Part shown: one piece after another, positions 1 to 64,000 of the stretch | How positions within the stretch are numbered: the first letter of the stretch is position 1 | How the letters are laid out: each line of letters starts with the position of its first letter | Source of the DNA: Cyanidioschyzon merolae | Lineage: Eukaryota | NCBI GenBank assembly: GCA_000091205.1 | Contig: AP006492.2 | Length of the DNA: 64,000 nucleotides | Reading direction: 5' to 3' (one strand) | Notes under the pieces: generated by a model | What the model saw: only the letters and a program-made list of their open reading frames with translations | The model's database searches: none | Told to the model about the DNA's origin: nothing | Position numbers and translations under genes: made by a program

Positions 1-646
1 GACCACTGGCACGAACCTGTGTACCTCTTAGCATCGCTCATTTCGACCTCGAGCTGACACTCAAAAACGTGCTACATAGCCGTTTCGTCTCCTACCGCGT
101 CCGCAGCATTGATCCAGATGTCAGAGCGGGCGCGCACAACAGGCTCGGCACCTGTAGACTCGTTCGAGCAAACCATCAGCCCGATTTGAAGCCTGGTCCA
201 GGTTAAGCGGAACTTGAAGGTCTGGAGCAGACTGTAGCGCTGGTCGCCTCTCTATGCGCCAGTGAAAATCGTGTATCCCGGGCATCCCAGAGTCCGGGCA
301 TCGATCTGATACCATCGAAACGATGCGCCAAGCGGGGCAAGCCATGCGCTCGAGAACTTGCCAGGCCCTGCTTCGTGCGCAGCTGAACGATCCTCAGGCT
401 TAGGCAGCCTTTTCTACAATGGAGTGGAGCATCGCGCCATACCTGGATCTATATTCGAATCGGATTCGGATAGACTGCGGCGGGCTCCATGTTCATATAG
501 TCTTTTGCTGCAATAGAATTGAGCATCGCACCATATCTGAATACATATCCGACTTGAATCTGGATACACTACGAGACCAGCACAGTATTCCATCCAGGTT
601 CCAGACGAGCTGCCGCTGCGCCTCTGTGACTGCAGCGGCATCTGCC

Positions 647-675
647 CTGCTGCTGCTGCTGCTGCTGCTGCTCCT
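647..675. repeat. (CTG)n microsatellite
   Basis: Run of ctgctgctg... read directly from the sequence. It translates to a poly-L/poly-Q stretch in overlapping spurious ORFs. Confidence 0.8.
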
Positions 676-945
676 GTTTTCCAGGTCCAGAGGTAGGCGC
701 TGCCATTGCCAGCTTGAGCCGAGACACTTTGATCTCCCTCAGTGCGATTTCTGGGTACAAACGAATGCAACGAGCATTGCAGCTTCATTATTCTACATGG
801 CATCTGCCTAGTGAGCACGAAGCGACACGGTGCCTCATCCTGCGATATTGTGCTTGGCTTGCTCGTTGCTGCGCATCGCTGCGCCCTCATACCGTTCGAG
901 TCATGGTCCGTACAACCCATCCGATTCGGTATGCTACGCCAGTTT

Positions 946-2184
946 TTAGTGAGCGTGTTCGGGCCAGGACATGCCGATAATTTGCGGAAGCTCAGGTGCT
1001 ACGGGCGCTTTCCACTCGGTTGCTGCCTTCAAGACATGCAAAGCGTCAGCCAGCGTATCGCTTTCCGATCCCTGGCATGCATTACGTCCAACTCTCGGTA
1101 AATGTGCGGACCCAGGAGGCGTTTCTGTACAGAATTGCCTGAGGACACACGAACAGATATCCCATCGGCGACACTCCGCTGGTAGTCGCTTCCGCTCCAA
1201 TTGTTCCAGCGGTGGCTCGCGCACCTTTTTCACCACACGAAGCAGGGCCAGAAGGCGAATAAGCCAATACGATGGATCGAATTCATACCAGTAAAAGCCC
1301 TGCCGAGCACTGCCCATGAAGCTGTGGTGATTATTGTGCCACCCTTCGCCGAGCGTGATCAGCGCCAGCCACAGATTGTTGCGCGCGTTACAGTCGCCAC
1401 GGAACTCGCATATAAAACGGCGGCTTCCGTATATATGCGATAAGGAGTTGATGGTGAACGTTGCGTGCCAGAGTGCCACTGTGGAAACCAGAAAACCGTA
1501 CACAAAGGCCTGGTATCCGCCGAAGAGCCAATAGCACGCAAGGGCAAGAACCGCACCCGGAACAAGGTGCCATTTCTCCAGCCATACGAGCTCCGGATAC
1601 TGCATCAGGTCGGGTACGAGCGACGCAAGCACCTCGGTGTGCGCATCGCTGAGCAAAAACCAGCCAAAGTGGCTCCACCAGAAACCTAAGTGGACGGGTG
1701 AGTGCGCATCCTCTTCGCTATCCGCGTGCTGATGGTGGTGGCGGTGCCACGACGCCCACCATAAAACGCCTTTCTGGCAGGACGATGCCCCAAGCCAGGC
1801 CAACACAAACTGGAACGGCCGTGAAGTTTTGAATGAGCGATGTGAGAAATAGCGGTGGTACCCGACCGTGATCCCCAGCATGCGCACCAGGTAGGTCGCG
1901 AGACACAGCAGGAGTGCTCGGCTCTGAACACCAAATCCTATCTGAACCACGCCTTTCAGGGCGAAGACGTGCACAAGCGCGAAAGCCCAGAGCGCTGGTG
2001 AGGACGCAAGACGGCCGATGGAGCAGGGGCTTCGATTTCGGACCGCACGCATCCGGTGCTGCGCAAGAGCGTCTGCTGCTGTCGCTGCTCGAGGCGGTTC
2101 GACACGAGCCGACTCGTTTCCATCAGATCGTTGTTCAGCGCCCAGCAGAGAACAGTTGATCGTGCCGTCTCTAGCATCAATCAT
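946..2184 (-). CDS. Delta-9 fatty-acid desaturase (stearoyl-CoA / acyl-lipid desaturase family, DesC/SCD-like)
   Basis: 412-aa ORF carrying the three canonical histidine boxes of membrane Delta-9 desaturases: HRYFSHRSF, WHRHHHQHADSEEDAHSP and GEGWHNNHHSF. GFWWSHFGWFL and WLALITLGEGWHNNHH match cyanobacterial DesC / animal SCD. The start codon at 2184 is ATG; an alternative in-frame ATG lies near 2053 (MRAVRNRS...). There is no HPGG cytochrome-b5 fusion. The ORF runs on after the conserved core to a stop at 946, which may be a genuine C-terminal tail or an unrecognised intron. Confidence 0.85.
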   Translation of the reverse strand: MIDARDGTINCSLLGAEQRSDGNESARVEPPRAATAADALAQHRMRAVRNRSPCSIGRLASSPALWAFALVHVFALKGVVQIGFGVQSRALLLCLATYLVRMLGITVGYHRYFSHRSFKTSRPFQFVLAWLGASSCQKGVLWWASWHRHHHQHADSEEDAHSPVHLGFWWSHFGWFLLSDAHTEVLASLVPDLMQYPELVWLEKWHLVPGAVLALACYWLFGGYQAFVYGFLVSTVALWHATFTINSLSHIYGSRRFICEFRGDCNARNNLWLALITLGEGWHNNHHSFMGSARQGFYWYEFDPSYWLIRLLALLRVVKKVREPPLEQLERKRLPAECRRWDICSCVLRQFCTETPPGSAHLPRVGRNACQGSESDTLADALHVLKAATEWKAPVAPELPQIIGMSWPEHAH

Positions 2185-3203
2185 CTCCAGCGTCTTCTAC
2201 TAAACGACCTACTTGTTCGTGCTCACGCTGAAAAGCGCAGAGCCAGTACCCCACCACGAGCTGGAGGCGTTACTGGCGAAAATCGATTCGAGCGGATCGT
2301 TGCAGCGTCCATCGATTTCGCGCATGGCGATTCACAGGAAATCCTCCGCTGGGGTCAATGCGCCTGGGATGCGGCATTCCGGGATGCCGCGGTGATGCGG
2401 TGATCGGGCGCCGTAGACGGCTTGTGGATACTCAATGGCACGCATCTATGGTAAGTACAGAAAAGGTAATAATAGGTAATTATCGACCTAAACGTACAGT
2501 CGCTCTGTCATCATGGATCGATGCGTGCATGCTTGGTGATCCCGTAGCTCTGAACGCACGCGACAGAGCTACGGGATTTTAGGGCATTGGCGTCTTAGCG
2601 CCGCGCTACGTCTACCTAAACGACCTAACAGTCCACTTCATGTTGAAAACAAATAAATTTGGGGTGCTTGGGAGTTGAGGCGGCTCGTCGACGCAGGCCG
2701 CGCGAACGTCCCAAACACGCTTGTTTGGAACGGGTCTCTATCCGAGTAGAGTTGCGTGCCCCAGGGTACGCCCGAGTTCGCTGAACAGGCGTACCGTAAT
2801 GCGAACACGCTTCTAGTCTGCCAGGGCTGGGATACCAGCGGGCGCTTCAGCTCCGTCCGGCTGGAACAGCGAGCGTCTCGTGACTCGCATCGACGCCGGC
2901 GTTGTCCGCGCCAGCACCCGCGTAGACAGCCACGTCGAAGCTGCAACTGAAAGTGGTGTCTCTGTCCGTTACGCCTATGCGCAGGGCGAAGCCTGAATAT
3001 ACGAAGAACCACCCGAAACTTGACGAGAGTCACAAGAAGCTCAAGACGAGAGCATCATACCCTCTCCGTCGAGCTGCTCCTGGTGGTGAAACCGCGGTCC
3101 ATGCGAACGTCACAAACCAAGCATCAGCTCCAAATGGATGCAGTTTATCTAGTAAACTTCGAGATACTGTTCCCAACTCGTACAAGTCGTAACGAGCCCG
3201 TCA

Positions 3204-5726
3204 CTAGTAGGAGACATCCACGAGGCCGATGTGCCAGTAACCGTCGCGACTGAGGCGCCAGTTCGGAAACCCGCCACCACTTCCCCCGGGAGCACGATCC
3301 AGTATCCAGCCACATTCCATGCGCAAAGCGCCGAGCACACGCAACCCTAGTCCGACACTGATAACGCCGGACGCTGTGCTAGACCGCTGAATGGAGCCGG
3401 CGCTAGCTGGGGCATCAACGCCCGAGCTGGTGCTCTCAGCTGAGGCCGAATCCACAACGGTGCCGAGGCGGTGTCCGTGAGCGCCTCGACGGAACAACTT
3501 TGGAAAACGCACGAGATGCGAAGGTGGCTGAATCTCGGATCCCCAGTCCGTGAACGCCACAAACACGAGGCGCTTGTCGAGCGGGTATCGAAACTCTGCG
3601 CAGGTTCTCGCAAACGAGCCTACCTGTCCGAGTGATCCCTCACGCATCCCGCGAACGGTGGCTAATCCTCCGAAGGGATAACGCTCGGACTCGGGCAACG
3701 ATGCACTCGAAACACGTGCTTCAGCCAACAAAGCAACGCAGGCGCGGGCAGGCTGCTCTTCGTCTTGTTCTTGATTCTGGTGTGATGTTTCGGGTTGCTC
3801 GGTTTGTTTCCGACGACGACGCCGCAGGAGACCGCGAATAGGTGGTATTTTCTTGTACACACTGCCGGTGAAGCCAAAACGCGAATATTCTGGATTACTC
3901 GTTGTCACTGGAACCGCGTAGGCCGCATGCAGTGCAAGACGGTAGCCAGCTTGCGGATGGAGCGGATCCGATCGGGTATCACGGATAGCGCTGCTGTTCA
4001 GAACCAGGTGCGTGAAAGAGCGCTCTCGTGCGGTGGACGCTTCAGTCGTCGATTCATCGCGATTCCGTCTCGCTGACGCACCGTCTGCGGAAGCAGGAAG
4101 CGATGAGGACGCTGTCTGACCCGGATTCATTCCCGATGGAAACATTCGAACTTGCTCGCAGAGTACCCCTGTCTGGATATTCCATAGCTGCAGGGTCCGC
4201 TCCATGACGCTTCGCCAGGCAGCTGGTCGCAGCCAGGTTCGCGACGAGCGCCGAGCCTCATCTGTGGGTGCCGACCACAGCTGGGGCGCCATCAACGTAA
4301 CCTCTACCCCGCGACGACTTCCTACCGCCGTACTTCGTGATTCGAAGAGACGCACCTGGTAGCCGCCGGCCTTGGAACCTAGACGTGGATTCTGTAAGAC
4401 GATATGGGCTGCGTCATCGGATCGATCAGGCTTGGATCGGATATCTGCTTGAAAGCGAATCCCTCGGCCAGCGACATTTGCATCCTCCAAGGTTAGGTCT
4501 CCATAGAGCTTACCGCGGGAAAGCGTTATGCCGGGTTCGAAACGATGGAAAGGTCGTTCTCGCACGCGCAAGGTCAGTTCAACGTCACCTATTTCCGCAC
4601 AGCGTTCTGCTTGTGCGACTTGGCCTTCTGCTGCTGGCGAGTCGTGTGGCGTCACGGCGTCAATGACACGTACATCCGCTGTCACGGACTCGAACAGGCC
4701 CAACTGCTGCAGCCGCTGAAAGTGTTGTTCTGTCCAGCGGAACGGGACTTTGCGTGGACATGCCTTTTGCGCCGAACGCGACTTGCGCGAATGTCTCTGG
4801 TGGTCTGGCATTTCCTTCTCAACACCGAGTCCGTCATAGCCCAGGGCCCGGGCAATGACGCTGGCATGCGTCCGACCTGAGCACGGCTCCTGGTTGGCAT
4901 CCACGTATTCCACGAGGACTCTAGCGACGAGCGGCTCGTACGCCTCGAGGACCAGGATACCATCCTTGATAGGCGTATCGGGTGCTCTTCGTACAAGCGC
5001 AAGCGGGTATCCATGCTCGCCATAAAAAGCGTTCAAACTGTCGATTGAACGGCGAATGGCGGTGTAGTCAATGGACGCGTCAGCATTCTGATTAGCCTGA
5101 AGGATTCGATTCACCGCCTGCTCTAGGCGGTCACGTGGTAGCAGCAGACGATCAACGGGTCCACGGAGCACAACCTGGCGAAGTGGGCCTTTCGTCTGAT
5201 CGTTCGGATGTTCCGCGTAGATTTCGGCGGCTTCTTCTTCTGTAGCTGCAGTTGGGACGCTAAGCGCGAGAGCAGTCGGAGCACGCAGCCACACCTGTAC
5301 GGTGTGCCAGCATAGCGTCAGCCACAGCAGAAAACTTCCCCGATTGGGCAAGTCAGGAAAGCCACCAGCCACACCGTCGACGTAGGAGTTGCCTCCTCGG
5401 CCGCCACCGCCACGGAGAGTGCGGTCACCGATCGAACCGCACCAGGACCGTTTCACTCCAGGCTTGGTGGTGTTTCGGTGTCGCTTTCGACGAGAGCGTG
5501 CCATCGAGTCGAGCATTTGACTTTGCCACGAGCAGGTCAAAGGTTCTCCACGCTTCGATAACCACGTGGTGCTGCGGTGCCAGCGCTGCCCGGTACGATC
5601 CGCAGGAAACTGTTTCCTTGGTGCGTTCCGTCTTCGCTCGCGTGATGCAATAGATCGCGTACAGATTTTGAGAGCGTGAGCCCCTACACGAAGCGGATCA
5701 CCCGCCAGGAACCCCAGAACACACAT
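3204..5726 (-). CDS. Omp85-family outer-membrane beta-barrel protein (Toc75/OEP80-like or Sam50-like)
   Basis: The C-terminal part has the Omp85 barrel signature RYPFGGLATVRGMREGSLGQ...FRYPLDKRLVFVAFTDWGS and a terminal SVGLGLRV...DGYWHIGLVDVSY. Upstream is a POTRA-like segment (LRQVVLRGP...LEQAVNRIL...IDSLNAFYGEHGYPLALV...ILVLEAYEPLVARVLVEYVDANQ). The N-terminal extension contains a poly-Gly run (RTLRGGGGRGGNSYVDGVAGG) reminiscent of Toc75 targeting sequences. The ORF-track start at 5747 is GTG; the first ATG is at 5726. The true start may lie further downstream. Confidence 0.7.
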   Translation of the reverse strand: MCVLGFLAGDPLRVGAHALKICTRSIASRERRRNAPRKQFPADRTGQRWHRSTTWLSKRGEPLTCSWQSQMLDSMARSRRKRHRNTTKPGVKRSWCGSIGDRTLRGGGGRGGNSYVDGVAGGFPDLPNRGSFLLWLTLCWHTVQVWLRAPTALALSVPTAATEEEAAEIYAEHPNDQTKGPLRQVVLRGPVDRLLLPRDRLEQAVNRILQANQNADASIDYTAIRRSIDSLNAFYGEHGYPLALVRRAPDTPIKDGILVLEAYEPLVARVLVEYVDANQEPCSGRTHASVIARALGYDGLGVEKEMPDHQRHSRKSRSAQKACPRKVPFRWTEQHFQRLQQLGLFESVTADVRVIDAVTPHDSPAAEGQVAQAERCAEIGDVELTLRVRERPFHRFEPGITLSRGKLYGDLTLEDANVAGRGIRFQADIRSKPDRSDDAAHIVLQNPRLGSKAGGYQVRLFESRSTAVGSRRGVEVTLMAPQLWSAPTDEARRSSRTWLRPAAWRSVMERTLQLWNIQTGVLCEQVRMFPSGMNPGQTASSSLPASADGASARRNRDESTTEASTARERSFTHLVLNSSAIRDTRSDPLHPQAGYRLALHAAYAVPVTTSNPEYSRFGFTGSVYKKIPPIRGLLRRRRRKQTEQPETSHQNQEQDEEQPARACVALLAEARVSSASLPESERYPFGGLATVRGMREGSLGQVGSFARTCAEFRYPLDKRLVFVAFTDWGSEIQPPSHLVRFPKLFRRGAHGHRLGTVVDSASAESTSSGVDAPASAGSIQRSSTASGVISVGLGLRVLGALRMECGWILDRAPGGSGGGFPNWRLSRDGYWHIGLVDVSY

Positions 5727-6070
5727 AGCCCTACGACCCAGTCGCACGAGAACAACACATATCCTCAGCGATACAATGCTTCAGGGCGCGTGCGGCGCCT
5801 TGGCTGGCACAGCTGCTCGGTGTACTTGTCCTCTGAGACTGGTGAGACGTGCTGTTCCTCGACGTCGTTGGCGGTACGGGTCTCATGTTTGGGCTTTTCG
5901 TATAGCTTAGGGGAATTTCATGCGTATTGAGGGATTGAATAGTCCATTTTGCATAGAAGAGTGATCGGAAATCATCCCAAAAATGTCCAGGGTCATGTAG
6001 AGTAGCGGATCGTCGTGATCGTTCACCAAGGGTGCAGGAGAAACTTTCAAGCCATTTCTATACGGTGCTT

Positions 6071-6808
6071 CAGACGTTCTGGATTGATGGATCGTACCAT
6101 ACGATTGCCTTGATCCAGATGGGAATGCGAGACCGCCTCTCTTCTGGTCGCTGATATTGTTTCATCGAAAGTCTTCAGCGTTTCAGGACGAAGCGAATAC
6201 TGAAATTCAACGATTTCCTGGAGCGTTCTCTCGATGCAAAGGCGATGCAAGTTTCCACGGCGCGATACATAACCCGGATGTCGATTGACGCTTTGATTTC
6301 CTGGTTCGGAAAGCGGTTACCCGCATTATGGCTGCTGGGATCATTCCACAAAGTGCTTCTCAATATCGAGTGCCTTTCCATATGACGATCGGTTAGCGTA
6401 CCATGCAATATCGCGTGCTTCCGATGCTGTCTCATGCGCTGCTGCTCTACAAGCTTCAACTCGTACGAGTGCTCGTGATGCTAATATGTTGTCCTGAACG
6501 TATCGAATAACATCGATTCCAGCATTCGTTGTACGCTCTTTTCGAAAGAGCAGCAGTGCAGCTCCTGTCGGCTATAGCACTGTTTGCGCTATAACCTGCT
6601 TCGAAACGAGCCGACCTATCGGTCGTTTCCTTTTCCAACTCATTGAGACAGTTGGTGAAGGCGAGTTTCTTGCCTTTGTATTCCCGAAATTGTTGCTGAC
6701 TGCCCAGCGCGTTCTCATGTACTCTCTGAGAGAAGCATTCAAAGCATCAGACTCTGCTCAATACGGCGCTCAGGGTGTCGAGACGGGCTCTGACGCTGTC
6801 GTTCCACT
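6071..6808 (-). repeat. Dispersed repeat IR1, copy A (738 bp), inverted near-identical partner at 57110..57847
   Basis: The reverse complement of 6071..6808 matches 57110..57847 over the whole length with only a handful of mismatches. The encoded short ORFs differ by about 3 aa in total: ISITSTRTS vs ISIKSTRTS, AGNRF vs AGKRF, SRERSRK vs SSELSRK. Boundaries were read from where the flanking sequences diverge: agtggaacgacagcg...ccagaacgtctg. Confidence 0.85.
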
Positions 6809-8639
6809 AGTTGGTGTGCCCCGTGGCCTTTATCATGCTCGAATCCGGACAAAACAGCGCTCTCGAAAAACACAGGTCACATTGCATCCTGTGTCCCGAA
6901 AATCATTTATGTTGTCGCATGGGGTTTTTATCGAAAAGTTCCAGACGTTTGTGGACAGCTGATAGACCAGGGTCCGCAAATATTGCGAATCGTTGCATGT
7001 CGAGGTGCATCAAGGTGCGAGAAACCCGGTGAGACTTTCTCGAGTTCGAAGCTCTGCGACCTCTCAAGGCGTGCTAAATCTTTTTGCTGTCACAAATGCG
7101 AACGACTAGCCTATGGACACGGTAGCGTCACACTTGCGTTTGCCAACAGAGATGACGCTTTCGACTGGATTCAGCCAGAGAGAATAACTCGGCAAGAAGA
7201 GCAGCGCAACGCCATTCGCAGTTGCGTGCTCCTCGACCGCTGCCGAGTGATGGACAACGACGTTGTCTAACACCAGGACAGAAGCGTGCAGGATGGAGAC
7301 GCCATAAAGTGCTTCGACGAAGGATGAGGTGTTGAAGGACTCTGTCTGATCGGCGATTTCCAAGCGACCGAACGACTGAATCACTGCTCGGAGTGGTGTG
7401 TTCCGAGCGGTCGTTCGTCTCCTCTTGACGAATCGCCATATACCCACTTTAAGTAATATAATGCAGGTCTACCATTGCTCCAGAATAAAGTCTCATCGAG
7501 CGAGACGAGCACCGCTGTTGTACGCGCTTGCGTTTCAGTACCAAATGAAAAATGTGTTGTTCTATGCGCGAAAGGCTCACACAGAACTCGTCATTTTTCT
7601 CTGTGTATTCCGTGTCTAATCATCCTTGCTGGCGTTGACGGTATGGTAATCTCAAATCTTGTGGCCTCTTTGATGGGATATCTTGCAGAATTCACAGAAT
7701 GGAATCAATCGACGAGAAGAGATTCCCCCCGACAGAGATTCATAAGATTTGTTCTGTTTGTACGACATTAAGGATGAGGACCACAAGAACGGCTGTTTAT
7801 ACACCAGCTAATCATAAAATAACAGACTCGTCCAATTCATTTTCTGAAGCTGGCGATGAAGGCTTCAAGTTCTTTCGCGGGCATGTACCAATCTTCCAGC
7901 TGCGTTCTGTCTGTTGAATACCTGCAAGAACAACGAACAAGAATAAAAACACGATGCTGGAATAAGTATTCTAGAATGCACAGCTCCAAGTTCGACGCCC
8001 AGAAAAACAAAACTTTTGCGTGCAGATAGCTCGGTTTCACACGCTGCACGCTGCGTCCGGGCCCCGGAACAGAGCAGCTTGTCGTGTTGTGCACAGCAGT
8101 TGCGGTATGGGTTGCTGGATGTTGAACTCTGCGGCTGGAGCGCACGACCGCGGGACGTTAGCCTCTGCGATGCTGCGTCTAGACCCAGAGCGCGGGCATT
8201 GCTTGACAAGTGCGAGGCGGTGGGACCACGAACTGGAAAAATTCTCGAATACTGCTGTGCGGTAGCGTGTGTGGACGCGCAGGCCAGGAGGTTCTTCTCG
8301 ACCGGCGGCCAGCGCGTCGACGCTTATCGCAGCACCGAGCCCGAATGACGAGATGAATCCCTGTTCTCGTTGACACTCGGAGCTCTCGGTCGGCAAGGTT
8401 GTTTACCGTTGAGCTAGAGCAGCGCAGAAGCGTCTCTCGGGATGACGCCCTGTTTGCAGCACGGCTGCCAGGAACGTAATGGCGGGATACTTTACACCGT
8501 ATCCGGGTGTCACCTAGGTCAACGGATGACGGTATCAGCGGCGATCGTATCGCAAGGCGAAAACTCAGTAGCCTCTACAGCGATATTCTCAGTGAAACAG
8601 AAAATGACCCACGGCCACGGAGTATGAGTATTTATACCC

Positions 8640-9640
8640 ACCTGCAGACGTCTCCCAGTCTTTGTCGACCGGCCGCCTGCCATCGGCTTCAGTTTCTCTT
8701 TGTACACTTCGAACATGGGAGGCTATCCCAGGAATTTGAATGGTGTCAGCTCCCAGGGTCCCGTCTTCAGCACCGCACATCGTCTGGTATGGATGGCGGC
8801 ATCCAAGTCTCGATTCACGAAGTCCATGCGTCTACTGACATTGGTGGAGCTCATCAGTGCAAAGAGTCCACGAACTCGGGCCCTCTGTGCCATTTGGTGC
8901 AGTGCCAGCTCTCCGTGTTTTTCTCTTGCCGAAGCGCTCGGCTGCGCTCTCTCCATCTCGACCTTCTGTAATGGACACCCCAGCGCATCCATTAGATTCC
9001 CTACTTTTGAAAATGAATGCACTTGTTTATGCGCTTAGATGAGGAACCTCCCAGAGCGAGACGGCCTCGTACAAGAGAGGCGACATGTGCCTGGGTGTCA
9101 TCATGTGCTGAACGCTTCAGCGATTCGCTCAGTGCAGCGATCACTACTTTTCAGGATACAAAAATACTCCTTCGGCATGCTTGAACCACGAAGAGAAAGG
9201 AGGAATGAAAAGCATCTTTACCCCCATGGCATTTGCAAAGGCTCGAACGCGAGTAGAATGGTGGACTGCCACGTTGTCGAACACAGGAACGTCGCCAAGC
9301 GTCAGGGAAAGGTCTTCGATGATTCGACCGAGTGCTTGGTGCTGTTATATGAGCCTTCTCTACGAGCGAAGCTGAGGGCGCCGAATGAATCCAATGCACT
9401 TAGAACAGATGATGATATCATCGTTCTCTTCGGCTTCGATTTTACATACTACGTGCTCCCTGTTCCCCGAATACCCAAATACGCTCCGACCGTTTCGTCC
9501 GAGGCGATTCTGAATATCTGAAAAAAAGACGGACATGCCTAAGTTTTATAACGATCGCAAAGATCCAGAAATGCTGTAAGAGTTGCGATTTCGGTGGCAG
9601 ATGTATATGCTTGGACTAGGACTTTTTATTGCGACTGAAT
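8640..9640 (+). repeat. Dispersed repeat R2, copy A (about 1 kb), diverged partner at 55998..56845
   Basis: Nucleotide and ORF-level similarity to 55998..56845 in the same orientation. Examples: SMRLLTLVELISAKSPRTRALCAIWC vs SMRLLLLMELTVSRNPRTRALCAVCC, and on the other strand AQRARVRGLFALMSSTNVSRRMDFVNR vs the copy-B equivalent. The conserved blocks catccattag..ttttgaaaatgaatgcactt and ttgcgactgaatc are present in both copies. Coding potential is broken by frameshifts. Confidence 0.6.
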
Positions 9641-10593
9641 CGCAGTGTTTTCAGCACTTTGCCAATAAGCTGTTGAGTGACAGAGACACACCTAGTTGCT
9701 ACTATCGTAGCTTTTGCTTTCTCTAAAGTGATCAATGGATCGTTTTCTACCATTGCCCGCAAACAAGCTTTGAGAATATCGGTTTCTGGCGCGGAGCGCC
9801 TCTACTCGTTTCTTTCAGTCTTCCTCAATCATCTGAGCATTGTACCATGTCTGGCCTTACTGAGGAATGCAGTCCTCGTTGCGCTGTTCAGTAAAGTATA
9901 TATATCCTCCAGGCAATTCGTCATCTATCTACACGGCACATTGCGTATTTTCTTCGATCTGCAGTTACTCTCCGCATCGGGGGTAAACCGAAAATCGAGA
10001 TGAAACGCAATCAGGGCGTGCATCGGCAGTCCATGGAAGTATTCCTGCAGTGCTCATCATAGAGTGCTGTCAGGAACCGTTTCCAGATCGCCTGGACAAC
10101 TTCAAAGCATCCCATAACTTGAAATGGTCATGCAGGTAGACGCTCTTGTGGTATCGTGCTTCCTTTCAAGTACGATCCCAGCGTAAGGGTCCCCAGACAC
10201 GAGCGCGACATGAAACGCGATCAATTCTGCCCCAAGTTTTGAAACCTAAAACCCGTGCATACCGAGTCCATGCCTCGTGTGTTGTGAAACACGAGTCCCT
10301 GAATGCTGAGCGTCGTTTCTGGACCCGCTGGCATGCCGGCTGGCGAACGACGCAACAAGGTACTCGACGGCGTCTTGGAGCCAGTGAAAAGGACACAGCG
10401 ACTTGCACGCGAAACCGGCATCGATTGAGGCCAGATACAGCTATCTTGGGGGTGGCAGGGTGTCGGTCCTCGTCACGCAACCGGCGTCGAGAGTCCAACA
10501 ATAAACGCTTTAGCGGAGACTGAAACTGTGCCCTCGGGGAGTTGTTTGTACCCAATCGGTTGGAACTCGAAAAACCAGGCGGTTGGTTTGATC

Positions 10594-11511
10594 ATGCAGC
10601 GCGTGCGCCTGCTCTGGCCGCTCGTTCGGCGAGTTCATCAACGAGAGGCCCAGCTCGCCTCGTTACGAGCTCTGCACCGAATGCAGCCTGAGGCCTTACG
10701 TCAGGTGCGGTCCCTAACCTCGCTGGGCCAGCTTGGACACCAAAAGATGAAAGGTTCCGCTCGCAGGGACTCGATAGCGGGACTCTGGAAAGGTCCACTC
10801 CGGAGTGTGCTGCAGCGGCGGACGCTTTTCATTCAAACCGCTGCTACCCCGAACCCAAACTCTGTAAAGTTTTTACCTGGATCCGTTGTGATAGAAAACG
10901 AGGGGACCTATGACTTTCCCACGCCGCAAGCAGCGAGAGCCTCACCCCTTGCGGATAAACTCTTCCAAATTGACGGCGTCGTGGGGGTCATGTTTGGACC
11001 GGACTTTATCACGGTCACGAAGCGTGAGGACATTGAATGGAACGTTCTCAGACCCGAGATCTTCTCGGTCATTATGGATTTCTACATGTCTGGACAGCCG
11101 CTGTTCATGGATGCCTCAACGGGAAGCGCGGACGCGCCGGGTCTCAACGAGGATACACGGATCCTTGACGCGGATCCTGAACATGTAGCCATGATCAAAG
11201 AACTCATCGAGACGAGAATTCGACCTGCAGTCGCTGAAGATGGTGGTAGCGTTTTGTACCGCGGCTTTGAGGAAGCAACGGGTACCGTCCTCCTCGAGCT
11301 ACAGGGAGCATGCTCGAGCTGTGCCAGCAGCAGCGTGACACTGAAAAATGGAGTCGAAAACATGCTTCGGCACTACGTGCCTGAAGTGAAAGCCGTACGA
11401 GAAGTGAAGAATGCGGAACGCGAAATGATGGAGGCCGAAAGCAATCGAATGCTCCACGAACTGGAGCGTCGGTTTGCCCAGCAGCATGATGCGACGCCCG
11501 CCAAACGCTGA
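10594..11511 (+). CDS. NFU1: NFU1-type iron-sulfur cluster scaffold protein (Nfu N-domain plus NifU C-terminal domain), mitochondrial-type
   Basis: Nfu_N-like region (VKFLPGSVVIENEGTYDFPTPQAA...IDGVVGVMFGPDFITVTKRE...WNVLRPEIFSVIMDFYMSGQPLF) followed by the NifU-C motif IRPAVAEDGGSVLYRGFEEATGTVLLELQGACSSCASSSVTLKNGVENMLRHYVPEV. The track start at 10528 is GTG; the first ATG is at 10594 (MQRVRLLWPLVRRV..., a presequence-like R-rich N-terminus). Confidence 0.85.
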   Translation: MQRVRLLWPLVRRVHQREAQLASLRALHRMQPEALRQVRSLTSLGQLGHQKMKGSARRDSIAGLWKGPLRSVLQRRTLFIQTAATPNPNSVKFLPGSVVIENEGTYDFPTPQAARASPLADKLFQIDGVVGVMFGPDFITVTKREDIEWNVLRPEIFSVIMDFYMSGQPLFMDASTGSADAPGLNEDTRILDADPEHVAMIKELIETRIRPAVAEDGGSVLYRGFEEATGTVLLELQGACSSCASSSVTLKNGVENMLRHYVPEVKAVREVKNAEREMMEAESNRMLHELERRFAQQHDATPAKR

Positions 11512-12629
11512 TCGATTTCCGCGCTTTGACTGCACCTGTGCCGCGTCTGTCGAAGCAGTGTGGCGTTTGCGAGGCAAAAACACCGGTTGCATAGCTGTAG
11601 ATGGGGCAGGCTGGAATCGAGCGTACTTGCATGCATCGTGATGATGACGTCTTGGCGTGCGCTCTCTGCTGGCACCAGGACTTGCTCGGATGGATTACCG
11701 CTTCGTCTGCGATGTTGGAGAGCGTTGCGGCCGTCTGTAGGATACCGTTGTATGGGATGCAAACTGCTGCACTGCTCAGGTAGCGGTTTTGGCGAACGCG
11801 GTCTGGAAATTGTTCGCGCCAGGTCACCGCTGAACGCGAGATCGTGTGGCGAGCGCGCTTCTCAACGCATGCTGCTTTGTACCGCATCAAACGTTCCTGT
11901 ACACTTTTTAGCACAGAGATATTCTTTCTCTATTTCCGTCTCAGTCTGTGATGTGTTTTCGTGGATATCATGCGGGCGCCTCGTAACCGCAATGGAACGA
12001 TTCGCGACATCTTTTGGAAGCGAGCGCACCGTTGGACTGCAGTTCTGCAGTGGTGACACGTTTCCTAGCATTGGACAGAGCGCTCGGATACGGATAGCAG
12101 GCCACTGGGAATGGTGCTCGCGGACTGATTTTTTGTCTGGATCCAGAACGTGAACCCAAAGGCGTCACATCTGCGTCCGCGTACCTGTTCGTGCTGGCTT
12201 TGATAGTGACGGCATGCAGAACAGCACGAGCACCTCGGTGTCTTCGAATGGTACGAGGATGTATCGAACCGCGCCCAAGACGACGTGAGTGGTATGCGCC
12301 GACGAGAGCAGCATCGAGTGGACGCCGCTCGACATATCGCGTTCGTGTACTCCCCACGAAGGTGCGCGTGTGGTACGCGTTCATCATGGGAACCAGCACC
12401 TCATCGGGAAGGTCTACGAAGGAATCATTTGGAAAACGAGGGTGCTTTCTCATTTGTGTATTACCTGTAATGGCATTTTGCGATGACGCCCGCCCTGCGG
12501 CGACTCGAGATGCTCGTCTGTGCGCGTCTTCTATGAAAGCCCATTTCAGAATAGAATAGGACGGGTCCACTTATGCAACTGGGGTTTGCATACAAAAAAT
12601 CTGGATATCTTGCCAGTGTCATGAATTCC

Positions 12630-12800
12630 AGTAATTACGGGTTTCATTTGCGGCTGCTCCCTTTTCCTCCCTCTTGTATGAGGCTTTAAAAATGCCGGTC
12701 TGTCCTGTCAATCTAGTCTCGTTATTCGTAATTGAAAGATGTTGATGGCAGCGTGCGAAATCCGATTTGGCTGCTTCCGACGGTTGCCAACGCATATTAC
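12630..12800 (-). repeat. Short dispersed repeat family R3 (about 200 bp), copy 1 of 3
   Basis: The reverse complement aligns with 28905..29125 and 31570..31795. Shared blocks: gaagcagc(c)aaa(g)tcgga...cgctgccatcaa...gaggaaaagggagca. Pseudo-ORFs translate similarly (EAAKSDFARCHQ... vs EAAKSELERCHQ...). Confidence 0.6.
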
Positions 12801-13559
12801 GCACTGGCAAAAGTTTTGATAGACGTTTCGCCTCCCATTTCCATCCCGTTTGGACACAACCTCGGCGCTTTTTTCACAAATGTCGCTATGGACTTGGCTT
12901 AGACCTTTTCAAATGCCTATAATATCTTCTGGTTCGAGCACCGCGTTGCAGTGTTTGAATGCTTGCTGTACCGTTCGGTGCATGCCCTGAACCTGTGCGG
13001 AATGCTCCAGCCGATGATCTTGTACGTTTCCGTGCCCGGTGCCGTACGCAACGATCGCAACCTTCATCAGGGCGCTCCTACAAGCAAAGTAGTCTTTCAG
13101 ATGCACACAGAAGCACACGCCGCTCCATTCCGTACAGATTTCGGGGAACACGACCTTGTCCATGATGAAACTAGTCCCGGAAAGTTAATGCAGGTTAGAA
13201 ATCATGTCGACAAATTTCTACCCGTCTCGGCTCCGTTCGTACAAAGCGGGGTGTCTCTCTCTCCACGGGAAGCGATTGCTTCAATGACTAAAGACGGAGT
13301 TCAAGACCCTATTCCACGCGTACAGGTGAGACAAGAGCCTCTGAGAGCGCAAAACGTCTGAGATACCGTGCTGCTGTTGAATGCCTCGCCTCCAGTAGCC
13401 TCAAAGCTATTAGGATCTGTCTTTCGAACGAGACCCATTATTTGACCCAACAATAGCAGTTTACTTTAAAAAAAAGCTTGGGAAGAGGTCGTCAAAGGTC
13501 GATGACGTGCAACTTTCATCGTCCGTCGATTGGTGCGAATTGCCACGCCTACGACTCAC

Positions 13560-13680
13560 CGTGAAACAGAAATATTGAAAACCTGAAGATTTCGTTATCG
13601 AGTCGTGATATGCCTAGGGAAAGGAGAAAATTGATGGCCATACCTACGACTTGGATAATGATTTCGATTATTTTACGCAC
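13560..13680 (+). repeat. Short dispersed repeat family R4 (about 120 bp), copy 1 of 3
   Basis: gaaacagaaatattgaaaacctgaag...ggataatgatttcgattatt aligns with 18710..18830 (gaaacagaaagcttgaaaacctgaag...ggatagcgatatcggttatt) and with 52265..52375 (ggaaacttgaagcttgcgtga...gggtaatgatatcggttatg). Confidence 0.55.
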
Positions 13681-14191
13681 ACCCTTGCCCAAGATCGTAG
13701 ACGATCATCTTGATCCCGCTGACGTATCGAGTACCAGCGGAAAGCGTCAAAGGAGCTTCCCAGACCATGCTATCGAGGAACCTGAATCCAGGAATGTATC
13801 CGTAAGACCATCTTATCGCATTATTTCAAATTTCAAGGCAGTGCATATGAAAAAAAGCTGGGCAAAAATCGAAAGGCAGCAACAGACCGAGCAGTCCAAA
13901 AGATTCATCGGGATCTCGTAACGATGCGTCGTGATCCGACGAACGCTACCGCACACGTCGACTGCGGGATCGATGCCCCGCAGATCATCGAATGCCTGGA
14001 AAAGAACATGTCTGTACATTTCTGTACCTCAGGCGCTTTGATGAGGGCACGCATCGTACAGCGCACGGCGATGCGTGCTGCACTGGATCGCAGCGACGTC
14101 TGCGTGCCGAGCGGCGTCCATACATACCTGTCCAGCGCTGGGTACTCCACGCCCGTGCCTGTGCGGGACGTCGGCGAGTCGTGATCTGGCT

Positions 14192-15970
14192 ATGCCCATG
14201 AACGATGACTCGAGAGGCTTTTATGAAGACTATGGGTACAAAGAATACGCAGCAGAGACGGGCGCAAACTCAGAGCGGGGGAAACGTGCAAGCCGATTCA
14301 ACGTAACAGAGTCGTTGTTTCAATCAGAGTCAACGCTGGAACGCGTCGTCTTTGGAGGCAGACGCCAGCGCCGAGGCGCTCCTCTCAGCAACCATTTGAG
14401 TTCAAAGGACCAGTATGTGCAGGAATCGGAACTGGAGACCGCTCCGTCATCAGAAGGTAGCAACTCCCGCGAGCACGAGCTTGACCACTGGTCCGGGTCC
14501 GCCGCCACGCCTGCGCCGTCCTCTATCCGAGCGCGCCCGGAGTCAGCGACCGACTCCGAGTCCGAATACGTTTCACTTGAGGAAAGGGATCGTCGACGGA
14601 AACTGCGACATTTCGTGGACGAGAATGTCGTAAGTCGACGAACCTTTGAACAGCGGCTCCGAGAGCAGTTCGTCGCCTTGCATGGCATACCGCGCTGGGC
14701 GGCGCGACACGACAACACCGCGCGAGCTGACAACGGCACTGCCGCTGTGTCGCTGGTCTCGGATACCGGGAACGATGCCCTGGACCCGGAAGGCCCGGTT
14801 GCTGCGTCTGCAGCGTCGTCGCGAGGGGCGTCTGCAACCCGGCCACCGCTACACTGGAAAGCGTTGCCGATTCGACGGCTTACCGATGCGAACGCAGCTG
14901 CACCGGCGGCCAGCGTCCTAACAAGCGTCAGGTTTCACCCGGCGTCCGCACATCTATGCTTCACTGCGGGTTTTGATAAGCGGCTCCGTCTATTCCACTT
15001 GACAGAGGAGCCTGCTGATAACCTGCGATGGAAATGCGTTCGTGAAAACGAGTGTTTGCATACAGTCTGCTTCGCAGACATGCCCATTTATACCGCGGAA
15101 TTCGTCCGAGGTTCGCACGGAGCAATTACAAATTCCGTATTGCTTACGGGCCGACGTCGCTTCTTCTACGAATACGACCTAGCAGCTCAGAAAGGAATCA
15201 AAATCCGAACGCTCGAGAGCTTGCGGAAGGAGCGCAGCTTTGAGCGATTCACAGTCTCGCCTGATGGGAAACTGCTCGCCTTCACTGGGGACGATAGTCA
15301 AGTTATTCTGGTCGATGCCGTCACCAAGCAATATCTCGGATGCGTGCGAATCGCTTGTGGACCCCAGAGCGGCGCAGCGTTGCCACGAGTCGTCACGTTT
15401 GCACCAGACGGCCTGATGATCGCAGTCGCTGGTGAGACAAGCGGATACGTTTCGCTCTATGACCTGCGAATGTGTTTCACCGATTCTGGTATGAATGCAT
15501 CGCAGCCGTTGGCGCGCTTTCTTGATGAAGGCACCGTTCGCTGTACAGCTCTGAAATGGTCACCGACCGGACAGTACCTTGCGACTGGCTCAGACGCCGG
15601 CATCGTGAATATCTACGACGGGCGTGCGATCCGCGGGCAGGCGTCTACGAAAGCGAGCGGCGAAAGCGTGACGCCCCGGGAACGCAACATGCATCCGTTG
15701 GCTTCCGTGTCGAATCTGGTAACACAGATCGATACGTTCGCCTTTCTCCCGGACGATCAAGCGCTCTTTTACGCTTCTCAAGCGAAACGAAACGCCGCCC
15801 GCGTCTACCATCTCGCGTCACGCAAAACGTTTCCGAACTGGCCAACCAGTCAGACGCCGTTACATCGGGTGTGGAGCGCTTCCTTCTCTCCGGGCGGCGG
15901 TTTTCTCGCGCTTGGTAACGACCGAGGTCGAGCGCTTCTCTATCGACTGCGATGTTATGCGCCGACGTGA
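14192..15970 (+). CDS. UTP18: U3 snoRNP / SSU processome WD40 protein UTP18 homologue
   Basis: Acidic and Ser-rich N-terminus followed by WD40 repeats. Motifs match the yeast Utp18 C-terminal half: LTGRRRFFYEYDL (FTAGRRRYMHSWDL), LATGSDAGIVNIYDGRA (LAVGSESGFVNLYD), and FPNWPTSQTPLHRVWSASFSPGGGFLALGNDRGRALLYRL (FSNWPTSGTPLGKVTSVAFSPSGGLLAVGNEQGKVRLWKL). The track start at 14075 is GTG; the first ATG is at 14192 (MPMNDDSRGFYEDYG...). Confidence 0.8.
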   Translation: MPMNDDSRGFYEDYGYKEYAAETGANSERGKRASRFNVTESLFQSESTLERVVFGGRRQRRGAPLSNHLSSKDQYVQESELETAPSSEGSNSREHELDHWSGSAATPAPSSIRARPESATDSESEYVSLEERDRRRKLRHFVDENVVSRRTFEQRLREQFVALHGIPRWAARHDNTARADNGTAAVSLVSDTGNDALDPEGPVAASAASSRGASATRPPLHWKALPIRRLTDANAAAPAASVLTSVRFHPASAHLCFTAGFDKRLRLFHLTEEPADNLRWKCVRENECLHTVCFADMPIYTAEFVRGSHGAITNSVLLTGRRRFFYEYDLAAQKGIKIRTLESLRKERSFERFTVSPDGKLLAFTGDDSQVILVDAVTKQYLGCVRIACGPQSGAALPRVVTFAPDGLMIAVAGETSGYVSLYDLRMCFTDSGMNASQPLARFLDEGTVRCTALKWSPTGQYLATGSDAGIVNIYDGRAIRGQASTKASGESVTPRERNMHPLASVSNLVTQIDTFAFLPDDQALFYASQAKRNAARVYHLASRKTFPNWPTSQTPLHRVWSASFSPGGGFLALGNDRGRALLYRLRCYAPT

Positions 15971-16159
15971 GCGACCCGTGGGCATGGCGATGCGTAGTAG
16001 GTCGGGATTTCCAGGCGGTCACAGACCAGCCCGCGTCGGCTATTCGTAAACATCGATATGGTGGCTTTCGTTCGCACGTTGTGACTGGAGAGCGCGCTTC
16101 TGCGCGGTGCGCCAATGCTCGCCCTGGACCACGGGTCGGTCAAGATTCCGGGAACCCGT

Positions 16160-17473
16160 TTACGGCGACTTGGTTTCAGGCTGGAGTTTCTGGATCTCGC
16201 TGATCACGAGCTGCAAATCCTCGCGGAAGGCCTCGCTCGCGAATGCCGGATTACCAGTTGGAGCCTCGCTTCCGAGCGCGTTCAAGTAACGAATAAGCTT
16301 GTCGCGATTCCGAAAAAGAATTCGCTTCACATCGACGGGTTTGCTCGGGTTCGCTACAATCAGCTTGAAGACATGGAAGGCCTCCAGCTGAATCGACTTT
16401 CCAGGATCCAGCATCAGCGTCATGACCAGCTTCAGGTTTTCGACCATGCCAACGTACCGGATCATGATGTAGAAGTTGGAACGATCGAGAAGCAATTCGC
16501 TCAAGAGCTTGAGACCCTGTCGCTTGCTGACGTAATTGTCACATCGGAGAAGGTTGTTGTATTCGGTGAGGAAGAAACGATCGAAATGTTGCAGCATGAA
16601 TTCTGCGGCAAGCTTCTTATGGCGAGTGAGCGCTACTCGCAGTGTCGTGAAAGCATCGCTAGCGACGTCGAAGTTGCTCATCTGCAACAGGCTGAAGAAG
16701 ATCCAAAAAGTATCTAAGGAGAAAAGCATGCGAACGCAGTCCTCGTGCCGCAACGCTTCACGAAGCATCATACCGCACGACAATGCGACCTCGGGTCGAC
16801 CGTAGTCGACCAGAAGGCTTTCCAGGACACTAGTGGGCACCTGCATTCGTTGGTTCTCCGCTTGTCGTCGTAAAATATTGTGGAACACAGCCACAGCGTC
16901 TTTGCGTGACTCGAACTCCATCAGCGGTAGCGAGGAAGCGAGCAGCTCCAAAAGCTCTGTATCGTACACCACTGACTGCAGCGCCTCCGTCGACAGCCGT
17001 TCGCTCGCATCTTGCCCTCCTTTCGCTTGGTTTGCAGGCGTTGTCGTTGTAGCTGCCAGATCGTTGCGTTTCTCTCGGTTGCACGTATCCGCTATAACTG
17101 CCGACCGGGTCGCGGAGCGATCGAGCCAGTCTTCGCCATAGAGAAGCGAGCGCAAGGCAGCTAACGTGAACGCTACCCGTTCTTGGGCTTCGACGACACG
17201 CGAAAGACTAGAACCCGGTTGTGTTGAATCCACTGGTTGTTCGGTGCGGTCGTCGGGAGCACCAGCAGCCCCAGGCACATACTGGTCGCTGCCCGCCGCA
17301 GGTACCGGCAGTTTCGTCGCTGAGCCTGAACCTGTGGTTGTAGCTGTTGTTGTTGGTGGTGTTGTCGTCGTCGCCACCGCTTCGGAAATCCGCCGCAACG
17401 CTAACAGAGCATCGACGACCGCTCTCGATAACTCTGCGGGCCCTTCAGGAAGCGAAAACGTTTCCGTACCCAT
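16160..17473 (-). CDS. CAB39: Mo25 / calcium-binding protein 39 (CAB39) family scaffold protein
   Basis: Collinear match to Mo25: FESRKDAVAVFHNILRRQ, EVALSCGMMLREALRHE, FDVASDAFTTLRVALTRHKKLAAEFMLQHFDRFF, NYVSKRQGLKLLSELLLDRSNF, VENLKLVMTLMLDPGKSIQLEAFHVFKLIVANP and RNRDKLIRYL. A Thr/Pro-rich low-complexity insert lies near the N-terminus. The track start at 17476 is TTG; the ATG is at 17473. Confidence 0.85.
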   Translation of the reverse strand: MGTETFSLPEGPAELSRAVVDALLALRRISEAVATTTTPPTTTATTTGSGSATKLPVPAAGSDQYVPGAAGAPDDRTEQPVDSTQPGSSLSRVVEAQERVAFTLAALRSLLYGEDWLDRSATRSAVIADTCNREKRNDLAATTTTPANQAKGGQDASERLSTEALQSVVYDTELLELLASSLPLMEFESRKDAVAVFHNILRRQAENQRMQVPTSVLESLLVDYGRPEVALSCGMMLREALRHEDCVRMLFSLDTFWIFFSLLQMSNFDVASDAFTTLRVALTRHKKLAAEFMLQHFDRFFLTEYNNLLRCDNYVSKRQGLKLLSELLLDRSNFYIMIRYVGMVENLKLVMTLMLDPGKSIQLEAFHVFKLIVANPSKPVDVKRILFRNRDKLIRYLNALGSEAPTGNPAFASEAFREDLQLVISEIQKLQPETKSP

Positions 17474-18709
17474 CAACGAGTTTGTGTGTCAGCAAGTGTG
17501 GCCTTCGCATGCGCAGAATGCCAGCACTGCGAAACGCGTAGACGGTTGGCGGTAGCGCGGCCCTGTCGACGCGTCCATATTGAGCGGCACGGATGGCAAA
17601 CGCGTCTCTGGCGCCCGATACGTTCCTAGGAGGGCGGAAAACCCCCGATCATGCACGACGACTAGGTTACGCAAGAGCTCGAGTTACCTGCTCCATCAGT
17701 ATCAGCATAAAAGGAAATAGTTGCTCTAAATCGGGTGCGGGATCTAAAGTTATGGTTTCGTTTCAAGATCATCAACAATTGCGTTGCGGGCTTGCTCTGC
17801 AACTGCTTCCTTTGCTTCGCGCTCGTATTTGCGGCCTTACGGGTAGCGATCGATCGTTTCGCTCGAGCTTGGTAGTCAGCAGCGCAAGGGATTCGATGAC
17901 AGGGTTAAAGTCCCGATTGCTGTGCATCCAGCTGTTGTCGAAGCGTTTCAAGCACAGGCGGTAGTTACAATCGATGCATCGTCTCCTTTTTACATGGTGT
18001 TTGCATAGAGCCTTGATGTGCGCTTCGCAGCGATGACATTAGGCCATAGTCGGACGTTCCATTATGTTCATGAAAGGCATGCCTCCGAGTGAGGCCTTGT
18101 CGCACTCGAGGACTCGCTTCAGTGCCTGGTGCATGCCGTTGCCAGTTATGGAACGCTGCTCTTGATGCCCTCCACCGTTTCCGCGCGTGCTCGCTGCGGT
18201 ACCCTGCGAACACGGGCCTCTTCTGGGTGATTGTCTCCGCATGAGCACTTTGATCGCTGCAAGTACGGGTGCTTGCTGTTTCACTCGATAGCGGATTTAT
18301 GGAACGGAATGTTGTCCATAATGAGACACGTTCTGGAAGTATAATCCAGACTGCGGAACAAGTGCAGAGATTTCGAAGCGTCGACGTCCGCATCATGCAG
18401 AGCTTTGACGCACTCGCCACTAGAAGCGATCGCTGGGAGGACTGGAGCTCGAGCCCAAGACCCTTTTCCGTGCACACAGAGGATACGGAGGCCTCTGAGA
18501 GCGAATCCCGCAAGAGGTATCATGCTGGTATCGAAGTCCCTTAGGTCGATCGCCATTGAAGCGGATTTGCTTCACGGATGGAACAGATTATTTGATGTGA
18601 CAAGGTCAGTGAAGTTTCAGCATGAACGTGTGTGAAGCATTCATCGGTGGATGGCGCCTTGTATTGCGTGATAAAGCCAGCGGGGCGTATTCCTGCACCC
18701 ACGAGTTGC

Positions 18710-18830
18710 CTCGAAACAGAAAGCTTGAAAACCTGAAGTATGCGTGACTTGAGCATGGTGCGTGCAGAACGAAAAGGAAGCGCCAAGGCTAGTACTTGGG
18801 CATTGGATAGCGATATCGGTTATTTCAGCA
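18710..18830 (+). repeat. Short dispersed repeat family R4, copy 2 of 3
   Basis: See the 13560..13680 entry. The 5' block gaaacagaaagcttgaaaacctgaagtatgcgtgacttgagc and the 3' block ggatagcgatatcggttatttcagc are conserved. Confidence 0.55.
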
Positions 18831-21195
18831 AACTTTGTTTCAAGGCGAAGAGTATCATCAACATGAGGGTTACGTTCCGAATGCGAGCGGCAAGCGTCGA
18901 CGGAGCCATTCGCAAATGAAGATCGAGAATCCTCAACTGGCGTACGAATCCGTAAGCCTATATTGCAGCGCTTCGAAAGCCGAGGGCGTCCATCGAAAAA
19001 CTTTGGTAAACAATCGCAAGGCAGGAACGGAGCGAGCAGCTCACGAATCCATTTGAATTGGACACGGGCGTGGGGAGCTGCCTTGCAGTGTGCCGCCTTT
19101 GCCTCTTCACGTGTGCCGTCGATGTACCTCAAGATAAATGTCCGCGTCCGGAGGCATCCATCAACATCGAGAACAAACGTTTCTCCGCAGCAAACGACAC
19201 GAAAACGAGGCAATAGGTGGATCTTCTCGTACGCTTTTGTACGACGACGCTGGCGACGCCACATACATATCACCTCGTCCGCGCACATGTCCACGATACA
19301 CCAGGAGGGAAGCGTCAATCGTTTTCTTCTGTGTAGTGGCATCCGGACATGGGACCTTGGCAACAGGCATGCAAAGCTTGGGTAGTGTCAGCATCCAGGC
19401 AGGCGCACCTCGTGTTTGTTCGCTGCTATTCGGGAAGCGACAGGGACGCTTGGGATATGTGCGGCTGTAGAGACGCCGAGACCACAGCTCCTGCGCAGTT
19501 GGCGGATAAGCGACAAGGCGATGCATACGCGCTTACGGAAAGCTGATTTTTTCATGGTACACGATCCAAGAATTACTTTGAATATTCCTGGATGTACGGT
19601 TGATTTAGGCAACTCGAGGAGAGACCCATGATTGCATGCTTGGAGTGAACGATGTATGATCCAAGCATCGAATTGGAATATCCCTGGATGTGTGATTGCG
19701 ATACGCTATGTAGGATGCGGAAAACGTTCCTCTCCTGACGACGCTGCGATCAAGTGCCGAAAGAATAGACTTCCCATCGAAGGGTGTCGGATCGAAGATC
19801 CCCTGCTCATGTGTATGGGTGTCAAGCGTCTGGACGCCGCACACACTCGAAGATTCCATAGACGGGCTTCGAGCTAGCGCTTGCCGGAACGGCGATGTAG
19901 TGCCCATGACTTGGTGAAGTAGTTCCAACCTGGAAGCAGTTGCAATTTCTGTTTGCATAGTTGACGGCATAGAGCCGAAATCACACGAAAATGCTGGGTC
20001 CGCTTTCCGGCCGTCTTGCACAATGCCTAGCTTGGAGACTTTGCCCTGCCATGGATTCCCCTGAGTGCACCAATGTCGTCGTAGTCGTCGTCAGGAAGCG
20101 GCGCCCTTTGATACCCAGAATCGTCCCGCAAGCAGCACGAAGAACTGGGCACCGCGCTCTATATTCGGCAGACGCTGACGTTCGGTATACATTGTTTGAG
20201 GCGGCTTGTCCAGGTGTCGCATCCCGTTTCATGTCGTAGACAATTAGAATGGAGGCTGCGTTGCATGTCATGGACGAATACGCATCAACAGTTTCTTGCA
20301 TACCACCTTGGTTGACGTTCTCGGCACGACATGATACTGGACGTCATCTGGGCCGCTCGATGTTGGTTTAGGGCGCCGGCCAGGGAACCGGTAGCGTCTG
20401 CGAAGGGCCGAACGATGATGGAGGCATGTTGCTGGTCTCCATGCCTGCCTGTATAGCCTTCCGCGTCTGATGACCAACAAGGCTCTTGCAGTCGGACTGT
20501 ATCGCACGCAAGTCGTCCGAGTCGTAAGCGGACAGTGCGGAACACGCCCGAAAAATCTCTGTTGCGACATCTTTTCTCGGAATGCTCCGGGGCTTCAGCA
20601 GAGAGCTGGTACGCATCTTACTGGGTCGCTTTGCAGCAGCCGGTCGCAAGGAACCATATAGGCAGAATAGAGTCACAACTGGTGGCCCTAGTCGATTCGT
20701 CGTCGCTAAATCGTCAAACGAGATTCCCGAAGCATTTACGAATCCTACATCATTTGGAGTCTATAGCGAGGAGCCGCTGTACCACAGCCAAGAGCCAATT
20801 CTCGATAACGATAACGACTGATGCGCGTGATTGCCCTGAAGTAAACGCTGGTCTGTGCAGGGTCGCTATCGCCCGGTGAAGCAACGGAAAACGACACGCT
20901 TTTGCTTGCCCCACGAACTCGGATATCATTCTTTGGTCGGTATGATGCACCCGTCGCAGCTGCATATACCGCGTCCCGTTTTTCGTCGCCAGTTTGAACT
21001 GCACCTGCGCTGCGCACTTTGACTGCTGCGGGTCATGGGTAAGCGTTCGGCTTCGCAACCGCTACGACGCTACGGGGCATCCAGGTACATCCGTTCAGGT
21101 CATCGACGGACGACCGACTGTGCCAGAAAACAATGGCACTCTTGGAATGAACGGAAAATCTGCTGGTGCCGCAGCTCGTACTGCCGGACACGGAC

Positions 21196-21978
21196 CTAGT
21201 CCTTGGTATCGACCTCCCGAGCCTCGACGTTGATCACTGCACTCCGTGCGTCCTCACTCAAAACAAAATTGCCGTTTTTCTCCACAAGAATACGTTGCGT
21301 ACAGGACGGACAACGGAACTCCTTACCCACAAGGCCAGTCACAGGGAAACGGCAGTTCGGACAAGTCCCTTCACGCACGTTCGCCGCTATCCACCAGCGC
21401 AGTACGAGCGCCCCGACAACAGGAGCGATGCTCAGCAGCGCAAATAGAATGAGAAACGAATCGAAGATTACCCCGATGCGACCGCTGAACACCAGCCACA
21501 CAAGGATCGCCCAGACAACAAGCTGTCCCTGTGCAGAGGAAAGCCAACGTGAAGCGCGAATCAGTGCACTATCCCAATCGAACAGCGGACCACGGCGCTT
21601 CTGCTGGCCCACCAGACTACGTACTCCAGCGTTGCCGCTTTTGCGGAGGTGTGCCCGGCCAGAGCCGGCGGCAAGCGCTGCTTCCCGCTGTTGCCTCCAG
21701 GTGCACGGGTTGATGCGAACCGCACGGCACCAAGCACCTACGCGACGATCTGCTAGTCGATGCCGGTCCTCGGTTCTCGAGTAGCTCCCTCTCGCCTCAA
21801 AACTTGTGGAGTGAAGCGAGCACTCTACCGGAACCAACCAACAAGAAGAAGGTTTGCGACGCATATCCGAGCCTCGTGCAACTGGTACACGTTTCCACCG
21901 AGCGTCGTGCGGCGAGCAACGGGATCGACCCTGAGCGCGCCTCGCCGCCTCCACGATGCTGCTGGATACTTGTTGCAT
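21196..21978 (-). CDS. Hypothetical membrane protein with two predicted TM helices and a C-terminal CxxC-x13-CxxC zinc-ribbon
   Basis: The C-terminal 130 aa read LVVWAILVWLVFSGRIGVIFDSFLILFALLSIAPVVGALVLRWWIAANVREGTCPNCRFPVTGLVGKEFRCPSCTQRILVEKNGNF. That is two hydrophobic helices followed by a zinc-ribbon-like Cys4 motif. The N-terminal 130 aa is R/S-rich low complexity and may not be coding. There is no firm family assignment; the topology loosely recalls PGRL1-like proteins. Confidence 0.3.
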   Translation of the reverse strand: MQQVSSSIVEAARRAQGRSRCSPHDARWKRVPVARGSDMRRKPSSCWLVPVECSLHSTSFEARGSYSRTEDRHRLADRRVGAWCRAVRINPCTWRQQREAALAAGSGRAHLRKSGNAGVRSLVGQQKRRGPLFDWDSALIRASRWLSSAQGQLVVWAILVWLVFSGRIGVIFDSFLILFALLSIAPVVGALVLRWWIAANVREGTCPNCRFPVTGLVGKEFRCPSCTQRILVEKNGNFVLSEDARSAVINVEAREVDTKD

Positions 21979-22313
21979 GTTGTGACTCGCAGTAGGATGC
22001 TTATTCGTTTAAATGTTTGCATCCCGGGAGCTAGATGCCTGTTGCATGTTGTGACTCGCAGTAGGATGCTTATTCGTTTAAATGTTTGCATCCCGGGAGC
22101 TAGATGCCTGTTGCATGTTGTGACTCGCAGTAGGATGCTTATTCGTTTAACGGTTTGCATCCCGGGAGCTAGATGCCTGTTGCATGTTGTGACTCGCAGT
22201 AGGATGCTTATTCGTTTAACGGTTTGCATCCCGGGAGCTAGATGCCTGTTGCATGTTGTGACTCGCAGTAGGATGCTTATTCGTTTAACGGTTTGCATCC
22301 CGGGAGACAAATG
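21960..22313. repeat. Tandem minisatellite, 69-bp unit x about 5
   Basis: The unit ttgcatgttgtgactcgcagtaggatgcttattcgtttaa(a/c)(t/g)gtttgcatcccgggagctagatgcctg begins at 21973, 22042, 22111, 22180 and 22249, an exact 69-bp period. Copies 1-2 carry aaatg and copies 3-5 carry aacgg. Because 69 is a multiple of 3, long ORFs stay open on both strands across the array. Confidence 0.9.
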
Positions 22314-23098
22314 GACGTTCCGATGTTTAAGCAGTAGCACGCTGTGGTATTCGAATTCACGGACTCAGACGATCGAGTGGTACGAAACGCCGTGCGTGAG
22401 GAATTTGGGTTGCGTCTCTGGCTGTCCACAGCGTTGCAGCGCTTCGTGTATGTGATGCGAACGACCGCGAAGCGCGCAAGCTCTGAAGCTGGGTACTAGT
22501 GTCGTCAGGGAGAGGCGATGAAAAAAGGTTAAGTATGTAGGAGCGCTCGCGAGCTGCCCTACGTCATCACGAATATGCACCAGGCGACATGGAGCGCTCG
22601 CTGCAATCGCAAGGCGCCTCTTGAACGCTGGAGGCGGCCGTTGACCACGAGGGCACGATGTTTCGCTGGCAACTCGAAACATAGGAACACTTCACGCGCA
22701 AACCATGGAAAGCGAGAACTCATTGCGTGCCAGAGCGATCGCCTCCAGCAGCGAAAGGAGCAGCGAGAACCCTAGCCGACTGTTCCCAGACGCGACACTC
22801 GTCTGGTGCCTTTGCTGCTCAGTAAACGAGCGTGCCACCTGGTCGACAGCGCTCAGGCGAAAGCGCTCTGTACACTGGTTAGGAGAGCATCTAAAACTCG
22901 CATAACTCTGAATCTATCGAATCCTTCGCATCTAAGTAGAAACGTACCCATAAACGTCTTCGCTTTTGCAGCACAAACCCGTGAACGAACACCCTCCATG
23001 TCGTCGACATAGGTTGTCGACTATGGCTGTGCGCAGCGCATTCACCGGTCTAGTGGTGGAACTTGCTGCGCAAGAAGTTGCGAGCTCTCTGGAGCGGC

Positions 23099-24187
23099 AT
23101 GTTCCACGTCGTCGGTCCGGGGACGTCGAACATGGGACATGTGCAACGAGCGTGGGACCACTTTCGGGCCGTGGGCTCGCCACGGTTTCTCTGCGCTCCC
23201 ATGGTCGACGCGTCTGAGCTGGCGTTCAGGCTTCTCGTTCGCCGTTATGGCGTTCAGCTAGCGTACACGCCGATGCTCCATTCACTTAACTTTTTACAAT
23301 CTCCAAAGTATAGAGACGAGCACTTTACCACCTGCGCGTTGGATCGACCAGTCGTCGCACAGTTCTGCGGGAACGACCCGACGACGCTGGTTGCTGCTGC
23401 CAAGCTCGTCGAGTCGCAAGTCGACGCCGTTGACCTCAACCTGGGCTGTCCGCAAAACATTGCCCGACGAGGACGTTACGGTGCGTTCCTGCAAGACGAC
23501 TGGGACCTCGTCCAGCGCTTGGTCTCCGCGCTGAGCACCCACTGTAGTGTCCCGGTGTGGTGTAAAATTCGCGTTTTTCCGGATGAGCATAAAACGCTAG
23601 CGTATGCCAAACTCATCCAGGATGCCGGCTGTTCGGTGCTTGCTGTGCACGGGCGAACACGCGATCAGAAAGGAAACGATCCTGGTCCAGCAAACTGGAC
23701 CATGATTCGACGCATCAAAGAGCATCTAGAGATCCCGGTGCTTATGAACGGAAACATTCAGAGCTGGGCCGATGTACAGCGGGGCCTTGCGGAAACGCGC
23801 TGTGACGGTGTACTGGCTGCGGATCGTTTACTTGCATATCCCGCTCTATTTTCAGGTCGAGAAGACAATTGTATTTATGCACTGGCCCGGGAGTATCTGG
23901 GGATTGTGGAGCAATACGATCCCCAGACGCCAGCACGCATGATTCGAGGCCACCTTTTTCGGATGCTGAACGCAGATATTCGTCGCGACGAGGACCTTCG
24001 AGAGCGCTTGTTAGGAGCGCATTCTGTGCAGGGTTTTGCCGAGGCCGTGCTCATCGCTCAGCGACGAGCAGCAGAGATGCCTGTGGTCGCGGCGCCACTC
24101 GAGCGGGTACACGGACTCGGCGGGTCATCGCGTGTGGATGTCTCGCGTGGAGCATCGCAACCGCAGACGTATGCACGGCCTGTATGA
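23099..24187 (+). CDS. DUS1: tRNA-dihydrouridine synthase, Dus1/DUS1L-like
   Basis: Strong collinear match to DUS1L. Motifs: FLCAPMVDASELAFRLLVRRYGVQLAYTPMLHS, DRPVVAQFCGNDP, VDAVDLNLGCPQNIARRGRYGAFLQDDWDLVQRLV, VPVWCKIRVF, VLAVHGRTRDQKG, IPVLMNGNIQSWADV, GVLAADRLLAYPALFSG. The track start at 23063 is TTG; the first ATG is at 23099. Confidence 0.85.
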   Translation: MFHVVGPGTSNMGHVQRAWDHFRAVGSPRFLCAPMVDASELAFRLLVRRYGVQLAYTPMLHSLNFLQSPKYRDEHFTTCALDRPVVAQFCGNDPTTLVAAAKLVESQVDAVDLNLGCPQNIARRGRYGAFLQDDWDLVQRLVSALSTHCSVPVWCKIRVFPDEHKTLAYAKLIQDAGCSVLAVHGRTRDQKGNDPGPANWTMIRRIKEHLEIPVLMNGNIQSWADVQRGLAETRCDGVLAADRLLAYPALFSGREDNCIYALAREYLGIVEQYDPQTPARMIRGHLFRMLNADIRRDEDLRERLLGAHSVQGFAEAVLIAQRRAAEMPVVAAPLERVHGLGGSSRVDVSRGASQPQTYARPV

Positions 24188-25761
24188 GATCTAACGTCTG
24201 TTTTGGGAGCAAACTGTGCATCCCGGGTGCATTTGGAGAACGGCTGACATGATTTCTAGTGCCTTTTTCGGGAGTGTATGGCACAACGCTGATGGAATTG
24301 CGCAGCGGCGACGGCGAGCCGTTTCCTGAGGTATCGGCATCGCCGATGCCGCTTACCGTGGACGTCTGACCTTTGAATGTATTTGTGGTGATGGTCTGCT
24401 TGATCGGGGATGTCCCATGAATGCGTCCACAAAGGCTGTGTATCGACGAGGTAGATGATATGGCGACAAGCTCAGTATGGCCCGCATACAATGCGGAAAA
24501 GGCCCCGCCTCGGCTGTGCATGTAGCTTGATGCGCGCGCTCGCCTGCATTGTTGAAGAGCACGCGACCTGTCCACGGGAAGCTGGACCTAGGGCCAGAAT
24601 CGGATCCGAACTACATCATTGTATCAGCGCTTGAGCGCAACAAGCGACGCTCTGCAAGGCTCGTAAACAAGAGCTCGCATGCTTGAGACGTATCGTTGGC
24701 GCTAGCTTTGTCAAAAAGCCCCCGTATCGGTTCCCTAGGCCCGTTGTTGACCCATAACGAGTAGATCGAGCCTCCTCAGGTTCCATATTGCGCTGTGAAA
24801 GGATGCATGCACTTGTAGTCGTCGTCGTCGTCGTCGTTGGCTAAAGGCTCACAGCAATCACCGCTACGGAAACAACTCCCTGGTGCGTCGTAAACGCGTT
24901 GTGTTCCGAGTCCCCGGATCCATGGTCGTTTCCCAGGTCGATCCATCAGACGAGGCTACCAGTACGCACATCCACATATGATGCATAGGTGCGTTCTATC
25001 GCTGCGGCCTGCAGCGGCATATTCAGGGACTCCACCGCCCAACGTCAGAGATTGTCGAACGCTGTGCATGCTCCAAGCGCTGGCGAAACATACGTCTCTC
25101 GGAGCGACCGCCATTCAGAGGCGCTCGCGTTGGATGCGCTTTTGGTTGCATCCGAAAAGTGGCTTCGTTCTTCAGGGATGCATCTTGGAGAATACGCCTG
25201 GAAGACTGGACTGTTGGGGTCGTCAATCCGTATCGCAGCGCGAGAGCACGTACTGTACATATACTTGTCAAGGAACATTATCTTTCTTCTAAATTGTAAG
25301 TGCTTCTGATCTACGCCGAATGTCTAGCATCTGCAGTCTATAACGTTGTCAACGTGTCGGTTTCAAAGCAAAACCATGCCGACATCATACTCGACGTATC
25401 TTCCGCAAACAAGGAGGAGTGAGCGCCGTGCGCATCCGCCAGCATGCCTGGATGACATGAAAGTATCCGGTGCGGCACGTTTGCTGGTCACGCACGCACC
25501 GCGAAAACAAACCGCTTGACCACAGTGACATTTACTGGACGCTGACGCCTTCCACCAGCAAGTCCAGAGGCAACCGGCCTCGTCTGCCGGCTCTGGCAGC
25601 GCACTTCCCGGTGCTGTAGAGGCTTTGCTCCCGCAACGACAGCGGCATGACTTGGGGAATGCGTTCCGCACCACCCACGGATGACTAGTCGAACGCGCCG
25701 CCTGAACGCAGAACACCGCGCTTCCATCGGCAATCGGTCCACGTGTCTCGTCACCGTATCT

Positions 25762-27228
25762 TTATCGGTCAACTTCACCAAACACAAGATCCAGCGTACC
25801 AACCAGAGTCACAACGTCCGCAATCATATGGCCTCGAGCAAGCATATTCAGACCACTCAGATGCGCAAACCCGGGAGCGCGAATATGGACGCGATACGGC
25901 CGATTCGTTCCGTCGGAAATCATGTAGATGCCCTCCTCTCCTTTGGGTGCCTCTACCGCGACGTAGGTCTCACCAGCAGGAACAACGAAACCCTCTGAAT
26001 ACAGCTTGAAATGGTGGATAAGGGATTCCATGGAGGACTTCATGTCGTGTCGACTCGGTGGCGATACCTTGCGATCATCGACTCGAATCTCGCCTGAGGG
26101 CATCTGATTCAAACATTGCTGTATGATGTCCAATGACTGGCGCATTTCCTCGACACGTACGAGGTATCGGTCATACGAGTCTCCGTACACACCGACGGGG
26201 ATCTTGAAATCCACGTAGGCGTATGCGTCGTATGGTTGGACTTTGCGAATATCCCACGGAACGCCGCTCGCCCGCAACATCGGACCGGTAAAGCCCCAGT
26301 TCAGTGCGTCTTCGGCGCTCAGCACGCCGATACCAACGAGACGTTGTTTCCAGATTCGATTGTTGGTGAGCATCTCCTCGATCTCGTCTACACGCGAAGC
26401 GAACTGTCGGCACCAGGCGTAGATATCATCGCAGAGGCCCAGCGGAAGATCCTGGTGCACACCACCGGGTCTGAAGTAGTTGGCGTGCATGCGAGCGCCA
26501 CTGACACGCTCGAAAAACTCGAAGGTTTTCTCTCGCTCTTCGAATGCCCAGAGGAAGGGCGTCAGCGCGCCTACATCCATCGCATGGGTCGTGACAGCGA
26601 GCAGATGGTTCGAAATGCGCGTGATTTCCGCGAACATCGTTCGGATGTACTTAGCCCGCAGCGGCACCTCGATTTTGAGCAGTTTCTCCACGGCTAGGCA
26701 GAAAACTTGTTCATTACACAACATGGAGCAGTAGTCTAGTCGATCCATGTACGGCAGCGCTTGCAGATACGTTTTATATTCCATCAGCTTTTCCGTGCCG
26801 CGGTGGAGCAAACCGACGTGCGGGTCCGTCGACTCGACTACTTCGCCGTCGAGCTGGAGTACTAAACGTAACACACCGTGAGCAGCGGGGTGCTGCGGCC
26901 CAAAGTTGAGCGTGAAGTTGCGGATCTCTTTTGCGTTCTCCAGGTTTGCACGCATGCGCTCCTTTTCGTGCGGCTCGAGCTGCTGAACATCCACTTCCCC
27001 AGAGAAAGCGTTGTAGCTCTCAAGATCAACATAGTCCTTAGGTTGGAGCGCTCCGGGCTCAGGTCGCGTTCGTGTCGCATCAACGCAGAGTGCTCGCACG
27101 CCGGTACCCAGCAACCGACGCACCAGAAAACCGTTGTGAGGCGCAGGGTCGGCGTAGCGCCGCCCCAACTGGTGTAGGAGTAGGTTTCTGGCGAGCCCCA
27201 GACCCGAGCAAAAGCCTCGACACCACAT
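25762..27228 (-). CDS. NDUFS2: NADH:ubiquinone oxidoreductase 49-kDa subunit (NDUFS2 / Nad7 / NuoD), nuclear-encoded with N-terminal presequence
   Basis: [24 protein letters not shown]...[50 protein letters not shown]...[20 protein letters not shown]...[15 protein letters not shown]. The start codon at 27228 is ATG. An approximately 100-aa N-terminal extension ([24 protein letters not shown]...) is consistent with mitochondrial targeting. Confidence 0.9.
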
Positions 27229-28904
27229 ATTTAGGTCGCTTTACAAGTCTGCAAGCACCGTCGCCAACAGCACACAAAACAGCAGTTAACAGAAAGAAAG
27301 AATGAATGAATGAATGAACGATGCGATGCCAAGCGCGCCTGCGTTGTACTCAGTGTCTAGGGCGCAGCGGATGCGACGCACAGGTCGCTAGCGGCGCGCG
27401 TCTGGGCATCGAGTAGCGAGCCGACGCCCGCTGGGACATGGGAAAGCCGTACTTTCTCCGTTCTATGAGTGCACCAGCGCTCTAGTCGCTATCGCGGACG
27501 ATTAGGACAGGTACTCTACACATGGTAGAACGTGTAAAGCGACCAGAATATTCGAGGAGACGTATGGGTGATGGGATTTGGAAGACGGGCGTAGATCGAT
27601 GGATGCTTTACCACGCGCTCATATCGAGCGCGCAGTCGGGTAAAGCTGGCCGATATAACCATTCTTTCAAATAAAAACTCTGGAACTCCAGCGCGACAGC
27701 GGGCGCCGCAAGCACCGATACTGCGCTTACGACATAAGAGTTGCCGTGGCGCGGGAACTCAAGCATCTTTCCGCCTAGGTTTGTATTCGGGGTATTCACT
27801 AGTTCGTTAGAGAGTAGTGGACCACAACTGGCGCTCGTCTAGTGGAGTCGTGTCAAATGAGAATGGAATTCTGAACTGCTTGCTCTGTTCCTGCCTTTCA
27901 GTTTTTTAGAGCTTCTTTCGGACGTACAAATTTGACCTTACAAGTGCATCAAAAAGAACTTACTGGTTCATGTTTAAGTCTAGAATGTTCGGTGGTGTTT
28001 CCGCGGGGTGGTGCATTCGACGCTTTGCCGCTGGCATCCGTGACTTTATGGTCATCAAGATGATTCACAACGCCATCGAACAACATTTCGTAAACTAACT
28101 GACTGCGTTATCCAATGCAAACAAGCAAGTCGCCACGCTTCGCCTCTCCTTACGTGTAGCATGCTCGAATCACAGATTCTCCAAGTTTTCGATTATTCTG
28201 TTCCCAAGTCGCTCGTTGGCGCGGCGATGCGCGCCGCTGTATAGACGATGAAATAGTCTCAAAGGTGTCACTGGCAGACTTATTCACAAGACACGTGGCA
28301 AAGGTTCATTTTACCGCCAATGTTCAATATTCGATGCGGTTCGAGGAAGAAATTCTCTAATCTACTTAGTAGTCGACGAAACGGTATCCCACACCAGCAT
28401 GATAGCTCTGACAGGATATGCTCCAGGAGACTCCTTGTTTCTTCTATTTGCATGCGAGAGGGCGTTGAAAGCGGACTTTCGTCATCGCAGCGATCGCTTC
28501 TAGTGGAGCGTGGGTCACCGCTTTCCACAAACGGGGCGTAGACGCATCGGGTGCGCTCGAATGCCTCGCCGACCTGAATTGCCCTTCCGATACGTTTTCC
28601 AGCAACGAAAACATCGCGTACCCCGAAGCCTCTATCGAGTAGAACAGCGCGCACTTAGAGTTGCACCAAACAGAATACTCTCCGGGGTATCGCTCAGACC
28701 AAGACCGCCATCGTGGCGTATGGTGGTTGACGCGGAAACCGGGGCAGCAAGGGTATCCCCCTGGACAAGTAAAAGGCATGTATCGAGCGATGGGGCAAGC
28801 GTTCACGACCCACAGGACGACGCTCGGAGTAGGAGGCGGAAGAGGTTCGCTTGAAATATGGTAAAACCGGAGCACGGCCAGGCGTCACCGCTGTGAAGGG
28901 CACG

Positions 28905-29125
28905 CCAACGCTGTATACGTACAAGATGAATCTGGCAGGTGAAGCATCGATCGCAACTATTTTCTCTGCATGAAACGCGTGGACAACATCCGAAACCCGC
29001 GAAACCGAGACTTGAACGCTGCCCTCAATATCCTTCGACTGCTGAAAACGCAGCTGGAGGCTGGGAAAGGCCATCATACGAAAAGCCGGAGATAAGAAAG
29101 GACAAACCTGGAAACGCGCAGAGGG
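28905..29125 (+). repeat. Short dispersed repeat family R3, copy 2 of 3
   Basis: ctgtatacgtacaagatgaa...gcatgaaacgcgtggacaac...cttgaacgctgccctcaata...gga aligns with 31570..31795 and with the reverse complement of 12630..12800. Confidence 0.6.
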
Positions 29126-29972
29126 AGCTCACAGAAGCCGGCTTTGACGACAATTGGAAGTGACTCAAACATTAGTATGGACGCCAGACTAAGGGGACCC
29201 GTTCCACTTTATTCTGACATGGGAGTCGCGCGAGCATACGCCGACCTATGGATGTGAGCGCCGAGTCACTGGCGGTCGTCCGTTCAGCAGACAGCGGCAT
29301 ATAGACAAGCTGCGCACGAGCGTTTTTCGCTCAGCGACAACGCGTCGCGCCGGCGCGCAAACAACAAAGACGCAAACGCTTCGGTCCTGCTCTGGGGTAC
29401 GCAACACTTCTTAGAGTTCGAGTTGAAATGTCTGCCCTTATGCAAGGCTTTACCGGAATGAGCGGCACGAATGACCACACTCAGCGGACAGAGGTCGAGG
29501 TGAAACCTCGAACGACGTACGTTACAGTGCAGCAGTTTCAGACGCAGCTCAGTCGTGACTGGATCGCGGCAGTCACTCTGGACCCTTCTTTTCTTACCTA
29601 CCAAAGTCTATCAAAGGGAGAAAAGAGCATTTATCGAGAGCGATGCGTTCTTGTAGAGCGCTTCGCGGAGCTCTCGCGACAACAAGACCAGTCCGACACC
29701 CCATAACCGGGTATGCGGAGCGTCGTTCGGAGCCATGGTGACAGACGCGGTAGGCACGACGTCCGTATCCCGGCACAAGAGCGTGCAGCGTAGACCTGAG
29801 CATCGCATCCGGGACCACACTGGCGTTGCTACGAAGGACGCTAGAGTCGCCGATCGTGTGATGAGGAGCACGCGAGCCACTCCATTACACTACTGACGGA
29901 ACCAACGCCCTGCAGCACTTTTGCGTCCACCAGGCGCTGCTCTACGGCACGCTACGCCACCGTATTTACGGT

Positions 29973-30305
29973 TTACTCGCTCGTCGCTTTCTTGAGGAAA
30001 GCGATCAAGTCTGCTCGTTCCTGCGGCTTTTTTAAACCTGCGAAAACCATCTTCGTGCCAGGAATATACTTCTTTGGGTTCTCTAAATATTCGAATAGTG
30101 TTTCATCTTTCCATACAACACCAGAGTTCTTGTTTGCAGCCGTATACGCAAAACCAGGTACAGAGCCTGCCGGACGTCCGAAGAGTCCGTGCAAGTTCGG
30201 CCCTTGCTTCGTTGGACCTCCTTTCTCGTACGTGTGACACTGAGAGCACTTGGTTTTGAAGATCTTCTCTCCTCTAGATGCGTCTCCTTCGGGAATGTCG
30301 CCCAT
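29973..30305 (-). CDS. CYC: Cytochrome c (mitochondrial, class I)
   Basis: [110 protein letters not shown] is full-length canonical cytochrome c with the CSQCH haem site. The track start at 30308 is GTG; the ATG is at 30305. The stop is TAA at 29973..29975. Confidence 0.95.
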
Positions 30306-31569
30306 CACGCTCGCAACCTCGCAGACCCTCGAACCAGACGATGTTCACGCCCAAACGAATGCACAAAGCGTTCGTATCGATCGGCTCTGGATCCTTGCAC
30401 GCCCCGTTCAGGAGCGCCCGCGCCCGGGCGGCGGCAGCGACGGCGCGTTCATGAAGCCGCTCACCGTCGGATGCGCAGCGGCGGCGGCGCTTGCGCTGCG
30501 CCCCTGTCTGCCAGCATCCACAGCGGTATGGAATGGGGTACGGAACGACTGGATCCGTTCCTGCGCTTCGGGTTTCTTTTCGAGAGTTTTTGCAGTTGTG
30601 CAGTCTCGAGTTTCGACGTGTAGCGAGAGGGGCTTGGGGATTCACCTGAAGTCTTAGGAAACTCGGTCGACGTTTTGGAGTGGCTTGTTTAACGCTTTGC
30701 CGCTGGTGTTCCTTGCGTCACCGTAAACGAGATAATTCGCAAGAGTCCGTAAACAATGAATTGATAGTATTATGCATTGTTTAGGCATATACCACCATTC
30801 TCTTCAAATGATGCATAGCTTGCCTGCATCACGCAATCTTCAGGCTCTGGATCTTCCTCTTTGTAGGCATCTGGTGCGCCTAGCGACATTCGCCGATGGA
30901 TCATCGACGACAAATGGACGACGACGTTCCTTGAGAAGTGCTGTATGAGCTCGCGCCGAACGTTTCTTGAAGTTCTCATTCCAAATTAGCGAATCGGTTC
31001 GAAAGTCAAATCCTGATCTCTTTGTGGCCATGAACGAAACGGCATTCGACAGCAGCACGATACCTCTCGCATGAGGCATGCAGCCCCGAGCTTCCGCCTC
31101 TACTGTTTGCAAGAGAAAGAGTTTTGAAGTTGGAATCCAGCCATCGAATCGTTGGCTTCCAGGACAGCGTGCGTCACTGCTTTGCACGAAGCGAGCGTAG
31201 AAGCATCGACATTGTTCGAAGTTATCTCCAGTAGAGAGTGTGCCCCCGGTACTTGTTTGATGACGGACGACATTGCGTTTCATAAATCGCTTATCGAATG
31301 GAAATGCACGCTATTTCTCGTACAGCAAATAGCTTCATCACGTAGTGAATCGCCTAGAAACAGCCCGTGATTATCGGGTACGGGACCGGGCGCGGAAACG
31401 GAGGCGGGCATGAAGCAGAGCGCTCTATACCAGTTGAGTACATGAAACGATCGACAAAACAAGCGTTCACACGCTATAGGGTACACATTTTACGAAGAGG
31501 AAAAGGAGCAGGTGTGCTGCACATATGGAAACAACTCATCATAGCCATATGTCATTGCTGCGAAGCGCG

Positions 31570-31795
31570 CACCGAAGCTGTATACGAAAAACATGAACAA
31601 GGTAAGCGAAGCCCGGATCTCAACTGCTGGATGTGCATGAAAAGCATCGACAACAGCCTGAAGCAGCAAAGTCGGAACTCGAACGCTGCCATCAAATTCC
31701 GTCTACTGCCGACATCGGAGCTAGTGGTACCGGTGTATTTCAAGCGAAATATAAGGGAGAGGAAAAGGGAGCATTCGCAGATAACGCACGCAACG
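31570..31795 (+). repeat. Short dispersed repeat family R3, copy 3 of 3
   Basis: See the 12630..12800 and 28905..29125 entries. Confidence 0.6.
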
Positions 31796-33243
31796 GCCGG
31801 TGCCGGGGACACTGCGAAGCGGCTTAAACTTTAGTGCGCATGTGAGGGTTAGCGAATTAGAGCCGTTCCTTTTGCCTCCTGACGTGAATCCAGACAAAAG
31901 GGCTCATCGGTGTGCTCATGCTCACTCCAGGGGAGTTTTCCGCAGCATCCGCGGGCACCCGCCAAGCATCGCCCGGTCACCTGGATCGCTGTTCGGGCAA
32001 CATCAGAGGTGATAACGGTACGATCGTCACGCTGCCAGATGCACAGCATTACCCAGAGCATTTCGAAAGCCACTCGTATCTCAGCGTCAGTGCATTGCGC
32101 GCTGTTTCGCTGCGCGCACTGTCGCAGGACTGCATATCCATATCGCCGGACGTGCACATACAACCACACGGCGCTCGCTATGGAACGCATGAAGACAGAG
32201 CATCCATCCACGGCTGCCTCGGACCAGATACCATAAGGACAGGCCGACGACGCATGCCCAGCGTGCGCGGGACACGCGCTGTTTCAGTCTAGTGCTGAAC
32301 CTTTCGCTGCCTTCGTTGACACCCTTGGCATGCAGCACATTCGCAGACTACCAATCGACGTGCCCCCGCAGACACCATTTCAGCGGATCCGCAGATTTAC
32401 ATTCACGGTGAAGTGTTCAAGCTCGCATCCTTTTTCCGTGTTTCACTGTCGATGGCCACGGAACGTCTCACATCGACAGGTGCAAGCAGCATGTACCCGC
32501 GCTCGATCGCTCCAGAGTCATGAAGCGCAGCGTCGCGTGCACGATATATCGCTTGGAGAAGTACCCATTTGCTGCTGGCTTTCAGAAATTCTGTTCACAG
32601 AAACGTTATCGTCTGCAACCAGGAATATGGACAGAATGATAGCAAGTAGTTTCCTCTTGTATCGGGCCATTGTCGTCGAGTGCACTGCAGTGTGAAGCAG
32701 AACAGGGTGTTCGCATCGTGTCGCGTCACGGACAGCGTACCAAGTCTCTGATGAACTTGCAGCGCAAACGCTTCATATTCCGCTGTCGAAGTCATGGCCC
32801 ACGCGTTTATAGCAGAAGAGTAGCACCAAACCAGGTGAGCTGAGAGCAGTTTACATCCGAAGGGTGCCTACACTGCTGGCCGCAGTTTTACGACTTTTGA
32901 GGCCTCGCTCGAGGCCAAAATACCCCGTTTCTGTGCTACACCTCTCATCATCGCACGCCGATATTCAAGAACGTCAAAAAAACGCTAAAGTCACCGAGTT
33001 TCAGTGCTAGTGCGATCCGCACCAGGTTGACTACGACTGCGGGTGCAGCTCGCTCAGCGCTCACCGCTGCTCGCCGCATATCAGTCGCTGCCAGCGCAGC
33101 GCTTGCCGGCGCATTCGACGTCTCGTTGGTTTTTCCCACAGCGTAACGAACGGGCGACAGCTGGTCAAAGCTGTAGCGCTTCGGCTACGAGCACACGACG
33201 CACAGACACTGGCCCACGGCTTGCCGAAGCGTGCGAGTGTGCC

Positions 33244-34131
33244 ATGGGTACGCATTCTGGGCATGAGAGAAACGGGGAGAGCGCACGTGGCGGGGCCCTG
33301 CAGCGTCTAGAGCGTCGCCTGGCTGCAGCCTGGGCCGAGCAGGACGCTTACCAAATCGAGCAGCTAGCTGGAATGATCTACGATAGGCTTGTACGCTCAG
33401 ATCCGTCAGCCGCTGCAACCGTGTTAGAACAGAATGCGCATCGCCTCGCGGTAGCGGGCAAACCAGCTGAAGCAGCGGAGCTGGCGACGCGTTTGATTCG
33501 GCACTGGCGCGAGCTCGAGCAGCGACCTTTCTACCTCGCGCGACTCCAGCAGATGGTGCTCGAACCGTTGCAAGCTCTGAGTGGAGTCGAAGCTGCGCGG
33601 GCGCGCACCATGGTTCTCGAAGCTGTCCTGGCCTGGAAACGAGCATCGGCGACGGTGGACACAGAAGAGGCGGCACCCGCAGAGCTCGCACCCGTACAGG
33701 ACGCACTCGTAGACGCGTATGTGCTCTGCGGTGAATGGGCACGCGCTCAATACCAAGTAGTCTGTCGAGGCGGACCTGCTGAACGCGATCTTGCCTTCAT
33801 CGACGAGCAGCTAGGTCCGCATCTTGCAAACGATGTGGAAAGGATGCTGGCTCGAACTCGTTTGGTTCTCTTCTACGTGCTGGCTGGCAACCTGAAAGCA
33901 GGCCGGGCATTGGTCGAAGAGATTCAGCGAAAGCACCCAACTGCCCCGATGACGAACTTTGTAGTCATCCTGATGCAGGTTCTCGAGCGCGCCCGAAACG
34001 TCGACAGCAGCAAACGCCGCCTATTGCGAAACTTTTGCGATGACCTCAAGCGAGTCTATCATTGGGCGTTTTCTCTGGATCCTGAGCTTGATGCCATGCT
34101 TGATGATGTGCTCAAAGCTCAAGGTTTGTAG
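33244..34131 (+). CDS. GET4: GET4 / TRC35-like protein (tail-anchored protein insertion pathway)
   Basis: N-terminal [38 protein letters not shown] parallels human GET4 [60 protein letters not shown] parallels [21 protein letters not shown]. The C-terminal half has a similar helical-repeat pattern ([10 protein letters not shown]... vs TTYTQKHPSIE...). The track start at 33043 is GTG; the first ATG is at 33244. The assignment comes from remembered sequence, not a computed alignment. Confidence 0.5.
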   Translation: [295 protein letters not shown]

Positions 34132-37100
34132 AACATCACTCACGCGGGTTCAAAAAATGCGATATCCCGAAGATGGGTATCGTGGCGTGATCTGGGCGAG
34201 CGCATGTTTTCGTCCGCAGTGCAGGCTCGACGCCAACCAACAGGCATCATCGTCGTGCACGTCACGGGCGACGCGGGTTGTAGCCCGCCATAAAGAGCAT
34301 GTTGTAGATGCACAGCAATTCGGGATAAGTTTGAGCCCTTGAGCGATCGATGAGAGGGGTCCGGTGGAGAAGGTCGCATCGCCAGTATCGAGACCCTGAG
34401 ACGAACGTGTCGCCCTGGTATCTGATGATCTGCTCTGTGTGGAGACGCTGGGAGGTTGGTTGGGCTGCGCGGTGTCTCTCTGAGGGCACGTCACCGAAGG
34501 CGGAGTCTGAAACGATCGCACAACGCTGCGTTTTCATGGATGCAAGACTAGTTTTCCCGGTGCTGGAGCGCGAATCCTAGGCTTGCTGACCGCTGCAAGT
34601 CACCGCGCTTGAACGCGTCCTGGTGCTTTCTCCAGCCCGAGAGGTTCCTGTGCAAGTACCCTGGAAGTAGCCCATAATGTTTGCCACACAACGGCACACA
34701 GCGATAGGTATCCAATATCGCATCCATATTCCGATCAATACTGATCGGCTTGGTGTTGTGCTTGTACCAGCAATGTTTCGATTCCATGAAGAACGTCGCG
34801 AGTTGCTTCTCAGGCGTGCAGGTGCAAGGTCGGCGCCCCGGTTAAATGCAATCCATGGCAACTATTGAGGTATGCGCAGTAATATGGAATCATGGAATAC
34901 CCGGATCGTTCATGAATTGTCCAAAACAATCCCTTCTGATGTACGTAAACGGTCCTGCAGCCTTTTTTGGATTGATGAAGCGTTCCATACCAGGGTCTTA
35001 TTCGAGCGAGGAATGCAATTTGCTCTCTTCTGGCCACTGATCTATGCTTATCCGAAGTTTTTAGCGTTTGAGCACGCAGCCCGAACTACGCACAAAACGA
35101 TATTCTCGAAGCTTCGCTTGGCTCTACGCCGCTGGTCGCTCCGAAAGAACGAGGCATTTCCGGTCGTTGACTGAGGTACTGGATCCTAGGTGCAGAGAGT
35201 GCCAGCGTGCATTATTGCTCGTGGAATCATCCCATAGCAAGCCTCTAACCCCTAAATTGCCTCGTTACGTGACGTTCGGTTCGCATCCTATACACCCTCT
35301 CGTGTATCTGTCTCTGGATGGATCTCTTGCTCCCTGCGATTTTTCAGCGTGCATCCGCGCCTGCGATGCGTGTTCGTCGATCTGAACTTTTCCATACAAA
35401 TTTGGTAGAACCGATACCTACACGATTTGTAAGCGCTCGATGAATGACATGGGTGCAGCGCCTGTGCGCTGCTGTTCGTCAAGCGTCATGGGCTTCCACC
35501 GAACGACGCAATCTATCGCGTGTTCCCTTGCGAACTCTTTGAAAAAATGGCCAATGCACGCTTCTAGTCTCAATCGAATCGAAACTGCTCGTAACCCAAG
35601 CTCCACTTCATGCATTCGTGCCAGAGATCGTCCCGCGTGAAAGAGCAAGACGCTCATGTATGCTCTGAACGAAACAAAGAATGCAGCACTCTCTGCACCA
35701 TGTGGTGCTCAGAGCATCGAAATGGATTCTGACGTCGTCATTCCACTTAATGGTATGCGTCCTGGCGTCCACCATTCCCGACGCTCGATAAGACCGATCC
35801 CCCCGAAAACTTATAGATCACATCGCATCTCTTGCCTCGAGCATCCGCTGGGATGTCGCACTAGGATTTGCTCAAAAAGTTCCGGTGGAATGCGAACAGC
35901 TGGGTGCCCTGCATCCAGGGCTCGTCCGAGCAGTTGCTCGATGAGTTGTGTCAAGGCGAGGAAAGCTGGGCGAGCGCTCCTCAAGTAGGAGACGAAACCA
36001 TCCAAAATTGTACCTAGAAACTCGTTCTTTGAAAAATGCTCCCTGCTGGTCCGTTCTAGAGAGAAGGCCTTGACAACAGTTTCAGACTGATGTGTTCGCA
36101 ACGACACTTGATCGTCTTTGGCTTTCCTCATTCATTTTCACTGAGCATCTTGCTCTTCTTTGTCCGGCGATTTCTGCTCCCTCTCTTCAGATTGGCGGAT
36201 TGACGTGGATGTGATCGGTGTGACCCACATGCGTTCTTCCTCGGGATTCGGACACGCTGGGCGGACGGTGCCTCTAAACTCGCACTCTCGATGTACGTCA
36301 ATAATATTCCTCAAGTAAGTTTGTGTCTTCGTGCCCGACGCGAGCACGCTAGCGGTCTGAAGCGCGCCTCTCCGTTCCGCCCCCGTAGACGATCAGAGGA
36401 GCAAGGGAGCCCTGCTGGACTGGGGCAGGTAAAGAAAGACTCGCCAAAGAACGGTTCTACGGATGCGAACGACCCGCCGCTGGATTCTTTAGCATAGAAA
36501 TGGCATTTGACACCGGAGATGACGCTTTGGTCGGGTCTGTACCACGGAAAATAAGCTGGCATGCACAGCAACCTAACGAAAATTACAGCCTTGTTCTCTT
36601 TGACAGCCGTTGAGTCATGGAATGCGAAGATGTCTTAGACCGGAACGGAAGAACGCGGAACGGAACACCCACGTCGTAATGCGTCAGCGAAGAATGGGGT
36701 GCCAAACGATATCGTCCATTTAGTGAGATATGCAGGCGACCGTACAACGGCTACATCGCCAGGGCTGATTTGCTCGCCATGCTCGCTTATCTCTGCGTTA
36801 CGAACAGTTGCTCGCCCGTCATGAACTACCCTTGTATGGTTCAACCATTCCCCTCGACTACAGCCGCAGCGATTGAGACGATGTCCCGTGCCAGGTGGAA
36901 TACGTGCTCGCATCTCACGACGCGAACGATCGCGGGCTCCGCAATGCCCGACGCTCTCCGATAGAAGCGCGCTTTTTCTTTCCCATCTGAGTACTTTCAT
37001 CCCTGTGCGTATGGACGAGACGTAAGCGGCACATCCTATAGCTTCATTTGTAGTGTTTCGGAAAGAACGTATAGAGCGCAATAAATTGACTTCGAGACAT

Positions 37101-37580
37101 TCATTTCGACAGCGTTGGATATGTTCTCTCGTGGAGGCTTGGCACCCAGGATATGAACCACGGCATGCGTCATTCATCATCACCGTGCTGATCGTAGAAC
37201 GTCGGACGCTTTCATCTAATATGTTTTTCTGCAAGCAACTAGTCACAACGTAAAATCTTTCCGCAACCTCTCTCCAGTTCACATCGTACTTTTCTTTTAT
37301 TTTTTACCCTGGAAAAAATCAAACAAAGACGACAAATAAGATCTGGCACAGGTGTTCAAGAATCCGATCCCTCAAGTACCATACGCACGCTCGATACACA
37401 TCGAACGTGCTGCGAATGGAGTTTATTTGCATCGCACGGAAGCTCCGGGACGCCGTCGGCCGTGCTCGTGTTTGCACCAGAGGCCGCTGGGAAGCCCAAA
37501 ACGTCACCGAGTCTTAGTGGCAGTCACACGAGCACCGGTGGCAACTTTGAAGCAAATCTTTTATCAGTGATACGCTGACT

Positions 37581-37710
37581 GCACATGCACATGCACACGC
37601 ACATGCACACGCACACGCACATGCACATGCACATGCACATGCACACGCACATGCACACGCACATGCACACGCACACGCACACGCACACGCACACGCACAT
37701 GCACACGCAT
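37581..37710. repeat. Compound microsatellite (CACATG/CACACG)n, alternating purine-pyrimidine
   Basis: gcacatgcacatgcacacgcacatgcacacgcacacgc... runs for about 130 bp. It sits about 150 bp downstream of the stop of the minus-strand gene ending at 37859. It generates the spurious poly-(CV)/(HV) ORFs 37524..37706 and 37564..37797. Confidence 0.9.
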
Positions 37711-37858
37711 CAAGTGCGCGTCGCGGCCGCCAGTAGATCCTAGCCCTCGAGCCCTAAACGGCATACAGGGATGAATGCGCGTACCATCGAGGTACACGCA
37801 TCTGTCGACAGCTCATTCAACAAAGTGTGCTCATGGCTGCATGATTCATAGGCACATC

Positions 37859-40315
37859 TTATCGGTCAAGGAAGCGTGCAACCTCTTTCAGTGAACGGAA
37901 TTTGCGTCCGTCCGGGGATACATAGACACGATCGATGCGTCCGGCTAGGGATCCACCTTTGCGGATTTGCTCCTCGAGTCGCCAGCCCGGTGGGAGCGTC
38001 AGCGTCAGCGACGGTTTGCGTCCACCCCGATGACGACGGTCCGTCGCTCCAGCACCAACAACGAGGCCGTTCTGACCTGCCACGATCTCCGTCTGGTCAA
38101 GCATTCGGCGGGTTTCCTCATTCACCCTATGGCCAGTGCGGTGGCGTTTGCGCTTACGGGCAAGTGCACGATCACTGTCTTTTTTGATCACTGGCAGTGA
38201 CGATCGCGGAAATCGATGAGCGGGTTTCGAAAGTCTCGCAGCTGCACTTGCTGGCGATGTCAGCGGTGAGGTCGACGACGAACGCATCGCCGACGCGTTC
38301 CTGTTCCGAAGGGCCAAAGCCTCTTCCCGGGACGACCTGCGGGGGCGGCGGAGACCCTGCTCCGCATCTCGAGCTGGTTCTTCTGCTTCATCGCTCCATG
38401 CTTCCTCGGAGTCGTCTCCGTCGCTTAGCTCGTGGGTGTACCACGCCCGATGCGGATACATTTGCGCAGCCGGTGCGGCTATTGTCGACCGCGGGAGCGC
38501 ACGCGGTAGCGATTCGGAGACAGCGTGAGGAGCCCTTGCCGTGCTGCGCGACGCGTTCAGCGTCGCAAGACGCTGAGCGGCTTCGAGTGCTCTAAAGTTC
38601 GAGTCAGCTGCATTTGAATCCTCCGCTCTCGACGATTCGGCGGGAGGTGCGGCCCCGAGTGCGCGCCTCGTCACAGCGGGGGGTGCTTTGCTTTTGACCT
38701 GCCAGTGGTCCGCACCACGCCAGATGGCGTACGGACGAAGCTGATCCAGGTGGAACCATTCGTCACTGCCGTCCGCGAAAGCGACGAGAAAGCCCTTGCG
38801 TGCTAAAAAATTTCGAACTTGGCCAACAGTCCAACAGCAGCCGTGGCCACTGGTGGACGCAGTGCGCGACGGCATGTCCGTCGAGCTTGTGCTCTTTCCT
38901 TGGATTTGATCGACCGCTGCCTGTTCTGCAGTGCTTGTCGAAGCGGATGGTGTCGCTGATGTTCCCGCACGTCCATGAGACAGCGACAAAAGCGCCTCTA
39001 CAGCTTCGCCAACACCGGGACGCCATTCTGGCATTGGTGGCGGGGGATACGGCCTCAACCGTGCGCCCAGCACAACCCGGTGCGGGCCCTCGGGCATTGC
39101 TCCCGTTCCCCCAGCTGCAGCACCTTGAACATTTGCAGGGCATGCGCCAGCTGTTTCCGAGTTAGCACAAGCATCTGCCCGGATGCGGAGCACCTCGTCT
39201 GCACTGAGGAATGCAATTTCATAGGCGGTCTTCGTCAACGGTGAAACATCATCGTATTCGCACACGCGATTGATACCATCATCCTGCGCGATTTCCACCG
39301 CTGAGAGAAGCGACTCGGTGCTTGATGGCCATGAAACGTCCGCCGAGATAATCCGCGCCGGACACCAGGCCCGGGCTGCTCCCGCTGAATCTAACAGCTC
39401 CACAACCTCGCCCGGCTTGTAGACTCGCTGGCACTGAAGCCGCGGCGTGGGCGGTATGCCCATTGCCGTCGACCGATGTGGAGACTGTAGAATCGCTGGC
39501 GGCTCTGAGCGAACCGGAACACATCTCCAGTTCGAATCTGGAATCGCCGCTGGTTCCTTTTGCCCGTTGTCCGCAAAAGACCCTGTATTCGACCAGTCTT
39601 GCCCCAGGGCACCGTAAGCGGGCGAGATTCGCAGCACCGAATCCGGTCGAGGCGATATCAACGGCGACGATTGCGACTGGCCCCCGGCGCCCGGTTTCGC
39701 AGCTCGACCACGTTCGTGAGGCCGCTTTGGACGTCTACGCGGCGCCGCATCCACAGTGGAATCTTGTTGCGAAGCGGAGCTTTGCATCGGCCCTAAATCC
39801 TGGGCAATCGATACAGGATTGTACATCCTTGCCTCAAGCTGGCTATCGCCTGATGGTGCCTGAGCATTCCAGGCACTCGTTGAGCGAGGCAAACTTGCGT
39901 TGGACGAGACTGCGTCGGTGGTCCCCGATGGCCCAGCGGCACGCAGCCCACGAGACTCTGAGGCCGTGCGCTTCCCCGGGGTCCGTGCGCGGCGATTCTT
40001 GAACCATAAGCGACAGGAGCGAACTGGAACGCCACTTGCCGAAGACAGCGCCTGCAACTCCGCTGTGCTCGGCATTGGATTCTGCTCGAAGACGGTTTTC
40101 AGCATCTGCATCTGCTCTGGCGTAAAGCGATGCCTCTTCATTCGTGACGCTTCTTCGGAAGATCGTTCGCTTTGAGTCGCTGCTCGGCCATCCGAGTGCG
40201 AGCCCTCAGTGCCACGAGCCAGAGCGTCCACTGCGTCCGCTGTTCGAAACTCGTGCTCAGCGGGTGCCCACGTCGGCAGCGGTGAATGCACCAAACTGTG
40301 ACCGGCAACGTCCAT
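37859..40315 (-). CDS. Multi-domain chromatin protein: homeodomain plus Tudor/Agenet-like barrel(s) plus C-terminal methyl-CpG-binding domain (MBD)
   Basis: N-terminal homeodomain RHRFTPEQMQMLKTVFEQNPMPSTAELQALSSASGVPVRSCRLWFKNRRART with the WFxNRR signature. Central YKPGEVVELLDSAGAARAWCPARIIS and VGQVRNFLARKGFLVAFADGSDEWFHLDQLRP resemble Tudor/Agenet-type barrels. C-terminal LPPGWRLEEQIRKGGSLAGRIDRVYVSPDGRKFRSLKEVARFL matches the MBD consensus (LPPGWKREEVIRKSGLSAGKSDVYYFSPSGKKFRSKPQLARYL). A basic GRKP stretch just before the MBD is AT-hook-like. Long S/A/P-rich linkers. The track start at 40342 is GTG; the first ATG is at 40315. Confidence 0.6.
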   Translation of the reverse strand: MDVAGHSLVHSPLPTWAPAEHEFRTADAVDALARGTEGSHSDGRAATQSERSSEEASRMKRHRFTPEQMQMLKTVFEQNPMPSTAELQALSSASGVPVRSCRLWFKNRRARTPGKRTASESRGLRAAGPSGTTDAVSSNASLPRSTSAWNAQAPSGDSQLEARMYNPVSIAQDLGPMQSSASQQDSTVDAAPRRRPKRPHERGRAAKPGAGGQSQSSPLISPRPDSVLRISPAYGALGQDWSNTGSFADNGQKEPAAIPDSNWRCVPVRSEPPAILQSPHRSTAMGIPPTPRLQCQRVYKPGEVVELLDSAGAARAWCPARIISADVSWPSSTESLLSAVEIAQDDGINRVCEYDDVSPLTKTAYEIAFLSADEVLRIRADACANSETAGACPANVQGAAAGGTGAMPEGPHRVVLGARLRPYPPPPMPEWRPGVGEAVEALLSLSHGRAGTSATPSASTSTAEQAAVDQIQGKSTSSTDMPSRTASTSGHGCCWTVGQVRNFLARKGFLVAFADGSDEWFHLDQLRPYAIWRGADHWQVKSKAPPAVTRRALGAAPPAESSRAEDSNAADSNFRALEAAQRLATLNASRSTARAPHAVSESLPRALPRSTIAAPAAQMYPHRAWYTHELSDGDDSEEAWSDEAEEPARDAEQGLRRPRRSSREEALALRNRNASAMRSSSTSPLTSPASAAARLSKPAHRFPRSSLPVIKKDSDRALARKRKRHRTGHRVNEETRRMLDQTEIVAGQNGLVVGAGATDRRHRGGRKPSLTLTLPPGWRLEEQIRKGGSLAGRIDRVYVSPDGRKFRSLKEVARFLDR

Positions 40316-40713
40316 TGGCCTCTCACAACAAAAGGGTAGCACGGGCTGTACGATAAAATGCCCACTGGCTAGTGTTCAGGGCGGCCAACGCAAGCGGCCC
40401 CGGTGCCGCTGGCTTCCGCAAAGCCAAGCGTTCTTCCGAACACACGCGCACCAGAAAGTGCCGTTCGCAAGCGTTCGTTGCTAACTTCCGTGACTTTTCT
40501 ACAGTCACTCAGTGATGGCAGGCTCGAAAAAGCCCACTGGAAAACTGCGGTTTCCGCGCGAGGCTGCACGCAACGGAGCTGAGCGTCGCAAGCAGTAGAG
40601 ACCGGCTACGTTGATTTGCAGCGTCTCGTGGCGATCGCCGAACACGCAGCGAATCTCGGGCTTTGCAGTTGGCTTGCGGAGGTTGGCGCGCTGCGCACAC
40701 GCCGAACGCCTGG

Positions 40714-40826
40714 CAGCAGCAGCAGCAGCAGCAGCAGCCTGCCACATGCCATCGCGCTGTGCGTGCGCCGGCGGTGCGCTCATTGTGCGCGTTTCCCGCG
40801 CATGCCGATCGATCGATCGATCGGCA
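40714..40826. repeat. (CAG)8 microsatellite followed by (GATC)n, low-complexity region
   Basis: cagcagcagcagcagcagcagcag sits at about 40714..40738 and cgatcgatcgatcgatcg at about 40806..40824. They give poly-Q/poly-A/poly-C spurious ORFs on both strands (40505..41116, 40509..40745 and others). Confidence 0.8.
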
Positions 40827-43042
40827 GCGTCGGCACGCATCGGCAGGCTGGGTCGGATGCTGCTGTAAGGCATTGTATACACACGAGTCGTGATCTCCGT
40901 AGATGCGTACGGATGGTGATAATGGTAATGGTGATGATTCGCGGCGCTGGGCGGTCGTCGTGCGAATGAACCACTGCTGTCCTTGATGCTGTTAACGAAC
41001 GCGCACTCTGAGATCCGTGGTAAGACTGGACGACTCTTGAAGTTGAAGGAATTGCGGGTGGAAGGCCGATCGCCTGGGGCCCCAGACGCAACGTCGCTGC
41101 GCTGCTCTACATCCACGCCAGGCTAGAATGGGGAGCTTTTTCAAAGCAGCTTTGGTGTACAGTGCAAAGATTTCGATTATTCCGATAGTTATCAGAATCG
41201 ACTTTTCGGGATCTTTTTTCAATTGGTTTTCTTTCTGCTCCCCGTCTTTGAATACGCAGGTCTCTGCTATCAATCAAACACAATTATTGGCAGTGGCAGG
41301 GTATTGATGACAGCGTCATGGTCTAGATTTCGTTACTTGTCGCTGTTATGCTCAGACTTTTGATGTGCAGGTAAAAGTTGCGATGTGCGCTTCGTTCGCT
41401 ATGTTCATCTTGGTCGTAGACCGCCTTGGTGTGCGTTTCGCAGCGTGAAACTCAACTGCGTTCAGATAGTTGCATATGTGTGCGAGAACCCCTCCTATGA
41501 AGGTCACTATGTCATGCAAGAAAGCTTGCTTCATCGCTCGGCGCATGCCCCTCACGAGAATAGAAGGCCCGCTGTGATGCCCGGCTCCATTTTCGCGCTC
41601 GTTGCAGTACCTGACCGTGACCGGCTTCGGCTGAGCGATCCCTCGGCGAGTGCGGTGTCCGCTGCACGTGCAAGCGCATGCTGTTGGATTCAATGGGGGA
41701 TTTGTGGAGCGCCATGATGTTCTTGATCAGAAAGCACCAGCGGGATAATTCAGGATGGAAACCAAGTCGGGAAATTTCGATCCATTTACGCGTCCTTCTT
41801 CCAGAACGGTAACGAACTCTCCACCGGAGGCTATAGAGTCCGAGTAGAAAACCCTTTCCAAGCAAACGGAAGAGATAGCGAGCCTCTGGGAGCGTATCCT
41901 ATCAGGTTGTATGCTATGGGGGAATGCATTTTCGTCGATAGCTATTTAAAGAGGATGATTTATCTTTTCAAAGGCGCCGATTATATAGCGTGGCCAGTTG
42001 CGCGAGCGTTCCGCTTGAGCATGTGTAGAAGTTTTCAAGGGACGACGTCGAAGGCGTTTCGTCCCCAATCCAACGGTACGAGTTGCTGCGCCCAGAAGTT
42101 GCGTTGGAGCAGAAAAATACAACACTTAAAGAATGCGTGATTTGATTACTCCACACGTAAGGAACAGAGAAGCGTGGAGATTTTATTTATGAACCGGATA
42201 CTAATATCGGTTAGTTTACGGATCCTTGTTAAAGGGGGCGTCGCATATCACCTGGGTTCTCGAGGTGTCACGAATTTCAGCGACAGCGCGTCGAGCGAGC
42301 CACTCCGAAACAGCGCCAGAGAATCCAAAAACTACACACGAACCCGTAACATCTTATTACTGTACCTCGAGCGTCGAAGCACCACATCTGAGACCAGTGT
42401 CGGAAATAAATGCTAGGCCCAAACATGGGCACTACTCCCGTGCGCCATTTTCATCAGAGACGGATACAGTCGAGCGCGATCCAAGATGCCGCATCGGCTG
42501 CAAGTTGGCTGCGTTTGCCGGTGGAGCGTCAAGAACGTAAACATCAAGATATTCCTGGAACGCGCATGCGTCGCATACATCTCCGGGGAAACGGATGTCT
42601 TTCGAGTGCACCAGCACCAGGCAAGCTGAATATACCTTGGATCTTGGAGACTGGTGTGCTCAAAGTTGATAACTCCGTGCCACATGTGCTGTCATGCGCC
42701 ACGTGTGAGTCTGAGCTTTTCGTAGAGCATTTTATGCATACCGTCGGAGTGCTATGTCTATAGCATGTAGAGTGCTACTAAATCACGCTGTCGCAATCCA
42801 CTCACCAACAAGTAGTTTCGAGACATGTCTTACAATTCAGTTGCACTATGCCAAAGTTCTCACGTGCCAAAAACTCATAGCTAGCGACTGAGGTATTCTT
42901 GACAGACGGATCGACAGAGAGACCTAGTTTGCTATACGAGTGCGACTCACACCTTGAACCGTGTCTCGATCAAGGTTGGCACGGTTCGATGCAACTACCA
43001 ATCAAATGCACCGAATCATCATAGGGCGCGCGCGTGCAGCTG

Positions 43043-43280
43043 CGGCGATAGCCCGTGCAATAACAGGACGGCTCGCAGAAAAAGTACAGTTCTATACAAA
43101 TTGGCCATCGGCCGATGCCGGGCGGCGGCAGCCCGTGCAATTAATGGACGGCTCGCAGAAACTGCACACTTCTACACAAATTGGGTGTCGGCCAGTGCCG
43201 AGCCCTGCGGCCGTACCCTCGTGTGCGCCCAGACTGATGCCGAGATAGCGGCTGGTATCGCTGCTCGTGCCGGGCGGCTT
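43043..43280. repeat. Tandem repeat, about 80-bp unit x about 2.5, immediately upstream of the ABC-F gene
   Basis: gcccgtgcaataacaggacggctcgcagaaaaagtacagttctatacaaattggccatcggccgatgccgggcggc is followed by gcccgtgcaattaatggacggctcgcagaaactgcacacttctacacaaattgggtgtcggccagtgccgag, with an 80-bp period (gcccgtgcaa at 43051 and 43131). A partial third copy is gatagcggctggtatcgctgctcgtgccgggcggc. Confidence 0.75.
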
Positions 43281-43352
43281 TAGAACGCTGCCGATTCACG
43301 CCCGTTTAGGAAGCAGGAAACCACTTTACTGAGAAGTTTATCGACGTAGACC

Positions 43353-45368
43353 ATGTTCGTAGCAACCACGCCCTTGAAACTGCCGTTGGTTGGTTCCCAC
43401 GCTACGGTTGCAAGCAGGGGCCGGCGGTGTGCTTTCCTTGGCGACGCAGTGGTCAGCGTTGCTGCTGCGTCGCTCCGAGGCGAACGCTGTCGCGGACTAC
43501 CCATCGCCGGACGTTTGCACGTGCGCATGGGCTTGAATGCATCGAAACTTAAAAAACAGCAGCAACAACAGCAGGGCAAGAAGAAGAACAAAGTCTCAAC
43601 GAAACAAGAGGAGGCCTCCGATGCCCCAAGTCAGATTGACACGAACCGACGCGATTACATGTTCCAAATGCTTAGGGTCAGCAAAATCCTTCCTAATGGA
43701 AAACAAATTCTCAAAGACATTTCCCTCGCCTTCTTTCCGGGGGCTAAAATTGGTGTTGTAGGGCCCAACGGCGCCGGGAAGTCGACGTTGCTTCGTATCA
43801 TGGCCGGTGTGGATAAAGAGTTCGAAGGCGAGGCCCGTCCCATGCGTACCGCTTCCATCGGGTACCTGGCGCAGGAGCCTCAGCTCGATGATGGCGAGAC
43901 AGTTATGGATAATATCATGGCGGGCGTGAAAGAAATACGAGATAATTTGCACCGGTTGGAGACGCTGTCTCAGCGGCTAGCGGATCCCGCTTGCTCAGCA
44001 GCCGAGAAGCAGGAAATTGCCCAAGAGATCGACCAGGTTCAAGCCCAAATTGAAGCCGCTGATGGATACAACCTCGAGTCGATTTTGGAAAGGGCAATGG
44101 AGGCGCTTCGGGTTCCTGCTCCCGAGACGCCGGTTAAAATTCTTTCGGGCGGTGAGCGCCGACGGGTTGCACTCGTTCGTCTCTTGATTCGTCGCCCTGA
44201 TCTACTGCTCCTGGACGAACCAACAAATCACTTGGATGCAGAGTCCGTGTTGTGGCTCGAACAGTATTTGTCCAAGTATTACACGGGAACCGTTGTTGCA
44301 GTAACACATTCGCGCTCCTTCCTCGAAAACACCTGTGAATGGATCCTAGAGCTGGAAAACGGCCGCGGCATACCGCACCAAGGCAACTACTCCTCCTGGC
44401 TTGCCGCGAAACAGCTTCGTCTGGAGCAGGACAAAAAGGAGGCGGATGCGCGGCGACGACTCATTGACGCCGAGTTGGAGTGGATCCGAGCAACGCCCGC
44501 GGCTCGAATGACGAAGAACAAAGCGCGTATCGATCGCTTCGAGGAACTTTACCAAACGCAGCAAGAGACGGCGGAGAGTCGTTCGCAATCCCTTTCAATG
44601 AATCAGATTCGCATCCCCGTCGGGCCGTACCTAGGCGAGCAGGTCATCGAAGCCGAAGGTCTCTTCAAATGGTATGGAGATCGATGCCTTATCAGTGATG
44701 CGACGTTCTCGATCCCGCGCGGCTCAGTGGTCGGTATCATTGGTGGCAACGGTGCAGGCAAATCGACGCTCTTCCGCCTGATCACCGGACGGGAGCAGCC
44801 AAGCGCTGGCACCTTGCGCCTAGGCGAGACCGTCAAACTCATGTACGCTGATCAAGACCGAGAGACACTGGATCCCAACAAGACCGTATTTGAAGAGATC
44901 TGTGGCGACGCCCATGTCGATACAGTGACCCTGGGCAATCGCACATTGAATGCTCGGGCGTACTGCGCGTGGTTCAACTTCAGGGGCGCCGACCAACAGA
45001 AGAAAGTCGGCGTGCTGAGCGGTGGCGAGCGCAACCGCCTGAACTTGGCCAAAGCGATTTTGAACCGAGAACACGGCGGTGCAGGTAACGTGCTTCTGCT
45101 GGACGAGCCTGGCAACGACCTCGATACAGCCACGCTAGCGAATTTAGAGCAAGCAATTCTGGACTTTCCCGGTGTTGTTCTGGCGATCAGCCACGATCCG
45201 TGGTTTCTCAGCCGCGTCACCACCCACATTCTCGCGTTTGAAGGTGACTCGCAGGTGCGCTTCTTCGTGGGCGGTTTCGATGCCTATCAGGAGTACCGGC
45301 GGGCGCGCTTTGGTGATGAGTTTATCAATCCTACTCGTTTGAAATTCCGACCGCTACCCAAAATGTGA
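43353..45368 (+). CDS. ABC-F family ATPase of the bacterial EttA (YjjK) type, with an approximately 100-aa N-terminal organellar presequence
   Basis: From MFQMLRVSKILPNGKQILKDISLAFFPGAKIGVVGPNGAGKSTLLRIMAG onward the protein is collinear with E. coli EttA along its full length. It has two ABC cassettes with Walker A (GPNGAGKST / GGNGAGKST), signature LSGGERRRVALVRLL / LSGGERNRLNLAKAI, Walker B LLLDEPTNHLD / LLLDEPGNDLD, the EttA arm/linker (WLAAKQLRLEQDKKEADARRRLIDAELEWIRATPAARMTKNKARIDRFEEL) and the C-terminal FFVGGFDAYQEYRR. ATG at 43353. The extension MFVATTPLKLPLVGSHATVASRGRRCAFLGD... is hydroxylated/basic with no acidic residues, then a poly-Q/K linker. Confidence 0.9.
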   Translation: MFVATTPLKLPLVGSHATVASRGRRCAFLGDAVVSVAAASLRGERCRGLPIAGRLHVRMGLNASKLKKQQQQQQGKKKNKVSTKQEEASDAPSQIDTNRRDYMFQMLRVSKILPNGKQILKDISLAFFPGAKIGVVGPNGAGKSTLLRIMAGVDKEFEGEARPMRTASIGYLAQEPQLDDGETVMDNIMAGVKEIRDNLHRLETLSQRLADPACSAAEKQEIAQEIDQVQAQIEAADGYNLESILERAMEALRVPAPETPVKILSGGERRRVALVRLLIRRPDLLLLDEPTNHLDAESVLWLEQYLSKYYTGTVVAVTHSRSFLENTCEWILELENGRGIPHQGNYSSWLAAKQLRLEQDKKEADARRRLIDAELEWIRATPAARMTKNKARIDRFEELYQTQQETAESRSQSLSMNQIRIPVGPYLGEQVIEAEGLFKWYGDRCLISDATFSIPRGSVVGIIGGNGAGKSTLFRLITGREQPSAGTLRLGETVKLMYADQDRETLDPNKTVFEEICGDAHVDTVTLGNRTLNARAYCAWFNFRGADQQKKVGVLSGGERNRLNLAKAILNREHGGAGNVLLLDEPGNDLDTATLANLEQAILDFPGVVLAISHDPWFLSRVTTHILAFEGDSQVRFFVGGFDAYQEYRRARFGDEFINPTRLKFRPLPKM

Positions 45369-46165
45369 AATGCGAGTTGTGCTCCACCGAATAGACGGCC
45401 ATAAGAGCAGCAGTATGAGAGCAGGCCCGCGCACGAAGAATGGTGTCTCCATGCGATGACGCTGGTGTATTCCTGCATGCGTCTAGCGCTGCAGCAATGC
45501 ATTCGCAAGCACCAGGTGTATCCTTCTAACTAGGGTTCAATGGCCGCACTTGTACCTTTGCTAACGATTGCCGTTGACTTTCACTGACGCGGTAACGCGC
45601 ACTCTAAACAGCAGATGACGTTCGCCGTCTACTGGAAAGGGGATACTCCCGCCGGCGCGACTGCCTCCGCAATGCGTTCATATTCAGAAAATGCGAAACG
45701 AGTGCGAACTTGCTCGCGAACGAGGCCATTGCATGCGCTCTATTTTCTCGAAAGAATTACTCGCACGATCCAAAAAGGGATCGGGGATTCTTTCCGCTGA
45801 GCGCGAGCACGAGCGAGCAGCGCTGCGGTTTGCCCTTCGCGCCCTCCACTTTCTATCGGTGGTCGTTTGAAGGACCCTGGGTCATGGTGCGTTGTTTTGG
45901 TGAACCCGCCTGACTCGACGACGCACGCGGCGTGCTAGCTTCGTGCCCACGGAAGAAGCTGTTTGCGGGGCTTGATCTCGGCTCTGTCAGGCAGTCATCA
46001 GGCATAGTCGTTCTGTCTTTTTGATGAAGAACAAGTTCAAAGAACTGGTGTGCCGCAAACCCCCTAAACAAGCTTGATTTTTTCTATGGATGCAATTGCT
46101 CTCATACGTGCAGAGATACGTTTGCTGGATGCATCTGCGAACATCATACAGAATCGTGGATGCGC

Positions 46166-47449
46166 TCAGAGTTTGCCGAGCGCGAGAAGTGCTTCAATAA
46201 TGCCAGCAGCACCCTTTTGTGATGCCTTCACCACCTGGCAACGATCTGGTGCGTTAAAGTTAACCGCCACGTCACCAGAAGCGCTTGGTAACAGAACCAG
46301 CGTTCCACGATTGGCGCGCTCGGCATTCGCAGAGCCCGTTGCACCAGGTTTGAGGTCCGTCCACTGGGATTTTCGAACGTCGGGTGCGAGCGCTTCGAGT
46401 GAGGCCACCGGATCGCTGGACTCAAACACCTGCACAGCATCCTGTAAGAGTGCACTGGATTCCGACCCTACCAGCACCAGGTCGGCGGTAGTTAGTCTCA
46501 TCATCAGCATGATGAACTGAAGGCACTTGCTCATTCTCGCTTCGTCTGGAATCAGGACCAGGTTTCCAGCCAGCGGTGAGACGATACATCGGGTAGCCTC
46601 AAACCCCATCTCTTTCATTTTGCCTTGCACAGACTCGATCAGATGTGCACGGTCAATGGCCTCGTCCGGGTCGCTTCGCCAGGAGTACTCGAGATACGCC
46701 ACTTCTCTTGCGGAAGGATCTGTTAGTAACTTGCGCTTACTCAGCAGTTTCTCATCAAATTCTGGCGTAAGCCATTTTTCAAATGACTCGCGCATCATCC
46801 AAGCGATCGGCTTGGGATCGAAACCAAGGCCGACAGCTGCCATTCGCTGTTCCCAGTACGGATCTGGTGCCACGTAGCCGCGTTGGTAGATCTCAGTGCC
46901 ACAGAGCGTGCAAAGCACGTCAGGCTCAGCCATGATGGGGAAACGCTCAAGAAGCTCCCGTGCTTCCTTGAGAGTTCCCTCAAAGAAATAAACCAGTACA
47001 ATCTGTTGCTTCGTTACTGAGACATGAACCCGTAGGCGTTCGAAAAAGTCAGCAAGGCTCGGATCCGGGCTCGGGCGCTCTTCGTCGTGGTTGTTCGCAC
47101 CGCCAGGGGTGTCTCCGAAGGGCACCATAGCGCCAAGCTCAATGCATAGGAGGCAGCGCCCTGTCCATGGCAATGACCTGGCCTCGGAAGAACCGTCGCT
47201 GGCTATCAGTTGCAAGGCGGACGCGCTCGCTCTCTTTCGCGGCTCAACTAGGCACTTCGCGCAACCATCCGTACCGACCGAAGGTCGCTGGAGCCAAGAT
47301 GCGCTGTTTGCAGGGAACGGCTTCGTCCAGCGCCTCGTTCGAGGTTCGACGTCTCGGTCAGTCCAGTAGTGTCCACTCTGCTTTGCACAAAACGGCGGAA
47401 CAAAGCCCCCTACGAGCTGTTGCGCAGGGCTCCAGCAAAGGCGAGTCAT
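46166..47449 (-). CDS. Sucrose-phosphatase-like HAD-IIB family protein, catalytic motifs apparently degenerate
   Basis: Collinear with plant sucrose-6F-phosphate phosphohydrolase. [54 protein letters not shown] parallels SPP [68 protein letters not shown] parallels [29 protein letters not shown] parallels LACGDSGNDAELF. C-terminal [17 protein letters not shown] parallels ERCAGGIIQAIGHFKLG. The HAD motif-I position reads CIELGAMV rather than DLDHTMV. ATG at 47449. Confidence 0.55.
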   Translation of the reverse strand: [427 protein letters not shown]

Positions 47450-48826
47450 TTGGGGAGTCCTTGACTACGACTCCCGACGCTGCCCGCCTGGAACGCTAGA
47501 GCGCCTCCGTGTGCCCTACGCAACGTTGCCTCGCACGGGTCCAGTGCTCGGCTGTGCTGTATGTGCTCAGACGCCAGGCACAGCAGGCGTCGCGTCCAAG
47601 GGTCCTCCCCGAGACCTCTGTAGCGTTTAAAGCTCAGTTTACCGAAGCGAAACAGACTTCGCAGCGATGGTGCCTATAACAGTGTTCAAAGAGACGCGTT
47701 TCCACCGTACCTGCAACGAGGTCGCATCCGACAACCTCCGTACATCCAGGGGAGTACTGACAAGCGCCTCCGTGTGCCGCACCGCGTCCCTAGCGTCGCG
47801 GCGATTTCTTTCGATGACAATGCGTTTCCGTGGATCAGGGATCCCGGCTTGCGGGATGGATGGGTATTGGCATTCGGGAGAGTTTCGATAATGCAGTGCA
47901 ATACTCCCGAGTTCCATGACCTGTTCTCGGGTGCACCGGTCGTTTTGTGGATTCTACGGTGCGCGGAGCAGCTGCATTACTGCACCCGCCTTGGTGCCTA
48001 AACCGCATGCGCGCATGCATCATGGTGAAAGAGCGGCTTTGCGGTACCAGTGGGAGCGTTGGCTCGAGGCGCTGGATCCATCAGTAGCAAGGCAGTGCCT
48101 GACGCAAAAGGGCGTCTTGCGAGCAACGCTCTCGCAGTGTATTCGCAAATGATGGCCTCGGTCACCGGCACTGCATGTCTTCGCGCGTTTGCAGCCGGTG
48201 AATATGCATGGAAATGGATGAGCGCGTATCTATCGATTTCTGGTGGGCCGAAACGTACACGATTTTCAGGGTACTCATCTATGCAGGCTTTCCAGTATAT
48301 TCTGAGAAGCTTTACAACGGGCGTGTTCTAGGTTTATGCTTTTGAGGTCATTAGGGAGCACGGAGTATCTAACACCCATTTGCAGAGCGGGAGGAGCGGA
48401 ACGTGGTGCACCTGTGTGTGTGCAGCTTTCGCCATTGGATCGAGATTTGTCGTTGCACCCAGATACGTAGCGCTGCTGCAGCGTTCTCTTTGATGACGTT
48501 AGGCGAATTCGCGCATCACGAGCGTGCTACTTATACCTGGAATGTCGTTGGCGGTGAACGACTTGTGCGCCGGCCGCGTCACTAACGCACTTTGCTGCTG
48601 CAGAACGTCACCTATACGCGCAGACGCTGCCTCCTCCTTGAATCTCTGGTCTATTTGCAGGAGTGACTCGGTGCGCTTGCTGCTCAGCACGCGTCGCTGG
48701 TGTCCGCCTCAACGATGCAGAAAGGACGCAGTTTGGACACTTCCTCTGACGTCTGAACACCGAGCGCTCTATCGAGGCACCATGGATCGCGGTCAAGCGC
48801 AACAGCTGCTTTCAGCATGTCATCGA

Positions 48827-49050
48827 GCGCACGGACTGCTTCTCTCATGCTATGTCTATTCGGGTACATGAACGTTGTGTACACTTCATCCAACTGTGGA
48901 GTGTGCGGACTGCTTCTCTCATGCTATGATCATTCGGGTACATGAACGTTGTGTGCACTTCATCCAAGTGTGGAGTGTGCGGACTGCTCGTCGCAACCTG
49001 TGATCATTCGGGTATGTGAACAATGCGGCTACGTCATCCAAGTCAGCCCA
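48827..49050. repeat. Tandem repeat, 74-bp unit x 3, upstream of the AspRS gene
   Basis: cggactgcttctctcatgctatg(t/a)(c/t)(t/c)attcgggtacatgaacgttgtgt(a/g)cacttcatccaa(c/g)tgtggagtgtg begins at about 48832, 48906 and 48980 (74-bp period). The third copy is diverged. Confidence 0.8.
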
Positions 49051-49475
49051 TCCGTGTCCATGACCGAATGCTTGTGCGACTGTGACGAAGTCCGCCGCTG
49101 CGAACGCCTCCTCAGCTGGCACGACGCAAGACTTCACTCACGGGTGCGGCATCATGAACACGATCTCTGGATACCCATTCGGACTAGGCATATGAACGTC
49201 CGGGAGCGCGTTGATCACGCCGCACCTCATCTTCAAGTTCCATCTAAAATCAACAGCACTACCAACAACCATACTTTTCTTCAGTAGTACTGGATCGTTC
49301 ATTCGATCCTTTATGTGTGTCGAGCCTGGGATGAGCGTCGGTGGCACGCAGCCCCACTGGATCGGCGCAATGGACGACGACGACGACCGCAGCCCTCATC
49401 CACGCGCTTTCGCGAACGGCACGTCGTCGGCCTGCTCCGTAACACGGGCTCGTACACGTACGCCTTCTGGTGAGC

Positions 49476-51167
49476 ATGGACGTTTCAGCTATCGCAGAAT
49501 CTGTACGTCGGAAACTGGATGAGCGGATCCCTCGTACAGAATGGACGGAAGAGGAGCGCACCTGGTACAAAGAAGATAAGAAACGGCGAAAGGAGGCGGA
49601 GGCAGCCCTGAAAAAGCACGTCGATCTCGAGGGAAACGTTCCGTCGCCCAGTGAAGAAGCGGTTCTCTCTGCGCAGCTAGAGTCCCTGAAAATGGACGCT
49701 GACGCGCCCGCGTTTGGCCGCTATACGTTAAAGGCGCTGACGACGAGCTCTTGTGGCGATGACTCTGTGCGACGCACCTGGGTAGAGGCTGGAACGCTGG
49801 GTGTCGCACATCCGGCGTGTGCCACGAACCAGGAGGTCTGGTTGAGGGGACGTGTTCAGACCGTGCGCGCCCAGGGCTCCAAGGTGGCCTTCTTGGTGCT
49901 TCGTCACCAGTACGCCACTGTGCAAGTAGTTCTCGTGGCTGACTCAGTACCATCCGTAACCCGTGACATGGTTCGCTGGCTGGCACGCTCCGGGGAAGTG
50001 ACCCCCGAAAGCGTTGTGGATATCTGCGGCATCTTGGTGCCTGCACAGGTCAAGTCGTGCACACAGAACGATGTCGAAGTTCACGCCCGACGCATTTATC
50101 TAGTGAGCCGGGCGCGAGTCCCGCTTCCGTTTGAAATCGCTGACGCTAGCAGGAGGGCGGATGAAGATGGCCCCCATGTACACCGGGACACTCGACTAGA
50201 CCACCGTTTTATGGATTTGCGAGTTCCAGCGCACCAGGCGATTTTGCGTTTGCAGTCCGGAGTTTCGACGCTATTTCGTGAATGGCTCGTTGCACATGGA
50301 TTTACGGAAATCCATACGCCCAAAATCATCGGTGGATCCAGCGAGGGTGGCGCAGAGGTATTCCGTCTACGCTACTTCGACGAAAATGCGTGTCTATCGC
50401 AATCGCCCCAGCTGTACAAGCAAATGGCGATTTGCGGAGACATGCGTCGAGTATTCGAAGTAGGGCCAGTCTTTCGAGCGGAGAACTCAAATACTTACCG
50501 CCACCTTACCGAATTTGTAGGTCTTGATATTGAAATGGAGATCCAGGAAAGCTATCACGAGATCCTGGACGTCCTCGAACAACTCTTTCAGCACATTTTC
50601 GAAGGTCTGGAGCAGCGCTTTGGGGCGGAGCTTTCTAGCATCCAGCGCCAATATCCGTTTCAACCGCTCCGTTATAAGCGAGGTCGCGGTCTCCGCTTAA
50701 CCCATCGCCAGGCAGTGGACCTGTTACGTGAGCACGGCGAGCAAGTCGACGATCTGGTCGACTTTACCAGCGAGCAGGAAAAGGCACTCGGCGAAATCGT
50801 GAGCAAGGAGTTTCAAACGGACTTTTATGTGATTGACCGGTTCCCCGCAAAGTGCCGTCCTTTTTATACAATGCCTTCGCCCGACGACTCGCGGTACAGC
50901 AACGCTTTCGATGTTTTCATGCGGGGCGAGGAAATCGTCTCGGGTGCACAGCGTATCCATGACGTCGACCTGCTCCGACAACGCATCACCGAGAAAGGCC
51001 TCGACCCCGCCACCTTGCAGAGCTACGTTGAAGCTTTTCAGTATGGAGTTTTTCCCCATGGCGGTGCTGGTATCGGTCTAGAAAGGGTGGTCATGCTGTA
51101 CCTAGGAATCGGAAACATTCGAGAGTGTTCGATGTTTCCTCGTGATCCGAAGCGCCTCTATCCTTGA
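49476..51167 (+). CDS. DARS: Aspartate--tRNA ligase, cytoplasmic/eukaryotic-archaeal type (class IIb)
   Basis: N-terminal anticodon-binding OB fold (VWLRGRVQTVRAQGSKVAFLVLRHQYATVQVVL). The catalytic core carries class-II motifs: HTPKIIGGSSEGGAEVFRLRYFDENACLSQSPQLYKQMAICGDMRRVFEVGPVFRAENSNTYRHLTEFVGLDIEME, FYTMPSPDD and FPHGGAGIGLERVVMLYLGIGNIRECSMFPRDPKRLYP. The track start at 49470 is GTG; the ATG is at 49476. Confidence 0.9.
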   Translation: MDVSAIAESVRRKLDERIPRTEWTEEERTWYKEDKKRRKEAEAALKKHVDLEGNVPSPSEEAVLSAQLESLKMDADAPAFGRYTLKALTTSSCGDDSVRRTWVEAGTLGVAHPACATNQEVWLRGRVQTVRAQGSKVAFLVLRHQYATVQVVLVADSVPSVTRDMVRWLARSGEVTPESVVDICGILVPAQVKSCTQNDVEVHARRIYLVSRARVPLPFEIADASRRADEDGPHVHRDTRLDHRFMDLRVPAHQAILRLQSGVSTLFREWLVAHGFTEIHTPKIIGGSSEGGAEVFRLRYFDENACLSQSPQLYKQMAICGDMRRVFEVGPVFRAENSNTYRHLTEFVGLDIEMEIQESYHEILDVLEQLFQHIFEGLEQRFGAELSSIQRQYPFQPLRYKRGRGLRLTHRQAVDLLREHGEQVDDLVDFTSEQEKALGEIVSKEFQTDFYVIDRFPAKCRPFYTMPSPDDSRYSNAFDVFMRGEEIVSGAQRIHDVDLLRQRITEKGLDPATLQSYVEAFQYGVFPHGGAGIGLERVVMLYLGIGNIRECSMFPRDPKRLYP

Positions 51168-52264
51168 ACGAGCTGAATGTCACACTTGGATACGTCCGAG
51201 CGCACCCCGATTGGTGAGGCATTCGTGTGTGCGGCCTGGATGCGGTGCAGGAAGCGCTTTAAACGTACCGCTGTTCGAATATGCGGTCACTGTCATCGAC
51301 TCGGAATGTAGCGCTGCCGTTGGTAGCACGGATCGCTACAGCGTTTAGCGCAATTGCTTCGCTTGACGTTCAAAGCCGTCCCACAGAAAACAGTGCTAAT
51401 TCGAAGATCGCAGGCACAGGAGAGGAAGCTTTTCAGAGCGTGCGCGAGAAGAGCAAATTCTGCCTAGATTGATTCCAGTCCTTGTCGTGGTAGAGTCTCG
51501 AATAGCGCTCGGACTGCTGTGCACATTGTGTCCACAAGCAACGCTTCATAAAAGCCGAGTCAGTTCCGAGCACCTCACTCGCACGTATTGTGCGTGAGGT
51601 GGTTATCAGCGCGTTGGGCCAAGTTGAAAAGTCTGGCGGAGGTCGCTCGACTCCATGGGGTCAGGGGTTTTCGTGGCCGTCCATGTCCACCACTGCAGGT
51701 ACCCGTGCAACGCCGCATTGCATAGACATTGATTGTTCCGGTTTTGTGATGTTACATGGAACGTTCCAGTAGAACGGTACGAGTACACGGGCCGCTTCAA
51801 GGTGAAGGGAATCACCGCTTACCGACGAGTTTGGTCCGTGGCCAACTGAGTGAACGGGTGCCGCACACTGCACGCGTGTTCAGCGTCATGTGCCCTGTAG
51901 TACGGCACTGTGCAGACTTGAGCGCATGTGTGCAGTTTTTATCCAGTGCCGAAGTTTGAACGTCTCCATTACGAGCTCGATGGTGCGCGAAACCGCACCG
52001 TTGAGAAGCTGGTGCTTCCTGCCCTGCGGCGAGCTGCCTTCATCTACTTGATACAAGTACTATGCTGCTGTCGAGTACAGCTTTATGGATGATTGGAAGA
52101 GAGGAGCTTATTTCTTTCAAATGGACTCGTTAATCGTACTACGTGACAAGTACAGTGAGGTTCTCGATGAGCTTGTCAGCAAGTTGGCAAGAGACGACAT
52201 TGCGTATTCGCTTCCTTGTTAGAATAGCAGCCCGCATTGCTGCGTTCACTTGTCCCATGGACAC

Positions 52265-52375
52265 AGGAAGATCGGAAACTTGAAGCTTGCGTGATTTAAG
52301 CGCGTGAAATGTTAGCAAAGGAGAAGTGTGGATGCTTGTACGTATACATTGGGTAATGATATCGGTTATGTAACG
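52265..52375 (+). repeat. Short dispersed repeat family R4, copy 3 of 3
   Basis: See the 13560..13680 entry. This copy lies about 350 bp upstream of the COG4-like gene. Confidence 0.5.
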
Positions 52376-52720
52376 AACGCTGATTCGTATGCGTCGTGAA
52401 TGAACTCGATTCCTTTGCCGTAGCGAATACCAGCGGCAAATACTCTATGGAGATACTCGGAAAACAAGACCAAGCATCGTAAACCTACACATCGATCCAC
52501 AAGCGCTTGTCGCTGCATTTGGCATGTCGAGGCTGTGCATCTGAAAATTTCCGAAAGACATCGACAAGGCAGGAAAAGAGCGAGTACTTCAGTGTCCCAT
52601 GTCAGGTTGACGTGGGTGTAGCGCACCTTCATATAATAAGGTAATCTTTGTTCCAGTCGCTGATAAACCAGAGACACCTGCGCTCATGAGAGAATCGAGT
52701 GAGCGACTTGGTAGCCCTCA

Positions 52721-55363
52721 ATGACTATGAGCGATTTTTTGCGTATCGTATGGTTTTTACGGAACAAGAACCCCGCTGCCGATCATATGATTGACGCATT
52801 GTCGTTCTGCGGATCGTTGGTCTCCACAAGAAACACGCGGAAACCGGGATACGTGCACAGGTGCAGTGTTTCACCATGGCGGCCGAAAGTTGAGCCCACA
52901 ACGAGCTCTATACGCTACTGTGTTTCAATCGCTCGTTCTGGCTCCGTGATGACGTCTGAGAAAAGCGCAACTGGTGCGGCTGACCGAGCCCGCGCGTCGC
53001 TGCCACAGCTGCTCCACCAAGCCAAAAGTCTCCGAGCTGCAACCGGTGAAGCGGAGCGCGTATCCGAGCAACAGCTCCAAGAGCAGTTAGCAATATTCTA
53101 CGAGCAAGTTCCGAAAGATTTCGCTCGAGTTCAAGAGGCGTTGCGGCTCCTCCTCCAAAGTCGGAGCGAGTTCTTCGCACTGCTTACTTTAGCCAAAACA
53201 CAGGCAGAACGTTTATTCTCGGACACGACGGAGCTGCGACGGTTCGATGGACACTTGCGCAAGGTAGAAACGGCGTTGAAACTAGTGGAAGACTTGTTGG
53301 CCCTCCGGCAGACAGCACAGACGCTGCAGAAGCTCCTTCAAGCGCCGGACGTTGATACTGAGCGAGCAGCTGCGCTTATCGCCGAGTTTCACGTTCGCTT
53401 GCAGCAGTCTGCGTTCCATTCTCAAATGGACCTCTTCGGTTCCGCTGAAGTAGCTGCACTACAGCAGCAAGTCGAAGAAGCTCGACATCAACTGCGTGCG
53501 CTCGTTGTGTATCAAGCTGAACAGGTACTCAGCAGCGCAGCTTCAGCACCAGAGGTGCCTGCGACATCCGAGCACCCAATGCAGGCTCACATCATGCGTC
53601 TGCATGCGCTGGGATATGTAGACGACGCTCGACGGCTGCTGGTACAGCACACCAAAGCGCAGGCACTCTCTCGCATGAGCCAAAGGACGGCATCAGCGCT
53701 TGAACCAGAGACAGCGCACTTGGAGGAACTGACCGCGCTCTACGAGGCGATTGCGGAGACCATCGCGTATACGGAGCGTTCCGCGCAACGCTTCGATTCG
53801 GATGATGGAAAAGTCATTCTTGCCCTAGAAGAACTAGCGAATGAACGAGGGGCTGAAATACTACAGCGTTTCTGCGATGCAACCAAGCTCGCCGAACGAT
53901 GCCGTCAGCTGAACCGCCGTCGAGAGGCGAATGTCAAAGCAGCAACGGAGTCTGTGTATCGCTCACATGCGGGTCCTGTTTTCGATATAGAGTACGCACC
54001 GCTGAGCAATATGGCTGCAATCGGGGACTCACGAACCGGAGCTACCGCGCATGATTTTGATATGACTCGGGAGCAAAGCGAAACGAATGAACTTGAAGCG
54101 CTTCTGGAACAGATTGTGGTCATGAGCCGTCGCACGGCCATGTTTCGCCATTTCATGATGACTCGTCTGGGACTCGGAAATGATTTTGAACAGGAGCGTC
54201 GGCGTGAGGGTGCTCTTTACCTCAAAATGCAGGAGGTCATGGGGATGTACGTGCTTCTGGAGCGGGCTCTCCTGGACAGCGAATGGAAGCTTGCGCAACG
54301 CCTGGAAGCGCTACCCGCCTCGGGGTCTGCCGGTGAGCCTCCAGCAGCCTCGTCGGAGACAGTCTCACGAGCGATCGACTACACGTTCTACGCGATCAAA
54401 CGCATCATCGGTCGATCGTTGCAGGCATTCGATCCGGACGCTTTGTGTGCATCGCTGAACCACGTGCAGGCGCTGCTCGCCGGACCGCTCCTTGAACATC
54501 TTCGCCGAAGCCTTCCAACGCATGCCGCGTTGCCCAGTGTCTTCCCGTCGGCGCAAATGGTGTTCGGATCCAGTTTCAGAGCTGAAGCACTTGAAGGTTT
54601 GATCAAGGTGGCGAATGATGCACGCACCAGCGGAAGCTACCTGCGACACTTGGTAACAGTCAGTGTGTCTCGGGGACTAGCGGAACAGCAGCTGCCCCGC
54701 TCGGCGGCGCTAACAGCAATCATTTCTGATTTAGAAACGACCATCGAGGAGTTACGATGCGTAGCGAGTCAAGGTGTCCGACGAATCTTTCAGACACTCG
54801 TTTCAAATGTTCTGGAGCAAGCTGCGACACACGCTGAGCGCCTACTTCTGGGCGCTTCGCCGACTTCTGGAGCATCCAATGGCTCGCCGTATCTCGTCTC
54901 CGAATCCAGCTTTCAACCAGGCCCGAGTGCTTTTGTTACCGAACTATTCGAGCAGATGTACCGTGGCGGCTTGGACAGGATCCTCGCGCAGTTAGAGCCC
55001 GAAAACACCGCTGAACTTGTCTGCCTCGTTTCCGAATGGACACGGGATCGTCTGGATCAGGCGATACGAAGCCGTTCGCTGTCCATGAATGCGCTGGGCG
55101 GTCTCATATTCGATGCCGATGTGCGTTACCTAGTGAACCGATTCGCGGGCCTGGTGCTAGAGACCCAGCGCGCCAATATACGCGCTATTTTTCGGCCGCT
55201 CTTCCACATGGCGTTGGTGTTGACAGTTGATCGACCCGCCGAAGTCCTAGATCTCTGGGAACAAATTCGAGAGACGCAGATTCCGGACCGTGTCCGACAA
55301 CTTCTACGGATGCGGGTTGAATTTCGTGCAGAAACTATCGCGTCTCTAGAGCTCCCGACGTAA
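52721..55363 (+). CDS. COG4: Conserved oligomeric Golgi complex subunit 4 (COG4)-like tethering-complex protein
   Basis: 880-aa helical protein. The C-terminal end PDRVRQLLRMRVEFRAETIASLELPT parallels the COG4 C-terminus (...[25 protein letters not shown]). It is preceded by LDLWEQI... in the position where COG4 has LDFWG. The overall CATCHR-like helical-bundle character fits. ATG at 52721; an alternative ATG at 52949 (MTSEKSATG...) is plausible because the first 76 aa look non-coding. The assignment rests on recalled motifs only. Confidence 0.5.
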   Translation: MTMSDFLRIVWFLRNKNPAADHMIDALSFCGSLVSTRNTRKPGYVHRCSVSPWRPKVEPTTSSIRYCVSIARSGSVMTSEKSATGAADRARASLPQLLHQAKSLRAATGEAERVSEQQLQEQLAIFYEQVPKDFARVQEALRLLLQSRSEFFALLTLAKTQAERLFSDTTELRRFDGHLRKVETALKLVEDLLALRQTAQTLQKLLQAPDVDTERAAALIAEFHVRLQQSAFHSQMDLFGSAEVAALQQQVEEARHQLRALVVYQAEQVLSSAASAPEVPATSEHPMQAHIMRLHALGYVDDARRLLVQHTKAQALSRMSQRTASALEPETAHLEELTALYEAIAETIAYTERSAQRFDSDDGKVILALEELANERGAEILQRFCDATKLAERCRQLNRRREANVKAATESVYRSHAGPVFDIEYAPLSNMAAIGDSRTGATAHDFDMTREQSETNELEALLEQIVVMSRRTAMFRHFMMTRLGLGNDFEQERRREGALYLKMQEVMGMYVLLERALLDSEWKLAQRLEALPASGSAGEPPAASSETVSRAIDYTFYAIKRIIGRSLQAFDPDALCASLNHVQALLAGPLLEHLRRSLPTHAALPSVFPSAQMVFGSSFRAEALEGLIKVANDARTSGSYLRHLVTVSVSRGLAEQQLPRSAALTAIISDLETTIEELRCVASQGVRRIFQTLVSNVLEQAATHAERLLLGASPTSGASNGSPYLVSESSFQPGPSAFVTELFEQMYRGGLDRILAQLEPENTAELVCLVSEWTRDRLDQAIRSRSLSMNALGGLIFDADVRYLVNRFAGLVLETQRANIRAIFRPLFHMALVLTVDRPAEVLDLWEQIRETQIPDRVRQLLRMRVEFRAETIASLELPT

Positions 55364-55997
55364 ACCAAGAGGCTACAGTGCGTTGCGAATGCATGGCTTA
55401 CGGGCGCATGCTCCACTGGTACTATCCTTGGCGAAGCTCGTTTTCAGCGATTCCATGGCCACTAGTCGACGCGGTGGTATCGAATATGTGGCAAGTGCCG
55501 AGACACACGACAAGAAACACGACCATTGGGAAACGCGTTCGGCAGACGCGAGCCTTTCCTGGCAATCACCCACGGGCACCGTTTCGACAGACGTGTTGGA
55601 GACGACGTCGGGTGTCGACCGTGTCGGTGTGCGGGCTAGCGACGTCCGAAGCAGCAACACGCTTTTTAGCGGACAGTCAGTTTTTGTTCATGGGCATTGC
55701 AGGCGCTGTGCGGTGGTATGTTCATGGGCCTCGCTGAGACGCAACGTCGATCCCGAATCGATGCCTGGTGTCTGGAATGAGGCTTCAACTCGTGCGTTCA
55801 CTAGACAGGTTTCGATATGCTCCAAAAGTGATATTCTACATGCTCGATATGATCTAGAGAACAGCGTACGTTGAAGATGCCTCGTATCACGAGTACATCT
55901 GCAACACACTTGGAATGTATTGCAGCTTTGTGATTCATTCAAAACACGGTCAGCAAAGCGAGAAAAGATTTCACGACTACGGAGTGTATATACACAT

Positions 55998-56845
55998 CCA
56001 CTCGCAGACGCCTCTCAGGTTTTTTTGAACGGCCGCCTGTTATCGGTATCAGTTTATCCTTTTGCAGATTGAGAGCCTCAGACGCTAATCTACACAGATG
56101 GATCGCGTCAGCTCAGCGGGTCTCGGCTTCAACAACGCACAACATCTGATACGAAAGGCAGTGTTGAATTCTCGGTTCATGAACTCCATGCGTCTATTAC
56201 TTCTGATGGAACTCACCGTTTCAAGGAATCCTCGAACTCGTGCCCTCTGTGCCGTTTGTTGCAGAGTCAGCTCTCAGAACTTTTCGATCGCCAAAGCGCG
56301 CCGATGTCTTCTCTTCATCTCGACTTTTTGAAGTGTACGCCCCGGCGCATCCATTAGGTTTCTTATTTTTGAAAATGAATGCACTTTTTTATGCTCATTG
56401 TGAAAACCTTCCTGGAGCGAGAAGGATTTGCGGAAGAAACACAAAGCAAGGGGAATGGTGAGATGTCACATTGTCCAATCGAAGTTTGTCGGTAGGCTTC
56501 AGGGGAAAAGTCTGCAATGCTTCGAAGAAGTGGTTGTTGCTGCTGTATAAGCCTTCTGGACGCGCGAAACTTAGGCTGCCAGATGAGTCCACTGCAGCTA
56601 GAACAGATGATGATGTCGTCGCTCTCCACGAATTCGATCGCATATACAACGGATTCCTTCTCCGCGAATACCCATATACGCTCCGACCGTTTCGTCTGGA
56701 GCAAATCTCATCAACTGAGAAAAAAAACGACGTCCCTGTGCTTCATACGGATGGCGACGTTCGAGGAACGTCAAAGCACCGATTTCCGTCCAAGATGGCC
56801 GTGGGTAAACTAGGAATCTTTTTTCGCGACTGAATCCCAACGTAC
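55998..56845 (+). repeat. Dispersed repeat R2, copy B
   Basis: See the 8640..9640 entry. It lies about 265 bp upstream of IR1 copy B. Confidence 0.6.
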
Positions 56846-57109
56846 TCAGGCCCGCACAAACGAGCTGTTTGAAAACCTAGGCCGGAGTAGAGCATCAGTC
56901 CTCTTTTTCAACCTTCCAAGGTAGATGAAGAGCTACGTTTCGTGGATGGCGTCGATCCCGAGCTGAAGGACCTGATCGCCGTCACCCTAGATGTATGTAA
57001 AATAGATGGTGGTAATGACGCTCAGTCAAGCAGATGAAACTGCTCAACTGTCCCAGGGTTCTATATTATCGAGAGCCGGGCATGACAGACGCCAGGAGGC
57101 ATTGCAACA

Positions 57110-57847
57110 AGTGGAACGACAGCGTCAGAGCCCTTCTCGACACCCTGAGCGCCGTATTGAGCAGAGTCTGATGCTTTGAATGCTTCTCTCAGAGAGTACA
57201 TGAGAACGCGCTGGGCAGTCAGCAACAATTTCGGGAATACAAAGGCAAGAAACTCGCCTTCACCAACTGTCTCAATGAGTTGGAAAAGGAAACGACCGAT
57301 AGGTCGGCTCGTTTCGAAGCAGGTTATAGCGCAAACAGTGCTATAGCCGACAGGAGCTGCACTGCTGCTCTTTCGAAAAGAGCGTACAACGAATGCTGGA
57401 ATCGATGCTATTCGATACGTTCAGGACAACATATTAGCATCAAGAGCACTCGTACGAGTTGAAGCTTGTAGAGCAGCAGCGCATGAGACAGCATCGGAAG
57501 CACGCGATATTGCATGGTACGCTAACCGATCGTCATATGGAAAGGCACTCGATATTGAGAAGCACTTTGTGGAATGATCCCAGCAGCCATAATGCGGGTA
57601 AGCGCTTTCCGAACCAGGAAATCAAAGCGTCAATCGACATCCGGGTCATGTATCGCGCCGTGGAAACTTGCATCGCCTTTGCATCGAGCGAACTCTCCAG
57701 GAAATCGTTGAATTTCAGTATTCGCTTCGTCCTGAAACGCTGAAGACTTTCGATGAAACAATATCAGCGACCAGAAGAGAGGCGGTATCGCATTCCCATC
57801 TGGATCAAGGCAATCGTATGGTACGATCCATCAATCCAGAACGTCTG
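57110..57847 (+). repeat. Dispersed repeat IR1, copy B (738 bp), inverted partner of 6071..6808
   Basis: See the 6071..6808 entry. It contains three short back-to-back ORFs in three frames (57280..57462, 57459..57743, 57668..) with no recognisable domain. Confidence 0.85.
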
Positions 57848-58337
57848 GATTGCCAGACACCTGCACCGGTAACGATTTTCCTGGGCAATGAATACACCAT
57901 AATGTTATTGCAATACTCGATACGACGAAGCATACTAGATATGATGACGGCACTGCTTGAGATTCACAGCTATGAACCACAACGCGTAGCACGAGACTTC
58001 AGCTACCCAGTCTCTCGAAAACGAAAAATTCCAACTCGACAACTTGGAGCATCGACCTCCTGCAGGGCATATCCGGAATGGACTCGGACGCGTAGTCCCC
58101 AAGCGCCCGCCAGCACGGTCATGACATTTCGTACATCACGAGTGCCGATGCAGTCGCGCGTTCCAGGGTCCTGCTGATCAACACGTGCGCTGCATACCAC
58201 GAAGCGCAACTGTACGCCAAACTGAAAGCATTGTCACCATTGCGCCGTAATAAAATAAATGAGTTTCCTGCTGCATTCCGGGTGATGTATCTAAAACTCA
58301 CTGCCTCCGCAGCTGCTTCTAATACCCACTTGCTGGA

Positions 58338-59018
58338 CTATCGCAGGTCATCGGACGACGCGGGTACCGCGTCGAAACTGGCGGCTGTAGGAGCCACCGC
58401 AACCCCATGCGGCGTCGACTCGGAGCACGCTGACGCCAGTGCCTCGAGTTCAGCTCGTACACCGAATACCAATTCATCCACATGTTCATCTCGGACACCG
58501 ATTTCATCAAGACTTTCCTTTAAGCGGAATAAATAGGTCGCGTTATCACCGGATGGACCACGAGCGCGGGCAATAATACGACAAAGAACGGGTATCTGCC
58601 GCTCGTCCGCGGCTCGCACAAAATGCGGGTTATCCTCTCGAGCGATATAGACTAGAGCATGCTTCGTTATCTGCTCAGCGCTACGCGCATCATACACAGG
58701 TAAAGCGAGTCGAGAGTATCCTTGTTTCTCTCGTTCGTCCAGGTACGCCAGAACGTCAGCGGCCGCTTCGTTATCGACGCGGTACGCGCGGCCGTAGCAG
58801 CGCTCTCCTGGCTGCTCTGCTAGCACCAGCGTCGCAACGCGTCCCGGGTACGATTCCGTACCCCGGTGGTCCGTCGAGTGCTGCCAGAATCGTCTCCTCC
58901 AACCGGTTATGAACGCATCCCGACACTCCTCGAACGGAATGTCTGGCTTCCAGATCAGACTCCCAAACCCGAAAACCCAAAAGTCAGCACCGTCCCCAGT
59001 GCCGAGCGTCACGTTCAT
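58338..59018 (-). CDS. CHAC: ChaC-like gamma-glutamylcyclotransferase (glutathione-specific)
   Basis: FWVFGFGSLIWKPDIPFEECRDAFITGWRRRFWQHSTDHRGTESYPGRVATLV...GERCYGRAYRV...VLAYLDEREKQGY...ALVYIAREDNPHF is collinear with CHAC1/ChaC (LWIFGYGSLVWRPDF...[28 protein letters not shown]...). ATG at 59018. Confidence 0.85.
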   Translation of the reverse strand: MNVTLGTGDGADFWVFGFGSLIWKPDIPFEECRDAFITGWRRRFWQHSTDHRGTESYPGRVATLVLAEQPGERCYGRAYRVDNEAAADVLAYLDEREKQGYSRLALPVYDARSAEQITKHALVYIAREDNPHFVRAADERQIPVLCRIIARARGPSGDNATYLFRLKESLDEIGVRDEHVDELVFGVRAELEALASACSESTPHGVAVAPTAASFDAVPASSDDLR

Positions 59019-59342
59019 AGCCGTCCTACGAGGTGCCTGTACCTACGTTGCTATGCAGCGCATTCGCTTGCTCTTGGTACGCACAGGGCGTGCCTGCAGC
59101 ATGTCCAACGTACTGTCCAATCATATCCAGTTTAAACCATAAATATCCACTCATAAGTATTCTTGTACAAGCTGCCTCATGGATCCATCGCATTGCTGCG
59201 CAGCCGCGCCAGAAGAGGCCGATTCGCGCCCTGCGCCTCAACGTACCGCATCCGCTTCATGCAACAGCGCGTTATAGGTAACGCTGCGCGCTATCGTTTG
59301 CTGCGGCGTTGCAGGTAGGCTCGTCACATCGGTTCTGCCCGG
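59019..59342. promoter_or_regulatory. Putative shared bidirectional promoter region between the divergent ChaC-like (-) and NT5C-like (+) genes
   Basis: A 324-bp spacer separates two divergently oriented start codons. This is inferred from gene arrangement only; no motif was verified. Confidence 0.3.
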
Positions 59343-60185
59343 ATGATAACCGGTGAAACCGAACCTGCCTGTGTGGAGGATGCGAGTCAGCTGGCGGAGC
59401 AACGTAACGGGGCACCGGTGATGGAAGCCGGCTGCGCTGCCGTACCCGTGGAAGCCAACGCTACCAAGCGAGGGTACTGGCGCCAGCGGACCCTTCACTC
59501 GTGGTTTATAGGCCGAAAACCACAGCGAACCTGTATAGCTGTCGATATTGATGAAGTGCTGGCGTTTTTTGTACCGGAACTCTGTGCTTTTCATAACAAG
59601 CGGTACGGAACGCGGCTGCAAGCCACTGATTTCCACAGTTATCGCTTTGCGGAGGTCTGGGGCGGTACCGACACGGACGCGATTCGAAAAGTGCACGAGT
59701 TTTTTCGCACGCCTGCGTTTCAGGAGCTCCAGCCGATACCAGGTGCAAAGCAGGTCCTTCAGTCGCGGCTGGCTCGCTTTCGCTTCGTCGTGGTGACCTC
59801 TCGTCAGTTGGTGATTGAGCAAGAAACGCGCGCATGGTTAGACAAGCACTTTAGCGGTATTTTTGAAGCAATCTACCTTGGTAATCAATGGGCGCTACAC
59901 CCCAATGGTGAACACGGTACCGGAGTCGGTAGCGCTGCACAGGAACCGCAGCGTCTCTTTGCGAACAGGCGCCGCAAGTCCCAAGTCTGTAAGGCCTGCG
60001 GCGCGGCCGTCTTAATCGACGACTTGCCCCACAATCTGCTGGATTGCTCGGAAAATGGTGTGTTTGGTGTTCTTTTTGACTTTCAGGGGCAGTACGGATG
60101 GAGTAAATCTCCTGCATTCGAGTCAAAGGATATCGCCGTTGTGCATTCATGGGAAGCGGTAGGAGAGCTCCTTGACCGGCTCTAG
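59343..60185 (+). CDS. HAD-superfamily 5'(3')-deoxyribonucleotidase-like protein (NT5C/NT5M family)
   Basis: IAVDIDEVLAFF (HAD motif I DxDxV; compare VLVDMDGVLADF), LQPIPGAKQVL (LEPIPGALDAV), FVVVTSRQ (VFICTSP), TRAWLDKHFSGIFEAIYL (KYRWVEQHLGPQFVERIIL), AAVLIDDLPHN (DLLIDDKDT). ATG at 59343. Confidence 0.65.
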   Translation: MITGETEPACVEDASQLAEQRNGAPVMEAGCAAVPVEANATKRGYWRQRTLHSWFIGRKPQRTCIAVDIDEVLAFFVPELCAFHNKRYGTRLQATDFHSYRFAEVWGGTDTDAIRKVHEFFRTPAFQELQPIPGAKQVLQSRLARFRFVVVTSRQLVIEQETRAWLDKHFSGIFEAIYLGNQWALHPNGEHGTGVGSAAQEPQRLFANRRRKSQVCKACGAAVLIDDLPHNLLDCSENGVFGVLFDFQGQYGWSKSPAFESKDIAVVHSWEAVGELLDRL

Positions 60186-61112
60186 GTTGTGAGGGAATGA
60201 TCAAGGTCCCTAGTTCGCTATGCAGCTTGTACTCGGGACACTCTTGGGCCGAGTGCTGTTTGAAATAGTGCGGTTGCGACGTGTAACGCGACGTGTCTGC
60301 AATGTACAGCATAGATGGCTTTCGCACCAGGTAATTTTATGGTGCAGATTCGATGAAGTCTCTCATGCTCGCGCGACCTAGGTCATGAAGCGTCATACAG
60401 GATGTGCGAGTCTTTCTATTTAATTAGAGATTATCCATTGATGCTTGAACATAGCCAGAGCAGCGAATGCGCGGAGAGTCCGGCAGCAGCGACACGGTCG
60501 TCGTCGCATACATAGACTTGTCAAAATGTCGATTCTGTTTCTAGACGCCTTGTGCACCAAGCCTTGCTCTTGGTCGATATAGGACGAGTGTACTGGACCG
60601 AGGTCCGCATCGGCGCAGTGAAGCCGCACGAACATCGGCCGGACGAGCCGCTTTGAGGACGTCCAGCCTGACGAGTACCTATCCATCTTCGTAACAGCGG
60701 TTCCCGGCGTAGAGCGTTGTTCATTAATGAGCACCATGACGCTCCGTTCAGGAAAAGGGAGCATATGCGACGTAGACGACGATATCTGTGAGTGTAGTCT
60801 TGGATAAAACGAACCGTGCTAATGGACCGGCATGGTAAATCGAGTGTTTGTCAAAAATTTGTTTATTGCTGTCGAGCAGCGAATTCTAGAGCCATCCGTT
60901 GTCACATTTTAAGAAGCAAATGAAATTCTGATCAATAAGAAGCGAGGCCTTCCAATGGATGCGCGATGGACTTTTGCTCCGATTTGTTTTCGTCGGCAGC
61001 AGGATCGTTTCCATGAACCAGGGATTCCAGATGAAGCGATTACGACCGACATCCGGGGAGCGGGGCATCCACCATTCCGCACCATATCTTCAATTGGGAC
61101 CAGTGACCGCCG

Positions 61113-61170
61113 CTGCCACCACCACGACCATCATCATTACTACTACCACTACCACTACTACCATCCATAC
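61113..61170. repeat. Imperfect trinucleotide repeat (CAC/CAT/TAC)n
   Basis: caccaccacgaccatcatcattactactaccactaccactactaccat. It encodes His/Tyr-rich runs (HHHDHHHYYYHYHYYH) in ORF 60955..61461 and TTTTIIITTTTTTT in another frame. This is probably a non-coding low-complexity region. Confidence 0.7.
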
Positions 61171-62236
61171 TTCCATTCGAACTACGGCGCTGCGGACAGT
61201 GTGCGCTCAGGGGATCATTCGGATTGCGCAGCGGCTCCTCCATGTAGGTCATCGATGTTGTGGTCTAAAATGCACGATGCCACGTTCTCGATGATCTGGC
61301 ATCCATGCATCCAGTCAGATGTACCCCGGTGCTGTGCAAACGCGACCAGCAACAGGAGCAGAGCGCTCAGCTCACACGCATCTCTTTCTGCGCTCTTTTT
61401 CGAGTCCAGAACAGTGCACTCCTCCAAAATAGAGACTCGACAAACTCAGCGAAGTTCTTGATGAACAACTTAACACAGCATCGCGGTTGCGTTTTATATT
61501 ACAGGCCGTCCCTTCTTCATAGACACTCGATAGATCCAGCAGGCTTCCGCGAGTGCAGCGTAACACGGTGTTGCAGTTGCGTCCACGTTACATGGAAGTA
61601 ACCGACGAGAGGTACCGCGCCCCGTTCGACCAACTGACCCGTTCAGACGTACCACATTTTTCTGCGTAGGCATGGTTGCCACGGACGCAAGGGCCATGTT
61701 CACGGACAAAGTGTATGATACACAAACCAAAATCCCGCTTCCGCGTCTCGAAGACGGGAACAAGCGTCTCGATGCTGACTAGCGTCTCAGCGGCCGATAC
61801 AGCATGCGGATGCGAGCAATGCGACCGCCACCGATACAAACTAGCACCGGTTGTTTGCTCTGCAAACACGTGTCCGGGTCAAGGCGATGGCCCTTCGTGC
61901 AAAATTTCACATAGGCGGCTAGCCTTGCAAGAGGATACGAAAAGACACTCGCATGAGGCTGCAGCCTCAACGTCCATTCCAGAGCGACACGACATCACGC
62001 CTCGCAAAAGGAAACGCGCACCACTACTGCTGCGTCATGACGACGGGTCCTGCACCCGTGCATGCTCCAAAGCTTGGATTTGGACGTTCGATACCTCTTC
62101 AGATAGCGAAAAGCAACAACAGTAGCTATGATTCATTGTCGATGGGGTTGCAATGGGTCCAACTGCTTGCCATCTCTGAAGGCGCCTCGTCCCCCGAATA
62201 AGCATTGCAGATGGCAGTCGCCAGACGCCAGGTGTT

Positions 62237-63151
62237 TCATGGGCAGCGATCCTCTAGAATCGAGGGAGGTGATGCCTCCCAATCGGATCGAGATACCCAT
62301 AGTTGATGAAAAACGCCGAGCGTTCCACAGAGACTTGCACCCACCCAGGCGGCCGACACACCTGGATGAAACAGCTGCTCATTAGAGGCGTTCACAACTC
62401 GTGGGCGAAAGAGATGTGGGCAGACCTCTCCCAGGGTTTCGTCAAGTCGCTGCACCAGTGCTTGCTCCTCGAGCTGCGATAGGCCATCTCCCGTCACGAT
62501 TACGTTGTAAAAGAGCTCACGACGCACATCAATATCGGCGGCCATAATGGCATCAAACACCAGTCGCGTTAAACGGGGAAAAAGCTTCGCTTCGACTTTC
62601 TTCAGCGGCAGTCTGGTCTCTTCGGCAGTGGACGAGTCTCGCTGAGGCCACGGAAGGCCTACCAGAGGATCGGAACGCAAGCAGTTTAGTAACAAGTAGC
62701 CCTCAAGAACCGGTGCGGCGACTGCCCCGACTCGATCGATGTGCAAGACGAGGGCAGTCTTCCGGGCCCAGGCGAAAGTCGTAGCCACCGCTGAGCGCAT
62801 GAGGTATACGGCAGGCACGTGCAGCGTCTCGAACGCGAAGCGAACGAGTTCTTGGCGGGTCTCCTGCTCCCAGGGTTGCGCAGGCTCCACGAGCAGCAAC
62901 GGTGTTCGTTCGCTGCCCAATGATTCGGACTCGGCGGGCCTATTGTCTTCGGACATGGCTTCTCCAGCGCCGAAGATAGACACCAGTGACCCTCTCCAAG
63001 CGTCCTGGATAGAAGCGAGACTCTCTGGCCCTGTGGTCAGCTCAGGCAGAAGACGAACGCACGATGGACACGCACTACCCGCAAAGCCAGCACGGACCCG
63101 GTCCGAGGTAGTTTCGAGCACCACCGCCGACACGTCGTCGACAGCAGTCAT
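62237..63151 (-). CDS. Divergent short actin-related protein (ARP; Arp10/Arp11-like size)
   Basis: The N-terminus MTAVDDVSAVVLETTSDRVRAGFAGSACP aligns to the actin N-terminus ([27 protein letters not shown]). Central VYLMRSAVATTFAWARKTALVLHIDRVGAVAAPVLEGYLL parallels [40 protein letters not shown]. The C-terminus VIVTGDGLSQLEEQALVQRLDE...SAAWVGASLCGTLGVFHQLWVSRSDWEA parallels [21 protein letters not shown]...[27 protein letters not shown]. The track start at 63322 is TTG; the first ATG is at 63151, giving about 304 aa. Confidence 0.65.
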   Translation of the reverse strand: MTAVDDVSAVVLETTSDRVRAGFAGSACPSCVRLLPELTTGPESLASIQDAWRGSLVSIFGAGEAMSEDNRPAESESLGSERTPLLLVEPAQPWEQETRQELVRFAFETLHVPAVYLMRSAVATTFAWARKTALVLHIDRVGAVAAPVLEGYLLLNCLRSDPLVGLPWPQRDSSTAEETRLPLKKVEAKLFPRLTRLVFDAIMAADIDVRRELFYNVIVTGDGLSQLEEQALVQRLDETLGEVCPHLFRPRVVNASNEQLFHPGVSAAWVGASLCGTLGVFHQLWVSRSDWEASPPSILEDRCP

Positions 63152-64000
63152 GCCCAAACAGAGAACGTAGATGGAAATGTTGCGTTTGCCAGGCAGTAAG
63201 TGCGCAACCACCCGAGATAAAACCAGGGCGTGACCCGATGCCGTAGACCAGTGGCAGCGCCGGCGAGTACCGCCGTCTCGACTGACAGTCTTGTTCTGTA
63301 AAAGGCCAGGACCCCAGACCAATTAGGCGAAAAGGTGCAGGTAGGGATCAACTTCTAAGGAAGATAGCCACTCGAAACTTTCTGGCTCCACACTGGCTAT
63401 GTCGTACTGATGTATGCCGATAGTTTATGAGGCTTTGCAAGTAGGTTGCACGCAGATTTCAAATGAACTGTGCTCTACCAAGGCACGTCTATAGTTCATG
63501 AAGCGTTACCAGCAAACAGTAGGCACTCTGACTCCAATCTAACTGTCCGACGCTTAGGTACGTATGTGAATCTTGCGTCCTCGCAAGCAGTAGGCACTCC
63601 CTGTGTAGCTGCTGCCAGCTCAAGTCCAGCATATACCACCCAAATAGCGTCCCTGCACGGAAACGCAAACCATACGAAACCTATGCCTCATTGAACGTAT
63701 CTGTCAGTCGAACGACCATGCCTCAGTTGCCTTCGGGCACAGACTCCTGCCCTCCTGAGCACTGGGGAGACACACACACACAGGATCCCTCAAGTCTCTC
63801 ACTTGCGTGCTGCTCTCAGTGCCGCTGCGGCCTCCTGCAACCGTTCCGCCCAACGCGTTCGTTGGTCCCGCTCCAGTCCAGACCAGTAACCCATCGGTCG
63901 ACTTTCTAAAGCAAATCCGTTCCACTATGGTCTTATTCAGCAGTGTTCGTCGCCACTCGTCTGGTGACTAGTGCTGCCGCTACGAACACCCGGGCGACGC

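What the first reader, a model, noticed from the sequence alone, without database searches (positions are those of the whole stretch)
3204..5726. Omp85-family barrel with POTRA domain and a poly-glycine stretch in its N-terminal extension, the configuration of plastid Toc75
The conserved Omp85 C-terminal barrel motifs and a POTRA-like segment are clear. Upstream of them the ORF encodes RTLRGGGGRGGNSYVDGVAGG followed by a hydrophobic stretch (FLLWLTLCWHTVQVWLRAPTALALSV). A poly-Gly stretch is, as I recall, a feature of the Toc75 bipartite targeting sequence that arrests it at the outer envelope. That would argue for Toc75/OEP80 over mitochondrial Sam50 and for a plastid in this organism. The protein also has long S/T/R-rich inserts between conserved blocks, unusual for Omp85 proteins, so part of the ORF may be non-coding read-through.
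Basis: partly seen in the sequence, partly recalled or inferred. Interest (0 to 1): 0.5.

Follow-up and report, generated by a model that had tools for sequence, protein, structure and literature searches.

The report
Red-algal plastid Omp85 gene (CMJ202C)
This is the already annotated nuclear gene for the single chloroplast outer-membrane Omp85 channel of the red alga Cyanidioschyzon merolae; its short glycine run is real, but it is not the long poly-glycine signal of green-plant Toc75.

Summary
Window 3204..5726 (minus strand) is an intact 840-codon gene, 100% identical to C. merolae 10D XP_005534927.1, locus CMJ202C, annotated 'similar to chloroplast import-associated channel Toc75'.

It encodes an Omp85 protein with two POTRA domains and a 16-strand barrel. 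The S/T/R-rich inserts are loops, not read-through.

It is a plastid Omp85, not Sam50. It falls with plastid and cyanobacterial Omp85s in 193/200 bootstraps. No Sam50 chain is among the 60 listed of 67 PDB profile hits, whereas Toc75 scores 5e-22. C. merolae Sam50 is a separate gene, CMO061C.

It is not demonstrably a Toc75 orthologue. Red-lineage sequences form their own clade (200/200), join green Toc75 in only 110/200 and never join OEP80. It has two POTRAs, not three, and lacks the Toc75 motifs.

GGGGRGG is rare in this window and positionally conserved in early-diverging red algae. It is short and lies upstream of a signal-peptide-like segment ending in AxA. In the green Toc75 sequences examined, a run of about 10 glycines lies between a hydrophobic stretch and the likely processing site.

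The 'LRGGG motif' and the lack of a typical polyglycine were published in 2007. Verdict: known gene; interpretation partly supported; low novelty.

The parts
3204..5726 (-). Complete CDS (840 codons plus stop) of the C. merolae plastid Omp85, CMJ202C / XP_005534927.1
   Evidence: ORF listing. 840/840 identity to P0013 = BAM80320.1/XP_005534927.1. Locus name from PMC2222254.
5424..5726 (-). Transit-peptide-like first part of the presequence (ORF aa 8-108). Starts MCVLGFLAG, with the red-algal N-terminal Phe motif; basic, hydroxylated and poor in acidic residues.
   Evidence: The first 110 aa have R+K 24%, S+T 16% and D+E 5%. The N-terminal L[G/A]FL aligns with MAIDLAFL and MDLAFL of the Cyanidiococcus-type orthologues. 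The Phe motif of red-algal transit peptides is described in PMC2222254 and PMC7038456.
5391..5411 (-). Glycine motif GGGGRGG (ORF aa 113-119), the 'LRGGG motif' of the literature
   Evidence: Coordinates. G113, G114 and G116 are invariant in alignment A1. Related motifs occur in Cyanidium, Galdieria, Porphyridium and stramenopile homologues. Described in PMC2222254.
5265..5333 (-). Signal-peptide-like second part: hydrophobic h-region FLLWLTLCWHTVQVWL (aa 139-154), preceded by an Arg and followed by RAPTALA, with Ala at -3 and -1 (AxA, aa 159-161). Predicted type I signal-peptidase site after A161.
   Evidence: Hydropathy maximum 1.27 (15-residue Kyte-Doolittle window). The same pattern of basic residue, hydrophobic stretch and AxA sits at the homologous position in Cyanidiococcus, P0003, Cyanidium and Porphyridium. 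Background is 3 such sites in 7,769 aa. Cleavage itself is inferred, not shown.
4938..5180 (-). POTRA domain A (ORF aa ~190-270), homologous to POTRA2 of cyanobacterial Omp85 and Toc75
   Evidence: AlphaFold elements E32-36, H46-59, H69-85, E92-95 and E105-111 (model numbering = ORF minus 159), pLDDT >90. Aligns to P0035 residues 321-390 and to 2x8x residues 104-183.
4557..4931 (-). POTRA domain B (ORF aa ~273-397), homologous to POTRA3, carrying two lineage-specific inserts
   Evidence: AlphaFold elements E114-123, H136-142, H181-189, E193-202 and E230-238. Aligns to P0035 residues 401-476.
3207..4547 (-). 16-stranded Omp85 beta-barrel (ORF aa ~401-847), with loop-6 motif ATVRGM (nt 3645..3656) and C-terminus WHIGLVDVSY
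4746..4832 (-). Insert 1 (aa 306-334), in POTRA B between helix 1 and helix 2
   Evidence: Lower pLDDT (~62). Present but poorly conserved in orthologues.
4584..4664 (-). Insert 2 (aa 362-388), in POTRA B between strand 2 and strand 3
4185..4274 (-). Insert 3 (aa 492-521), between barrel strands 6 and 7, with a predicted helix at aa 508-520
   Evidence: Partly conserved (W..LQ.WNIQTG).
4020..4142 (-). Insert 4 (aa 536-576), Ser/Ala/Thr-rich loop between strands 7 and 8
   Evidence: pLDDT <50. In-frame and of variable length in orthologues.
3741..3842 (-). Insert 5 (aa 636-669), Arg/Gln/Glu-rich segment between strands 10 and 11
   Evidence: pLDDT ~50. An equivalent RRRRRQRRQQQQ segment occurs in Cyanidium P0074.
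3360..3527 (-). Insert 6 (aa 741-796), Ser-rich loop between strands 13 and 14
   Evidence: pLDDT <50. Present in the three close orthologues.

Best explanation
This is the nuclear gene CMJ202C of Cyanidioschyzon merolae. It encodes the single plastid outer-envelope Omp85 protein of this red alga, a member of a red-lineage clade (red algae plus red-derived complex plastids) descended from the cyanobacterial Omp85.

The mature protein has two POTRA domains, equivalent to POTRA2 and POTRA3 of cyanobacterial Omp85 and Toc75, and a 16-strand barrel. The barrel carries long disordered loops specific to the Cyanidioschyzon/Cyanidiococcus/Cyanidium group.

Red algae are reported to have only this one plastid Omp85. 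It is therefore inferred to serve as the outer-envelope protein-conducting pore, and probably also as the beta-barrel insertase. Green plants divide these two jobs between Toc75 and OEP80.

The roughly 160-residue N-terminal extension is inferred to be a bipartite presequence:
1. A Phe-type transit peptide engages the import machinery.
2. A short Gly motif follows.
3. A signal-peptide-like segment (basic residue, hydrophobic core, AxA) halts or re-exports the protein at the inner envelope.
4. A type I signal peptidase removes that segment, releasing the POTRA end into the intermembrane space, from which the barrel inserts into the outer membrane.

Shown here: gene identity, domain architecture, clade membership, and conservation of the presequence elements. 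Inferred: localisation, the cleavage sites, the role of the glycines, and the dual function.
For: - Identity: 840/840 to XP_005534927.1, 'similar to chloroplast import-associated channel Toc75'.
- Omp85 domain and fold.
- Red plus secondary-red clade 200/200; plastid plus cyanobacterial group against other bacteria 193/200.
- The red-lineage profile hits cyanobacterial Omp85 POTRAs at 5.6e-25 and Chlamydomonas Toc75 at 5.2e-22. No Sam50 chain is among the 60 listed of 67 hits.
- Two POTRAs aligning to P2 and P3.
- Presequence elements conserved at homologous positions in Cyanidiococcus, Cyanidium and Porphyridium.
- G-rich element also present in stramenopile homologues.
- Literature: one plastid Omp85 per red alga (PMC4195282, PMC7038456). 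CMJ202C described with POTRA, Omp85 motifs 3 and 4 and an LRGGG motif (PMC2222254). Toc75's second presequence part is removed by Plsp1 (PMC4195282). A TPP/Plsp-type peptidase homologue from C. merolae was included in a published tree (PMC3210150).
Against: - There is no experimental localisation, N-terminal sequencing or functional data for this protein in the library searched.
- Baek et al. 2022 (PMC9407449) do not name an Omp85 or Toc75 homologue among the proteins they highlight as associated with preproteins in C. merolae (main text only; I did not check their mass-spectrometry table).
- The signal-peptide-like segment is absent from Galdieria and from the ~555-612 aa 'MAF...' red-algal-type homologues. 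It is therefore not universal in the clade.
- Its hydrophobicity in C. merolae is modest (1.27).
- My tree is neighbour-joining on score-based distances, and it contains no glaucophyte and no Sam50 sequence. The cyanobacterial and bacterial sets were chosen as hits to the query profile, which biases them.
Confidence: 0.7

Rival explanations
1. It is a true orthologue of green-plant Toc75. Its GGGGRGG run does the same job as the Toc75 polyglycine stretch, arresting the precursor at the envelope.
For: - Annotated as Toc75-like.
- The best NCBIfam model is TIGR00992 (IAP75): 58.6 bits against 27.4 for BamA.
- The red clade joins green Toc75 in 110/200 bootstraps and never joins OEP80.
- Earlier phylogenies placed the red sequences in the Toc75 group (PMC4195282).
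- A paper title cited reports that a single tri-glycine segment is the critical part of the pea polyglycine stretch.
- The Gly motif is conserved.
Against: - 58.6 bits is far below the TIGR00992 cut-off of 1163.
- A green Toc75 profile scores only 29 bits, against 53 for OEP80 and 89 for cyanobacterial Omp85.
- Two POTRAs, not three.
- No hit to PF25280 or PF25282, which score 1e-57 and 1e-68 in Coffea TOC75-3.
- The Toc75 signatures LGGPYSVRGY and a GERF C-terminus are absent.
- The Gly run is short and lies on the other side of the hydrophobic segment.
- Gly runs also occur in 6 of 21 OEP80s.
Confidence: 0.15
2. It is functionally an OEP80/BamA-type beta-barrel insertase only. Bulk protein import across the red-algal outer envelope uses a different, still unidentified channel.
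For: - Closer in profile score to OEP80 and to cyanobacterial and bacterial Omp85 than to Toc75.
- Knopp et al. head a section 'The Red Toc75 Is an Oep80' (PMC7038456).
- Baek et al. name no Omp85 among the preprotein-associated proteins they highlight (main text only) and call for re-evaluation of red-algal TOC (PMC9407449).
Against: - The red clade never groups with OEP80 (0/200), and it lacks the OEP80 loop-6 signature IGGTNSVRGY.
- No alternative pore is known.
Confidence: 0.15
3. The N-terminal extension is simply one long transit peptide, or it contains an uncleaved membrane anchor. On this reading the Gly motif and the hydrophobic/AxA segment have no separate sorting role.
For: - The hydrophobic segment is only moderately hydrophobic in C. 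merolae.
- Galdieria and the shorter red-algal-type homologues do without it.
- No processing data exist.
Against: - The basic-hydrophobic-AxA pattern recurs at the homologous position in five sequences, including Cyanidium and Porphyridium. The surrounding sequence is otherwise unconserved. Background is about 0.4 such sites per 1,000 aa.
- An acidic linker follows in all of them.
Confidence: 0.2
4. It is the mitochondrial Sam50.
Against: - No Sam50 chain is among the 60 listed of 67 PDB hits of the red-lineage profile, whereas Toc75, cyanobacterial Omp85 and BamA score 1e-14 to 1e-38.
- It has two POTRAs and a 160-aa Phe-type presequence.
- It falls in the plastid plus cyanobacterial group in 193/200 bootstraps.
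- C. merolae Sam50 is a different gene, CMO061C (PMC3095331 supplement).
Confidence: 0.01

Closest known systems
CMJ202C / XP_005534927.1 / BAM80320.1 of Cyanidioschyzon merolae 10D ('similar to chloroplast import-associated channel Toc75')
   Same: Identical over all 840 residues; this is that gene.
   Different: Nothing. Metagenome gene callers label near-identical copies 'BamA' and start them at Met82, giving 766 aa.
Red-lineage plastid Omp85s: Cyanidiococcus (P0002), Cyanidium (P0074), Galdieria (P0079), Porphyridium (P0036); stramenopile homologues (Cladosiphon P0034, Tribonema P0051); and the diatom ptOmp85 discussed in PMC2222254
   Same: One clade (200/200). Shared features: Phe-type targeting signal, two POTRAs, C-terminal H[FI]G[LM].D signature, loop-6 TVRG[YFM]. 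The G-rich element is shared with most of them.
   Different: The Cyanidioschyzon/Cyanidiococcus/Cyanidium proteins are ~250 residues longer because of loop inserts. Galdieria and the shorter 'MAF...' sequences lack the signal-peptide-like segment.
Green-lineage Toc75 (Toc75-III; Chlamydomonas 7vcf_B/P0093, Coffea P0115)
   Same: Omp85 barrel, POTRA2-3, nuclear-encoded with a long cleavable-looking N-terminal extension containing glycines and an Ala-rich processing site.
   Different: Toc75 has three POTRAs (per PMC4195282). Glycine runs are present in all ten examined, 9-11 consecutive in five of them; in the four full-length N-termini read they lie after a hydrophobic stretch. Toc75 also has LGGPYSVRGY, a GERF C-terminus and the Toc75-specific Pfam POTRA families. 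None of these is present here. Orthology is unresolved.
Green-lineage OEP80 (Toc75-V; P0083, P0143, P0187, P0200)
   Same: Omp85 barrel and POTRAs. A green OEP80 profile fits better than a green Toc75 profile (53 vs 29 bits). Literature calls the red protein 'an Oep80' (PMC7038456).
   Different: It never groups with OEP80 (0/200). OEP80 groups with cyanobacteria (184/200). OEP80 has three POTRAs (per PMC4195282) and the IGGTNSVRGY and RFHFGIG signatures.
Cyanobacterial Omp85 (Thermosynechococcus Tlr1789 2x8x, Anabaena Alr2269 3mc8)
   Same: The best direct sequence matches in the PDB are to their POTRA2-3. Presumed ancestor.
   Different: Cyanobacterial proteins have three POTRAs, a plain Sec signal peptide, no glycine runs (0 of 12) and a GERF-type C-terminus.

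Membership tests
Omp85 superfamily | C-terminal 16-strand beta-barrel matching Pfam PF01103 | tested here: met
Omp85 superfamily | One or more N-terminal POTRA domains (beta-alpha-alpha-beta-beta) | tested here: met
   Two such modules in the model. Sequence match to crystallised cyanobacterial POTRAs. Pfam POTRA models are only sub-threshold.
Omp85 superfamily | Loop-6 (V/I)RG(Y/F) motif | tested here: met
   ATVRGM at aa 696-701. Met replaces Tyr/Phe in the Cyanidioschyzon/Cyanidiococcus/Cyanidium group only.
Red-lineage plastid Omp85 clade | Monophyly with red-algal homologues and homologues from red-derived plastids | tested here: met
   200/200 bootstraps (neighbour-joining, 71 sequences, 537 columns). 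Labelled members: Cyanidiococcus, Cyanidium, Galdieria, Porphyridium, Cladosiphon, Tribonema.
Red-lineage plastid Omp85 clade | N-terminal Phe-type plastid targeting signal | tested here: met
   MCVLGFLAG, aligned with MAIDLAFL and MDLAFL. The motif is defined in PMC2222254 and PMC7038456. Function not tested.
Red-lineage plastid Omp85 clade | Location in the plastid outer envelope | not testable with these tools
   No localisation data were found in the papers searched.
Green-lineage Toc75 (Toc75-III) | Phylogenetic grouping with green Toc75 | tested here: inconclusive
   110/200 bootstraps. Published trees disagree (PMC4195282 vs PMC7038456).
Green-lineage Toc75 (Toc75-III) | Three POTRA domains | tested here: not met
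   Two POTRAs, aligning to P2 and P3 only. About 25 residues lie between the predicted cleavage site and the first POTRA. Three POTRAs in Toc75, OEP80 and cyanobacterial Omp85 per PMC4195282.
Green-lineage Toc75 (Toc75-III) | Long polyglycine stretch in the second part of the bipartite transit peptide | tested here: not met
   GGGGRGG only, and it lies upstream of the hydrophobic segment. All 10 green Toc75s examined have glycine runs, 9-11 consecutive in five of them; in the four full-length N-termini read they lie downstream of a hydrophobic stretch. PMC2222254 states the typical stretch is absent.
Green-lineage Toc75 (Toc75-III) | Toc75-type POTRA families PF25282 and PF25280, and the TIGR00992 cut-off | tested here: not met
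   No hit at E<=1, against 7.8e-68 and 2.2e-57 in Coffea TOC75-3. TIGR00992 58.6 bits against a cut-off of 1163.
Green-lineage Toc75 (Toc75-III) | Two-step processing by the stromal peptidase and Plsp1 | not testable with these tools
   The sequence is compatible: transit-peptide-like part plus basic-hydrophobic-AxA segment. No processing data.
Green-lineage OEP80 (Toc75-V) | Phylogenetic grouping with OEP80 and the OEP80 signatures (IGGTNSVRGY, RFHFGIG C-terminus) | tested here: not met
   0/200 bootstraps. Signatures absent.
Mitochondrial Sam50 | Sequence similarity to Sam50 | tested here: not met
   No Sam50 chain is among the 60 listed of 67 PDB hits of the red-lineage profile, so any Sam50 match has E>4.6e-5. 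Toc75 scores 5.2e-22.
Mitochondrial Sam50 | Single POTRA, no long cleavable presequence, and being the genome's Sam50 | tested here: not met
   Two POTRAs and a ~160-aa extension. CmSam50 is listed as CMO061C (PMC3095331 supplement).

The most novel reading that the evidence does not exclude
The early-diverging red algae (Cyanidioschyzon, Cyanidiococcus, Cyanidium, Porphyridium) keep a canonical signal peptide (basic residue, hydrophobic core, AxA) behind the transit peptide of their only plastid Omp85. This would be the ancestral, 'conservative-sorting' form of the bipartite Toc75 presequence. It would date from before the Toc75/OEP80 duplication, and it may be a direct relic of the cyanobacterial Omp85 signal peptide. 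The green polyglycine stretch would then be a later elaboration of a short Gly element that was already present in the common ancestor. The same proteins have lost POTRA1, so a two-POTRA Omp85 would be sufficient for all outer-envelope Omp85 functions in a primary plastid.
Probability: 0.3. Interest if true: 0.45.

Novelty: already known. Interest (0 to 1): 0.2.

Why it matters
The gene is a textbook component of a well-studied question: how the cyanobacterial Omp85 became the chloroplast import pore. Red algae matter because they are reported to run the outer envelope with one Omp85, where green plants use two.

Nothing here changes that picture. The gene, its Omp85 and POTRA motifs and its 'LRGGG' motif have been in the literature since 2007.

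Two details are modestly useful to specialists. I did not find either stated in the papers searched:
- A signal-peptide-like segment ending in AxA is conserved behind the transit peptide in several early-diverging red algae.
- The red-lineage proteins have two POTRA domains, not three.

Both make the targeting route of the red-algal Omp85 directly testable in the C. merolae transformation and import system.

Tried and rejected
- AlphaFold with only the four close orthologues failed (pLDDT 33). A 48-sequence alignment was needed.
- The word-indexed homologue search with the full protein found only 3 proteins. With a mixed alignment it returned almost only green Toc75, and none of the red or OEP80 query relatives.
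- Cluster look-ups gave no organism names for the ~555-612 aa 'MAF...' group. Its red-algal identity is inferred from the Phe motif and its tree position only.
- Family-profile scores are confounded, because the cyanobacterial and 'other bacteria' sets were themselves selected as hits to the query profile. I use them only for the Toc75-versus-OEP80 contrast.
- Codon-position GC does not clearly separate inserts from conserved blocks, because this genome has little GC3 bias. The case that the inserts are coding rests on the uninterrupted frame, orthologue conservation and their loop positions.
- There are no tRNA genes and no Rfam matches in the window.
- I considered and rejected Sam50, a bacterial contaminant (the neighbours are eukaryotic nuclear genes), and non-coding read-through.
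Full report
**What is there**

The finding sits on the minus strand. The open frame runs 3204..5747 (847 aa from a GTG). Those 840 residues are 100% identical to Cyanidioschyzon merolae 10D BAM80320.1/XP_005534927.1, 'similar to chloroplast import-associated channel Toc75', on an 839,707-bp contig. The literature calls this locus CMJ202C (PMC2222254).

The window is therefore red-algal nuclear DNA. The neighbouring ORFs are ordinary eukaryotic genes: fatty-acid desaturase, Nfu, WD40, Mo25, Dus, a complex I 49-kDa subunit, a homeodomain protein, ABC-F, a class II aminoacyl-tRNA synthetase, COG4 and actin-like.

**Domain architecture**

- Pfam's Omp85 domain passes its threshold (E=1e-12). The generic POTRA models do not.
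- The protein does match the crystallised POTRA domains of Thermosynechococcus Omp85 directly (2x8x; E=1.2e-4 for the single sequence, 1.8e-6 with a profile of orthologues).
- A first AlphaFold run with four sequences was useless (pLDDT 33). With a 48-sequence alignment of distant homologues, the model of residues 160-847 reached pLDDT 80.8 and pTM 0.78.
- That model shows two beta-alpha-alpha-beta-beta POTRA modules (ORF aa ~190-270 and ~273-397) followed by 16 barrel strands.
- In the alignment, the two POTRAs correspond to POTRA2 and POTRA3 of cyanobacterial Omp85.
- A profile built only from red-lineage sequences aligns to residues 77-234 of the Thermosynechococcus construct and to residues 150-310 of the pea Toc75 POTRA construct. 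These are again the last two POTRAs.
- Toc75, OEP80 and cyanobacterial Omp85 have three POTRAs (PMC4195282).

**The inserts**

The six S/T/R/Q-rich segments coincide with the low-confidence stretches of the model. Two lie inside POTRA B. The others lie between barrel strands 6/7, 7/8, 10/11 and 13/14.

They are present, in frame, with variable sequence and length, in Cyanidiococcus, in a third related sequence (P0003) and in Cyanidium. They are absent from Galdieria and from shorter homologues. Their GC content (0.61) is that of the gene, not of the adjacent intergenic DNA (0.50).

I conclude they are translated loop expansions specific to the Cyanidioschyzon/Cyanidiococcus/Cyanidium group, not read-through. 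Only transcript data can prove it.

**Which Omp85 is it?**

A full HMMER search of 1.8 billion representatives with the orthologue profile found only 53 proteins at E<=1e-3. The labelled ones are Cyanidium, Galdieria, Porphyridium, a brown alga and a xanthophyte. The rest include cyanobacterial-type Omp85s, a few other bacteria, and one green-algal protein. The last search showed that protein to be an OEP80. I fetched green Toc75 sequences by way of the Chlamydomonas Toc75 chain of the TOC-TIC structure.

A neighbour-joining tree (71 sequences, 537 columns, score-based distances, 200 bootstraps) gave:

| Grouping | Bootstrap support |
|---|---|
| Red plus secondary-red sequences | 200/200 |
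| Green Toc75 | 200/200 |
| Green OEP80 | 200/200 |
| All plastid plus cyanobacterial sequences, against other bacteria | 193/200 |
| OEP80 with cyanobacteria | 184/200 |
| Red clade with Toc75 | 110/200 |
| Red clade with OEP80 | 0/200 |

Other evidence points the same way:
- Family profiles score the C. merolae protein at 29 bits (green Toc75), 53 bits (green OEP80) and 89 bits (cyanobacterial Omp85). The last set is biased by how it was chosen.
- The clade has its own signatures, TVRG[YFM] in loop 6 and H[FI]G[LM].D at the C-terminus. It has neither the Toc75 signatures (LGGPYSVRGY, GERF) nor the OEP80 ones (IGGTNSVRGY, RFHFGIG).
- It does not hit the Toc75-specific POTRA families PF25280 and PF25282, which Coffea TOC75-3 hits at 1e-57 and 1e-68.

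This matches the published state of the question. Each red alga has one plastid Omp85. It is placed with Toc75 in some trees and outside green Toc75 plus OEP80 in others (PMC4195282; PMC7038456). [quoted passage not shown]

**Sam50**

- The red-lineage profile hits Chlamydomonas Toc75 at 5.2e-22, cyanobacterial POTRAs at 5.6e-25 and BamA proteins at 1e-14 to 1e-38. No Sam50 chain appears among the 60 listed of 67 hits.
- The protein has two POTRAs and a long plastid-type presequence.
- C. merolae Sam50 is listed as another gene, CMO061C (PMC3095331 supplement).

**The N-terminal extension**

Aligning the N-termini of Cyanidioschyzon, two Cyanidiococcus-type sequences, Cyanidium, Galdieria and Porphyridium shows a common order:
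1. A start with an L[G/A]F or AF motif, the Phe signal of red-algal transit peptides (PMC2222254, PMC7038456).
2. A basic, hydroxylated stretch.
3. A short Gly element.
4. A polar or acidic spacer.
5. An Arg followed by a hydrophobic core.
6. An Ala-x-Ala.
7. An acidic linker and the first POTRA.

The Gly elements are:

| Organism | Gly element |
|---|---|
| Cyanidioschyzon merolae | GGGGRGG |
| Cyanidiococcus | NGGGGDK |
| P0003 | NGGRGK |
| Cyanidium | AGGDGGK |
| Galdieria | GSGGDK |
| Porphyridium | VGGGGEWGRRG |

The AxA sites are ALA|L, AHA|A, AHA|A, AWA|R and AHA|A.

A simple scan for 'basic residue, 15-residue window with hydropathy >=1.2, AxA within ~14 residues' finds this site in five of the six sequences. 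It finds only 3 sites in 7,769 aa of other ORFs from this window. Runs of four or more glycines are absent from those 7,769 aa. The pattern is therefore not chance.

Galdieria and the ~555-612-aa 'MAF...' homologues lack the hydrophobic/AxA part. Stramenopile homologues have G-rich stretches after their ER signal and Phe, up to GGGGGG in Tribonema.

**Comparison with real Toc75 presequences**

In the full-length N-termini I read (Coffea, Chlamydomonas, Volvox, Dunaliella), the order is transit peptide, mildly hydrophobic stretch, 9-11 consecutive glycines, then the likely processing site. I infer that site from the sequence (AIA|K in Coffea, ELA|E in Chlamydomonas).

In C. merolae the glycines number four (six of seven) and lie about 20 residues before the hydrophobic core. 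Glycine runs were found in 10 of 10 green Toc75s, but also in 6 of 21 green OEP80s, and in 0 of 12 cyanobacterial Omp85s. A short run is therefore not diagnostic of Toc75.

Wunder et al. [quoted passage not shown]

**How it most likely works**

Shown: a nuclear gene for a two-POTRA, 16-strand Omp85 of the red plastid clade, with a conserved composite N-terminal extension.

Inferred from established knowledge of Toc75 biogenesis, in which the first part is removed in the stroma and the second by the type I signal peptidase Plsp1 (PMC4195282):
1. The Phe-type transit peptide takes the precursor into the import apparatus.
2. The signal-peptide-like segment stops it at, or re-exports it across, the inner envelope.
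3. A type I signal peptidase cuts after the AxA. A C. merolae homologue of this peptidase family was included in the tree of PMC3210150.
4. The POTRA end is released in the intermembrane space, and the barrel inserts from inside.

The glycines may act as a flexible spacer or as an arrest element, as in pea. This is untested. Because it is reported to be the only plastid Omp85, the mature protein is inferred to be both import pore and barrel insertase.

**Verdict**

The read-through idea is not supported.

The gene is already annotated and discussed in the literature, so novelty is low. Two details could be followed up experimentally: the conserved signal-peptide-like element and the two-POTRA architecture.

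**Limits of my analysis**
- The tree is a distance tree without site-heterogeneous models.
- It contains no glaucophyte or Sam50 sequences.
- The 'MAF...' homologues are unlabelled.
- There are no transcript or protein data.

Noticed in passing
window 5750-10500: A 4.8-kb stretch upstream of the Omp85 gene has no ORF of 200 aa or more and has lower GC (0.44-0.50). It contains a fragment of a DDE_3 (PF13358, IS630/Tc1-like) transposase (ORF 7106..7447, minus strand, E=2.3e-15) among broken ORFs. It is probably a decayed DNA transposon in an otherwise compact genome.
   Followed up: partly
window 37859-40342 (-): An 827-aa ORF combines an N-terminal homeodomain (PF00046, E=4e-13) with a C-terminal methyl-CpG-binding domain (PF01429, E=2e-12). 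This pairing struck me as uncommon (my impression; not checked against any database).
   Followed up: no
window 4557-5180 (-); loci/proteins P0025-P0040, P0036, P0079: The whole red-lineage clade appears to have two POTRA domains (equivalents of P2 and P3), where Toc75, OEP80 and cyanobacterial Omp85 have three. I did not find this stated in the papers searched.
   Followed up: partly
proteins P0187 (Chlamydomonas OEP80), P0177 (Closterium), P0193 (Gonium): Some green-algal OEP80 proteins carry runs of 5-8 glycines in their N-terminal regions, although OEP80 is described as lacking a polyglycine stretch (PMC4195282). This may simply reflect the G/A-rich composition of these genomes.
   Followed up: no
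proteins P0001, P0004-P0015 (hot-spring metagenome copies of this gene): Thirty-seven sequences at >=90% identity in the same cluster, mostly from JGI and Logan assemblies (hot-spring origin is my assumption, not shown by the tools), are labelled 'outer membrane protein assembly factor BamA'. Most are started at Met82 (766 aa) by prokaryotic gene callers. This is a source of mis-annotation of a eukaryotic plastid gene.
   Followed up: no
window 4185-4274 (-), ORF aa 492-521: The segment between barrel strands 6 and 7 is predicted to hold a helix (aa 508-520), followed by a motif conserved in the orthologues (W..LQ.WNIQTG). By the usual Omp85 strand numbering (my reading, not checked here) this is a turn on the POTRA side of the membrane, which would be an unusual place for a long structured insert.
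   Followed up: no
window 647-676: A (CTG)10 trinucleotide repeat, the only tandem repeat found in the first 12 kb.
   Followed up: no
proteins P0055, P0062: Two unlabelled bacterial Omp85s ending in NFGVGWKF group with the cyanobacterial plus OEP80 clade (184-193/200), not with the other bacterial BamA sequences. Their organisms are unknown.
   Followed up: no

Follow-up and report, generated by a model that had tools for sequence, protein, structure and literature searches.

A 738-bp inverted repeat pair on chromosome 10 of Cyanidioschyzon merolae as a probable product of ectopic gene conversion between ancient transposon relics

Near-identical inverted arms that are maintained by intrachromosomal conversion are known from the palindromes of the human Y chromosome and from plastid inverted repeats (IRs), where a crossover inverts the spacer. 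In palindromes and organellar IRs the arms measure tens of kb to Mb and enclose short spacers, or they belong to circular genomes with coexisting isomers. Ectopic gene conversion also acts between dispersed copies of transposable elements (TEs), as in the Ty elements of yeast. It has been described for Alu (PMC8230782) and for Drosophila ISX (PMC4384637), with a general treatment in PMC6598467, and the theory of how duplicated genes evolve in concert and share polymorphism has been reviewed (PMC3924837). The model alga Cyanidioschyzon merolae has a nuclear genome that ranks among the simplest and the poorest in repeats, and little has been documented of how it recombines in nature. Eight transposase-related elements ('class II elements'), most similar to bacterial transposases, were reported from it (PMC1955436). 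Its CMe-1A (Fanzor1-carrying) and TE-N2_CMe repeats (PMC3627910), which match the 253-copy WSV486-related element of PMC1955436, are present in about 70-250 copies at about 80% identity to the consensus (PMC3627910). It may also be noted that homologous recombination is efficient in vegetative cells of C. merolae, where a plasmid-borne URA5.3 repaired a mutant genomic allele, a repair ascribed by the authors to gene conversion (PMC3764038).

The stretch analysed here (64,000 nucleotides, hereafter the window) belongs to chromosome 10 of C. merolae 10D and carries a left arm (L) and a right arm (R) in inverted orientation, together with a third copy of the same family (C3) that is about 60% identical. 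The features referred to below are as follows.

6071..6808, minus strand: left arm L, high-identity 738-bp putative conversion tract within the left relic
57110..57847, plus strand: right arm R, high-identity 738-bp tract within the right relic
6809..6862, minus strand: left upstream edge, homologous to R and C3 at old-copy divergence
5991..6070, minus strand: left downstream edge, diverged homology to C3 (BLASTN to C3 ends at 6017)
57056..57109, plus strand: right upstream edge, 72-79% to C3 and 63% to L, start of the family homology of R
57848..57935, plus strand: right downstream edge, diverged homology to C3 and L (BLASTN to C3 ends at 57935)
34870..37363, minus strand: C3, old copy used as outgroup, from its similarity to the left relic and R
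6017..7977, minus strand: whole left relic, a transposase remnant plus a ~0.9-kb downstream module containing L, from its alignment with C3
7109..7468, minus strand: IS630/Tc1-mariner-type DDE transposase remnant, frameshifted, from its DDE_3 match
8589..9674, minus strand: B, a second, more distant transposase relic beside the left relic, from repeat and DDE_3 similarity
55950..56869, minus strand: B', counterpart of B beside the right arm, not homogenised

On aligning the two arms with MAFFT we found 730 of 738 positions identical (98.9%), with 8 substitutions and no indels, which bears out the sequence-only reading that the pair is near-identical. Repeat search and BLASTN self-comparison showed L/R to be the sole long inverted pair within the window, spanning 6071-6857 and 57061-57847 (787 nt, 97%); the extension to 787 nt arises only because the adjoining ~50 nt show weak similarity. 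The same searches put all other dispersed repeats of the window at 73% identity or below, and the 69-nt tandem units at 21961-22306 are the sole other repeats as alike as L and R.

The identity between L and R changes in a sharp step at both edges of the tract. Counted per 50-nt window it runs 20, 12, 16 and 32, then 49-50 in 14 windows, then 43, 21, 18 and 15, the values just outside being 32/50 upstream and 21/50 downstream. Yet L, R and C3 are still homologous beyond the tract, over ~54 nt on its upstream and ~80 nt on its downstream side, where L and R are 63% and 46% identical respectively, in register and ungapped. In the upstream 54 nt the ungapped, in-register matches are 34 for R-L, 39 for R-C3 and 31 for L-C3 (binomial p = 3.5e-8, 5.9e-12 and 2.5e-6; shuffle tests z = 5.6, 13 and 20.8), and in the downstream 80 nt they are 37, 44 and 43 in the same order (p = 1.8e-4, 1.2e-7 and 3.8e-7; z = 7.1 for R-C3). 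Within the core, C3 matches R at only 439 of 732 positions (60%), with indels of 11, 33, 10, 2, 2 and 1 nt among others. A three-way alignment of the core gave 289 sites where R equals L, 4 where R equals C3 and 1 where L equals C3. The corresponding numbers are 8, 13 and 5 in the upstream edge and 10, 15 and 17 in the downstream edge, and on these comparisons the three copies appear about equidistant from each other in the edges. The right edge is nearer to C3 than to L, which rules out that it was recently copied from L. The jump from relic level to 99% at both edges is that of a gene-conversion tract and not of a fresh insertion. The copies as wholes are thus old, with edges and C3 only about 45-65% alike, and the 738-bp arms very probably represent the same stretch of two ancient relics homogenised by ectopic gene conversion.

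The ancestry of these relics is seen beside the left arm, where the transposase remnant at 7109-7468(-) lies 298 nt upstream of L. This remnant matches Pfam DDE_3 (PF13358, E = 2.3e-15, 57.1 bits against a cut-off of 28.6) and the NCBIfam model NF033545 for IS630 family transposases (E = 7.8e-13, 48.5 bits, below the curated cut-off of 100), and its reading frames are broken. The ~2-kb left unit of transposase relic and arm has a diverged counterpart at 34870-37363, 6017-7045 and 7096-7977 aligning by BLASTN with 34904-35986 and 36463-37363 at ~58%. The arm family makes up the downstream portion of transposon relics of the IS630/Tc1-mariner type (Pfam DDE_3), and the earlier view that the unit is not recognisably transposon-related has to be corrected. 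The 738-bp unit is not an element in full but a tract from the interior of a repeat family that is old, non-coding and present in few copies. A terminal-repeat search of the arm unit found no target-site duplication (TSD) and no terminal inverted repeats (TIRs) beyond chance-level matches of 14-21 nt, in agreement with the earlier description of a unit without TIR, TSD or LTR features; these are absent because the ends of the unit are conversion-tract ends and not element ends. Also, no terminal inverted repeats or TA target duplication were found in the L, C3 or R relics, whose termini have probably decayed. Relic B is a direct repeat of 55950-56869 (B') at 70-72% identity and is 45% identical over 49 aa (E = 6.5e-11) to the remnant at 7109-7468. 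Its segment 9147-9344(-) matches DDE_3 at E = 3.8e-6 (27.3 bits, slightly under the cut-off of 28.6), and 56398-56742(-) in B' gives a weak DDE_3 match (E = 0.054). As B and B' are of similar age without a converted tract, homogenisation is not general among these relics.

In environmental Cyanidioschyzon contigs both arms are found where 10D has them, and both loci are occupied in all strains seen, which are 0.5-0.9% diverged. We compared 15 environmental arm sequences (2 of L, 13 of R) from independent metagenomes. At sites 57222, 57229, 57231 and 57325 all 15 differ from the base common to both 10D arms; at 57541 and 57560 all but two show the same contrast, and at 57409 and 57418 it is seen in the first four contigs analysed. 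Only 2 sites group the arms by locus. These 4-8 sites, with both 10D arms on one base and the environmental arms on another, indicate concerted evolution, in which the paralogous arms within a genome are more alike than the orthologues between lineages (at 4 sites in all 15 environmental arms and at 4 more in most). Sites 57222, 57229 and 57231 lie at most 121 nt from the inner flanks, so that k-mers of 121-141 could tie them to locus-specific sequence, assuming that those contigs used a k similar to the contig-break sizes. In addition, 14 of the 23 variable sites have the same two alleles at both loci, as against 2 fixed L/R differences, and two bases that in 10D are confined to the left arm, 57443 C and 57602 C, turn up in right arms elsewhere. 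Short-read contigs give no phase inside a repeat of 738 bp, so that some of this shared-polymorphism or mosaic pattern could be due to the assembler mixing the arms, and only sites uniting all environmental arms against both 10D arms are safe from it. Between 10D and the environmental strains the arms differ at 28 of 1476 positions and the adjacent neutral DNA at 21 of 3763 (3.4-fold, p = 2e-5), an excess that fits old L/R differences fixed in opposite directions.

In mechanistic terms, one relic would have been overwritten from the other within 738 bp by non-reciprocal homologous recombination, that is, by ectopic (interlocus) gene conversion. A break in one arm may have been repaired by invading the other arm and using it as the template for synthesis, with no crossover; this route is inferred, as is the direction of each conversion event. 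Having become near-identical, the tract would therefore have stayed a substrate for more conversion, and further patchy conversions in both directions would have led to concerted evolution. Canonical homologous recombination requires near-identical stretches, while the first homogenisation would perhaps have joined copies only 60-70% alike. It may have come about through conversion that never ceased after the duplication while the edges shrank, or through a single rare homeologous or microhomology-mediated repair event. No function is implied by this account.

The locus is a clear example of a known process, and no new kind of element or mechanism is involved. As in ectopic conversion between TE copies, sequence is copied non-reciprocally from one scattered relic of a TE family to another, with a high-identity tract within older diverged homology and paralogues closer than orthologues. 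Unlike those examples, there are only two partners, the 738-bp tract covers almost the full shared homology, and the copies are inverted, 50 kb apart on one chromosome of an extremely transposon-poor genome. Repeated exchange keeps divergence low and alleles may be shared (14 versus 2, in unphased metagenome contigs) as in duplicated genes under concerted evolution, but the duplicates here are non-coding relics, so there is no selection on a gene product. Palindromes and organellar IRs, with which the pair had been compared, resemble it in the process of arm-to-arm conversion but not in structure, the arms here being 0.7 kb with a spacer of 50 kb of essential genes and only one orientation seen. 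Like IS630/Tc1-mariner elements, the left-arm relic bears a DDE_3/IS630-type transposase remnant, whereas the arm itself is neither transposase nor terminus, every copy has decayed, and neither TIRs nor a TA duplication can be recognised. The CMe-1A and TE-N2_CMe repeats also lack TIRs or detectable TSDs, and a short element among them can nearly match part of a longer one (PMC3627910). The arm family is set apart from them by description, having three detectable contexts and no TnpB/Fanzor signal (no TnpB-type domain in the ORFs scanned).

The three short ORFs in three frames that had been reported for the arm (60, 94 and 67/169 aa) were recovered, and a profile search found no Pfam domain in them. 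Mismatches between R and C3 show no 3-periodicity (0.408/0.395/0.402, p = 0.97), and the indels are not multiples of three. A protein-coding gene or pseudogene pair is thus argued against by the short ORFs, the absent periodicity, the frame-breaking indels and the lack of a Pfam domain or an outside homologue, the only protein relatives among 5.8 billion protein clusters being from the same locus. A known RNA family is likewise argued against, the arm having no Rfam match at the gathering threshold; there was also no tRNA match. One arm strand folds more stably than its shuffles (z = -3.59, 0 of 60 shuffles as stable), while z lies between -0.85 and -1.7 for the opposite strand, the homologous C3 sequence and relic DNA used as a control.

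Of the three causes that had been proposed for the identity of the arms, only ongoing gene conversion is retained, given the old diverged edges and the arms having changed together after the 10D split. A recent duplication or transposition, in which a young mobile or copied 738-bp segment reached a second site, would account for 98.9% identity without indels and for the sharp ends, and the published C. merolae repeats likewise lack TIRs and TSDs (PMC3627910). We nevertheless consider it improbable, for both sites already had old family copies in register with the unit on both sides; the same alignment continues through the homologous flanks, which is not as after a fresh insertion. The right edge nearer to C3 than to L and the missing TSD and TIR count against it as well, and so does the co-variation of arms that sit at the same loci in diverged strains. 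Only two contexts and one old copy were found by metagenome scan and ORF-cluster census: a conserved 22-mer scanned against JGI metagenomes hit the L, R and C3 contexts only, and all 20 contigs carrying an arm ORF map to L or R, an estimate of copy number that comes from metagenome contexts and one 22-mer and not from the whole 10D assembly. An active transposable element with a young second copy is likewise argued against, there being no termini, no TSD, ends within older homology and no further young copies in the metagenomes. The chance that the assembly duplicated or misplaced part of one arm to give the other is practically negligible, and only the high identity speaks for such an artefact. 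The 10D source is a finished, clone-based telomere-to-telomere sequence (PMC1955436), the arms have 8 specific differences, and independent environmental assemblies contain contigs crossing each arm into its own flanks. Coming from either outer flank, other short-read contigs break off exactly k-1 nt (141/127/121/30) into the arm, the pattern that a genuine repeat in two copies should produce.

It is also highly improbable that the unit is a selected functional element (for instance a regulatory sequence, a boundary element or a structured antisense RNA), with conversion as the means or purifying selection as the cause of identity. The stable fold speaks for it on one arm strand only, and against it stand the lack of an Rfam family, of a coding signal and of protein-database relatives outside the same loci, as well as a C3 copy free to diverge to 60% with many indels. 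Moreover, the arms change faster between strains than the neighbouring neutral DNA, which is the opposite of purifying selection. We give equally little credence to selection maintaining an already homogenised tract, be it for a strand-specific structured transcript, as a recombination or break hotspot, or as an occasional 50-kb inversion switch. That the pair exists or acts as such a switch, inverting the 50-kb segment as organellar inverted repeats do, is extremely unlikely, even though 738 bp at 99% in inverted orientation is a sufficient crossover substrate given active homologous recombination (PMC3764038). No recombinase gene was found, only decayed transposase copies. All 14 right-arm bridging contigs (14 samples) are in the reference orientation, the flank on the COG4 side being joined, as in 10D, to that on the ChaC side and in none to that on the Omp85 side, a count that low-frequency isomers would escape, and in Cyanidiococcus, too, ChaC adjoins COG4 in collinear order. 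A crossover between the arms could in principle invert the 50-kb segment, and no such product was seen, so of the flip-flop inversion suggested earlier only the theoretical possibility is left.

Under ectopic gene conversion, the locus is a compact natural record of homologous recombination between dispersed repeats 50 kb apart, also after strain divergence. The arms are a predictable break point in short-read assemblies, a natural target pair for homology-directed constructs and a ready-made assay locus for conversion versus crossover (inversion) in C. merolae. Among the genes listed earlier for the intervening 50 kb, those that we checked (NDUFS2, ABC-F, COG4 and cytochrome c) were confirmed.

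The left arm (L; 6071-6808, minus strand) and the right arm (R; 57110-57847, plus strand) were aligned with each other and found to be identical at 730 of 738 positions with zero gaps, as the sequence-only reading had claimed for this inverted pair. The L-R identity per 50 nt is 20, 12, 16 and 32 ahead of the tract, 48-50 inside it, and 21, 18 and 15 beyond it, and the tract boundaries are real steps in identity. Self-comparison of the 64-kb window gave no second long inverted pair and, apart from the arms, no dispersed repeat above 73% identity, in keeping with the remark that the other repeat families are diverged. A more sensitive self-BLASTN of the window recovered the arm pair together with a fainter, larger unit shared with a third, old copy (C3), which was defined from the alignments of the left relic to 34904-37363. 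The features are as follows.

6017-7045 and 7096-7977, minus strand: segments of the left relic, about 58% identical to 34904-35986 and 36463-37363, respectively
57056-57935: right arm with short extensions, aligning with 35801-34870 of C3 (34870-37363, minus strand)
7109-7447, minus strand (ORF; region 7109-7468): IS630/DDE transposase remnant of the left relic, Pfam DDE_3, E=2.3e-15, 57 bits against a cut-off of 28.6
36314-37363, minus strand: putative transposase relic of C3, by homology to the 7109-7468 remnant only
9147-9344, minus strand: putative remnant in B, DDE_3 E=3.8e-6, just under the cut-off; protein 45% identical to the 7109 remnant
56398-56742, minus strand: putative remnant in B′, weak DDE_3 match only (E=0.054)

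In element orientation the remnant at 7109-7447 precedes the left arm by 298 nt, and it also matches the NCBIfam IS630-family model (E=7.8e-13, under the curated cut-off). Because of this DDE_3 remnant upstream, the broken frames that surround it and the larger unit shared with C3, the left arm is to be read as non-coding DNA from the downstream part of an IS630/Tc1-mariner-type element that has decayed. Direct repeats flanking both arms, B (8589-9674) and B′ (55950-56869), are 70-72% identical and are additional relics of the same superfamily. A TIR search in the L, R and C3 copies gave chance-level matches only, and protein searches with the transposase remnant returned its own locus alone, with no intact family member recovered. 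The relic is related to IS630/Tc1-mariner through the transposase remnant and does not show the TIRs or target-site duplication of that group; the arm itself is not the transposase, nor is it a terminus. The earlier opinion that the unit is not a recognisable transposon holds as far as TIRs and target-site duplications are concerned, and has to be revised for the left arm, which lies in such a relic. It may be noted that up to four DDE_3 relics are present in one 64-kb window, with uneven support (one above the Pfam cut-off); for the 10D genome, eight transposase-related class II elements are reported in 16.5 Mb in total (PMC1955436). Up to four in the window against eight genome-wide suggests that the elements spread locally, that segments of chromosome 10 were copied, or that the genome-wide count is too low.

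Homology among L, R and C3 continues past both ends of the 738-bp tract. The edges, that is, the sequence just outside the tract, were compared strictly in register and ungapped, with binomial p values.

Edge identities and site patterns among L, R and C3
Upstream edge (54 nt): R-L 34/54, R-C3 39/54, L-C3 31/54, p 2.5e-6 to 5.9e-12; R=C3 only 13, L=C3 only 5, R=L only 8
Downstream edge (80 nt): R-L 37/80, R-C3 44/80, L-C3 43/80, p 1.8e-4 to 1.2e-7; R=C3 only 15, L=C3 only 17, R=L only 10
738-bp core: R=C3 only 4, L=C3 only 1, R=L only 289

Shuffle tests on local alignments gave z=13 for R-C3, z=20.8 for L-C3 and z=5.6 for R-L upstream, and z=7.1 for R-C3 downstream. At the edges the three copies are about equidistant, whereas in the core L and R stand together against C3 nearly everywhere. 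Since two old homologous relics have a homogenised interior that is 99% identical and edges that are only 46-63% identical, we conclude that gene conversion between inverted transposon relics produced the unit, an ordinary though well-resolved case of this process. That the right edge is a recent, later mutated copy of L is ruled out, as this edge is nearer to C3 than to L. The lack of termini, TIRs and target-site duplication, already remarked on from the sequence, is explained by the ends of the unit being tract ends inside older homology and not element ends.

For data from other genomes, contigs were sought by look-up of exact products and by a single DNA-pattern scan of the JGI metagenomes. 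Of the ORF products of the window, seven are identical to annotated 10D proteins (range BAM80319-BAM80336); for NFU1, chosen to anchor the left locus, no exact product was found on record. Many Cyanidioschyzon contigs were recovered, 99.0-99.7% identical to 10D. Those from either outer flank usually end exactly 141, 127, 121 or 30 nt inside the arm (short-read metagenome and Logan contigs L001-L009 and L012-L020; window 6071-6211 and 57707-57847), and such ends at k-1 nt are the behaviour of a genuine two-copy repeat in de Bruijn assemblies. In the metagenome collection a conserved 22-mer, GTATGGNACGNTNCATCAATCC, common to L, R and C3, was found in these three contexts only, besides two unrelated chance matches, and of the 20 contigs with the 68-aa arm ORF cluster, all could be placed at L or R. 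The left arm was found with its left-specific flanks in two contigs (L011/L044 and L027), and the right arm is bridged by 14 contigs from 14 samples, the COG4-side flank being joined to the ChaC-side flank in 14/14, as in 10D. Near-identical inverted arms had led to the proposal of a flip-flop inversion of the intervening 50 kb by crossover within them; no inversion product is present in the 14 bridging contigs or the reference, and in the sister genus Cyanidiococcus, whose coding DNA is only 60-70% identical to that of C. merolae, ChaC likewise adjoins COG4, collinear with the window at this junction. The flip-flop is therefore unsupported, and rare inversion isomers are possible in the sense of being compatible with these data. 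The ChaC-COG4 spacer measures 1.1 kb in Cyanidiococcus yangmingshanensis (locus L032, 10669-11779), with no detectable similarity to the relics, vs 3.0 kb in the window (55364-58337), a difference close to the 1,986-bp block formed by B′ and the right arm/relic. The relic block is probably missing from the Cyanidiococcus spacer and may be a gain that postdates the separation of the two genera.

The 17 arm sequences have 23 variable sites. At 57222, 57229, 57231 and 57325 one base is shared by both 10D arms, and the 15 environmental arms, whether left or right, all have another; the same split holds at 57541 and 57560 in all but two sequences, and at 57409 and 57418 in the first four contigs analysed. 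The loci are consistently separated at two sites only (57134 and 57647). Whatever the ancestral state, these uniform sites require at least one arm-to-arm transfer after the lineages split. The arms have co-varied since strain divergence. At 14 sites the same two alleles occur at both loci, in short-read contigs whose arm interior is unphased, and states that seemed confined to the left arm of 10D (57443 C, 57602 C, and T-C-C over 57409-57443) were found in right arms elsewhere. This shared polymorphism is taken as supportive only, because short-read assemblers are unable to phase the inside of a repeat of 738 bp and may blend one arm with the other. That problem does not touch the uniform sites, four to eight in number, of which three are no more than 121 nt away from locus-specific inner flanks. 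Between 10D and the environmental sequences the arms differ at 28/1476 positions vs 21/3763 in adjacent neutral DNA (odds ratio 3.4, p=2e-5), which is the opposite of purifying selection and fits old L/R differences that were fixed in opposite directions in each lineage. Of the three causes that had been offered for the high identity, gene conversion is thus retained; a recent duplication or an active element would also give near-identical copies, and the diverged homologous edges and the co-variation of the arms argue against both.

Four substitutions are clustered within six nt at 57323-57328 (GTTATA vs CCCATG), on the 5′ side of the stem of a local hairpin, GGTTATAGCGCAAACAGTGCTATAGCC (57322-57348; left arm 6570-6596). 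The CCCATG state, found in some environmental right arms, is that of C3, and the 10D or non-CCCATG variants make a more perfect hairpin. The cluster may be a templated quasi-palindrome mutation. C3 as donor was rejected as the main reading, being only about 60% identical; more probably the ancestral state was retained, or the hairpin templated the mutation.

As regards function, R-C3 mismatches are spread evenly across codon positions (0.408/0.395/0.402, p=0.97), R-C3 indels are 11, 33, 10, 2, 2 and 1 nt long, and the codon-usage score distinguishes no coding frame in the arm. The arm ORFs, described earlier as domain-less, indeed have no Pfam domain on either strand, and no relatives outside their own loci among 5.8 billion protein clusters; Rfam and tRNA (ARAGORN) scans of the whole window gave no matches. 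By these sequence criteria the 738-bp unit is neither coding nor a known RNA. The predicted fold of the arm strand antisense to the transposase direction (57110-57847 minus, equal to 6071-6808 plus) has z=-3.59, stabler than 60/60 dinucleotide shuffles, against z of -0.85 to -1.7 for the other arm strand, the C3 homologue and control or neighbouring relic DNA. This predicted one-strand fold and the 57323-57328 cluster leave the verdict unchanged, yet would allow a small chance of tract function.

Conversion would proceed by a break in one arm, invasion of the other, copying and resolution without crossover, and the near-identical tract would be a lasting substrate for repeated patchy conversions. 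When the tract was first homogenised, divergence between the copies may already have exceeded what ordinary homologous recombination tolerates. Either conversion would have gone on ever since the duplication, in a tract that grew shorter from its ends as the edges decayed, or the tract would have been reset by a rare repair event, homeologous or primed by microhomology. Homologous recombination is efficient in vegetative cells of C. merolae: the mutant genomic URA5.3 allele was repaired from a wild-type copy on a plasmid, an outcome put down to gene conversion by the authors, and chimeric markers were designed so that such repair would not occur (PMC3764038). The process is the same as in ectopic gene conversion between dispersed TE copies (PMC6598467, PMC4384637, PMC8230782) and in concerted evolution of duplicates (PMC3924837); palindromes and organellar IRs are alike in arm-to-arm conversion but unlike in structure. 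We found no paper on this repeat pair or on gene conversion among C. merolae repeats.

Intergenic regions of the window are filled by several dispersed repeat families at 63-73% identity, with no Pfam match in the ORFs tested, and tandem repeats are also present.

13532-13595, 18682-18745, 42075-42138 and 52229-52292: dispersed repeat
17875-18535 and 31045-31713: dispersed repeat
27951-28204 and 42106-42358: dispersed repeat
21961-22382: tandem repeat, five 69-nt units, 93-97% alike, within ORF 21760-22455
48825-49046: tandem repeat, three 74-nt units
43042-43201: tandem repeat, two 80-nt units, just upstream of the ABC-F gene

The C. merolae genome is finished telomere to telomere, and only 26 non-LTR retrotransposons and 253 copies of a WSV486-related interspersed element are reported for 10D (PMC1955436). 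The latter is the Fanzor1-carrying CMe-1A; CMe-1A and TE-N2_CMe have neither TIRs nor detectable TSDs (PMC3627910). The dispersed families are probably this 253-copy element. At the end of C3 there is a (GCACAY)n microsatellite (37557-37727), and C3 is adjoined by the gene of an 827-aa protein (37859-40342, minus strand) with a homeodomain (E=4e-13) and a C-terminal methyl-CpG-binding domain (E=2e-12).

Follow-up and report, generated by a model that had tools for sequence, protein, structure and literature searches.

Within a 64,000-nt stretch of Cyanidioschyzon merolae 10D chromosome 10 (hereafter the window), two diverged repeat copies, R2-A and R2-B, each lie beside a copy of a near-identical inverted repeat, IR1. 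This arrangement raises the question of what R2 once was, and whether R2 and IR1 descend from one element or from two. An initial annotation had described R2 as the remnant of a mobile-element gene, possibly with a CxxC zinc finger, and R2 plus IR1 as a decayed composite element. Five long ORFs of the window were identical to proteins of the C. merolae 10D series BAM80327-BAM80335, and contigs from hot-spring metagenomes carried the orthologous DNA at ~99.2-99.5% identity to the window.

The presence of the R2 pair, with both copies on the plus strand and thus forming direct repeats, was confirmed by window-against-window blastn, by the repeat families D3, D5 and D7 and by MAFFT alignment. Blastn aligned 8610-9064 with 55972-56425 at 72.8% identity over 460 nt (E 1.5e-67) and 9256-9644 with 56453-56839 at 70.6% over 391 nt (E 9.6e-45). 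These values (~71-73%) agree with the 70-80% that had been estimated by eye. Both pairs were recovered with the default low-complexity filter of BLAST on, which shows that the likeness is not confined to low-complexity sequence. The homology common to both copies spans 8588-~9690 in R2-A and 55949-56903 in R2-B, and ~190 bp of R2-A (9065-9255) are absent from R2-B. Past this common part, the R2-A element extends to ~9980-10005, its 5′ end being uncertain between 9980 and 10005. R2-B lacks the 5′ ~290 bp, with the first ~83 transposase codons, as well as the internal ~190 bp. The two copies and their parts, all of which read on the minus strand, were mapped as follows.

8588 to 9995, minus strand: R2-A, a pseudogenised full-length member of the R2 family, ~1.41 kb (1408 bp), from the multiple alignment and its conservation profile
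9033 to 9941, minus strand: R2-A transposase pseudogene of IS630/Tc1 type with a D-to-E spacing of 34, from tblastn, Pfam DDE_3 and HMM
8636 to 8992, minus strand: R2-A Fanzor1 tail, CMe-1 residues ~613-729, RuvC-II/III region, from tblastn and blastn
8588 to 8635, minus strand: R2-A non-coding 3′ end, aligning with the 3′ terminus of CMe-1A, from alignments
55949 to 56903, minus strand: R2-B, a truncated member of the R2 family, from blastn to R2-A
56452 to 56903, minus strand: R2-B transposase piece, from tblastn and HMM
55999 to 56350, minus strand: R2-B Fanzor tail, matching the CMe-1 protein (E 1.5e-18) and the CMe-1A consensus (E 9e-24)

The degenerate minus-strand reading frames reported for R2 are present in the sequence, together with both peptides quoted from them, and the stops and frameshifts that interrupt these frames are real. 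'DDIIICS(K/S)C' lies in ORF 9360..9536(-) of R2-A and in ORF 56363..56704(-) of R2-B; R2-A ORF 8723..9022(-) holds AQRARVRGLFALMSSTNVSRRMDFVNR, whose R2-B counterpart, AQRARVRGFLETVSSIRSNRRMEFMNR, is alike but not identical. An exact look-up of ten local ORFs found none of them in the protein collection as a called protein with those boundaries.

The zinc finger proposed on the basis of the first peptide did not hold, as the 'DDIIICSxC' frame is shifted against the frame that matches transposases. This latter frame reads KRTMISSSVLSALDSFGALSFARREGSY in R2-A and RATTSSSVLAAVDSSGSLSFARPEG in R2-B, and the same site in an intact homologue (P0055) reads RMTTTSVLAAMQEDG. Neither are the cysteines kept in other members of the family, which show 'IILSRCSG' and 'IAASRCRG'. 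The CxxC peptide is an artefact, DNA of the transposase frame read one frame off, and the peptides of the two copies are alike because the underlying DNA is alike. Pfam scans, which took in the minus frames of 5750-10528, plus frames of R2-A (five of its six frames in total) and R2-B in all six frames, found no hAT, BED or other zinc-finger domain, the best zinc-finger-like matches being at chance level (zf-PHD-like, E 0.043; Prok-RING, E 0.055). With no credible Pfam match and the CxxC out of register with the transposase frame, the zinc-finger/hAT reading of R2 was rejected.

What R2 encodes in its 5′ part is a transposase. A profile built from three relics of the window was searched against 1.84 billion proteins and matched 1712 of them at E<=1e-3; the best intact ones, ~300 aa long, score 109-131 bits with the NCBIfam IS630 model, above its cut-off of 100. 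Mapped back, the intact homologues cover R2-A from 9909 to 9033, that is, from the helix-turn-helix (HTH) to residue 298/300, and R2-B from 56903 to 56452. Inside R2-A, the HTH lies at ~9622-9909 and the DDE domain at ~9156-9577. The segment 9909-9625 matched aa 11-106 of an intact homologue (P0066; E 1e-9, tblastn), the HTH region aligned with positions 12-109 of the transposase HMM (E 3e-12), and 9341-9033 matched aa 201-298 of an IS630-type protein (E 5e-10, tblastn). Once frame-corrected, R2-A reached 31.7 bits with Pfam DDE_3 (cut-off 28.6) over profile positions 12-127; the frame read initially gave a weak match of 24.8 bits over positions 79-127. In R2-B, 56718-56452 matched P0055 aa 140-226 (E 8.5e-13, tblastn), only the last helix of the HTH is left (56873-56903), and the D3 region of the transposase is deleted. 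The transposase HMM matched R2-A with E 1.7e-15 and R2-B with E 9.6e-19. R2 thus carries the DDE_3-type catalytic domain of the IS630/Tc1/mariner group and, on R2-A, its N-terminal helix-turn-helix. The R2-A gene has at least three frameshifts and several stops, and no intact ORF with a complete D,D,E triad was present in R2-A or R2-B.

Fanzor1 is a TnpB-like RNA-guided RuvC nuclease. CMe-1A is a 3169-bp Fanzor1 element of C. merolae with ~150 copies, no terminal inverted repeats (TIRs) and an unknown class (PMC3627910), and its consensus and the CMe-1 protein were taken from the supplement of that study. The tail of R2-A was 55.6% identical to the published CMe-1 protein (E 1.5e-31, tblastn), and 8636-8988(-) was 71.8% identical to nt 2737-3088 of the CMe-1A consensus (E 8e-44, blastn); the R2-B tail, 55999-56350(-), corresponds to this part as well. 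R2-A keeps 'VNRD' and has lost the E of RuvC-II ('VHSF' for 'VDEF'), the 'NRD' of RuvC-III reads 'NRE' in R2-B, and RuvC-I is absent; the complete D...E...D set with zinc-ribbon region of a working nuclease was not found in R2. The second quoted peptide ('AQRARVRG...MDFVNR') is the RuvC-III region of this Fanzor. Together, the Pfam DDE_3 match and the Fanzor1 homology substantiate the earlier view of R2 as a decayed remnant of once-coding mobile-element genes.

The two parts are joined very tightly. In R2 the transposase stretches to ~9033, and no more than ~40 bp further on the Fanzor sequence sets in at residue ~611-613; therefore, Fanzor codons 1 to ~610 are missing. CMe-1A nt 1-2700 gave no blastn match in or beside R2, and from the full ~3.2-kb CMe-1A structure only consensus nt ~2700-3169 are present. 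All five R2-family copies cease to be alike at the 3′ end where the CMe-1A consensus stops, and the R2-A 3′ end lacks the 28-nt hairpin of this consensus. Folding of the CMe-1A consensus tail gave z = -2.96; the three sequences of the tail were too few to provide usable covariation for an omega-RNA-like conserved structure.

Further R2 copies, which the initial annotation had proposed to look for, do exist. A metagenome scan with the R2 transposase alignment, which used two narrow peptide patterns, returned six loci, and all six were R2-A or R2-B orthologues in strains ~99.3% identical to the window. The paralogues were reached only through a protein search with the Fanzor tail of R2-A, which gave five further ORFs. 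They come from three loci of hot-spring metagenomes (L017, L018/L019 and L020) with unrelated flanking genes, align colinearly with window 9946-8635 for 1.2-1.3 kb (68-70% identity) and measure 1400-1410 bp. All have a common junction, in which the transposase stop is followed by Fanzor aa 611-616. Because paralogues of the same length and junction occur at unrelated loci, the deleted unit itself must have multiplied. The paralogues at L017, L018 and L020 are all broken, as are the two copies of the window. From their G+C content (~53-55% at all three loci) and, for L018/L019, from the shared sample, we infer that these loci belong to C. merolae-like genomes.

None of the R2-type copies at other loci has IR1-type sequence. 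Two of them have other transposase/Fanzor relics beside them, in both cases head-to-head: at L017, a relic at 2602-2845(-) lies beside the R2-type copy at 3132-4439(+), and at L020, a relic at 3155-3526(-) lies beside the copy at 3893-5195(+). This points to a general tendency of transposase/Fanzor relics to cluster.

In IS630/Tc1 elements, TIRs and TA target duplications are expected. Neither the two ends of R2-A nor the alignment of the family gave a credible TIR pair, and when R2-A, R2-B and three intact relatives (L013, L014 and L016) were searched, only short chance-like pairs came up. Decay to ~70% identity could hide short TIRs of R2. The flanks of the five R2 copies share no TA, as read with a 5′ boundary that is uncertain by ~25 bp. 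The family ends (window ~9980-10010 and 8588-8600, minus strand; also L018 and L020) show a short resemblance that is direct, not inverted: '(C/G)TTTCAnCTC(G/A)A' lies close to the 5′ terminus and 'GTTTCACTGA(G/C)' at the 3′ one. A possible start of the 5′ end is 'CGATGCGG', which can be compared with the 'CGATGAC' of CMe-1A.

The nearest intact transposases suggest what the parent of R2 looked like. On the contig of the best intact homologue, L011, the transposase is followed, after a gap of 10 bp, by a Fanzor1 ORF whose match to CMe-1 extends over 610 aa at 42% identity (E 5e-155). The same layout was seen in L013-L015 and in L016, whose Fanzor1 ORFs match CMe-1 with E 2e-89 and E 4e-78. In total, three distinct elements on five contigs (L011, L013-L015 and L016) carry Fanzor1 10-140 bp downstream, on the same strand. 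Since the nearest intact transposases are followed by a full Fanzor1, R2 would derive from a transposase+Fanzor1 transposon by internal deletion. The part of the 10D genome that was searched contained no intact R2-type copy and no copy of the transposase with a full Fanzor. One further intact transposase homologue (P0065, on the 6204-bp Logan SRR16126893 contig L012) has no Fanzor downstream. It adjoins genes with Peptidase_S74 and DUF5906 domains, which we take to be a hint of a viral or virophage-like setting.

IR1 (6071-6857 and 57061-57847, inverted) proved to belong to another element of similar make-up, of which the window holds three copies.

6071 to 7722, minus strand: F1-A, a second, related transposase+Fanzor relic, from Pfam, HMM and tblastn
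57025 to 57847, plus strand: IR1-B, an F1-type Fanzor tail without transposase, from the Fanzor HMM (E 1.5e-18)
34946 to 37288, minus strand: copy C, a third F1-type element, strongly decayed, from blastn, tblastn and HMM

F1-A comprises a transposase relic at 7073-7722 (Pfam DDE_3, E 2e-15; transposase HMM, E 3e-27) and a Fanzor relic at 6274-6989 (tblastn with CMe-1, E 3e-11; with the L011 Fanzor, E 9e-15), and IR1-A is its 3′ part. Word-indexed protein searches returned only its own orthologue for the F1-A transposase ORF and nothing for the IR1 Fanzor translation. Copy C consists of a transposase relic at 36431-37288 and Fanzor pieces within 35133-36167; it is colinear with 6059-7284 at 66-71% (blastn) and matches P0055 aa 2-286 (E 5e-7, tblastn). 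It therefore has an IR1-type tail and its own transposase, without R2. The Fanzor lineage of IR1 differs from that of R2, IR1 being 27-31% identical to CMe-1 and R2-A 56%; with the L011 Fanzor, IR1 shows 37% identity (E 6e-19). Judged by these matches, and by the transposase relic that lies directly upstream in F1-A and in copy C, IR1 is the 3′ part of another transposase+Fanzor element, related to R2. A candidate reading of IR1 as a transposase HTH was rejected, as IR1 matches the Fanzor RuvC region. R2 and IR1 were taken as separate neighbouring relics because each has its own Fanzor tail and transposase relic.

Taken together, it is very probable that the R2 copies are dead members of a ~1.4-kb DNA-transposon family, made of a transposase and a Fanzor1 tail, that arose from an internally deleted parent and later decayed, and that IR1 represents a neighbouring second element. 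The parent would have been a two-gene element, with the transposase followed by a full Fanzor1, and Fanzor codons 1 to ~610 would have been lost from it by an internal deletion. So shortened, the unit would then have spread to at least five loci, presumably by its own cut-and-paste transposase, and neutral decay would have introduced stops and frameshifts and left the family members 67-70% identical to one another; R2-A would have stayed full length and R2-B would have lost the two segments it now lacks. This order, deletion before spread, is suggested by the shared junction.

The composite element put forward in the initial annotation implies that R2 and IR1 were parts of one old duplicated hAT-like or zinc-finger unit, split in region A by a 1.8-kb insertion and with one part inverted. 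R2 and IR1 adjoin at both places and, given the ~70 bp of old diverged homology at the IR1-B core, both IR1 copies may be as old as R2. Nevertheless, the two tails come from different Fanzor lineages, each of them paired with its own transposase relic; the 'spacer' of region A is no insertion into an older R2-IR1 unit, since most of it is filled by F1-A, the IR1 element itself, whose transposase relic (7073-7722) lies there; copy C is of IR1 type without R2, paralogues of R2 form units of 1.40 kb that include no IR1 at three other loci, and there is no zinc-finger or hAT domain in the frames scanned. A composite of this kind is accordingly very improbable. The labels 'same' and 'inverted' given to the R2-IR1 pairs also turned out to be arbitrary: in coding sense, R2 and the IR1 element are head-to-tail in region A (both minus) and head-to-head in region B. 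A nested insertion, in which an IS630-like element entered CMe-1A at Fanzor codon ~610 and the hybrid was copied by segmental duplication, would account for the CMe-1A consensus containing no transposase remnant, which we looked for inside it, and for relics that cluster and adjoin one another at several loci. We regard it as improbable, in view of at least five copies at unrelated loci with common ends and junction and 1400-1410 bp long, which fits a mobile unit. Moreover, no CMe-1A sequence lies upstream of the R2 transposase, the ~10-40 bp from the transposase stop to the Fanzor tail leave no room for a separate 3′ end, and transposase followed by Fanzor is the native arrangement in the intact relatives.

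Finally, the likeness of the R2 copies might reflect a conserved host function, either a regulatory region or short plus-strand host genes. Plus-strand ORFs of 112-160 aa occur in both copies, and strains with ~99.3% identity to the window retain the R2 loci. Against this, the plus-strand frames have no Pfam match, a look-up of two R2-A plus-strand ORFs found neither in the protein collection, the level of divergence is much the same in both halves (70.6% and 72.8%) and every frame is disrupted by indels, and the transposase and Fanzor homology accounts for the whole sequence, so that host function is an explanation to which we give almost no credence. R2 amounts to unremarkable debris of dead transposons, of a kind already known: the frames scanned hold no zinc-finger gene, R2 and IR1 make up no composite element, and neither is functional today. 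These relics sit in the few long intergenic spacers of the compact C. merolae genome.

The much greater age of R2 relative to the near-identical part of IR1, stated in the initial annotation, was upheld (identities of ~71-73% for R2 and 98.8% for the IR1 core), and of the two options raised there for IR1, younger or homogenised, homogenisation is the better. The near-identical core measures 742 bp (6071-6812 and 57106-57847). On the IR1-B side, 57025-57105 is homologous to the IR1-A side but diverged; the next ~70 bp beyond the core are Fanzor-homologous and in frame in both copies, and IR1-B, which reads PRVLYYREPGMTDARRH, is nearer to the intact Fanzor than IR1-A, which reads SRALFCPDSSMIKATGH. 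Because this flank is diverged and in frame, gene conversion fits better than recent insertion. Gene conversion between old inverted paralogues is thus suggested as the most likely source of the near-identity, the flank being a single one of ~70 bp.

The 50 kb between the IR1 copies contain ordinary host genes, four transposase relics and copy C. The two complete mobilisable ends that would make a composite transposon of this segment were not found, the IR1 copies being Fanzor-tail fragments. Recombining with one another, two inverted copies of 742 bp that are 98.8% identical could flip this 50-kb segment, which has the reference orientation in L008 and L009. The 50,488-bp metagenome contig Ga0078972_1003134 (L005/L007) begins and ends ~150 bp inside the two IR1 copies and covers all that lies between them, and 41-kb metagenome contigs (L002/L003) also end inside IR1-B, which indicates that assemblies break at the IR1 inverted repeat.

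With regard to known systems, the last ~450 bp of R2 correspond to CMe-1A nt ~2700-3169, that is, to Fanzor1 residues ~611-734 plus the 3′ terminus, at ~70-72% nucleotide and 46-56% amino acid identity. Both are old families whose copies are far from the consensus, and in R2, as in CMe-1A, no TIRs were detectable, nor, with the R2 5′ boundary placed to within ~25 bp, any target site duplications. Unlike CMe-1A, R2 has an IS630-type transposase in place of the 5′ ~2.7 kb, which comprise the TE-N2_CMe-like leader as well as Fanzor residues 1-610; it also lacks the 28-nt terminal hairpin and is low-copy, with five loci seen as compared with ~150-253 copies. The Mariner/Tc1-type transposons PUl-1, PUl-2 and PGv-1 bear Fanzor1 (Bao & Jurka 2013, PMC3627910), and R2 shares with them an IS630/Tc1/mariner transposase followed by Fanzor1 on the same strand. 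The intact relatives have this two-gene layout too, and their transposases match the 'Mariner' transposase of PUl-1 from end to end (E down to 4e-26). PUl-1 differs in having 24-bp TIRs, TA duplications and a full Fanzor1, where R2 has only the tail, and in a D-to-E spacing of 43, against 34 in R2 and its relatives, both counted by hand from the sequences. The closest intact R2 homologues resemble the bacterial IS630 family in passing its NCBIfam model; in contrast to bacterial IS630, the R2 and F1 relics are eukaryotic, nuclear and linked to Fanzor1.

As R2 shows, an IS630/Tc1-type transposase once shared a mobile unit with a Fanzor tail and right end of CMe-1A type. It links two C. merolae repeat classes that had been described separately, IS630-type transposase relics and Fanzor1 repeats, and offers a concrete candidate, open to testing, for what mobilised the Fanzor elements of C. 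merolae. R2 and IR1 also recall the Fanzor 'ghost loci', in which the omega-RNA region stands without the protein (Saito et al. 2023, PMC10432273), in that they keep the Fanzor 3′ tail and right end, where Fanzor/TnpB omega-RNAs are encoded; this likeness is one of DNA, and an omega-RNA of R2 or IR1 is putative. A more far-reaching reading, which we consider unlikely, is that R2 is the fossil transposase partner that mobilised CMe-1A, its retained tail being a right end and omega-RNA 'ghost' guide locus at which Fanzor, acting in trans, could drive RNA-guided homing or gene conversion. If so, CMe-1A would join the IS630/Tc1-mariner group, and both the clustering of relics and the homogenisation of IR1 over exactly its Fanzor tail would be explained.

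According to the genome paper, C. merolae, which is cited as a eukaryote nearly devoid of transposons, has 26 class I and 8 class II transposons plus one 253-copy repeat (PMC1955436). The eight class II elements have bacterial transposases as nearest kin, and the 253-copy interspersed repeat carries a WSV486-like ORF (Nozaki et al. 2007, PMC1955436). From the descriptions, CMe-1A is presumably this repeat, and the 2007 count of transposase-related elements very probably includes R2 and F1. An HMM made from the intact homologues found eight IS630-like transposase relics in the window.

7073 to 7722, minus strand: transposase relic of F1-A
9156 to 9906, minus strand: transposase relic of R2-A
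18290 to 18984, minus strand: transposase relic
28005 to 28310, plus strand: transposase relic
30602 to 31289, plus strand: transposase relic
36434 to 36978, minus strand: transposase relic of copy C
52181 to 52540, minus strand: transposase relic
56452 to 56873, minus strand: transposase relic of R2-B

With eight relics in one window, either the 2007 paper undercounted class II elements or this part of chromosome 10 has exceptionally many; the result suggests that class II relics in C. merolae are more numerous than reported.

Other repeats of the window were also recorded. The dispersed repeats D4 and D9 (13532-13595, 18682-18745, 42075-42138 and 52229-52292; 18777-18823 and 52323-52369) lie, in their copies at 18.7 kb and 52.3 kb, within the HTH part of two transposase relics, and the copies at 13.5 kb and 42.1 kb may be further transposase relics. 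At 47812-48069(+) and 27417-27640(-), fragments match the TE-N2_CMe-like leader, which makes up the initial ~250 nt of the CMe-1A consensus, with 69-74% identity. A tandem repeat at 21961-22382 (69 bp x5), four units of which are 93-100% identical, lies inside overlapping long ORFs; two others are found at 48825-49046 (74 bp x3) and 43042-43201 (80 bp x2), and a (GCACAY)n microsatellite at 37557-37727 adjoins copy C.

What the first reader, a model, noticed from the sequence alone, without database searches (positions are those of the whole stretch)
37859..40315. Unusual domain architecture: homeodomain plus Tudor/Agenet-like barrels plus methyl-CpG-binding domain in one 818-aa protein
Both ends of the ORF carry strong, independent signatures. 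The N-terminal end has a homeobox (WFKNRRA, RHRFTPEQ...). The last 45 residues give a near-consensus MBD (LPPGWRLEEQIRKGGSLAGRIDRVYVSPDGRKFRSLKEVARFL). Barrel-like YKPGEVVEL...WCPARII segments sit between them. Sequence-specific DNA binding, methyl-lysine/arginine reading and methyl-CpG reading combined on one polypeptide is not a standard arrangement. It suggests a lineage-specific reader linking DNA methylation to homeobox-type targeting. The basic residues immediately before the MBD (RRHRGGRKP) look AT-hook-like.
Basis: partly seen in the sequence, partly recalled or inferred. Interest (0 to 1): 0.65.

Follow-up and report, generated by a model that had tools for sequence, protein, structure and literature searches.

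The report
Red-algal homeobox–Agenet–MBD chromatin protein

Summary
Observation confirmed. Window 37859-40315 (-) is one uninterrupted 818-aa ORF, 100% identical to C. merolae 10D CMJ215C/BAM80330.1 ("unknown homeobox protein"). Pfam calls a Homeodomain (aa 58-111, E 4e-13) and an MBD (aa 767-817, E 2e-12).

The middle is a tandem Agenet domain. The family profile hits only plant AGDP3/AGDP1/ADCP1 in PDB (E to 4e-13). An AlphaFold model (pLDDT 75) matches ADCP1 tandem Agenet (Foldseek prob 1.0).

The same HD-Agenet-Agenet-MBD layout recurs in about 40 relatives, including Cyanidiococcus, Cyanidium, Gracilaria and Gracilariopsis. It is a red-algal homeobox class I could not find described in the literature.

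The functional reading is only partly supported:
- The MBD keeps both Arg fingers and Asp, but the methyl-sensing Tyr is Val, and the protein ends right after helix alpha1 (no C-terminal hairpin).
- The ADCP1 Tyr-Trp-Phe methyl-lysine cage is reduced to Phe.
- Haploid C. merolae has no detectable nuclear 5mC and no SUVH enzyme, yet the gene is expressed equally in haploids and diploids.
- No AT-hook core is present.

Caveat: the only DNA methyltransferase (Dnmt3) is diploid-biased, so 5mC reading in diploids is not excluded.

Interest is moderate: a new variant of known kinds.

The parts
37859..40315 (-). Complete CDS of CMJ215C (818 aa plus TAA stop), C. merolae 'unknown homeobox protein' BAM80330.1
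   Evidence: Single ORF. 100% identity over 818/818 aa to P0010 = BAM80330.1/XP_005534937.1. Locus tag and expression from PMC13353863 Data Set S8.
39968..40147 (-). Homeodomain, aa 57-116 (HD positions 1-60): typical 60-residue non-TALE type with R2, R5, W48, F49, K50, N51, R53
   Evidence: Pfam PF00046 aa 58-111 aligned to profile 1-54 without indels, E 4.2e-13. Best PDB hits are DUX4 homeodomains. WFKNRRAR is invariant in orthologues. Identity to orthologues is 83/77/67% against 52/50/34% overall.
39428..39517 (-). Conserved proline-rich lead-in to the first Agenet unit, aa 267-296 (…EPPAILQSPHRST…IPPTPRLQCQ)
   Evidence: 80/76/56% identity in cyanidialean orthologues. The PPTPRL.SQR motif is conserved family-wide.
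39041..39427 (-). Agenet unit 1, aa 297-425 (YKPGEVVELL…AWCPARII…[insertion with helix]…AYEIAF…HRVVLGARLRPYPPPP)
   Evidence: AF2 strands at aa 304-309, 316-325, 364-369, 412-416 with pLDDT >90 in the core blocks. Foldseek match to ADCP1/AGDP1 tandem Agenet. Profile alignments to AGDP1/ADCP1 AGD1.
38672..39040 (-). Agenet unit 2 plus conserved C-terminal extension, aa 426-548 (WRPGVGEAVEAL…[48-aa disordered insertion]…CCWTVGQVR…KGFLVAFADGSDEWFHLDQLRPYAIWRGADHWQVKSKAP)
   Evidence: Pfam Agenet aa 489-528 subthreshold in C. merolae, 56.8 bits in relative P0023, hit in 19/21 relatives. Profile E 4e-13 to AGDP3. pLDDT 90-97. Cage residue mapping.
38144..38158 (-). Basic cluster RKRKR (aa 720-724), a candidate nuclear localisation signal (inference only)
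   Evidence: Regex scan. KRKRHR is conserved in two of the three full-length orthologues. Function not tested.
38000..38083 (-).
   Evidence: 92/92/78% identity to orthologues. No RGRP/GRP core. BAZ2A/B TAM-domain hits extend into this segment. Its role as an N-terminal extension of the MBD is inference.
37862..37999 (-). C-terminal short MBD, aa 773-818 (beta-sheet plus helix alpha1 only; R24, D34, R46 equivalents present, K32->R, Y36->V)
   Evidence: Pfam PF01429 profile positions 4-54 of 77. Ungapped alignment to cMBD2 2ky8. Family alignment. 95/97/86% identity to orthologues, the most conserved part of the protein.

Best explanation
CMJ215C encodes a constitutively expressed nuclear DNA/chromatin-binding factor. 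It is a member of a red-algal class of homeodomain proteins with a fixed layout: an N-terminal typical (non-TALE) K50 homeodomain, a disordered linker, a tandem Agenet double barrel of the plant ADCP1/AGDP1/AGDP3 type, a second linker with a basic cluster, and a short MBD at the extreme C-terminus. The most likely mechanism is multivalent anchoring. The homeodomain supplies sequence specificity; a TAATCC-like site is inferred from Lys50. The MBD-like module adds major-groove/CpG and backbone contacts through its two retained arginine fingers, with little or no dependence on cytosine methylation. The tandem Agenet docks onto a histone tail or a partner protein through a pocket different from the H3K9me2 cage of ADCP1. 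Shown here: the gene, its expression, the three folds, their conservation, and the loss of the canonical methyl-sensing residues. Inferred: DNA motif, nuclear location, methylation-independence, and the nature of the Agenet ligand.
For: One gene and one protein: uninterrupted ORF identical to BAM80330.1; about 123-142 TPM in diploid and both haploid strains, logFC 0.22 and 0.07; the Cyanidiococcus orthologue was detected by proteomics in both phases. Homeodomain and MBD are above Pfam cut-offs. Tandem Agenet: 19/21 remote relatives hit Pfam Agenet, up to 56.8 bits; the family profile finds only AGDP3/AGDP1/ADCP1 in PDB, E 4e-13 to 7e-8; the AF2 model has pLDDT 74.9 and pTM 0.71; top Foldseek hits are ADCP1 AGD1-2/H3K9me2, AGDP3 and AGDP1, prob 1.0, TM(target) about 0.70. 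Family-wide architecture HD-AGD1-AGD2-MBD with the MBD always terminal, including Gracilariopsis chorda PXF49516.1 and Gracilaria changii complete transcripts. Apparent HD-less members can be truncated gene calls. Strong purifying selection on the MBD (95/97/86% identity) and the pre-MBD segment against 52/50/34% overall shows the domain is functional. Methyl-independence: Y36->V, and Y36F alone lowers cMBD2 affinity about 50-fold; the Tyr confers methyl selectivity; the region holding R67 is missing (R67M is about 100-fold weaker); haploid nuclear 5mC is at background while the gene is equally expressed there. Non-ADCP1 pocket: cage Tyr->His/Leu/Gln/Arg, Trp->Thr/Ile, only Phe kept, and H3K4 Glu->Arg; C. 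merolae has no SUVH-type H3K9 methyltransferase.
Against: There is no biochemical or localisation data for this protein. Both Arg fingers and Asp34 are perfectly conserved in Cyanidiophyceae, which would also fit a genuine (m)CpG reader. Dnmt3 exists and is diploid-biased, and 5mC has not been measured in diploids. Mapping of the cage Tyr position in C. merolae lies next to a 48-residue insertion, so that one column is uncertain. The AF2 model rests on a 24-sequence alignment with a known local misalignment in unit 1. The K50-to-TAATCC inference comes from animal homeodomains (my own knowledge, not tested here).
Confidence: 0.55

Rival explanations
1. One reading: the C-terminal MBD is a true methyl-CpG reader that couples Dnmt3-dependent DNA methylation (present mainly in the diploid stage) to homeodomain-directed targeting.
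For: MBD above the Pfam cut-off. R24, D34 and R46 equivalents are retained and the domain is 86-97% identical across Cyanidiophyceae. C. merolae has one Dnmt3, diploid-dominant in three cyanidiophycean species. The 5mC-negative bisulfite data (study PRJNA201680, mapped to the 10D reference) predate the discovery of the diploid stage.
Against: The methyl-selectivity Tyr is Val. The C-terminal hairpin with the R67-equivalent backbone contact is absent. The gene is not diploid-biased: logFC about 0 in C. merolae, and haploid-biased in Cyanidiococcus. In Gracilariopsis chorda, whose genome is methylated, the family's MBD is more degenerate, lacking the R24 and D34 equivalents.
Confidence: 0.2
2. 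Histone-methylation reader model: the tandem Agenet reads a methylated lysine (H3K27me3, the main repressive mark in C. merolae, or H3K4me) through a pocket other than the ADCP1 cage, making the protein a homeodomain-targeted or heterochromatin-associated histone reader.
For: The fold is closest to proven H3K9me2 readers ADCP1/AGDP1/AGDP3. Several invariant Trp residues (WRP, CCW, EW, IWRGxxxW) are unexplained by the ADCP1 template. H3K27me3 marks about half of C. merolae TEs.
Against: The canonical cage has 1 of 3 aromatics and the H3K4 Glu is not conserved. ADCP1 itself does not bind H3K27me3. No alternative cage was demonstrated here.
Confidence: 0.15
3. Protein-interaction model: the short MBD no longer binds DNA and serves only as a protein-protein interface (my own knowledge: comparable to roles proposed for MBD3 in NuRD and for human MBD5/6), with DNA binding left to the homeodomain.
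For: The domain is truncated. Florideophyte members lose Arg/Asp contact residues yet keep the YVAPDG.RL.SLKEA.RYV core. Drosophila MBD2/3, with altered MBD residues, does not bind DNA.
Against: In Cyanidiophyceae both guanine-contacting arginines and Asp34 are strictly conserved, together with a basic pre-MBD stretch. That pattern is what selection for DNA contact would produce.
Confidence: 0.1
4. Artefact: two adjacent genes (a homeobox gene and an MBD gene) read as one ORF, or a missing 3' exon completing the MBD.
For: The MBD match stops at the stop codon, which at first suggested an intron.
Against: No stop in 818 codons. Identical to the curated protein. Orthologues in Cyanidiococcus end at the same residue, and all family members end within about 5-15 residues of the helix. 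Complete transcripts in Gracilaria carry all domains. The sequence downstream is a (GCACAC)n microsatellite.
Confidence: 0.01

Closest known systems
Arabidopsis ADCP1 / AGDP1 / AGDP3 (tandem Agenet H3K9me2 readers; PDB 6IE4-6IE7, 5ZWX/5ZWZ, 7YT9)
   Same: The central region has the same tandem Agenet double-barrel fold with a Pro-rich inter-barrel linker (LRPxPP). They are the only PDB sequence hits of the family profile and the top structural matches.
   Different: The plant proteins are arrays of three tandem-Agenet cassettes without a homeodomain or MBD. Their Tyr-Trp-Phe cage and Glu pair for H3K4 are not conserved here. Both barrels here carry large insertions. C. merolae lacks the SUVH enzyme that makes their ligand.
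Plant SAWADEE homeodomain proteins (SHH1)
   Same: Same design logic: an N-terminal homeodomain joined to a tandem Tudor-like chromatin-binding double barrel in one protein. The class is listed among plant HD classes.
   Different: No Pfam SAWADEE hit, and only weak structural similarity to SHH1 SAWADEE (Foldseek E about 0.6). SHH1 has no MBD. Mukherjee et al. found no SAWADEE class in C. merolae and left two non-TALE genes unclassified.
MBD2/MBD3 (NuRD) and MeCP2 methyl-CpG-binding domains
   Same: Best sequence matches of the C-terminal 46 aa (E 2e-11). The LPPGW motif, both arginine fingers, Asp34 and helix alpha1 are conserved.
   Different: Tyr36 is Val (MBD3 has Phe and low selectivity). 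The C-terminal hairpin (profile 55-77, including the R67-equivalent region) is missing. The domain sits at the extreme C-terminus of a homeodomain protein.
SETDB1 (triple Tudor + MBD + SET)
   Same: This is the known precedent for Tudor-family barrels and an MBD on one polypeptide. SETDB1 Tudor domains are second-tier structural hits (E 3e-3 to 0.1).
   Different: There is no SET domain here and no homeodomain in SETDB1. The barrels here are Agenet-type and closer to the plant proteins.

Membership tests
Homeodomain (PF00046), typical non-TALE | 60-residue three-helix domain scoring above the Pfam gathering threshold | tested here: met
   49.4 bits against a cut-off of 22.9, E 4.2e-13, aa 58-111.
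Homeodomain (PF00046), typical non-TALE | Recognition-helix signature W48-F49-x-N51-x-R53 and no 3-residue TALE insertion between helices 1 and 2 | tested here: met
   WFKNRRAR at aa 104-111. 54 residues align to 54 profile positions without indels. Position 50 is Lys.
MBD (PF01429) | Sequence match above the gathering threshold | tested here: met
   46.9 bits against a cut-off of 21, E 2.2e-12. MBD2 in PDB at E 2e-11.
MBD (PF01429) | Complete domain including the C-terminal hairpin after helix alpha1 | tested here: not met
   Only profile positions 4-54 of 77 are present and the stop codon follows 2 residues after the helix. The same holds in all family members.
Methyl-CpG-selective MBDs (MBD1/2/4, MeCP2, AtMBD5/6/7) | Two guanine-contacting arginines (cMBD2 R24, R46) supported by Asp34 | tested here: met
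   IRKGG, IDRV and KFRS align ungapped to cMBD2 R24, D34 and R46. Invariant in the 4 cyanidialean sequences.
Methyl-CpG-selective MBDs (MBD1/2/4, MeCP2, AtMBD5/6/7) | Methyl-sensing tyrosine (cMBD2 Y36 / MeCP2 Y123) | tested here: not met
   Val in all cyanidialean orthologues; F/T/S/V/other elsewhere, never Tyr. Role of the Tyr from PMC3159451 and PMC5240623.
Methyl-CpG-selective MBDs (MBD1/2/4, MeCP2, AtMBD5/6/7) | Preferential binding to methylated CpG DNA; presence of the ligand in the organism | not testable with these tools
   Literature only: haploid nuclear 5mC is at background. Dnmt3 is diploid-biased and diploid 5mC is unmeasured.
Tandem Agenet domain (ADCP1/AGDP1/AGDP3 type) | Two consecutive Agenet/Tudor-like barrels, recognised by sequence profile and by fold | tested here: met
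   The C. merolae sequence alone is subthreshold (18.6 bits < 27). Relatives reach 56.8 bits with 19/21 hits. Family profile against PDB: 6 hits, all plant tandem Agenet, E 4e-13 to 7e-8. Foldseek prob 1.0, TM(target) about 0.70.
Tandem Agenet domain (ADCP1/AGDP1/AGDP3 type) | H3K9me2 aromatic cage Tyr-Trp-Phe in the second Agenet, and Glu residues binding unmodified H3K4 | tested here: not met
   C. merolae has His/Thr/Phe at the cage positions and Arg at the Glu89-equivalent. The Tyr position is never Tyr in 24 family members (residues).
SAWADEE homeodomain class (SHH1) | SAWADEE domain C-terminal to the homeodomain | tested here: not met
   No Pfam SAWADEE hit at E<=1. SHH1 SAWADEE structures only at Foldseek E 0.6-1.2.
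AT-hook | R-G-R-P (minimally G-R-P) core flanked by basic residues | tested here: not met
   No RGRP or GRP anywhere in the 818 aa; the stretch reads RHRGGRKPS. No Pfam AT_hook hit.

The most novel reading that the evidence does not exclude
A red-alga-specific homeobox class in which a Tyr-less, hairpin-less MBD and a cage-less tandem Agenet have evolved non-canonical ligand recognition. One example would be reading Dnmt3-dependent cytosine methylation that exists only in the recently discovered diploid stage. Another would be reading H3K27me3-type chromatin through a new Agenet pocket. Either would make CMJ215C a sequence-specific factor that interprets life-cycle-specific chromatin states in a lineage that lacks the H3K9me/HP1 and DNMT1 systems.
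Probability: 0.15. Interest if true: 0.75.

Novelty: new variant of a known kind. Interest (0 to 1): 0.5.

Why it matters
Homeodomains fused to chromatin-reader co-domains define whole plant gene classes (PHD-HD, DDT-HD, SAWADEE-HD). Red algae have only a handful of homeobox genes, and two non-TALE ones were left unclassified in C. merolae in 2009.

This work gives one of them a full domain map: K50 homeodomain, tandem Agenet and short MBD. It shows that the layout is conserved from Cyanidiophyceae to Florideophyceae, so it defines a rhodophyte homeobox class.

It also raises a sharp question that can be tested. What does an extremely conserved MBD do in an organism whose haploid nuclear DNA has no detectable 5mC, which has a single diploid-biased Dnmt3, and which has no H3K9 methyltransferase?

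C. merolae is transformable by homologous recombination and now has an accessible haploid/diploid cycle. Knock-outs, tagging and diploid methylome profiling are therefore feasible. They could show how MBD and Agenet folds are repurposed when their classical ligands are absent.

Tried and rejected
1. Intron or missing 3' exon completing the MBD: rejected. All orthologues stop at or near the same residue, and the downstream DNA is a microsatellite.
2. AF2 of the middle region with only 4 cyanidialean sequences: pLDDT 35, unusable, so no fold search was run on it.
3. The 4-sequence profile against PDB sequences gave only a chance hit to Hsp60.
4. Pfam on the C. merolae protein alone did not call Agenet (E 0.28 full length, 0.003 on the excised region). 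Remote relatives were needed to settle it.
5. The search for homologous proteins with the 24-sequence profile was swamped by low-complexity words and returned 4 hits, although one was a plant Agenet/DUF724 protein at E 1e-25.
6. The afdb50 fold library was unavailable, so named UniProt relatives from other red algae (Porphyra, Chondrus, Galdieria, Porphyridium) could not be listed. Presence in Galdieria is not established.
7. AT-hook: rejected.
8. SAWADEE identity of the barrels: rejected.
9. An ADCP1-like H3K9me2 cage: rejected by residue mapping.
10. The faint DUF7028 hit over the MBD (E 0.011, below cut-off) was not pursued.
11. Literature searches for the locus tag CMJ215C and for homeodomain + Agenet + MBD in algae found nothing.
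Full report
**Observation**

Window 37859-40315 holds one uninterrupted minus-strand ORF: ATG at 40313-40315, TAA at 37859-37861, 818 aa.

Pfam calls a Homeodomain at aa 58-111 (E 4.2e-13, 49.4 bits, cut-off 22.9). It also calls an MBD at aa 767-817 (E 2.2e-12, 46.9 bits, cut-off 21). PDB sequence searches agree. DUX4 homeodomains are the best N-terminal hits, and MBD2 is the best C-terminal hit (E 2e-11 for the last 74 aa).

**Identity of the gene**

The protein is 100% identical over 818/818 residues to Cyanidioschyzon merolae 10D BAM80330.1 / XP_005534937.1 / UniProt M1V5A5, annotated "unknown homeobox protein". Its locus tag is CMJ215C and iTAK files it as "HB-other". The neighbouring ABC ATPase at window 43353-45368 is CMJ216C.

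Mukherjee et al. 2009 counted six homeobox genes in C. merolae and left two non-TALE genes unclassified (PMC2775110). No paper in the searchable library mentions CMJ215C or the combination homeodomain + Agenet + MBD in algae.

**One gene, one mRNA, one protein**

- The ORF has no internal stop and equals the curated model.
- Orthologues in Cyanidiococcus yangmingshanensis (808 aa), a related cyanidiophyte (768 aa) and Cyanidium caldarium (737 and 749 aa) are colinear, with both terminal domains.
- RNA-seq in PMC13353863 (Data Set S8) gives 123-128 TPM in diploid MS1, 124-133 in haploid MS1-Ha3 and 131-142 in haploid 10D (logFC 0.22 and 0.07).
- The Cyanidiococcus orthologue is about two-fold haploid-biased in mRNA. 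It was detected by proteomics in both phases (5.4e5 against 3.9e6, n=1).
- In Gracilaria changii, Trinity transcripts flagged "complete" carry all four modules.

The alternative of two fused genes or a missing exon is rejected.

**The middle of the protein**

On the C. merolae sequence alone, Agenet is subthreshold. A first AlphaFold run with four sequences was useless (pLDDT 35).

A profile of the central region, searched against 1.84 billion representative proteins, found only 23 proteins. Of the 21 remote ones, 19 hit Pfam Agenet (best 56.8 bits, E 3e-15), 11 hit Homeodomain and 11 hit MBD.

Local HMMs built from the cyanidialean blocks show the order HD, block 1, block 2, MBD in most of them, with the MBD always at the extreme C-terminus. 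At least one apparently HD-less member (P0023) has the homeobox just upstream in the same frame, so it is a truncated gene call.

With a 24-sequence alignment the AlphaFold model reached pLDDT 74.9 and pTM 0.71, with the barrel cores above 90. Its best PDB matches are ADCP1 tandem Agenet 1-2 bound to H3K9me2 or H3K9me1, AGDP3 and AGDP1 (E 3e-5 to 8e-4, probability 1.0, TM normalised to target about 0.70). SETDB1 and UHRF1 tandem Tudors follow, and SHH1 SAWADEE appears only at E about 0.6.

Independently, the family profile hits exactly six PDB sequences, all plant tandem-Agenet proteins (AGDP3 at 4e-13 down to ADCP1 at 7e-8). Each barrel carries a lineage-specific insertion.

**Taxonomic range**

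Named members come from:
- Cyanidioschyzon, Cyanidiococcus and Cyanidium (Cyanidiophyceae);
- Gracilaria changii and Gracilariopsis chorda PXF49516.1 (Florideophyceae).

A further search with the Gracilariopsis protein added more unnamed members, whose precomputed Pfam calls combine Homeodomain + Agenet (± MBD). About 40 distinct sequences are now known. Nothing outside this family was recovered by the central-region profile at E<=1e-3.

I could not establish presence or absence in Galdieria, Porphyra or Chondrus, because the AFDB library was unavailable and most hits are unnamed metagenome or SRA assemblies.

**Is the MBD a methyl-CpG reader?**

For:
- The ungapped alignment to chicken MBD2 (2ky8) shows R24, D34 and R46 conserved, and K32 replaced by Arg.
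- The MBD is the most conserved part of the protein, at 95/97/86% identity against 52/50/34% overall. A 28-residue segment just before it is at 92/92/78%.

Against:
- Y36 (MeCP2 Y123) is Val in every cyanidialean orthologue and is never Tyr in the family. This Tyr provides methyl selectivity, and MBD3 with Phe has much lower selectivity (PMC5240623). Y36F alone raises the cMBD2 Kd from 2.1 to 109 uM (PMC3159451).
- The protein ends two residues after helix alpha1, so profile positions 55-77 are absent. That region holds R67, whose mutation costs about 100-fold in affinity, and G69, which ties the C-terminus to strand 1. The truncation is a family trait.
- A re-analysis of bisulfite data mapped to the 10D reference found nuclear 5mC no higher than the organelle background (bioRxiv 10.1101/2022.10.24.513474). 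The gene is nevertheless fully expressed in haploids.
- In Gracilariopsis chorda, which does methylate its genome, the family's MBD is more degenerate and lacks the R24 and D34 equivalents.

Caveat: C. merolae encodes one Dnmt3. It is the only predicted DNA methyltransferase and is expressed mainly in the recently discovered diploid stage. Diploid 5mC has not been reported in what I could read.

**Is the tandem Agenet a methyl-lysine reader?**

In AGDP1 the H3K9me2 cage is Tyr122/Trp127/Phe144 (+Glu149), and H3K4 is held by Glu45/Glu89. In ADCP1 the cages are Y129/W134/F151 and Y301/W306/F323.

Mapping these through the profile alignment gives His/Thr/Phe in C. merolae. The Tyr position is never Tyr in 24 family members. 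The Trp position is Thr or Ile in Cyanidiophyceae and Phe, Arg, Cys, Met or Val elsewhere. The Glu89 equivalent is Arg in Cyanidiophyceae.

C. merolae also lacks a SUVH-type H3K9 methyltransferase, and H3K27me3 is its main repressive mark on transposons. The fold is therefore ADCP1-like, but the ADCP1 mechanism is not conserved. Several invariant tryptophans (WRP, CCW, EW, IWRGxxxW) may form a different surface, which remains untested.

**AT-hook**

There is no RGRP or GRP core anywhere in the protein. The basic stretch RRHRGGRKP lies in the highly conserved pre-MBD segment. I interpret it (inference) as an N-terminal extension of the MBD that may add backbone contacts or compensate for the missing hairpin. 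BAZ2A/B TAM-domain matches extend into it.

**Homeodomain details**

With aa 58 as homeodomain position 2, the domain has R2, R5, F20, W48, F49, K50, N51 and R53, and no TALE insertion. WFKNRRAR is invariant across the family. Lys50 homeodomains in animals (Bicoid, Otx, Pitx, Gsc) prefer TAATCC. That is my own knowledge, it is only a prediction here, and it was not tested.

**Most likely mechanism**

My confidence in this is 0.55. I see a constitutively expressed, multivalent DNA/chromatin anchor.
- The homeodomain gives sequence specificity.
- The short MBD gives CpG or backbone contacts that are largely methylation-independent.
- The tandem Agenet engages a histone tail or a partner through a non-ADCP1 surface.
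- The modules are joined by poorly conserved, low-complexity linkers (9-38% identity).

Rivals:
- a genuine diploid-stage mCpG reader (0.2);
- a methyl-lysine reader using a new pocket (0.15);
- an MBD used only for protein contacts (0.1);
- an artefact (0.01).

**Comparison with known systems**

It works like the plant homeodomain classes that carry chromatin co-domains, most closely SHH1 (homeodomain + tandem Tudor-like SAWADEE). It is not a SAWADEE protein. Its barrels belong with the plant ADCP1/AGDP tandem Agenets by fold and profile, but it fails the cage test. Its MBD belongs to PF01429 by score, but it fails two features of methyl-selective MBDs. SETDB1 is the precedent for Tudor-family barrels plus an MBD on one chain, but it has a SET domain and no homeodomain.

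**Verdict**

The functional interpretation is only partly supported. Novelty: a new variant of known kinds, namely a rhodophyte homeobox class (HD + tandem Agenet + short MBD). Automated pipelines had already flagged HD + MBD (JGI names such as "Homeodomain/Methyl-CpG binding domain"), but I found no description of it in the literature. Interest is 0.5. The architecture is unusual, and the question of what an MBD does where 5mC is undetectable can be tested directly in a tractable model. No unprecedented mechanism is demonstrated.

Noticed in passing
window 37580-37709: A (GCACAC)n / 12-bp-period microsatellite (about 21 hexamer copies, 91-94% matches) lies about 150 bp downstream of the CMJ215C stop codon, in the 3' flank.
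   Followed up: partly
window 40713-40738 (inside ORF 40505-41116, minus strand): A perfect (GCA)8.7 trinucleotide run encodes a poly-Ala tract in a 203-aa ORF with no Pfam hit, immediately upstream of CMJ215C. Whether that ORF is a real gene was not examined.
   Followed up: no
window 946-63322 (large ORFs): The gene neighbourhood is ordinary housekeeping with no chromatin-related clustering: fatty-acid desaturase (946-2184), Omp85-family (3204-5747), Nfu/NifU (10528-11511), WD40 (14075-15970), Mo25 (16160-17476), Dus (23063-24187), complex I 49-kDa subunit (25762-27228), ABC ATPase CMJ216C (43353-45368), class II aaRS (49470-51167), COG4 (52721-55363), NT5C (59343-60185), actin-family (62237-63322).
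   Followed up: partly
P0004 / P0022 (Cyanidium caldarium orthologues), C-terminus: Unlike Cyanidioschyzon and Cyanidiococcus, the Cyanidium proteins continue about 15 residues past the MBD helix (…FLERVGP(I/T)D…ATMSEE). This tail does not resemble the canonical MBD hairpin.
   Followed up: no
P0041/P0051, P0026, P0027, P0029 and P0046 (family members): Some family members show HD + Agenet but no detectable MBD (for example P0051 ends …RKRTRTLVV). P0046 is 1289 aa with a very long insertion between the homeodomain and Agenet unit 2. It is unclear whether these are true losses or gene-model problems.
   Followed up: no
L002 2737-2913 vs 3001-4242: In the metagenomic contig encoding P0023, the homeobox lies in the same frame just upstream of the called start. 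Prokaryote-style gene calling therefore truncates eukaryotic family members in the protein databases.
   Followed up: yes
window 37862-37999 (aa 777-814) and relatives: There is a faint sub-threshold Pfam hit to DUF7028 over the MBD (E 0.011 here; 5 of 21 relatives, best E 0.0015), suggesting DUF7028 may be an MBD-like family.
   Followed up: no
PMC13353863 Data Set S7 (Cyanidiococcus orthologue CcyanHa1_g736): The orthologue is about 2-fold haploid-biased in mRNA and about 7-fold in a single proteome replicate, opposite to the diploid bias of Dnmt3 (protein '2n only'). The C. merolae gene is unbiased.
   Followed up: partly

Follow-up and report, generated by a model that had tools for sequence, protein, structure and literature searches.

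A nuclear-encoded EttA-type ABC-F protein of Cyanidioschyzon merolae with a conserved N-terminal Phe motif and a probable role at plastid ribosomes

The protein considered here has already been placed in a described subfamily: XP_005534938.1 was included, as cpEttA in the alignment and as algEttA in the tables, among the bacterial-like eukaryotic ABC-F proteins of Murina et al. (2019, J Mol Biol 431:3568; PMC6723617), whose Table 1 gives "chloroplast targeting peptides predicted" for the subfamily. There is no difference in kind between that cpEttA/algEttA and the C. merolae protein; the gene and its cpEttA classification are already known, published in 2019. The cited study gave a TargetP score only, and the Phe motif, the M-G-L-N-A boundary and the basic tail were not described there. 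The bacterial EttA proteins of E. coli (YjjK; 4FIN, 3J5S) and M. tuberculosis (7MSC) share approximately 52-54% identity with the C. merolae protein over the whole core and resemble it in domain order, arm, linker, both catalytic Glu residues and the lack of a C-terminal extension. Unlike E. coli EttA, the C. merolae protein is nuclear-encoded and carries a 58-residue presequence and a 41-residue Lys/Gln-rich tail; Cyanidiophyceae-specific deviations are the substitutions THDRY to THSRS and SHDR to SHDP, adjoining both H-loops, and an insertion of five residues (aa 572-576).

Among photosynthetic eukaryotes, an EttA-like ABC-F was found enriched on chloroplast 50S subunits of Chlamydomonas (Westrich 2021, PMC7797057), and Chlamydomonas ABCF6 localises to the pyrenoid (Lau 2023, PMC10473203). 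These are likewise nuclear-encoded EttA homologues, located by experiment at chloroplast ribosomes or in the pyrenoid; they belong to the green lineage with its Phe-independent import and are cited as homologues of red-algal EttA. An ABC-F is also essential in the Plasmodium apicoplast, according to published work. The mEttA proteins (Acanthamoeba XP_004368150.1, oomycetes, Dictyostelium) resemble the C. merolae protein as EttA-like cores in a eukaryote, and several members share a Lys-rich stretch before NBD1; they differ in forming a separate clade (42-46% identity) with mitochondrial-looking leaders that lack a conserved N-terminal Phe motif. The plant ABCF5-type chloroplast proteins, which we take to be the Arabidopsis cpYdiF proteins, apparently belong to another subfamily than EttA. 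cpYdiF (the Arabidopsis chloroplast ABC-Fs; in C. merolae XP_005536291.1) is likewise a plastid-predicted, bacterial-like ABC-F, but of a different subfamily that includes cyanobacterial members, whereas EttA is absent from the approximately 80 cyanobacterial genomes in the accessible part of the published survey.

The analysed window is a 64,000-nucleotide stretch of the nuclear genome of C. merolae 10D, a red alga; a primary-plastid alga had been proposed by the first-pass annotation from the sequence, and this is borne out. By exact-sequence look-up, the product of the open reading frame at 43353-45368 (+), an ATG-initiated, intron-less nuclear gene, is the C. merolae 10D protein XP_005534938.1 / BAM80331.1; names in public records, such as "sulfate-transporting ATPase" and "ycf16", are wrong. 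The gene and its neighbours are as follows:

43353..45368, + strand: complete single-exon coding sequence of cpEttA, 671 aa plus stop (open reading frame list, exact-sequence look-up, NF008775 match)
43347..43349, + strand: in-frame TAG, two codons 5' of the ATG (read from the sequence)
3204-5747, - strand: Omp85 gene, neighbour within the same window
25762-27228, - strand: nuclear NDUFS2 gene, neighbour within the same window

Because of the in-frame TAG, M1 is the sole start able to yield the leader. Of the two neighbours named earlier, NDUFS2 was recovered as announced; the Toc75-like Omp85 gene is present too, but the poly-Gly attributed to it amounts to LRGGGG only, with no long poly-Gly (compare Wunder 2007).

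The hallmarks of EttA are two ABC domains without a transmembrane domain, an arm, a two-helix linker of about 80 residues and a Glu after each Walker B motif. The corresponding elements of the C. merolae protein are located at:

43650..45356, + strand: EttA core, aa 100-668, collinear with E. coli EttA (NF008775, 3j5s_D alignment, Foldseek)
43761..43787, + strand: Walker A of NBD1, GPNGAGKST, aa 137-145 (G137, N139, G140, G142 and K143 invariant)
43929..44057, + strand: arm, a two-helix insertion in NBD1, aa 193-235 (AlphaFold helices 193-210 and 216-235)
44202..44219, + strand: Walker B of NBD1 with catalytic Glu289, equivalent of E. coli E188 (D288 and E289 invariant)
44388..44579, + strand: inter-domain linker (PtIM, P-site tRNA interaction motif), aa 346-409 (AlphaFold helices 346-380 and 382-409)
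44742..44768, + strand: Walker A of NBD2, GGNGAGKST, aa 464-472 (G464, N466, G467, G469, K470 and T472 invariant)
45090..45107, + strand: Walker B of NBD2 with catalytic Glu585, equivalent of E. coli E470

The NCBIfam EttA equivalog NF008775 matched aa 100-668 with 783 bits (cut-off 599), covering positions 3-554 of the 556-position profile. TIGR03719, the older ChvD subfamily model, was narrowly missed (782.4 bits, below the cut-off of 806.75); this shortfall is consistent with lineage-specific substitutions and small inserts and does not conflict with the equivalog match. Residues 9-560 of E. coli EttA (3j5s_D), the best solved relative, align to aa 101-669 without large gaps (E 3.6e-187); the arm corresponds to E. 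coli EttA 95-139, with 33% identity compared to a bacterial mean of 34%, and the linker to 242-322, PF12848 covering aa 332-408; arm and linker are as similar to those of E. coli EttA as in the average bacterial protein. The only Pfam matches were PF00005 (twice) and PF12848, membrane-domain families being absent from the matches, and the AlphaFold model contains two NBDs in one chain. The Walker A and B, Q-loop, signature and H-loop residues of both sites were all invariant in the alignment, among them K143, K470, Q174, Q501, both SGGE signatures, H319 and H614.

Other bacterial ABC-F models scored considerably lower (Uup 372-378 bits, YbiT/YheS-type approximately 240 bits), as did the cytosolic eukaryotic types (human ABCF1 177 bits, Arb1 154, eEF3 151, versus 627 for EttA). 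EttA structures made up all of the top 11 Foldseek matches in the PDB, the E. coli and M. tuberculosis proteins ranking highest both by sequence and by fold. A cytosolic ABC-F identity (ABCF1/ABC50, Gcn20, Arb1, eEF3/New1) is ruled out by the sequence comparison and the Foldseek ranking. The collinearity with E. coli EttA, arm and linker included, and the exclusion of the Gcn20/ABCF1/EF3 types that the first-pass annotation had proposed were thus both borne out. Judged from its sequence, the C. merolae protein is EttA proper, with all parts for the classical E-site mechanism present.

Ahead of this core lie approximately 99 residues without a bacterial counterpart: in 24 bacterial EttA proteins the corresponding extension comprised 0-6 residues, with one outlier of 29. 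A leader of about 100 residues with Phe at position 2 had been noted before; its length and the Phe hold, but it is not one uniform leader. It is bipartite, with a divergent basic presequence (aa 1-58) and a conserved tail (aa 59-99):

43353..43526, + strand: presequence, aa 1-58 (composition, pLDDT <50, divergent among relatives)
43353..43361, + strand: N-terminal M-F-V, a Phe motif of the rhodophyte/glaucophyte type
43527..43544, + strand: boundary motif M59-G-L-N-A-S (alignments of red-lineage orthologues)
43527..43649, + strand: Lys/Gln(/Gly)-rich tail, aa 59-99 (K+R counts, pLDDT, not in bacterial EttA)

The presequence contains nine Lys and Arg and two Asp and Glu, 16% Ala and only 12% Ser plus Thr, and is predicted to be disordered (pLDDT <50). 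The earlier description of the leader as rich in Ser, Thr, Ala and Arg and free of acidic residues needs correction as to Ser and Thr and as to acidic residues, which occur both in the presequence and in the tail.

Transit peptides of rhodophytes and glaucophytes are net-positive, acid-poor and unstructured, measure approximately 40-90 residues and are enriched in Val, Ala and Arg at the processing site. They contain Phe or another bulky aromatic residue within about the first ten positions, and published work has established the N-terminal Phe motif as a plastid-targeting determinant in both groups that tells plastid from mitochondrial precursors; a C. merolae transit peptide lacking residues 2-13 has also been assayed for receptor binding. 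Among the 30 red-lineage orthologues whose leader spans 20 or more residues, 28 have an in-frame leader Met followed by Phe within nine residues, in agreement with the earlier assignment of the Phe to red-algal/glaucophyte-type import, while the other leader sequence diverges. The motif reads MFV in four Cyanidioschyzon/Cyanidiococcus-like sequences and MAFV or AF[VIL] elsewhere. Phe within nine residues has a chance of approximately 0.3, as estimated from the typical Phe frequency. The mitochondrial NDUFS2 of the same window, which starts with MWCRGF, shows that Phe among the first ten residues also occurs outside plastid proteins.

In the neighbor-joining tree the red-algal EttA proteins formed one clade (99% bootstrap) outside the mEttA clade (75% bootstrap), which includes Acanthamoeba mEttA and proteins with mTP-like leaders. 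The red-algal clade was nested in bacterial EttA, but backbone support amounted to 1-13%, too low to name a bacterial donor. Green-like and complex-plastid relatives were placed on long, unresolved branches, which is compatible with one origin of all cpEttA as well as with several. A contig scan with query-specific patterns gave 57 loci of bacterial relatives, an arbitrary, Spirochaetes-rich sample that served as a source of named sequences only.

These data bear on the question of whether the leader is a mitochondrial presequence and the protein a regulator of mitochondrial ribosomes, the role put forward for mEttA in amoebae and oomycetes. TargetP scored XP_005534938.1 with cTP 0.44 versus mTP 0.43 in the lowest reliability class (Murina et al. 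2019, PMC6723617), i.e. nearly equal values; the leader contains much Arg and few acidic residues, and a mitochondrial ancestry is conceivable since EttA occurs in Alphaproteobacteria and is absent from cyanobacteria as far as the accessible part of the survey extends. Nevertheless, a mitochondrial destination appears highly improbable: in red algae, the conserved MFV/MAFV serves as a plastid determinant; of the five mTP-like leaders in mEttA-type proteins, four have no Phe in the first ten residues (P0152 has two); the red-algal clade stands apart from mEttA; and in the complex-red-plastid relatives an AF motif comes after a signal peptide, as is appropriate for the plastid route. Based on the conserved Phe motif and the separation of the red-algal clade from mEttA, the sequence data are best read as indicating import into the plastid and action on its 70S ribosomes; localisation or biochemical data on C. 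merolae EttA or its red-algal orthologues were not found in the literature searched.

The transition from presequence to tail is marked by M-[GA]-L-N-[AS], present in every red-lineage orthologue that covers the boundary region; 20 of 30 red-lineage sequences have V, L or I two residues before the boundary Met. The C. merolae sequence HVR before the Met of this predicted site matches the Val/Arg enrichment reported for Cyanophora processing sites. M59-G-L-N-A-S is probably the processing site or the mature N-terminus; that M59 serves as a second start codon is less likely. The latter would imply two isoforms from one gene, a plastid precursor from M1 and a presequence-free form from Met59 residing in the cytosol or mitochondria, whereby two compartments would be served. 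Met59 is indeed invariant in all red-lineage orthologues though its region is poorly conserved, several public gene models begin at the boundary Met, red-plastid algae achieve dual targeting to plastid and mitochondrion by alternative initiation (Knopp 2020), and C. merolae possesses only three ABC-Fs, mEttA not among them (Murina et al. 2019, PMC6723617). However, the Met would also suit position -1 of a V/L/I-x-M|G processing site, which would account for its conservation with no need of a second start; Lys, Gln and Gly abound in the tail, which is predicted to be disordered, whereas a mitochondrial presequence would be amphipathic and Arg-rich; and TargetP gave an mTP of only 0.13 for Acanthamoeba mEttA, whose N-terminus is similarly Lys-rich. 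Furthermore, upstream of the internal Met the reading frame stays open in all relatives checked, the sequence itself not being conserved; since these open frames begin with MFV, the Met59-type starts look like artefacts of gene calling, and the annotated starts in the Cyanidiococcus and Cyanidium EttA models are too short, i.e. these sister-species gene models are truncated. Two isoforms are consequently regarded as unlikely. N-myristoylation of a Met59-started isoform, considered because MGLNAS together with a polybasic stretch resembles a myristoyl switch, was rejected: position 2 is Ala in L001, P0320 and likewise P0303, and most florideophyte sequences have Lys at position 6.

The tail itself is predicted to be disordered (pLDDT <50 up to aa 91). 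The last 45 residues before NBD1 contain 10-13 Lys and Arg in six of seven red-algal sequences and five in L001. A profile search with the tail only returned two short fragments and missed the query proteins themselves, so that it says little on the spread of the tail, which was assessed by an exhaustive search of representatives and a further homologue search.

According to Table S1 of Murina et al. 2019 (PMC6723617), in its accessible part, EttA is absent from all cyanobacteria (approximately 80 genomes); plastid ribosomes thus did not inherit EttA as a partner, and its compatibility with them is assumed here from the general conservation of 70S ribosomes. One conceivable, still tentative scenario is that a non-cyanobacterial EttA was taken up early by eukaryotes and gained the Lys-rich tail, today found in the plastid form and in some of the mitochondrial ones, before being retargeted to the plastid; in a bolder variant, the Met59 start would in addition give a second, non-plastid isoform.

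For the plastid protein, the following course of events is proposed. EttA would be synthesized in the cytosol from M1 as a 671-residue precursor, the MFV motif and the basic presequence of about 58 residues would guide it to the import machinery of the red-algal plastid (Omp85-type channel, PTF receptors), and cleavage at or beside the invariant M-G-L-N-A would leave a mature protein of approximately 613 residues consisting of the disordered Lys/Gln-rich tail and a complete EttA. In the stroma, it may bind to the E site of plastid 70S ribosomes whose P site holds initiator tRNA, the arm contacting the L1 stalk and the linker helices extending to the P-site tRNA; ATP binding and hydrolysis at the two intact sites (Glu289, Glu585) would let ribosomes enter or pass early elongation, whereby plastid translation would be coupled to the stromal ATP/ADP ratio. 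We consider it likely that the protein is a nuclear-encoded EttA that is imported into the plastid and acts at its 70S ribosomes in an ATP/ADP-linked manner.

The "throttle" model itself derives from work on E. coli, where EttA, according to recent work, also relieves pauses at acidic N-terminal sequences. The latter counts in favor of a different function at the plastid ribosome, without an ATP/ADP throttle: aid through difficult early codons, or maturation of the 50S subunit. A role of this kind would agree with the 50S enrichment of the Chlamydomonas ABC-F, whose gene identifier appears in the legend of a ribosome-biogenesis panel (Westrich 2021, PMC7797057), and with the organelle biogenesis defect that follows loss of the apicoplast ABC-F. 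The sequence favors neither role, all classical E-site features being present, and the non-throttle function may be entertained as a possibility with distinctly less confidence than the nucleotide-linked one.

The additions to the published classification are modest: the conserved Phe motif, the boundary motif with the basic tail, the truncated models of the sister species and the bearing of the cyanobacterial absence of EttA. In practical terms, they provide the real start codon, identify the too-short starts in Cyanidiococcus and Cyanidium as well as the wrong public names, and indicate the probable mature N-terminus. Plastid gene expression is controlled mainly at translation, and the stromal ATP/ADP ratio tracks light, which makes a nucleotide-sensing E-site ABC-F an attractive candidate for linking photosynthetic energy status to plastid-encoded protein synthesis. 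C. merolae, which is transformable and almost intron-free and has only three ABC-F genes, would offer a clean system for a plastid EttA. If the proposed non-cyanobacterial origin is true, the plastid ribosomes of red and other algae would be under the control of an E-site factor foreign to their cyanobacterial ancestors, with the conserved tail as a eukaryote-specific addition fitting EttA to organellar ribosomes.

The ORF at 43353-45368 (+) is uninterrupted, starts with ATG and encodes a protein of 671 amino acids; because an in-frame TAG is located two codons 5' of this ATG (43347-43349), Met1 is the sole start able to yield the leader (residues 1-99). By exact-sequence look-up, the product was identified as C. 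merolae 10D BAM80331.1/XP_005534938.1/UniProt M1URU7, encoded on an 839,707-bp contig. The three source names of XP_005534938.1 ("ATP-binding subunit of unknown ABC transporter", "sulfate-transporting ATPase" and "Probable ATP-dependent transporter ycf16") are all misleading: the protein is instead a soluble ABC-F, predicted to bind ribosomes. In Pfam, it matched ABC_tran twice as well as the ABC_tran_Xtn linker, and the NCBIfam EttA equivalog NF008775 matched aa 100-668 with 783 bits (cut-off 599; profile positions 3-554 of 556). Models for Uup, YbiT, YheS-type and antibiotic-resistance ABC-F proteins each scored less than half of this value; the older TIGR03719 model narrowly missed its threshold (782 bits versus a cut-off of 807). 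Top matches among all PDB sequences were the EttA proteins of E. coli (E 3.6e-187, aa 101-669 versus 9-560) and M. tuberculosis; human ABCF1, yeast Arb1 and eEF3 attained 150-177 bits.

Across the 29 bacterial EttAs and the six red-algal orthologues aligned with the protein, the Walker A Lys, Q-loop Gln, SGGE signature, Walker B Asp-Glu and H-loop His were invariant at both sites, E289 and E585 being the counterparts of E. coli E188 and E470. The AlphaFold model built on this alignment was confident over aa 100-658, with the arm formed by two helices (193-235) and the linker by two long ones (346-409); its best 11 PDB matches (Foldseek) were EttA structures without exception. Identity to E. 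coli EttA (arm 33%, linker 47%, NBDs 56-63%) was near that of other bacterial EttAs (34%, 56% and 60-78%, respectively); the modules that contact the ribosome have therefore been preserved. The ORF and its EttA-type assignment in the first-pass annotation are thus borne out, with small corrections. The near-invariant motifs adjoining the H-loops are altered in all six Cyanidiophyceae sequences: THDRY to THSRS at H-loop 1 (aa 318-322, window 44304-44318) and SHDR to SHDP at H-loop 2 (aa 613-616, window 45189-45200); Timspurckia retains the bacterial residues. A 5-residue insert at aa 572-576 is likewise Cyanidiophyceae-specific. Three homologues called EttA (P0020, P0022 and P0023) are over-long (682-841 aa) with duplicated or chimeric segments, P0022 resembling E. 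coli EttA broken by a piece of another ABC-F; faulty assembly or gene calling is the probable cause.

The leader is bipartite. Residues 1-58 are poorly conserved among the red-algal orthologues, net basic (K+R 9, D+E 2; Ala 16%, Ser+Thr 12%) and predicted to be disordered in the AlphaFold model; residues 59-99 form a conserved Lys/Gln/Gly-rich stretch that opens with an invariant M-[GA]-L-N-[AS], where bacterial EttAs possess 0-6 residues (29 residues in one outlier). This internal Met is the start (MGLNAS/MALNAA) in the public models of Cyanidiococcus yangmingshanensis (P0017), Cyanidium caldarium (P0018) and a further relative (P0021). Upstream translation of their contigs revealed open frames beginning MFVTLAYT... 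and MHAMFVPAG...; these models are therefore truncated and lack the putative transit peptide.

EttA orthologue loci with short models (frame open upstream, MFV start):
L002:2836-3000, C. yangmingshanensis JANCYV010000002.1
P0018, C. caldarium
L001:92-355, DNA locus of a relative

With a florideophyte-type relative as seed, a third homologue search yielded about 30 further red-lineage orthologues, including Gracilaria domingensis and a Porphyridium transcriptome. Among the 30 sequences whose M-G-L-N-A motif is preceded by 20 or more residues, Phe occurred at residues 2-10 from the annotated start in 24, and within 9 residues of an in-frame leader Met in 28; the two exceptions were P0294, an evidently truncated model, and P0322, with AFV but no Met directly ahead. 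The usual starts were MAFV, MAFI, MAFL and xAF[VIL], with MFV in 4/4 Cyanidioschyzon/Cyanidiococcus-like sequences; beyond this motif, which recurs throughout the phylum, the leaders have almost nothing in common. Reading the motif as a plastid signal agrees with the literature: C. merolae Phe residues were termed "characteristic of Rhodophyta Tps", and a C. merolae transit peptide with residues 2-13 deleted was assayed for receptor binding (Baek 2022). The first-pass annotation was hence correct to treat Phe as a red-algal import mark, and the orthologues strengthen this reading well beyond a single F2.

The G+C content of the window (approximately 0.49-0.61) and its run of intron-less eukaryotic genes are in keeping with C. 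merolae. Among these genes are NFU scaffold, Mo25, dihydrouridine synthase, homeodomain-MBD, class II aminoacyl-tRNA synthetase, COG4, ChaC and actin-related protein genes, as well as:

3204-5747 (-), Omp85 protein
25762-27228 (-), nuclear-encoded NDUFS2, 49-kDa subunit of complex I

The presequence of the mitochondrial NDUFS2 starts MWCRGF, so that Phe within the first ten residues is not fully diagnostic alone. A useful contrast to the MFV leader is offered by the NFU-type iron-sulfur scaffold (Nfu_N + NifU; 10528-11511, +), the leader of which is Arg-rich and without Phe (MQRVRLLWPLVRR... from the first Met). The Omp85 protein (MCVLGF... from the first in-frame Met) shares the VDVSY end and LRGGGG motif with the described C. 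merolae Omp85/Toc75 homologue (Wunder 2007); the Omp85 gene noted at first pass is present, its product having no long poly-Gly stretch. A homeodomain and methyl-CpG-binding-domain protein is encoded upstream of EttA in both C. merolae (37859-40342, -) and Cyanidiococcus (L002:1-1359), so local gene order is conserved. Between genes, 150-310 bp upstream of the EttA ATG, an 80-bp unit occurs in two tandem copies (43042-43200, 81% match), which may be a promoter element or a chance duplication.

Met59 is best regarded as position -1 or +1 of a putative processing site: an aliphatic residue is found two positions ahead of the boundary Met in 20/30 sequences, the residue directly ahead is Arg, Thr, Val or Cys, and the residues preceding Met59 resemble Cyanophora processing sites, reported to be rich in Val, Ala and Arg. 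Its use as an alternative start codon, although alternative initiation is a reported dual-targeting route in algae with red plastids, is less favoured than processing. N-myristoylation, to which MGxxxS and the polybasic stretch lend a myristoyl-switch look, was ruled out by Ala at position 2 in some relatives and Lys at position 6 in most.

Exhaustive representative search recovered other eukaryotic EttA-like proteins: Acanthamoeba XP_004368150.1 (mEttA in Murina's scheme), several with mitochondrial-looking leaders, one of green-algal look, and one with an AF motif after its signal peptide, which points to a complex red plastid. The red-algal sequences formed one clade (99%) nested inside bacterial EttA in a bootstrapped NJ tree, and the mEttA-type proteins a distinct clade (75%); as far as sequence allows, the mitochondrial type is excluded for the C. 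merolae protein. With backbone support of 1-13%, no bacterial donor can be named. Sequence and comparative data support the plastid-targeted EttA proposed at first pass, and from them we infer its localisation and mechanism.

Novelty is low, XP_005534938.1 being already catalogued: the ABC-F survey of Murina et al. (2019; PMC6723617) holds "Cyanidioschyzon_merolae_strain_10D_XP_005534938.1_cpEttA" in its supplementary alignment, lists three C. merolae ABC-Fs (algEttA, cpYdiF, ABCF6) and reports TargetP values for the 671-aa protein (cTP 0.44, mTP 0.43, location C, reliability class 5). For Chlamydomonas, Westrich (2021; PMC7797057) found enrichment of an EttA-homologous ABC-F on chloroplast 50S subunits, and co-purification of four plastid ABC-Fs with the chloroplast ribosomes; ABCF6 is located in the pyrenoid (Lau 2023; PMC10473203). 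In Plasmodium, an ABC-F is essential for the apicoplast. Concept and gene are therefore already published at the bioinformatic level; our literature search found no paper dedicated to red-algal EttA.

In the cyanobacterial genomes examined in Murina's Table S1 (about 80), only YdiF, Uup and sometimes BAF3 appear and EttA in none; cyanobacteria were also absent from the named best matches in our homologue searches. The ancestor of the plastid is therefore probably not the source of plastid EttA. Directly ahead of NBD1, a Lys-rich stretch is also present in several mEttA-type proteins and in the complex-plastid relative; a single early eukaryotic acquisition of EttA, followed by retargeting, would fit such stretches.
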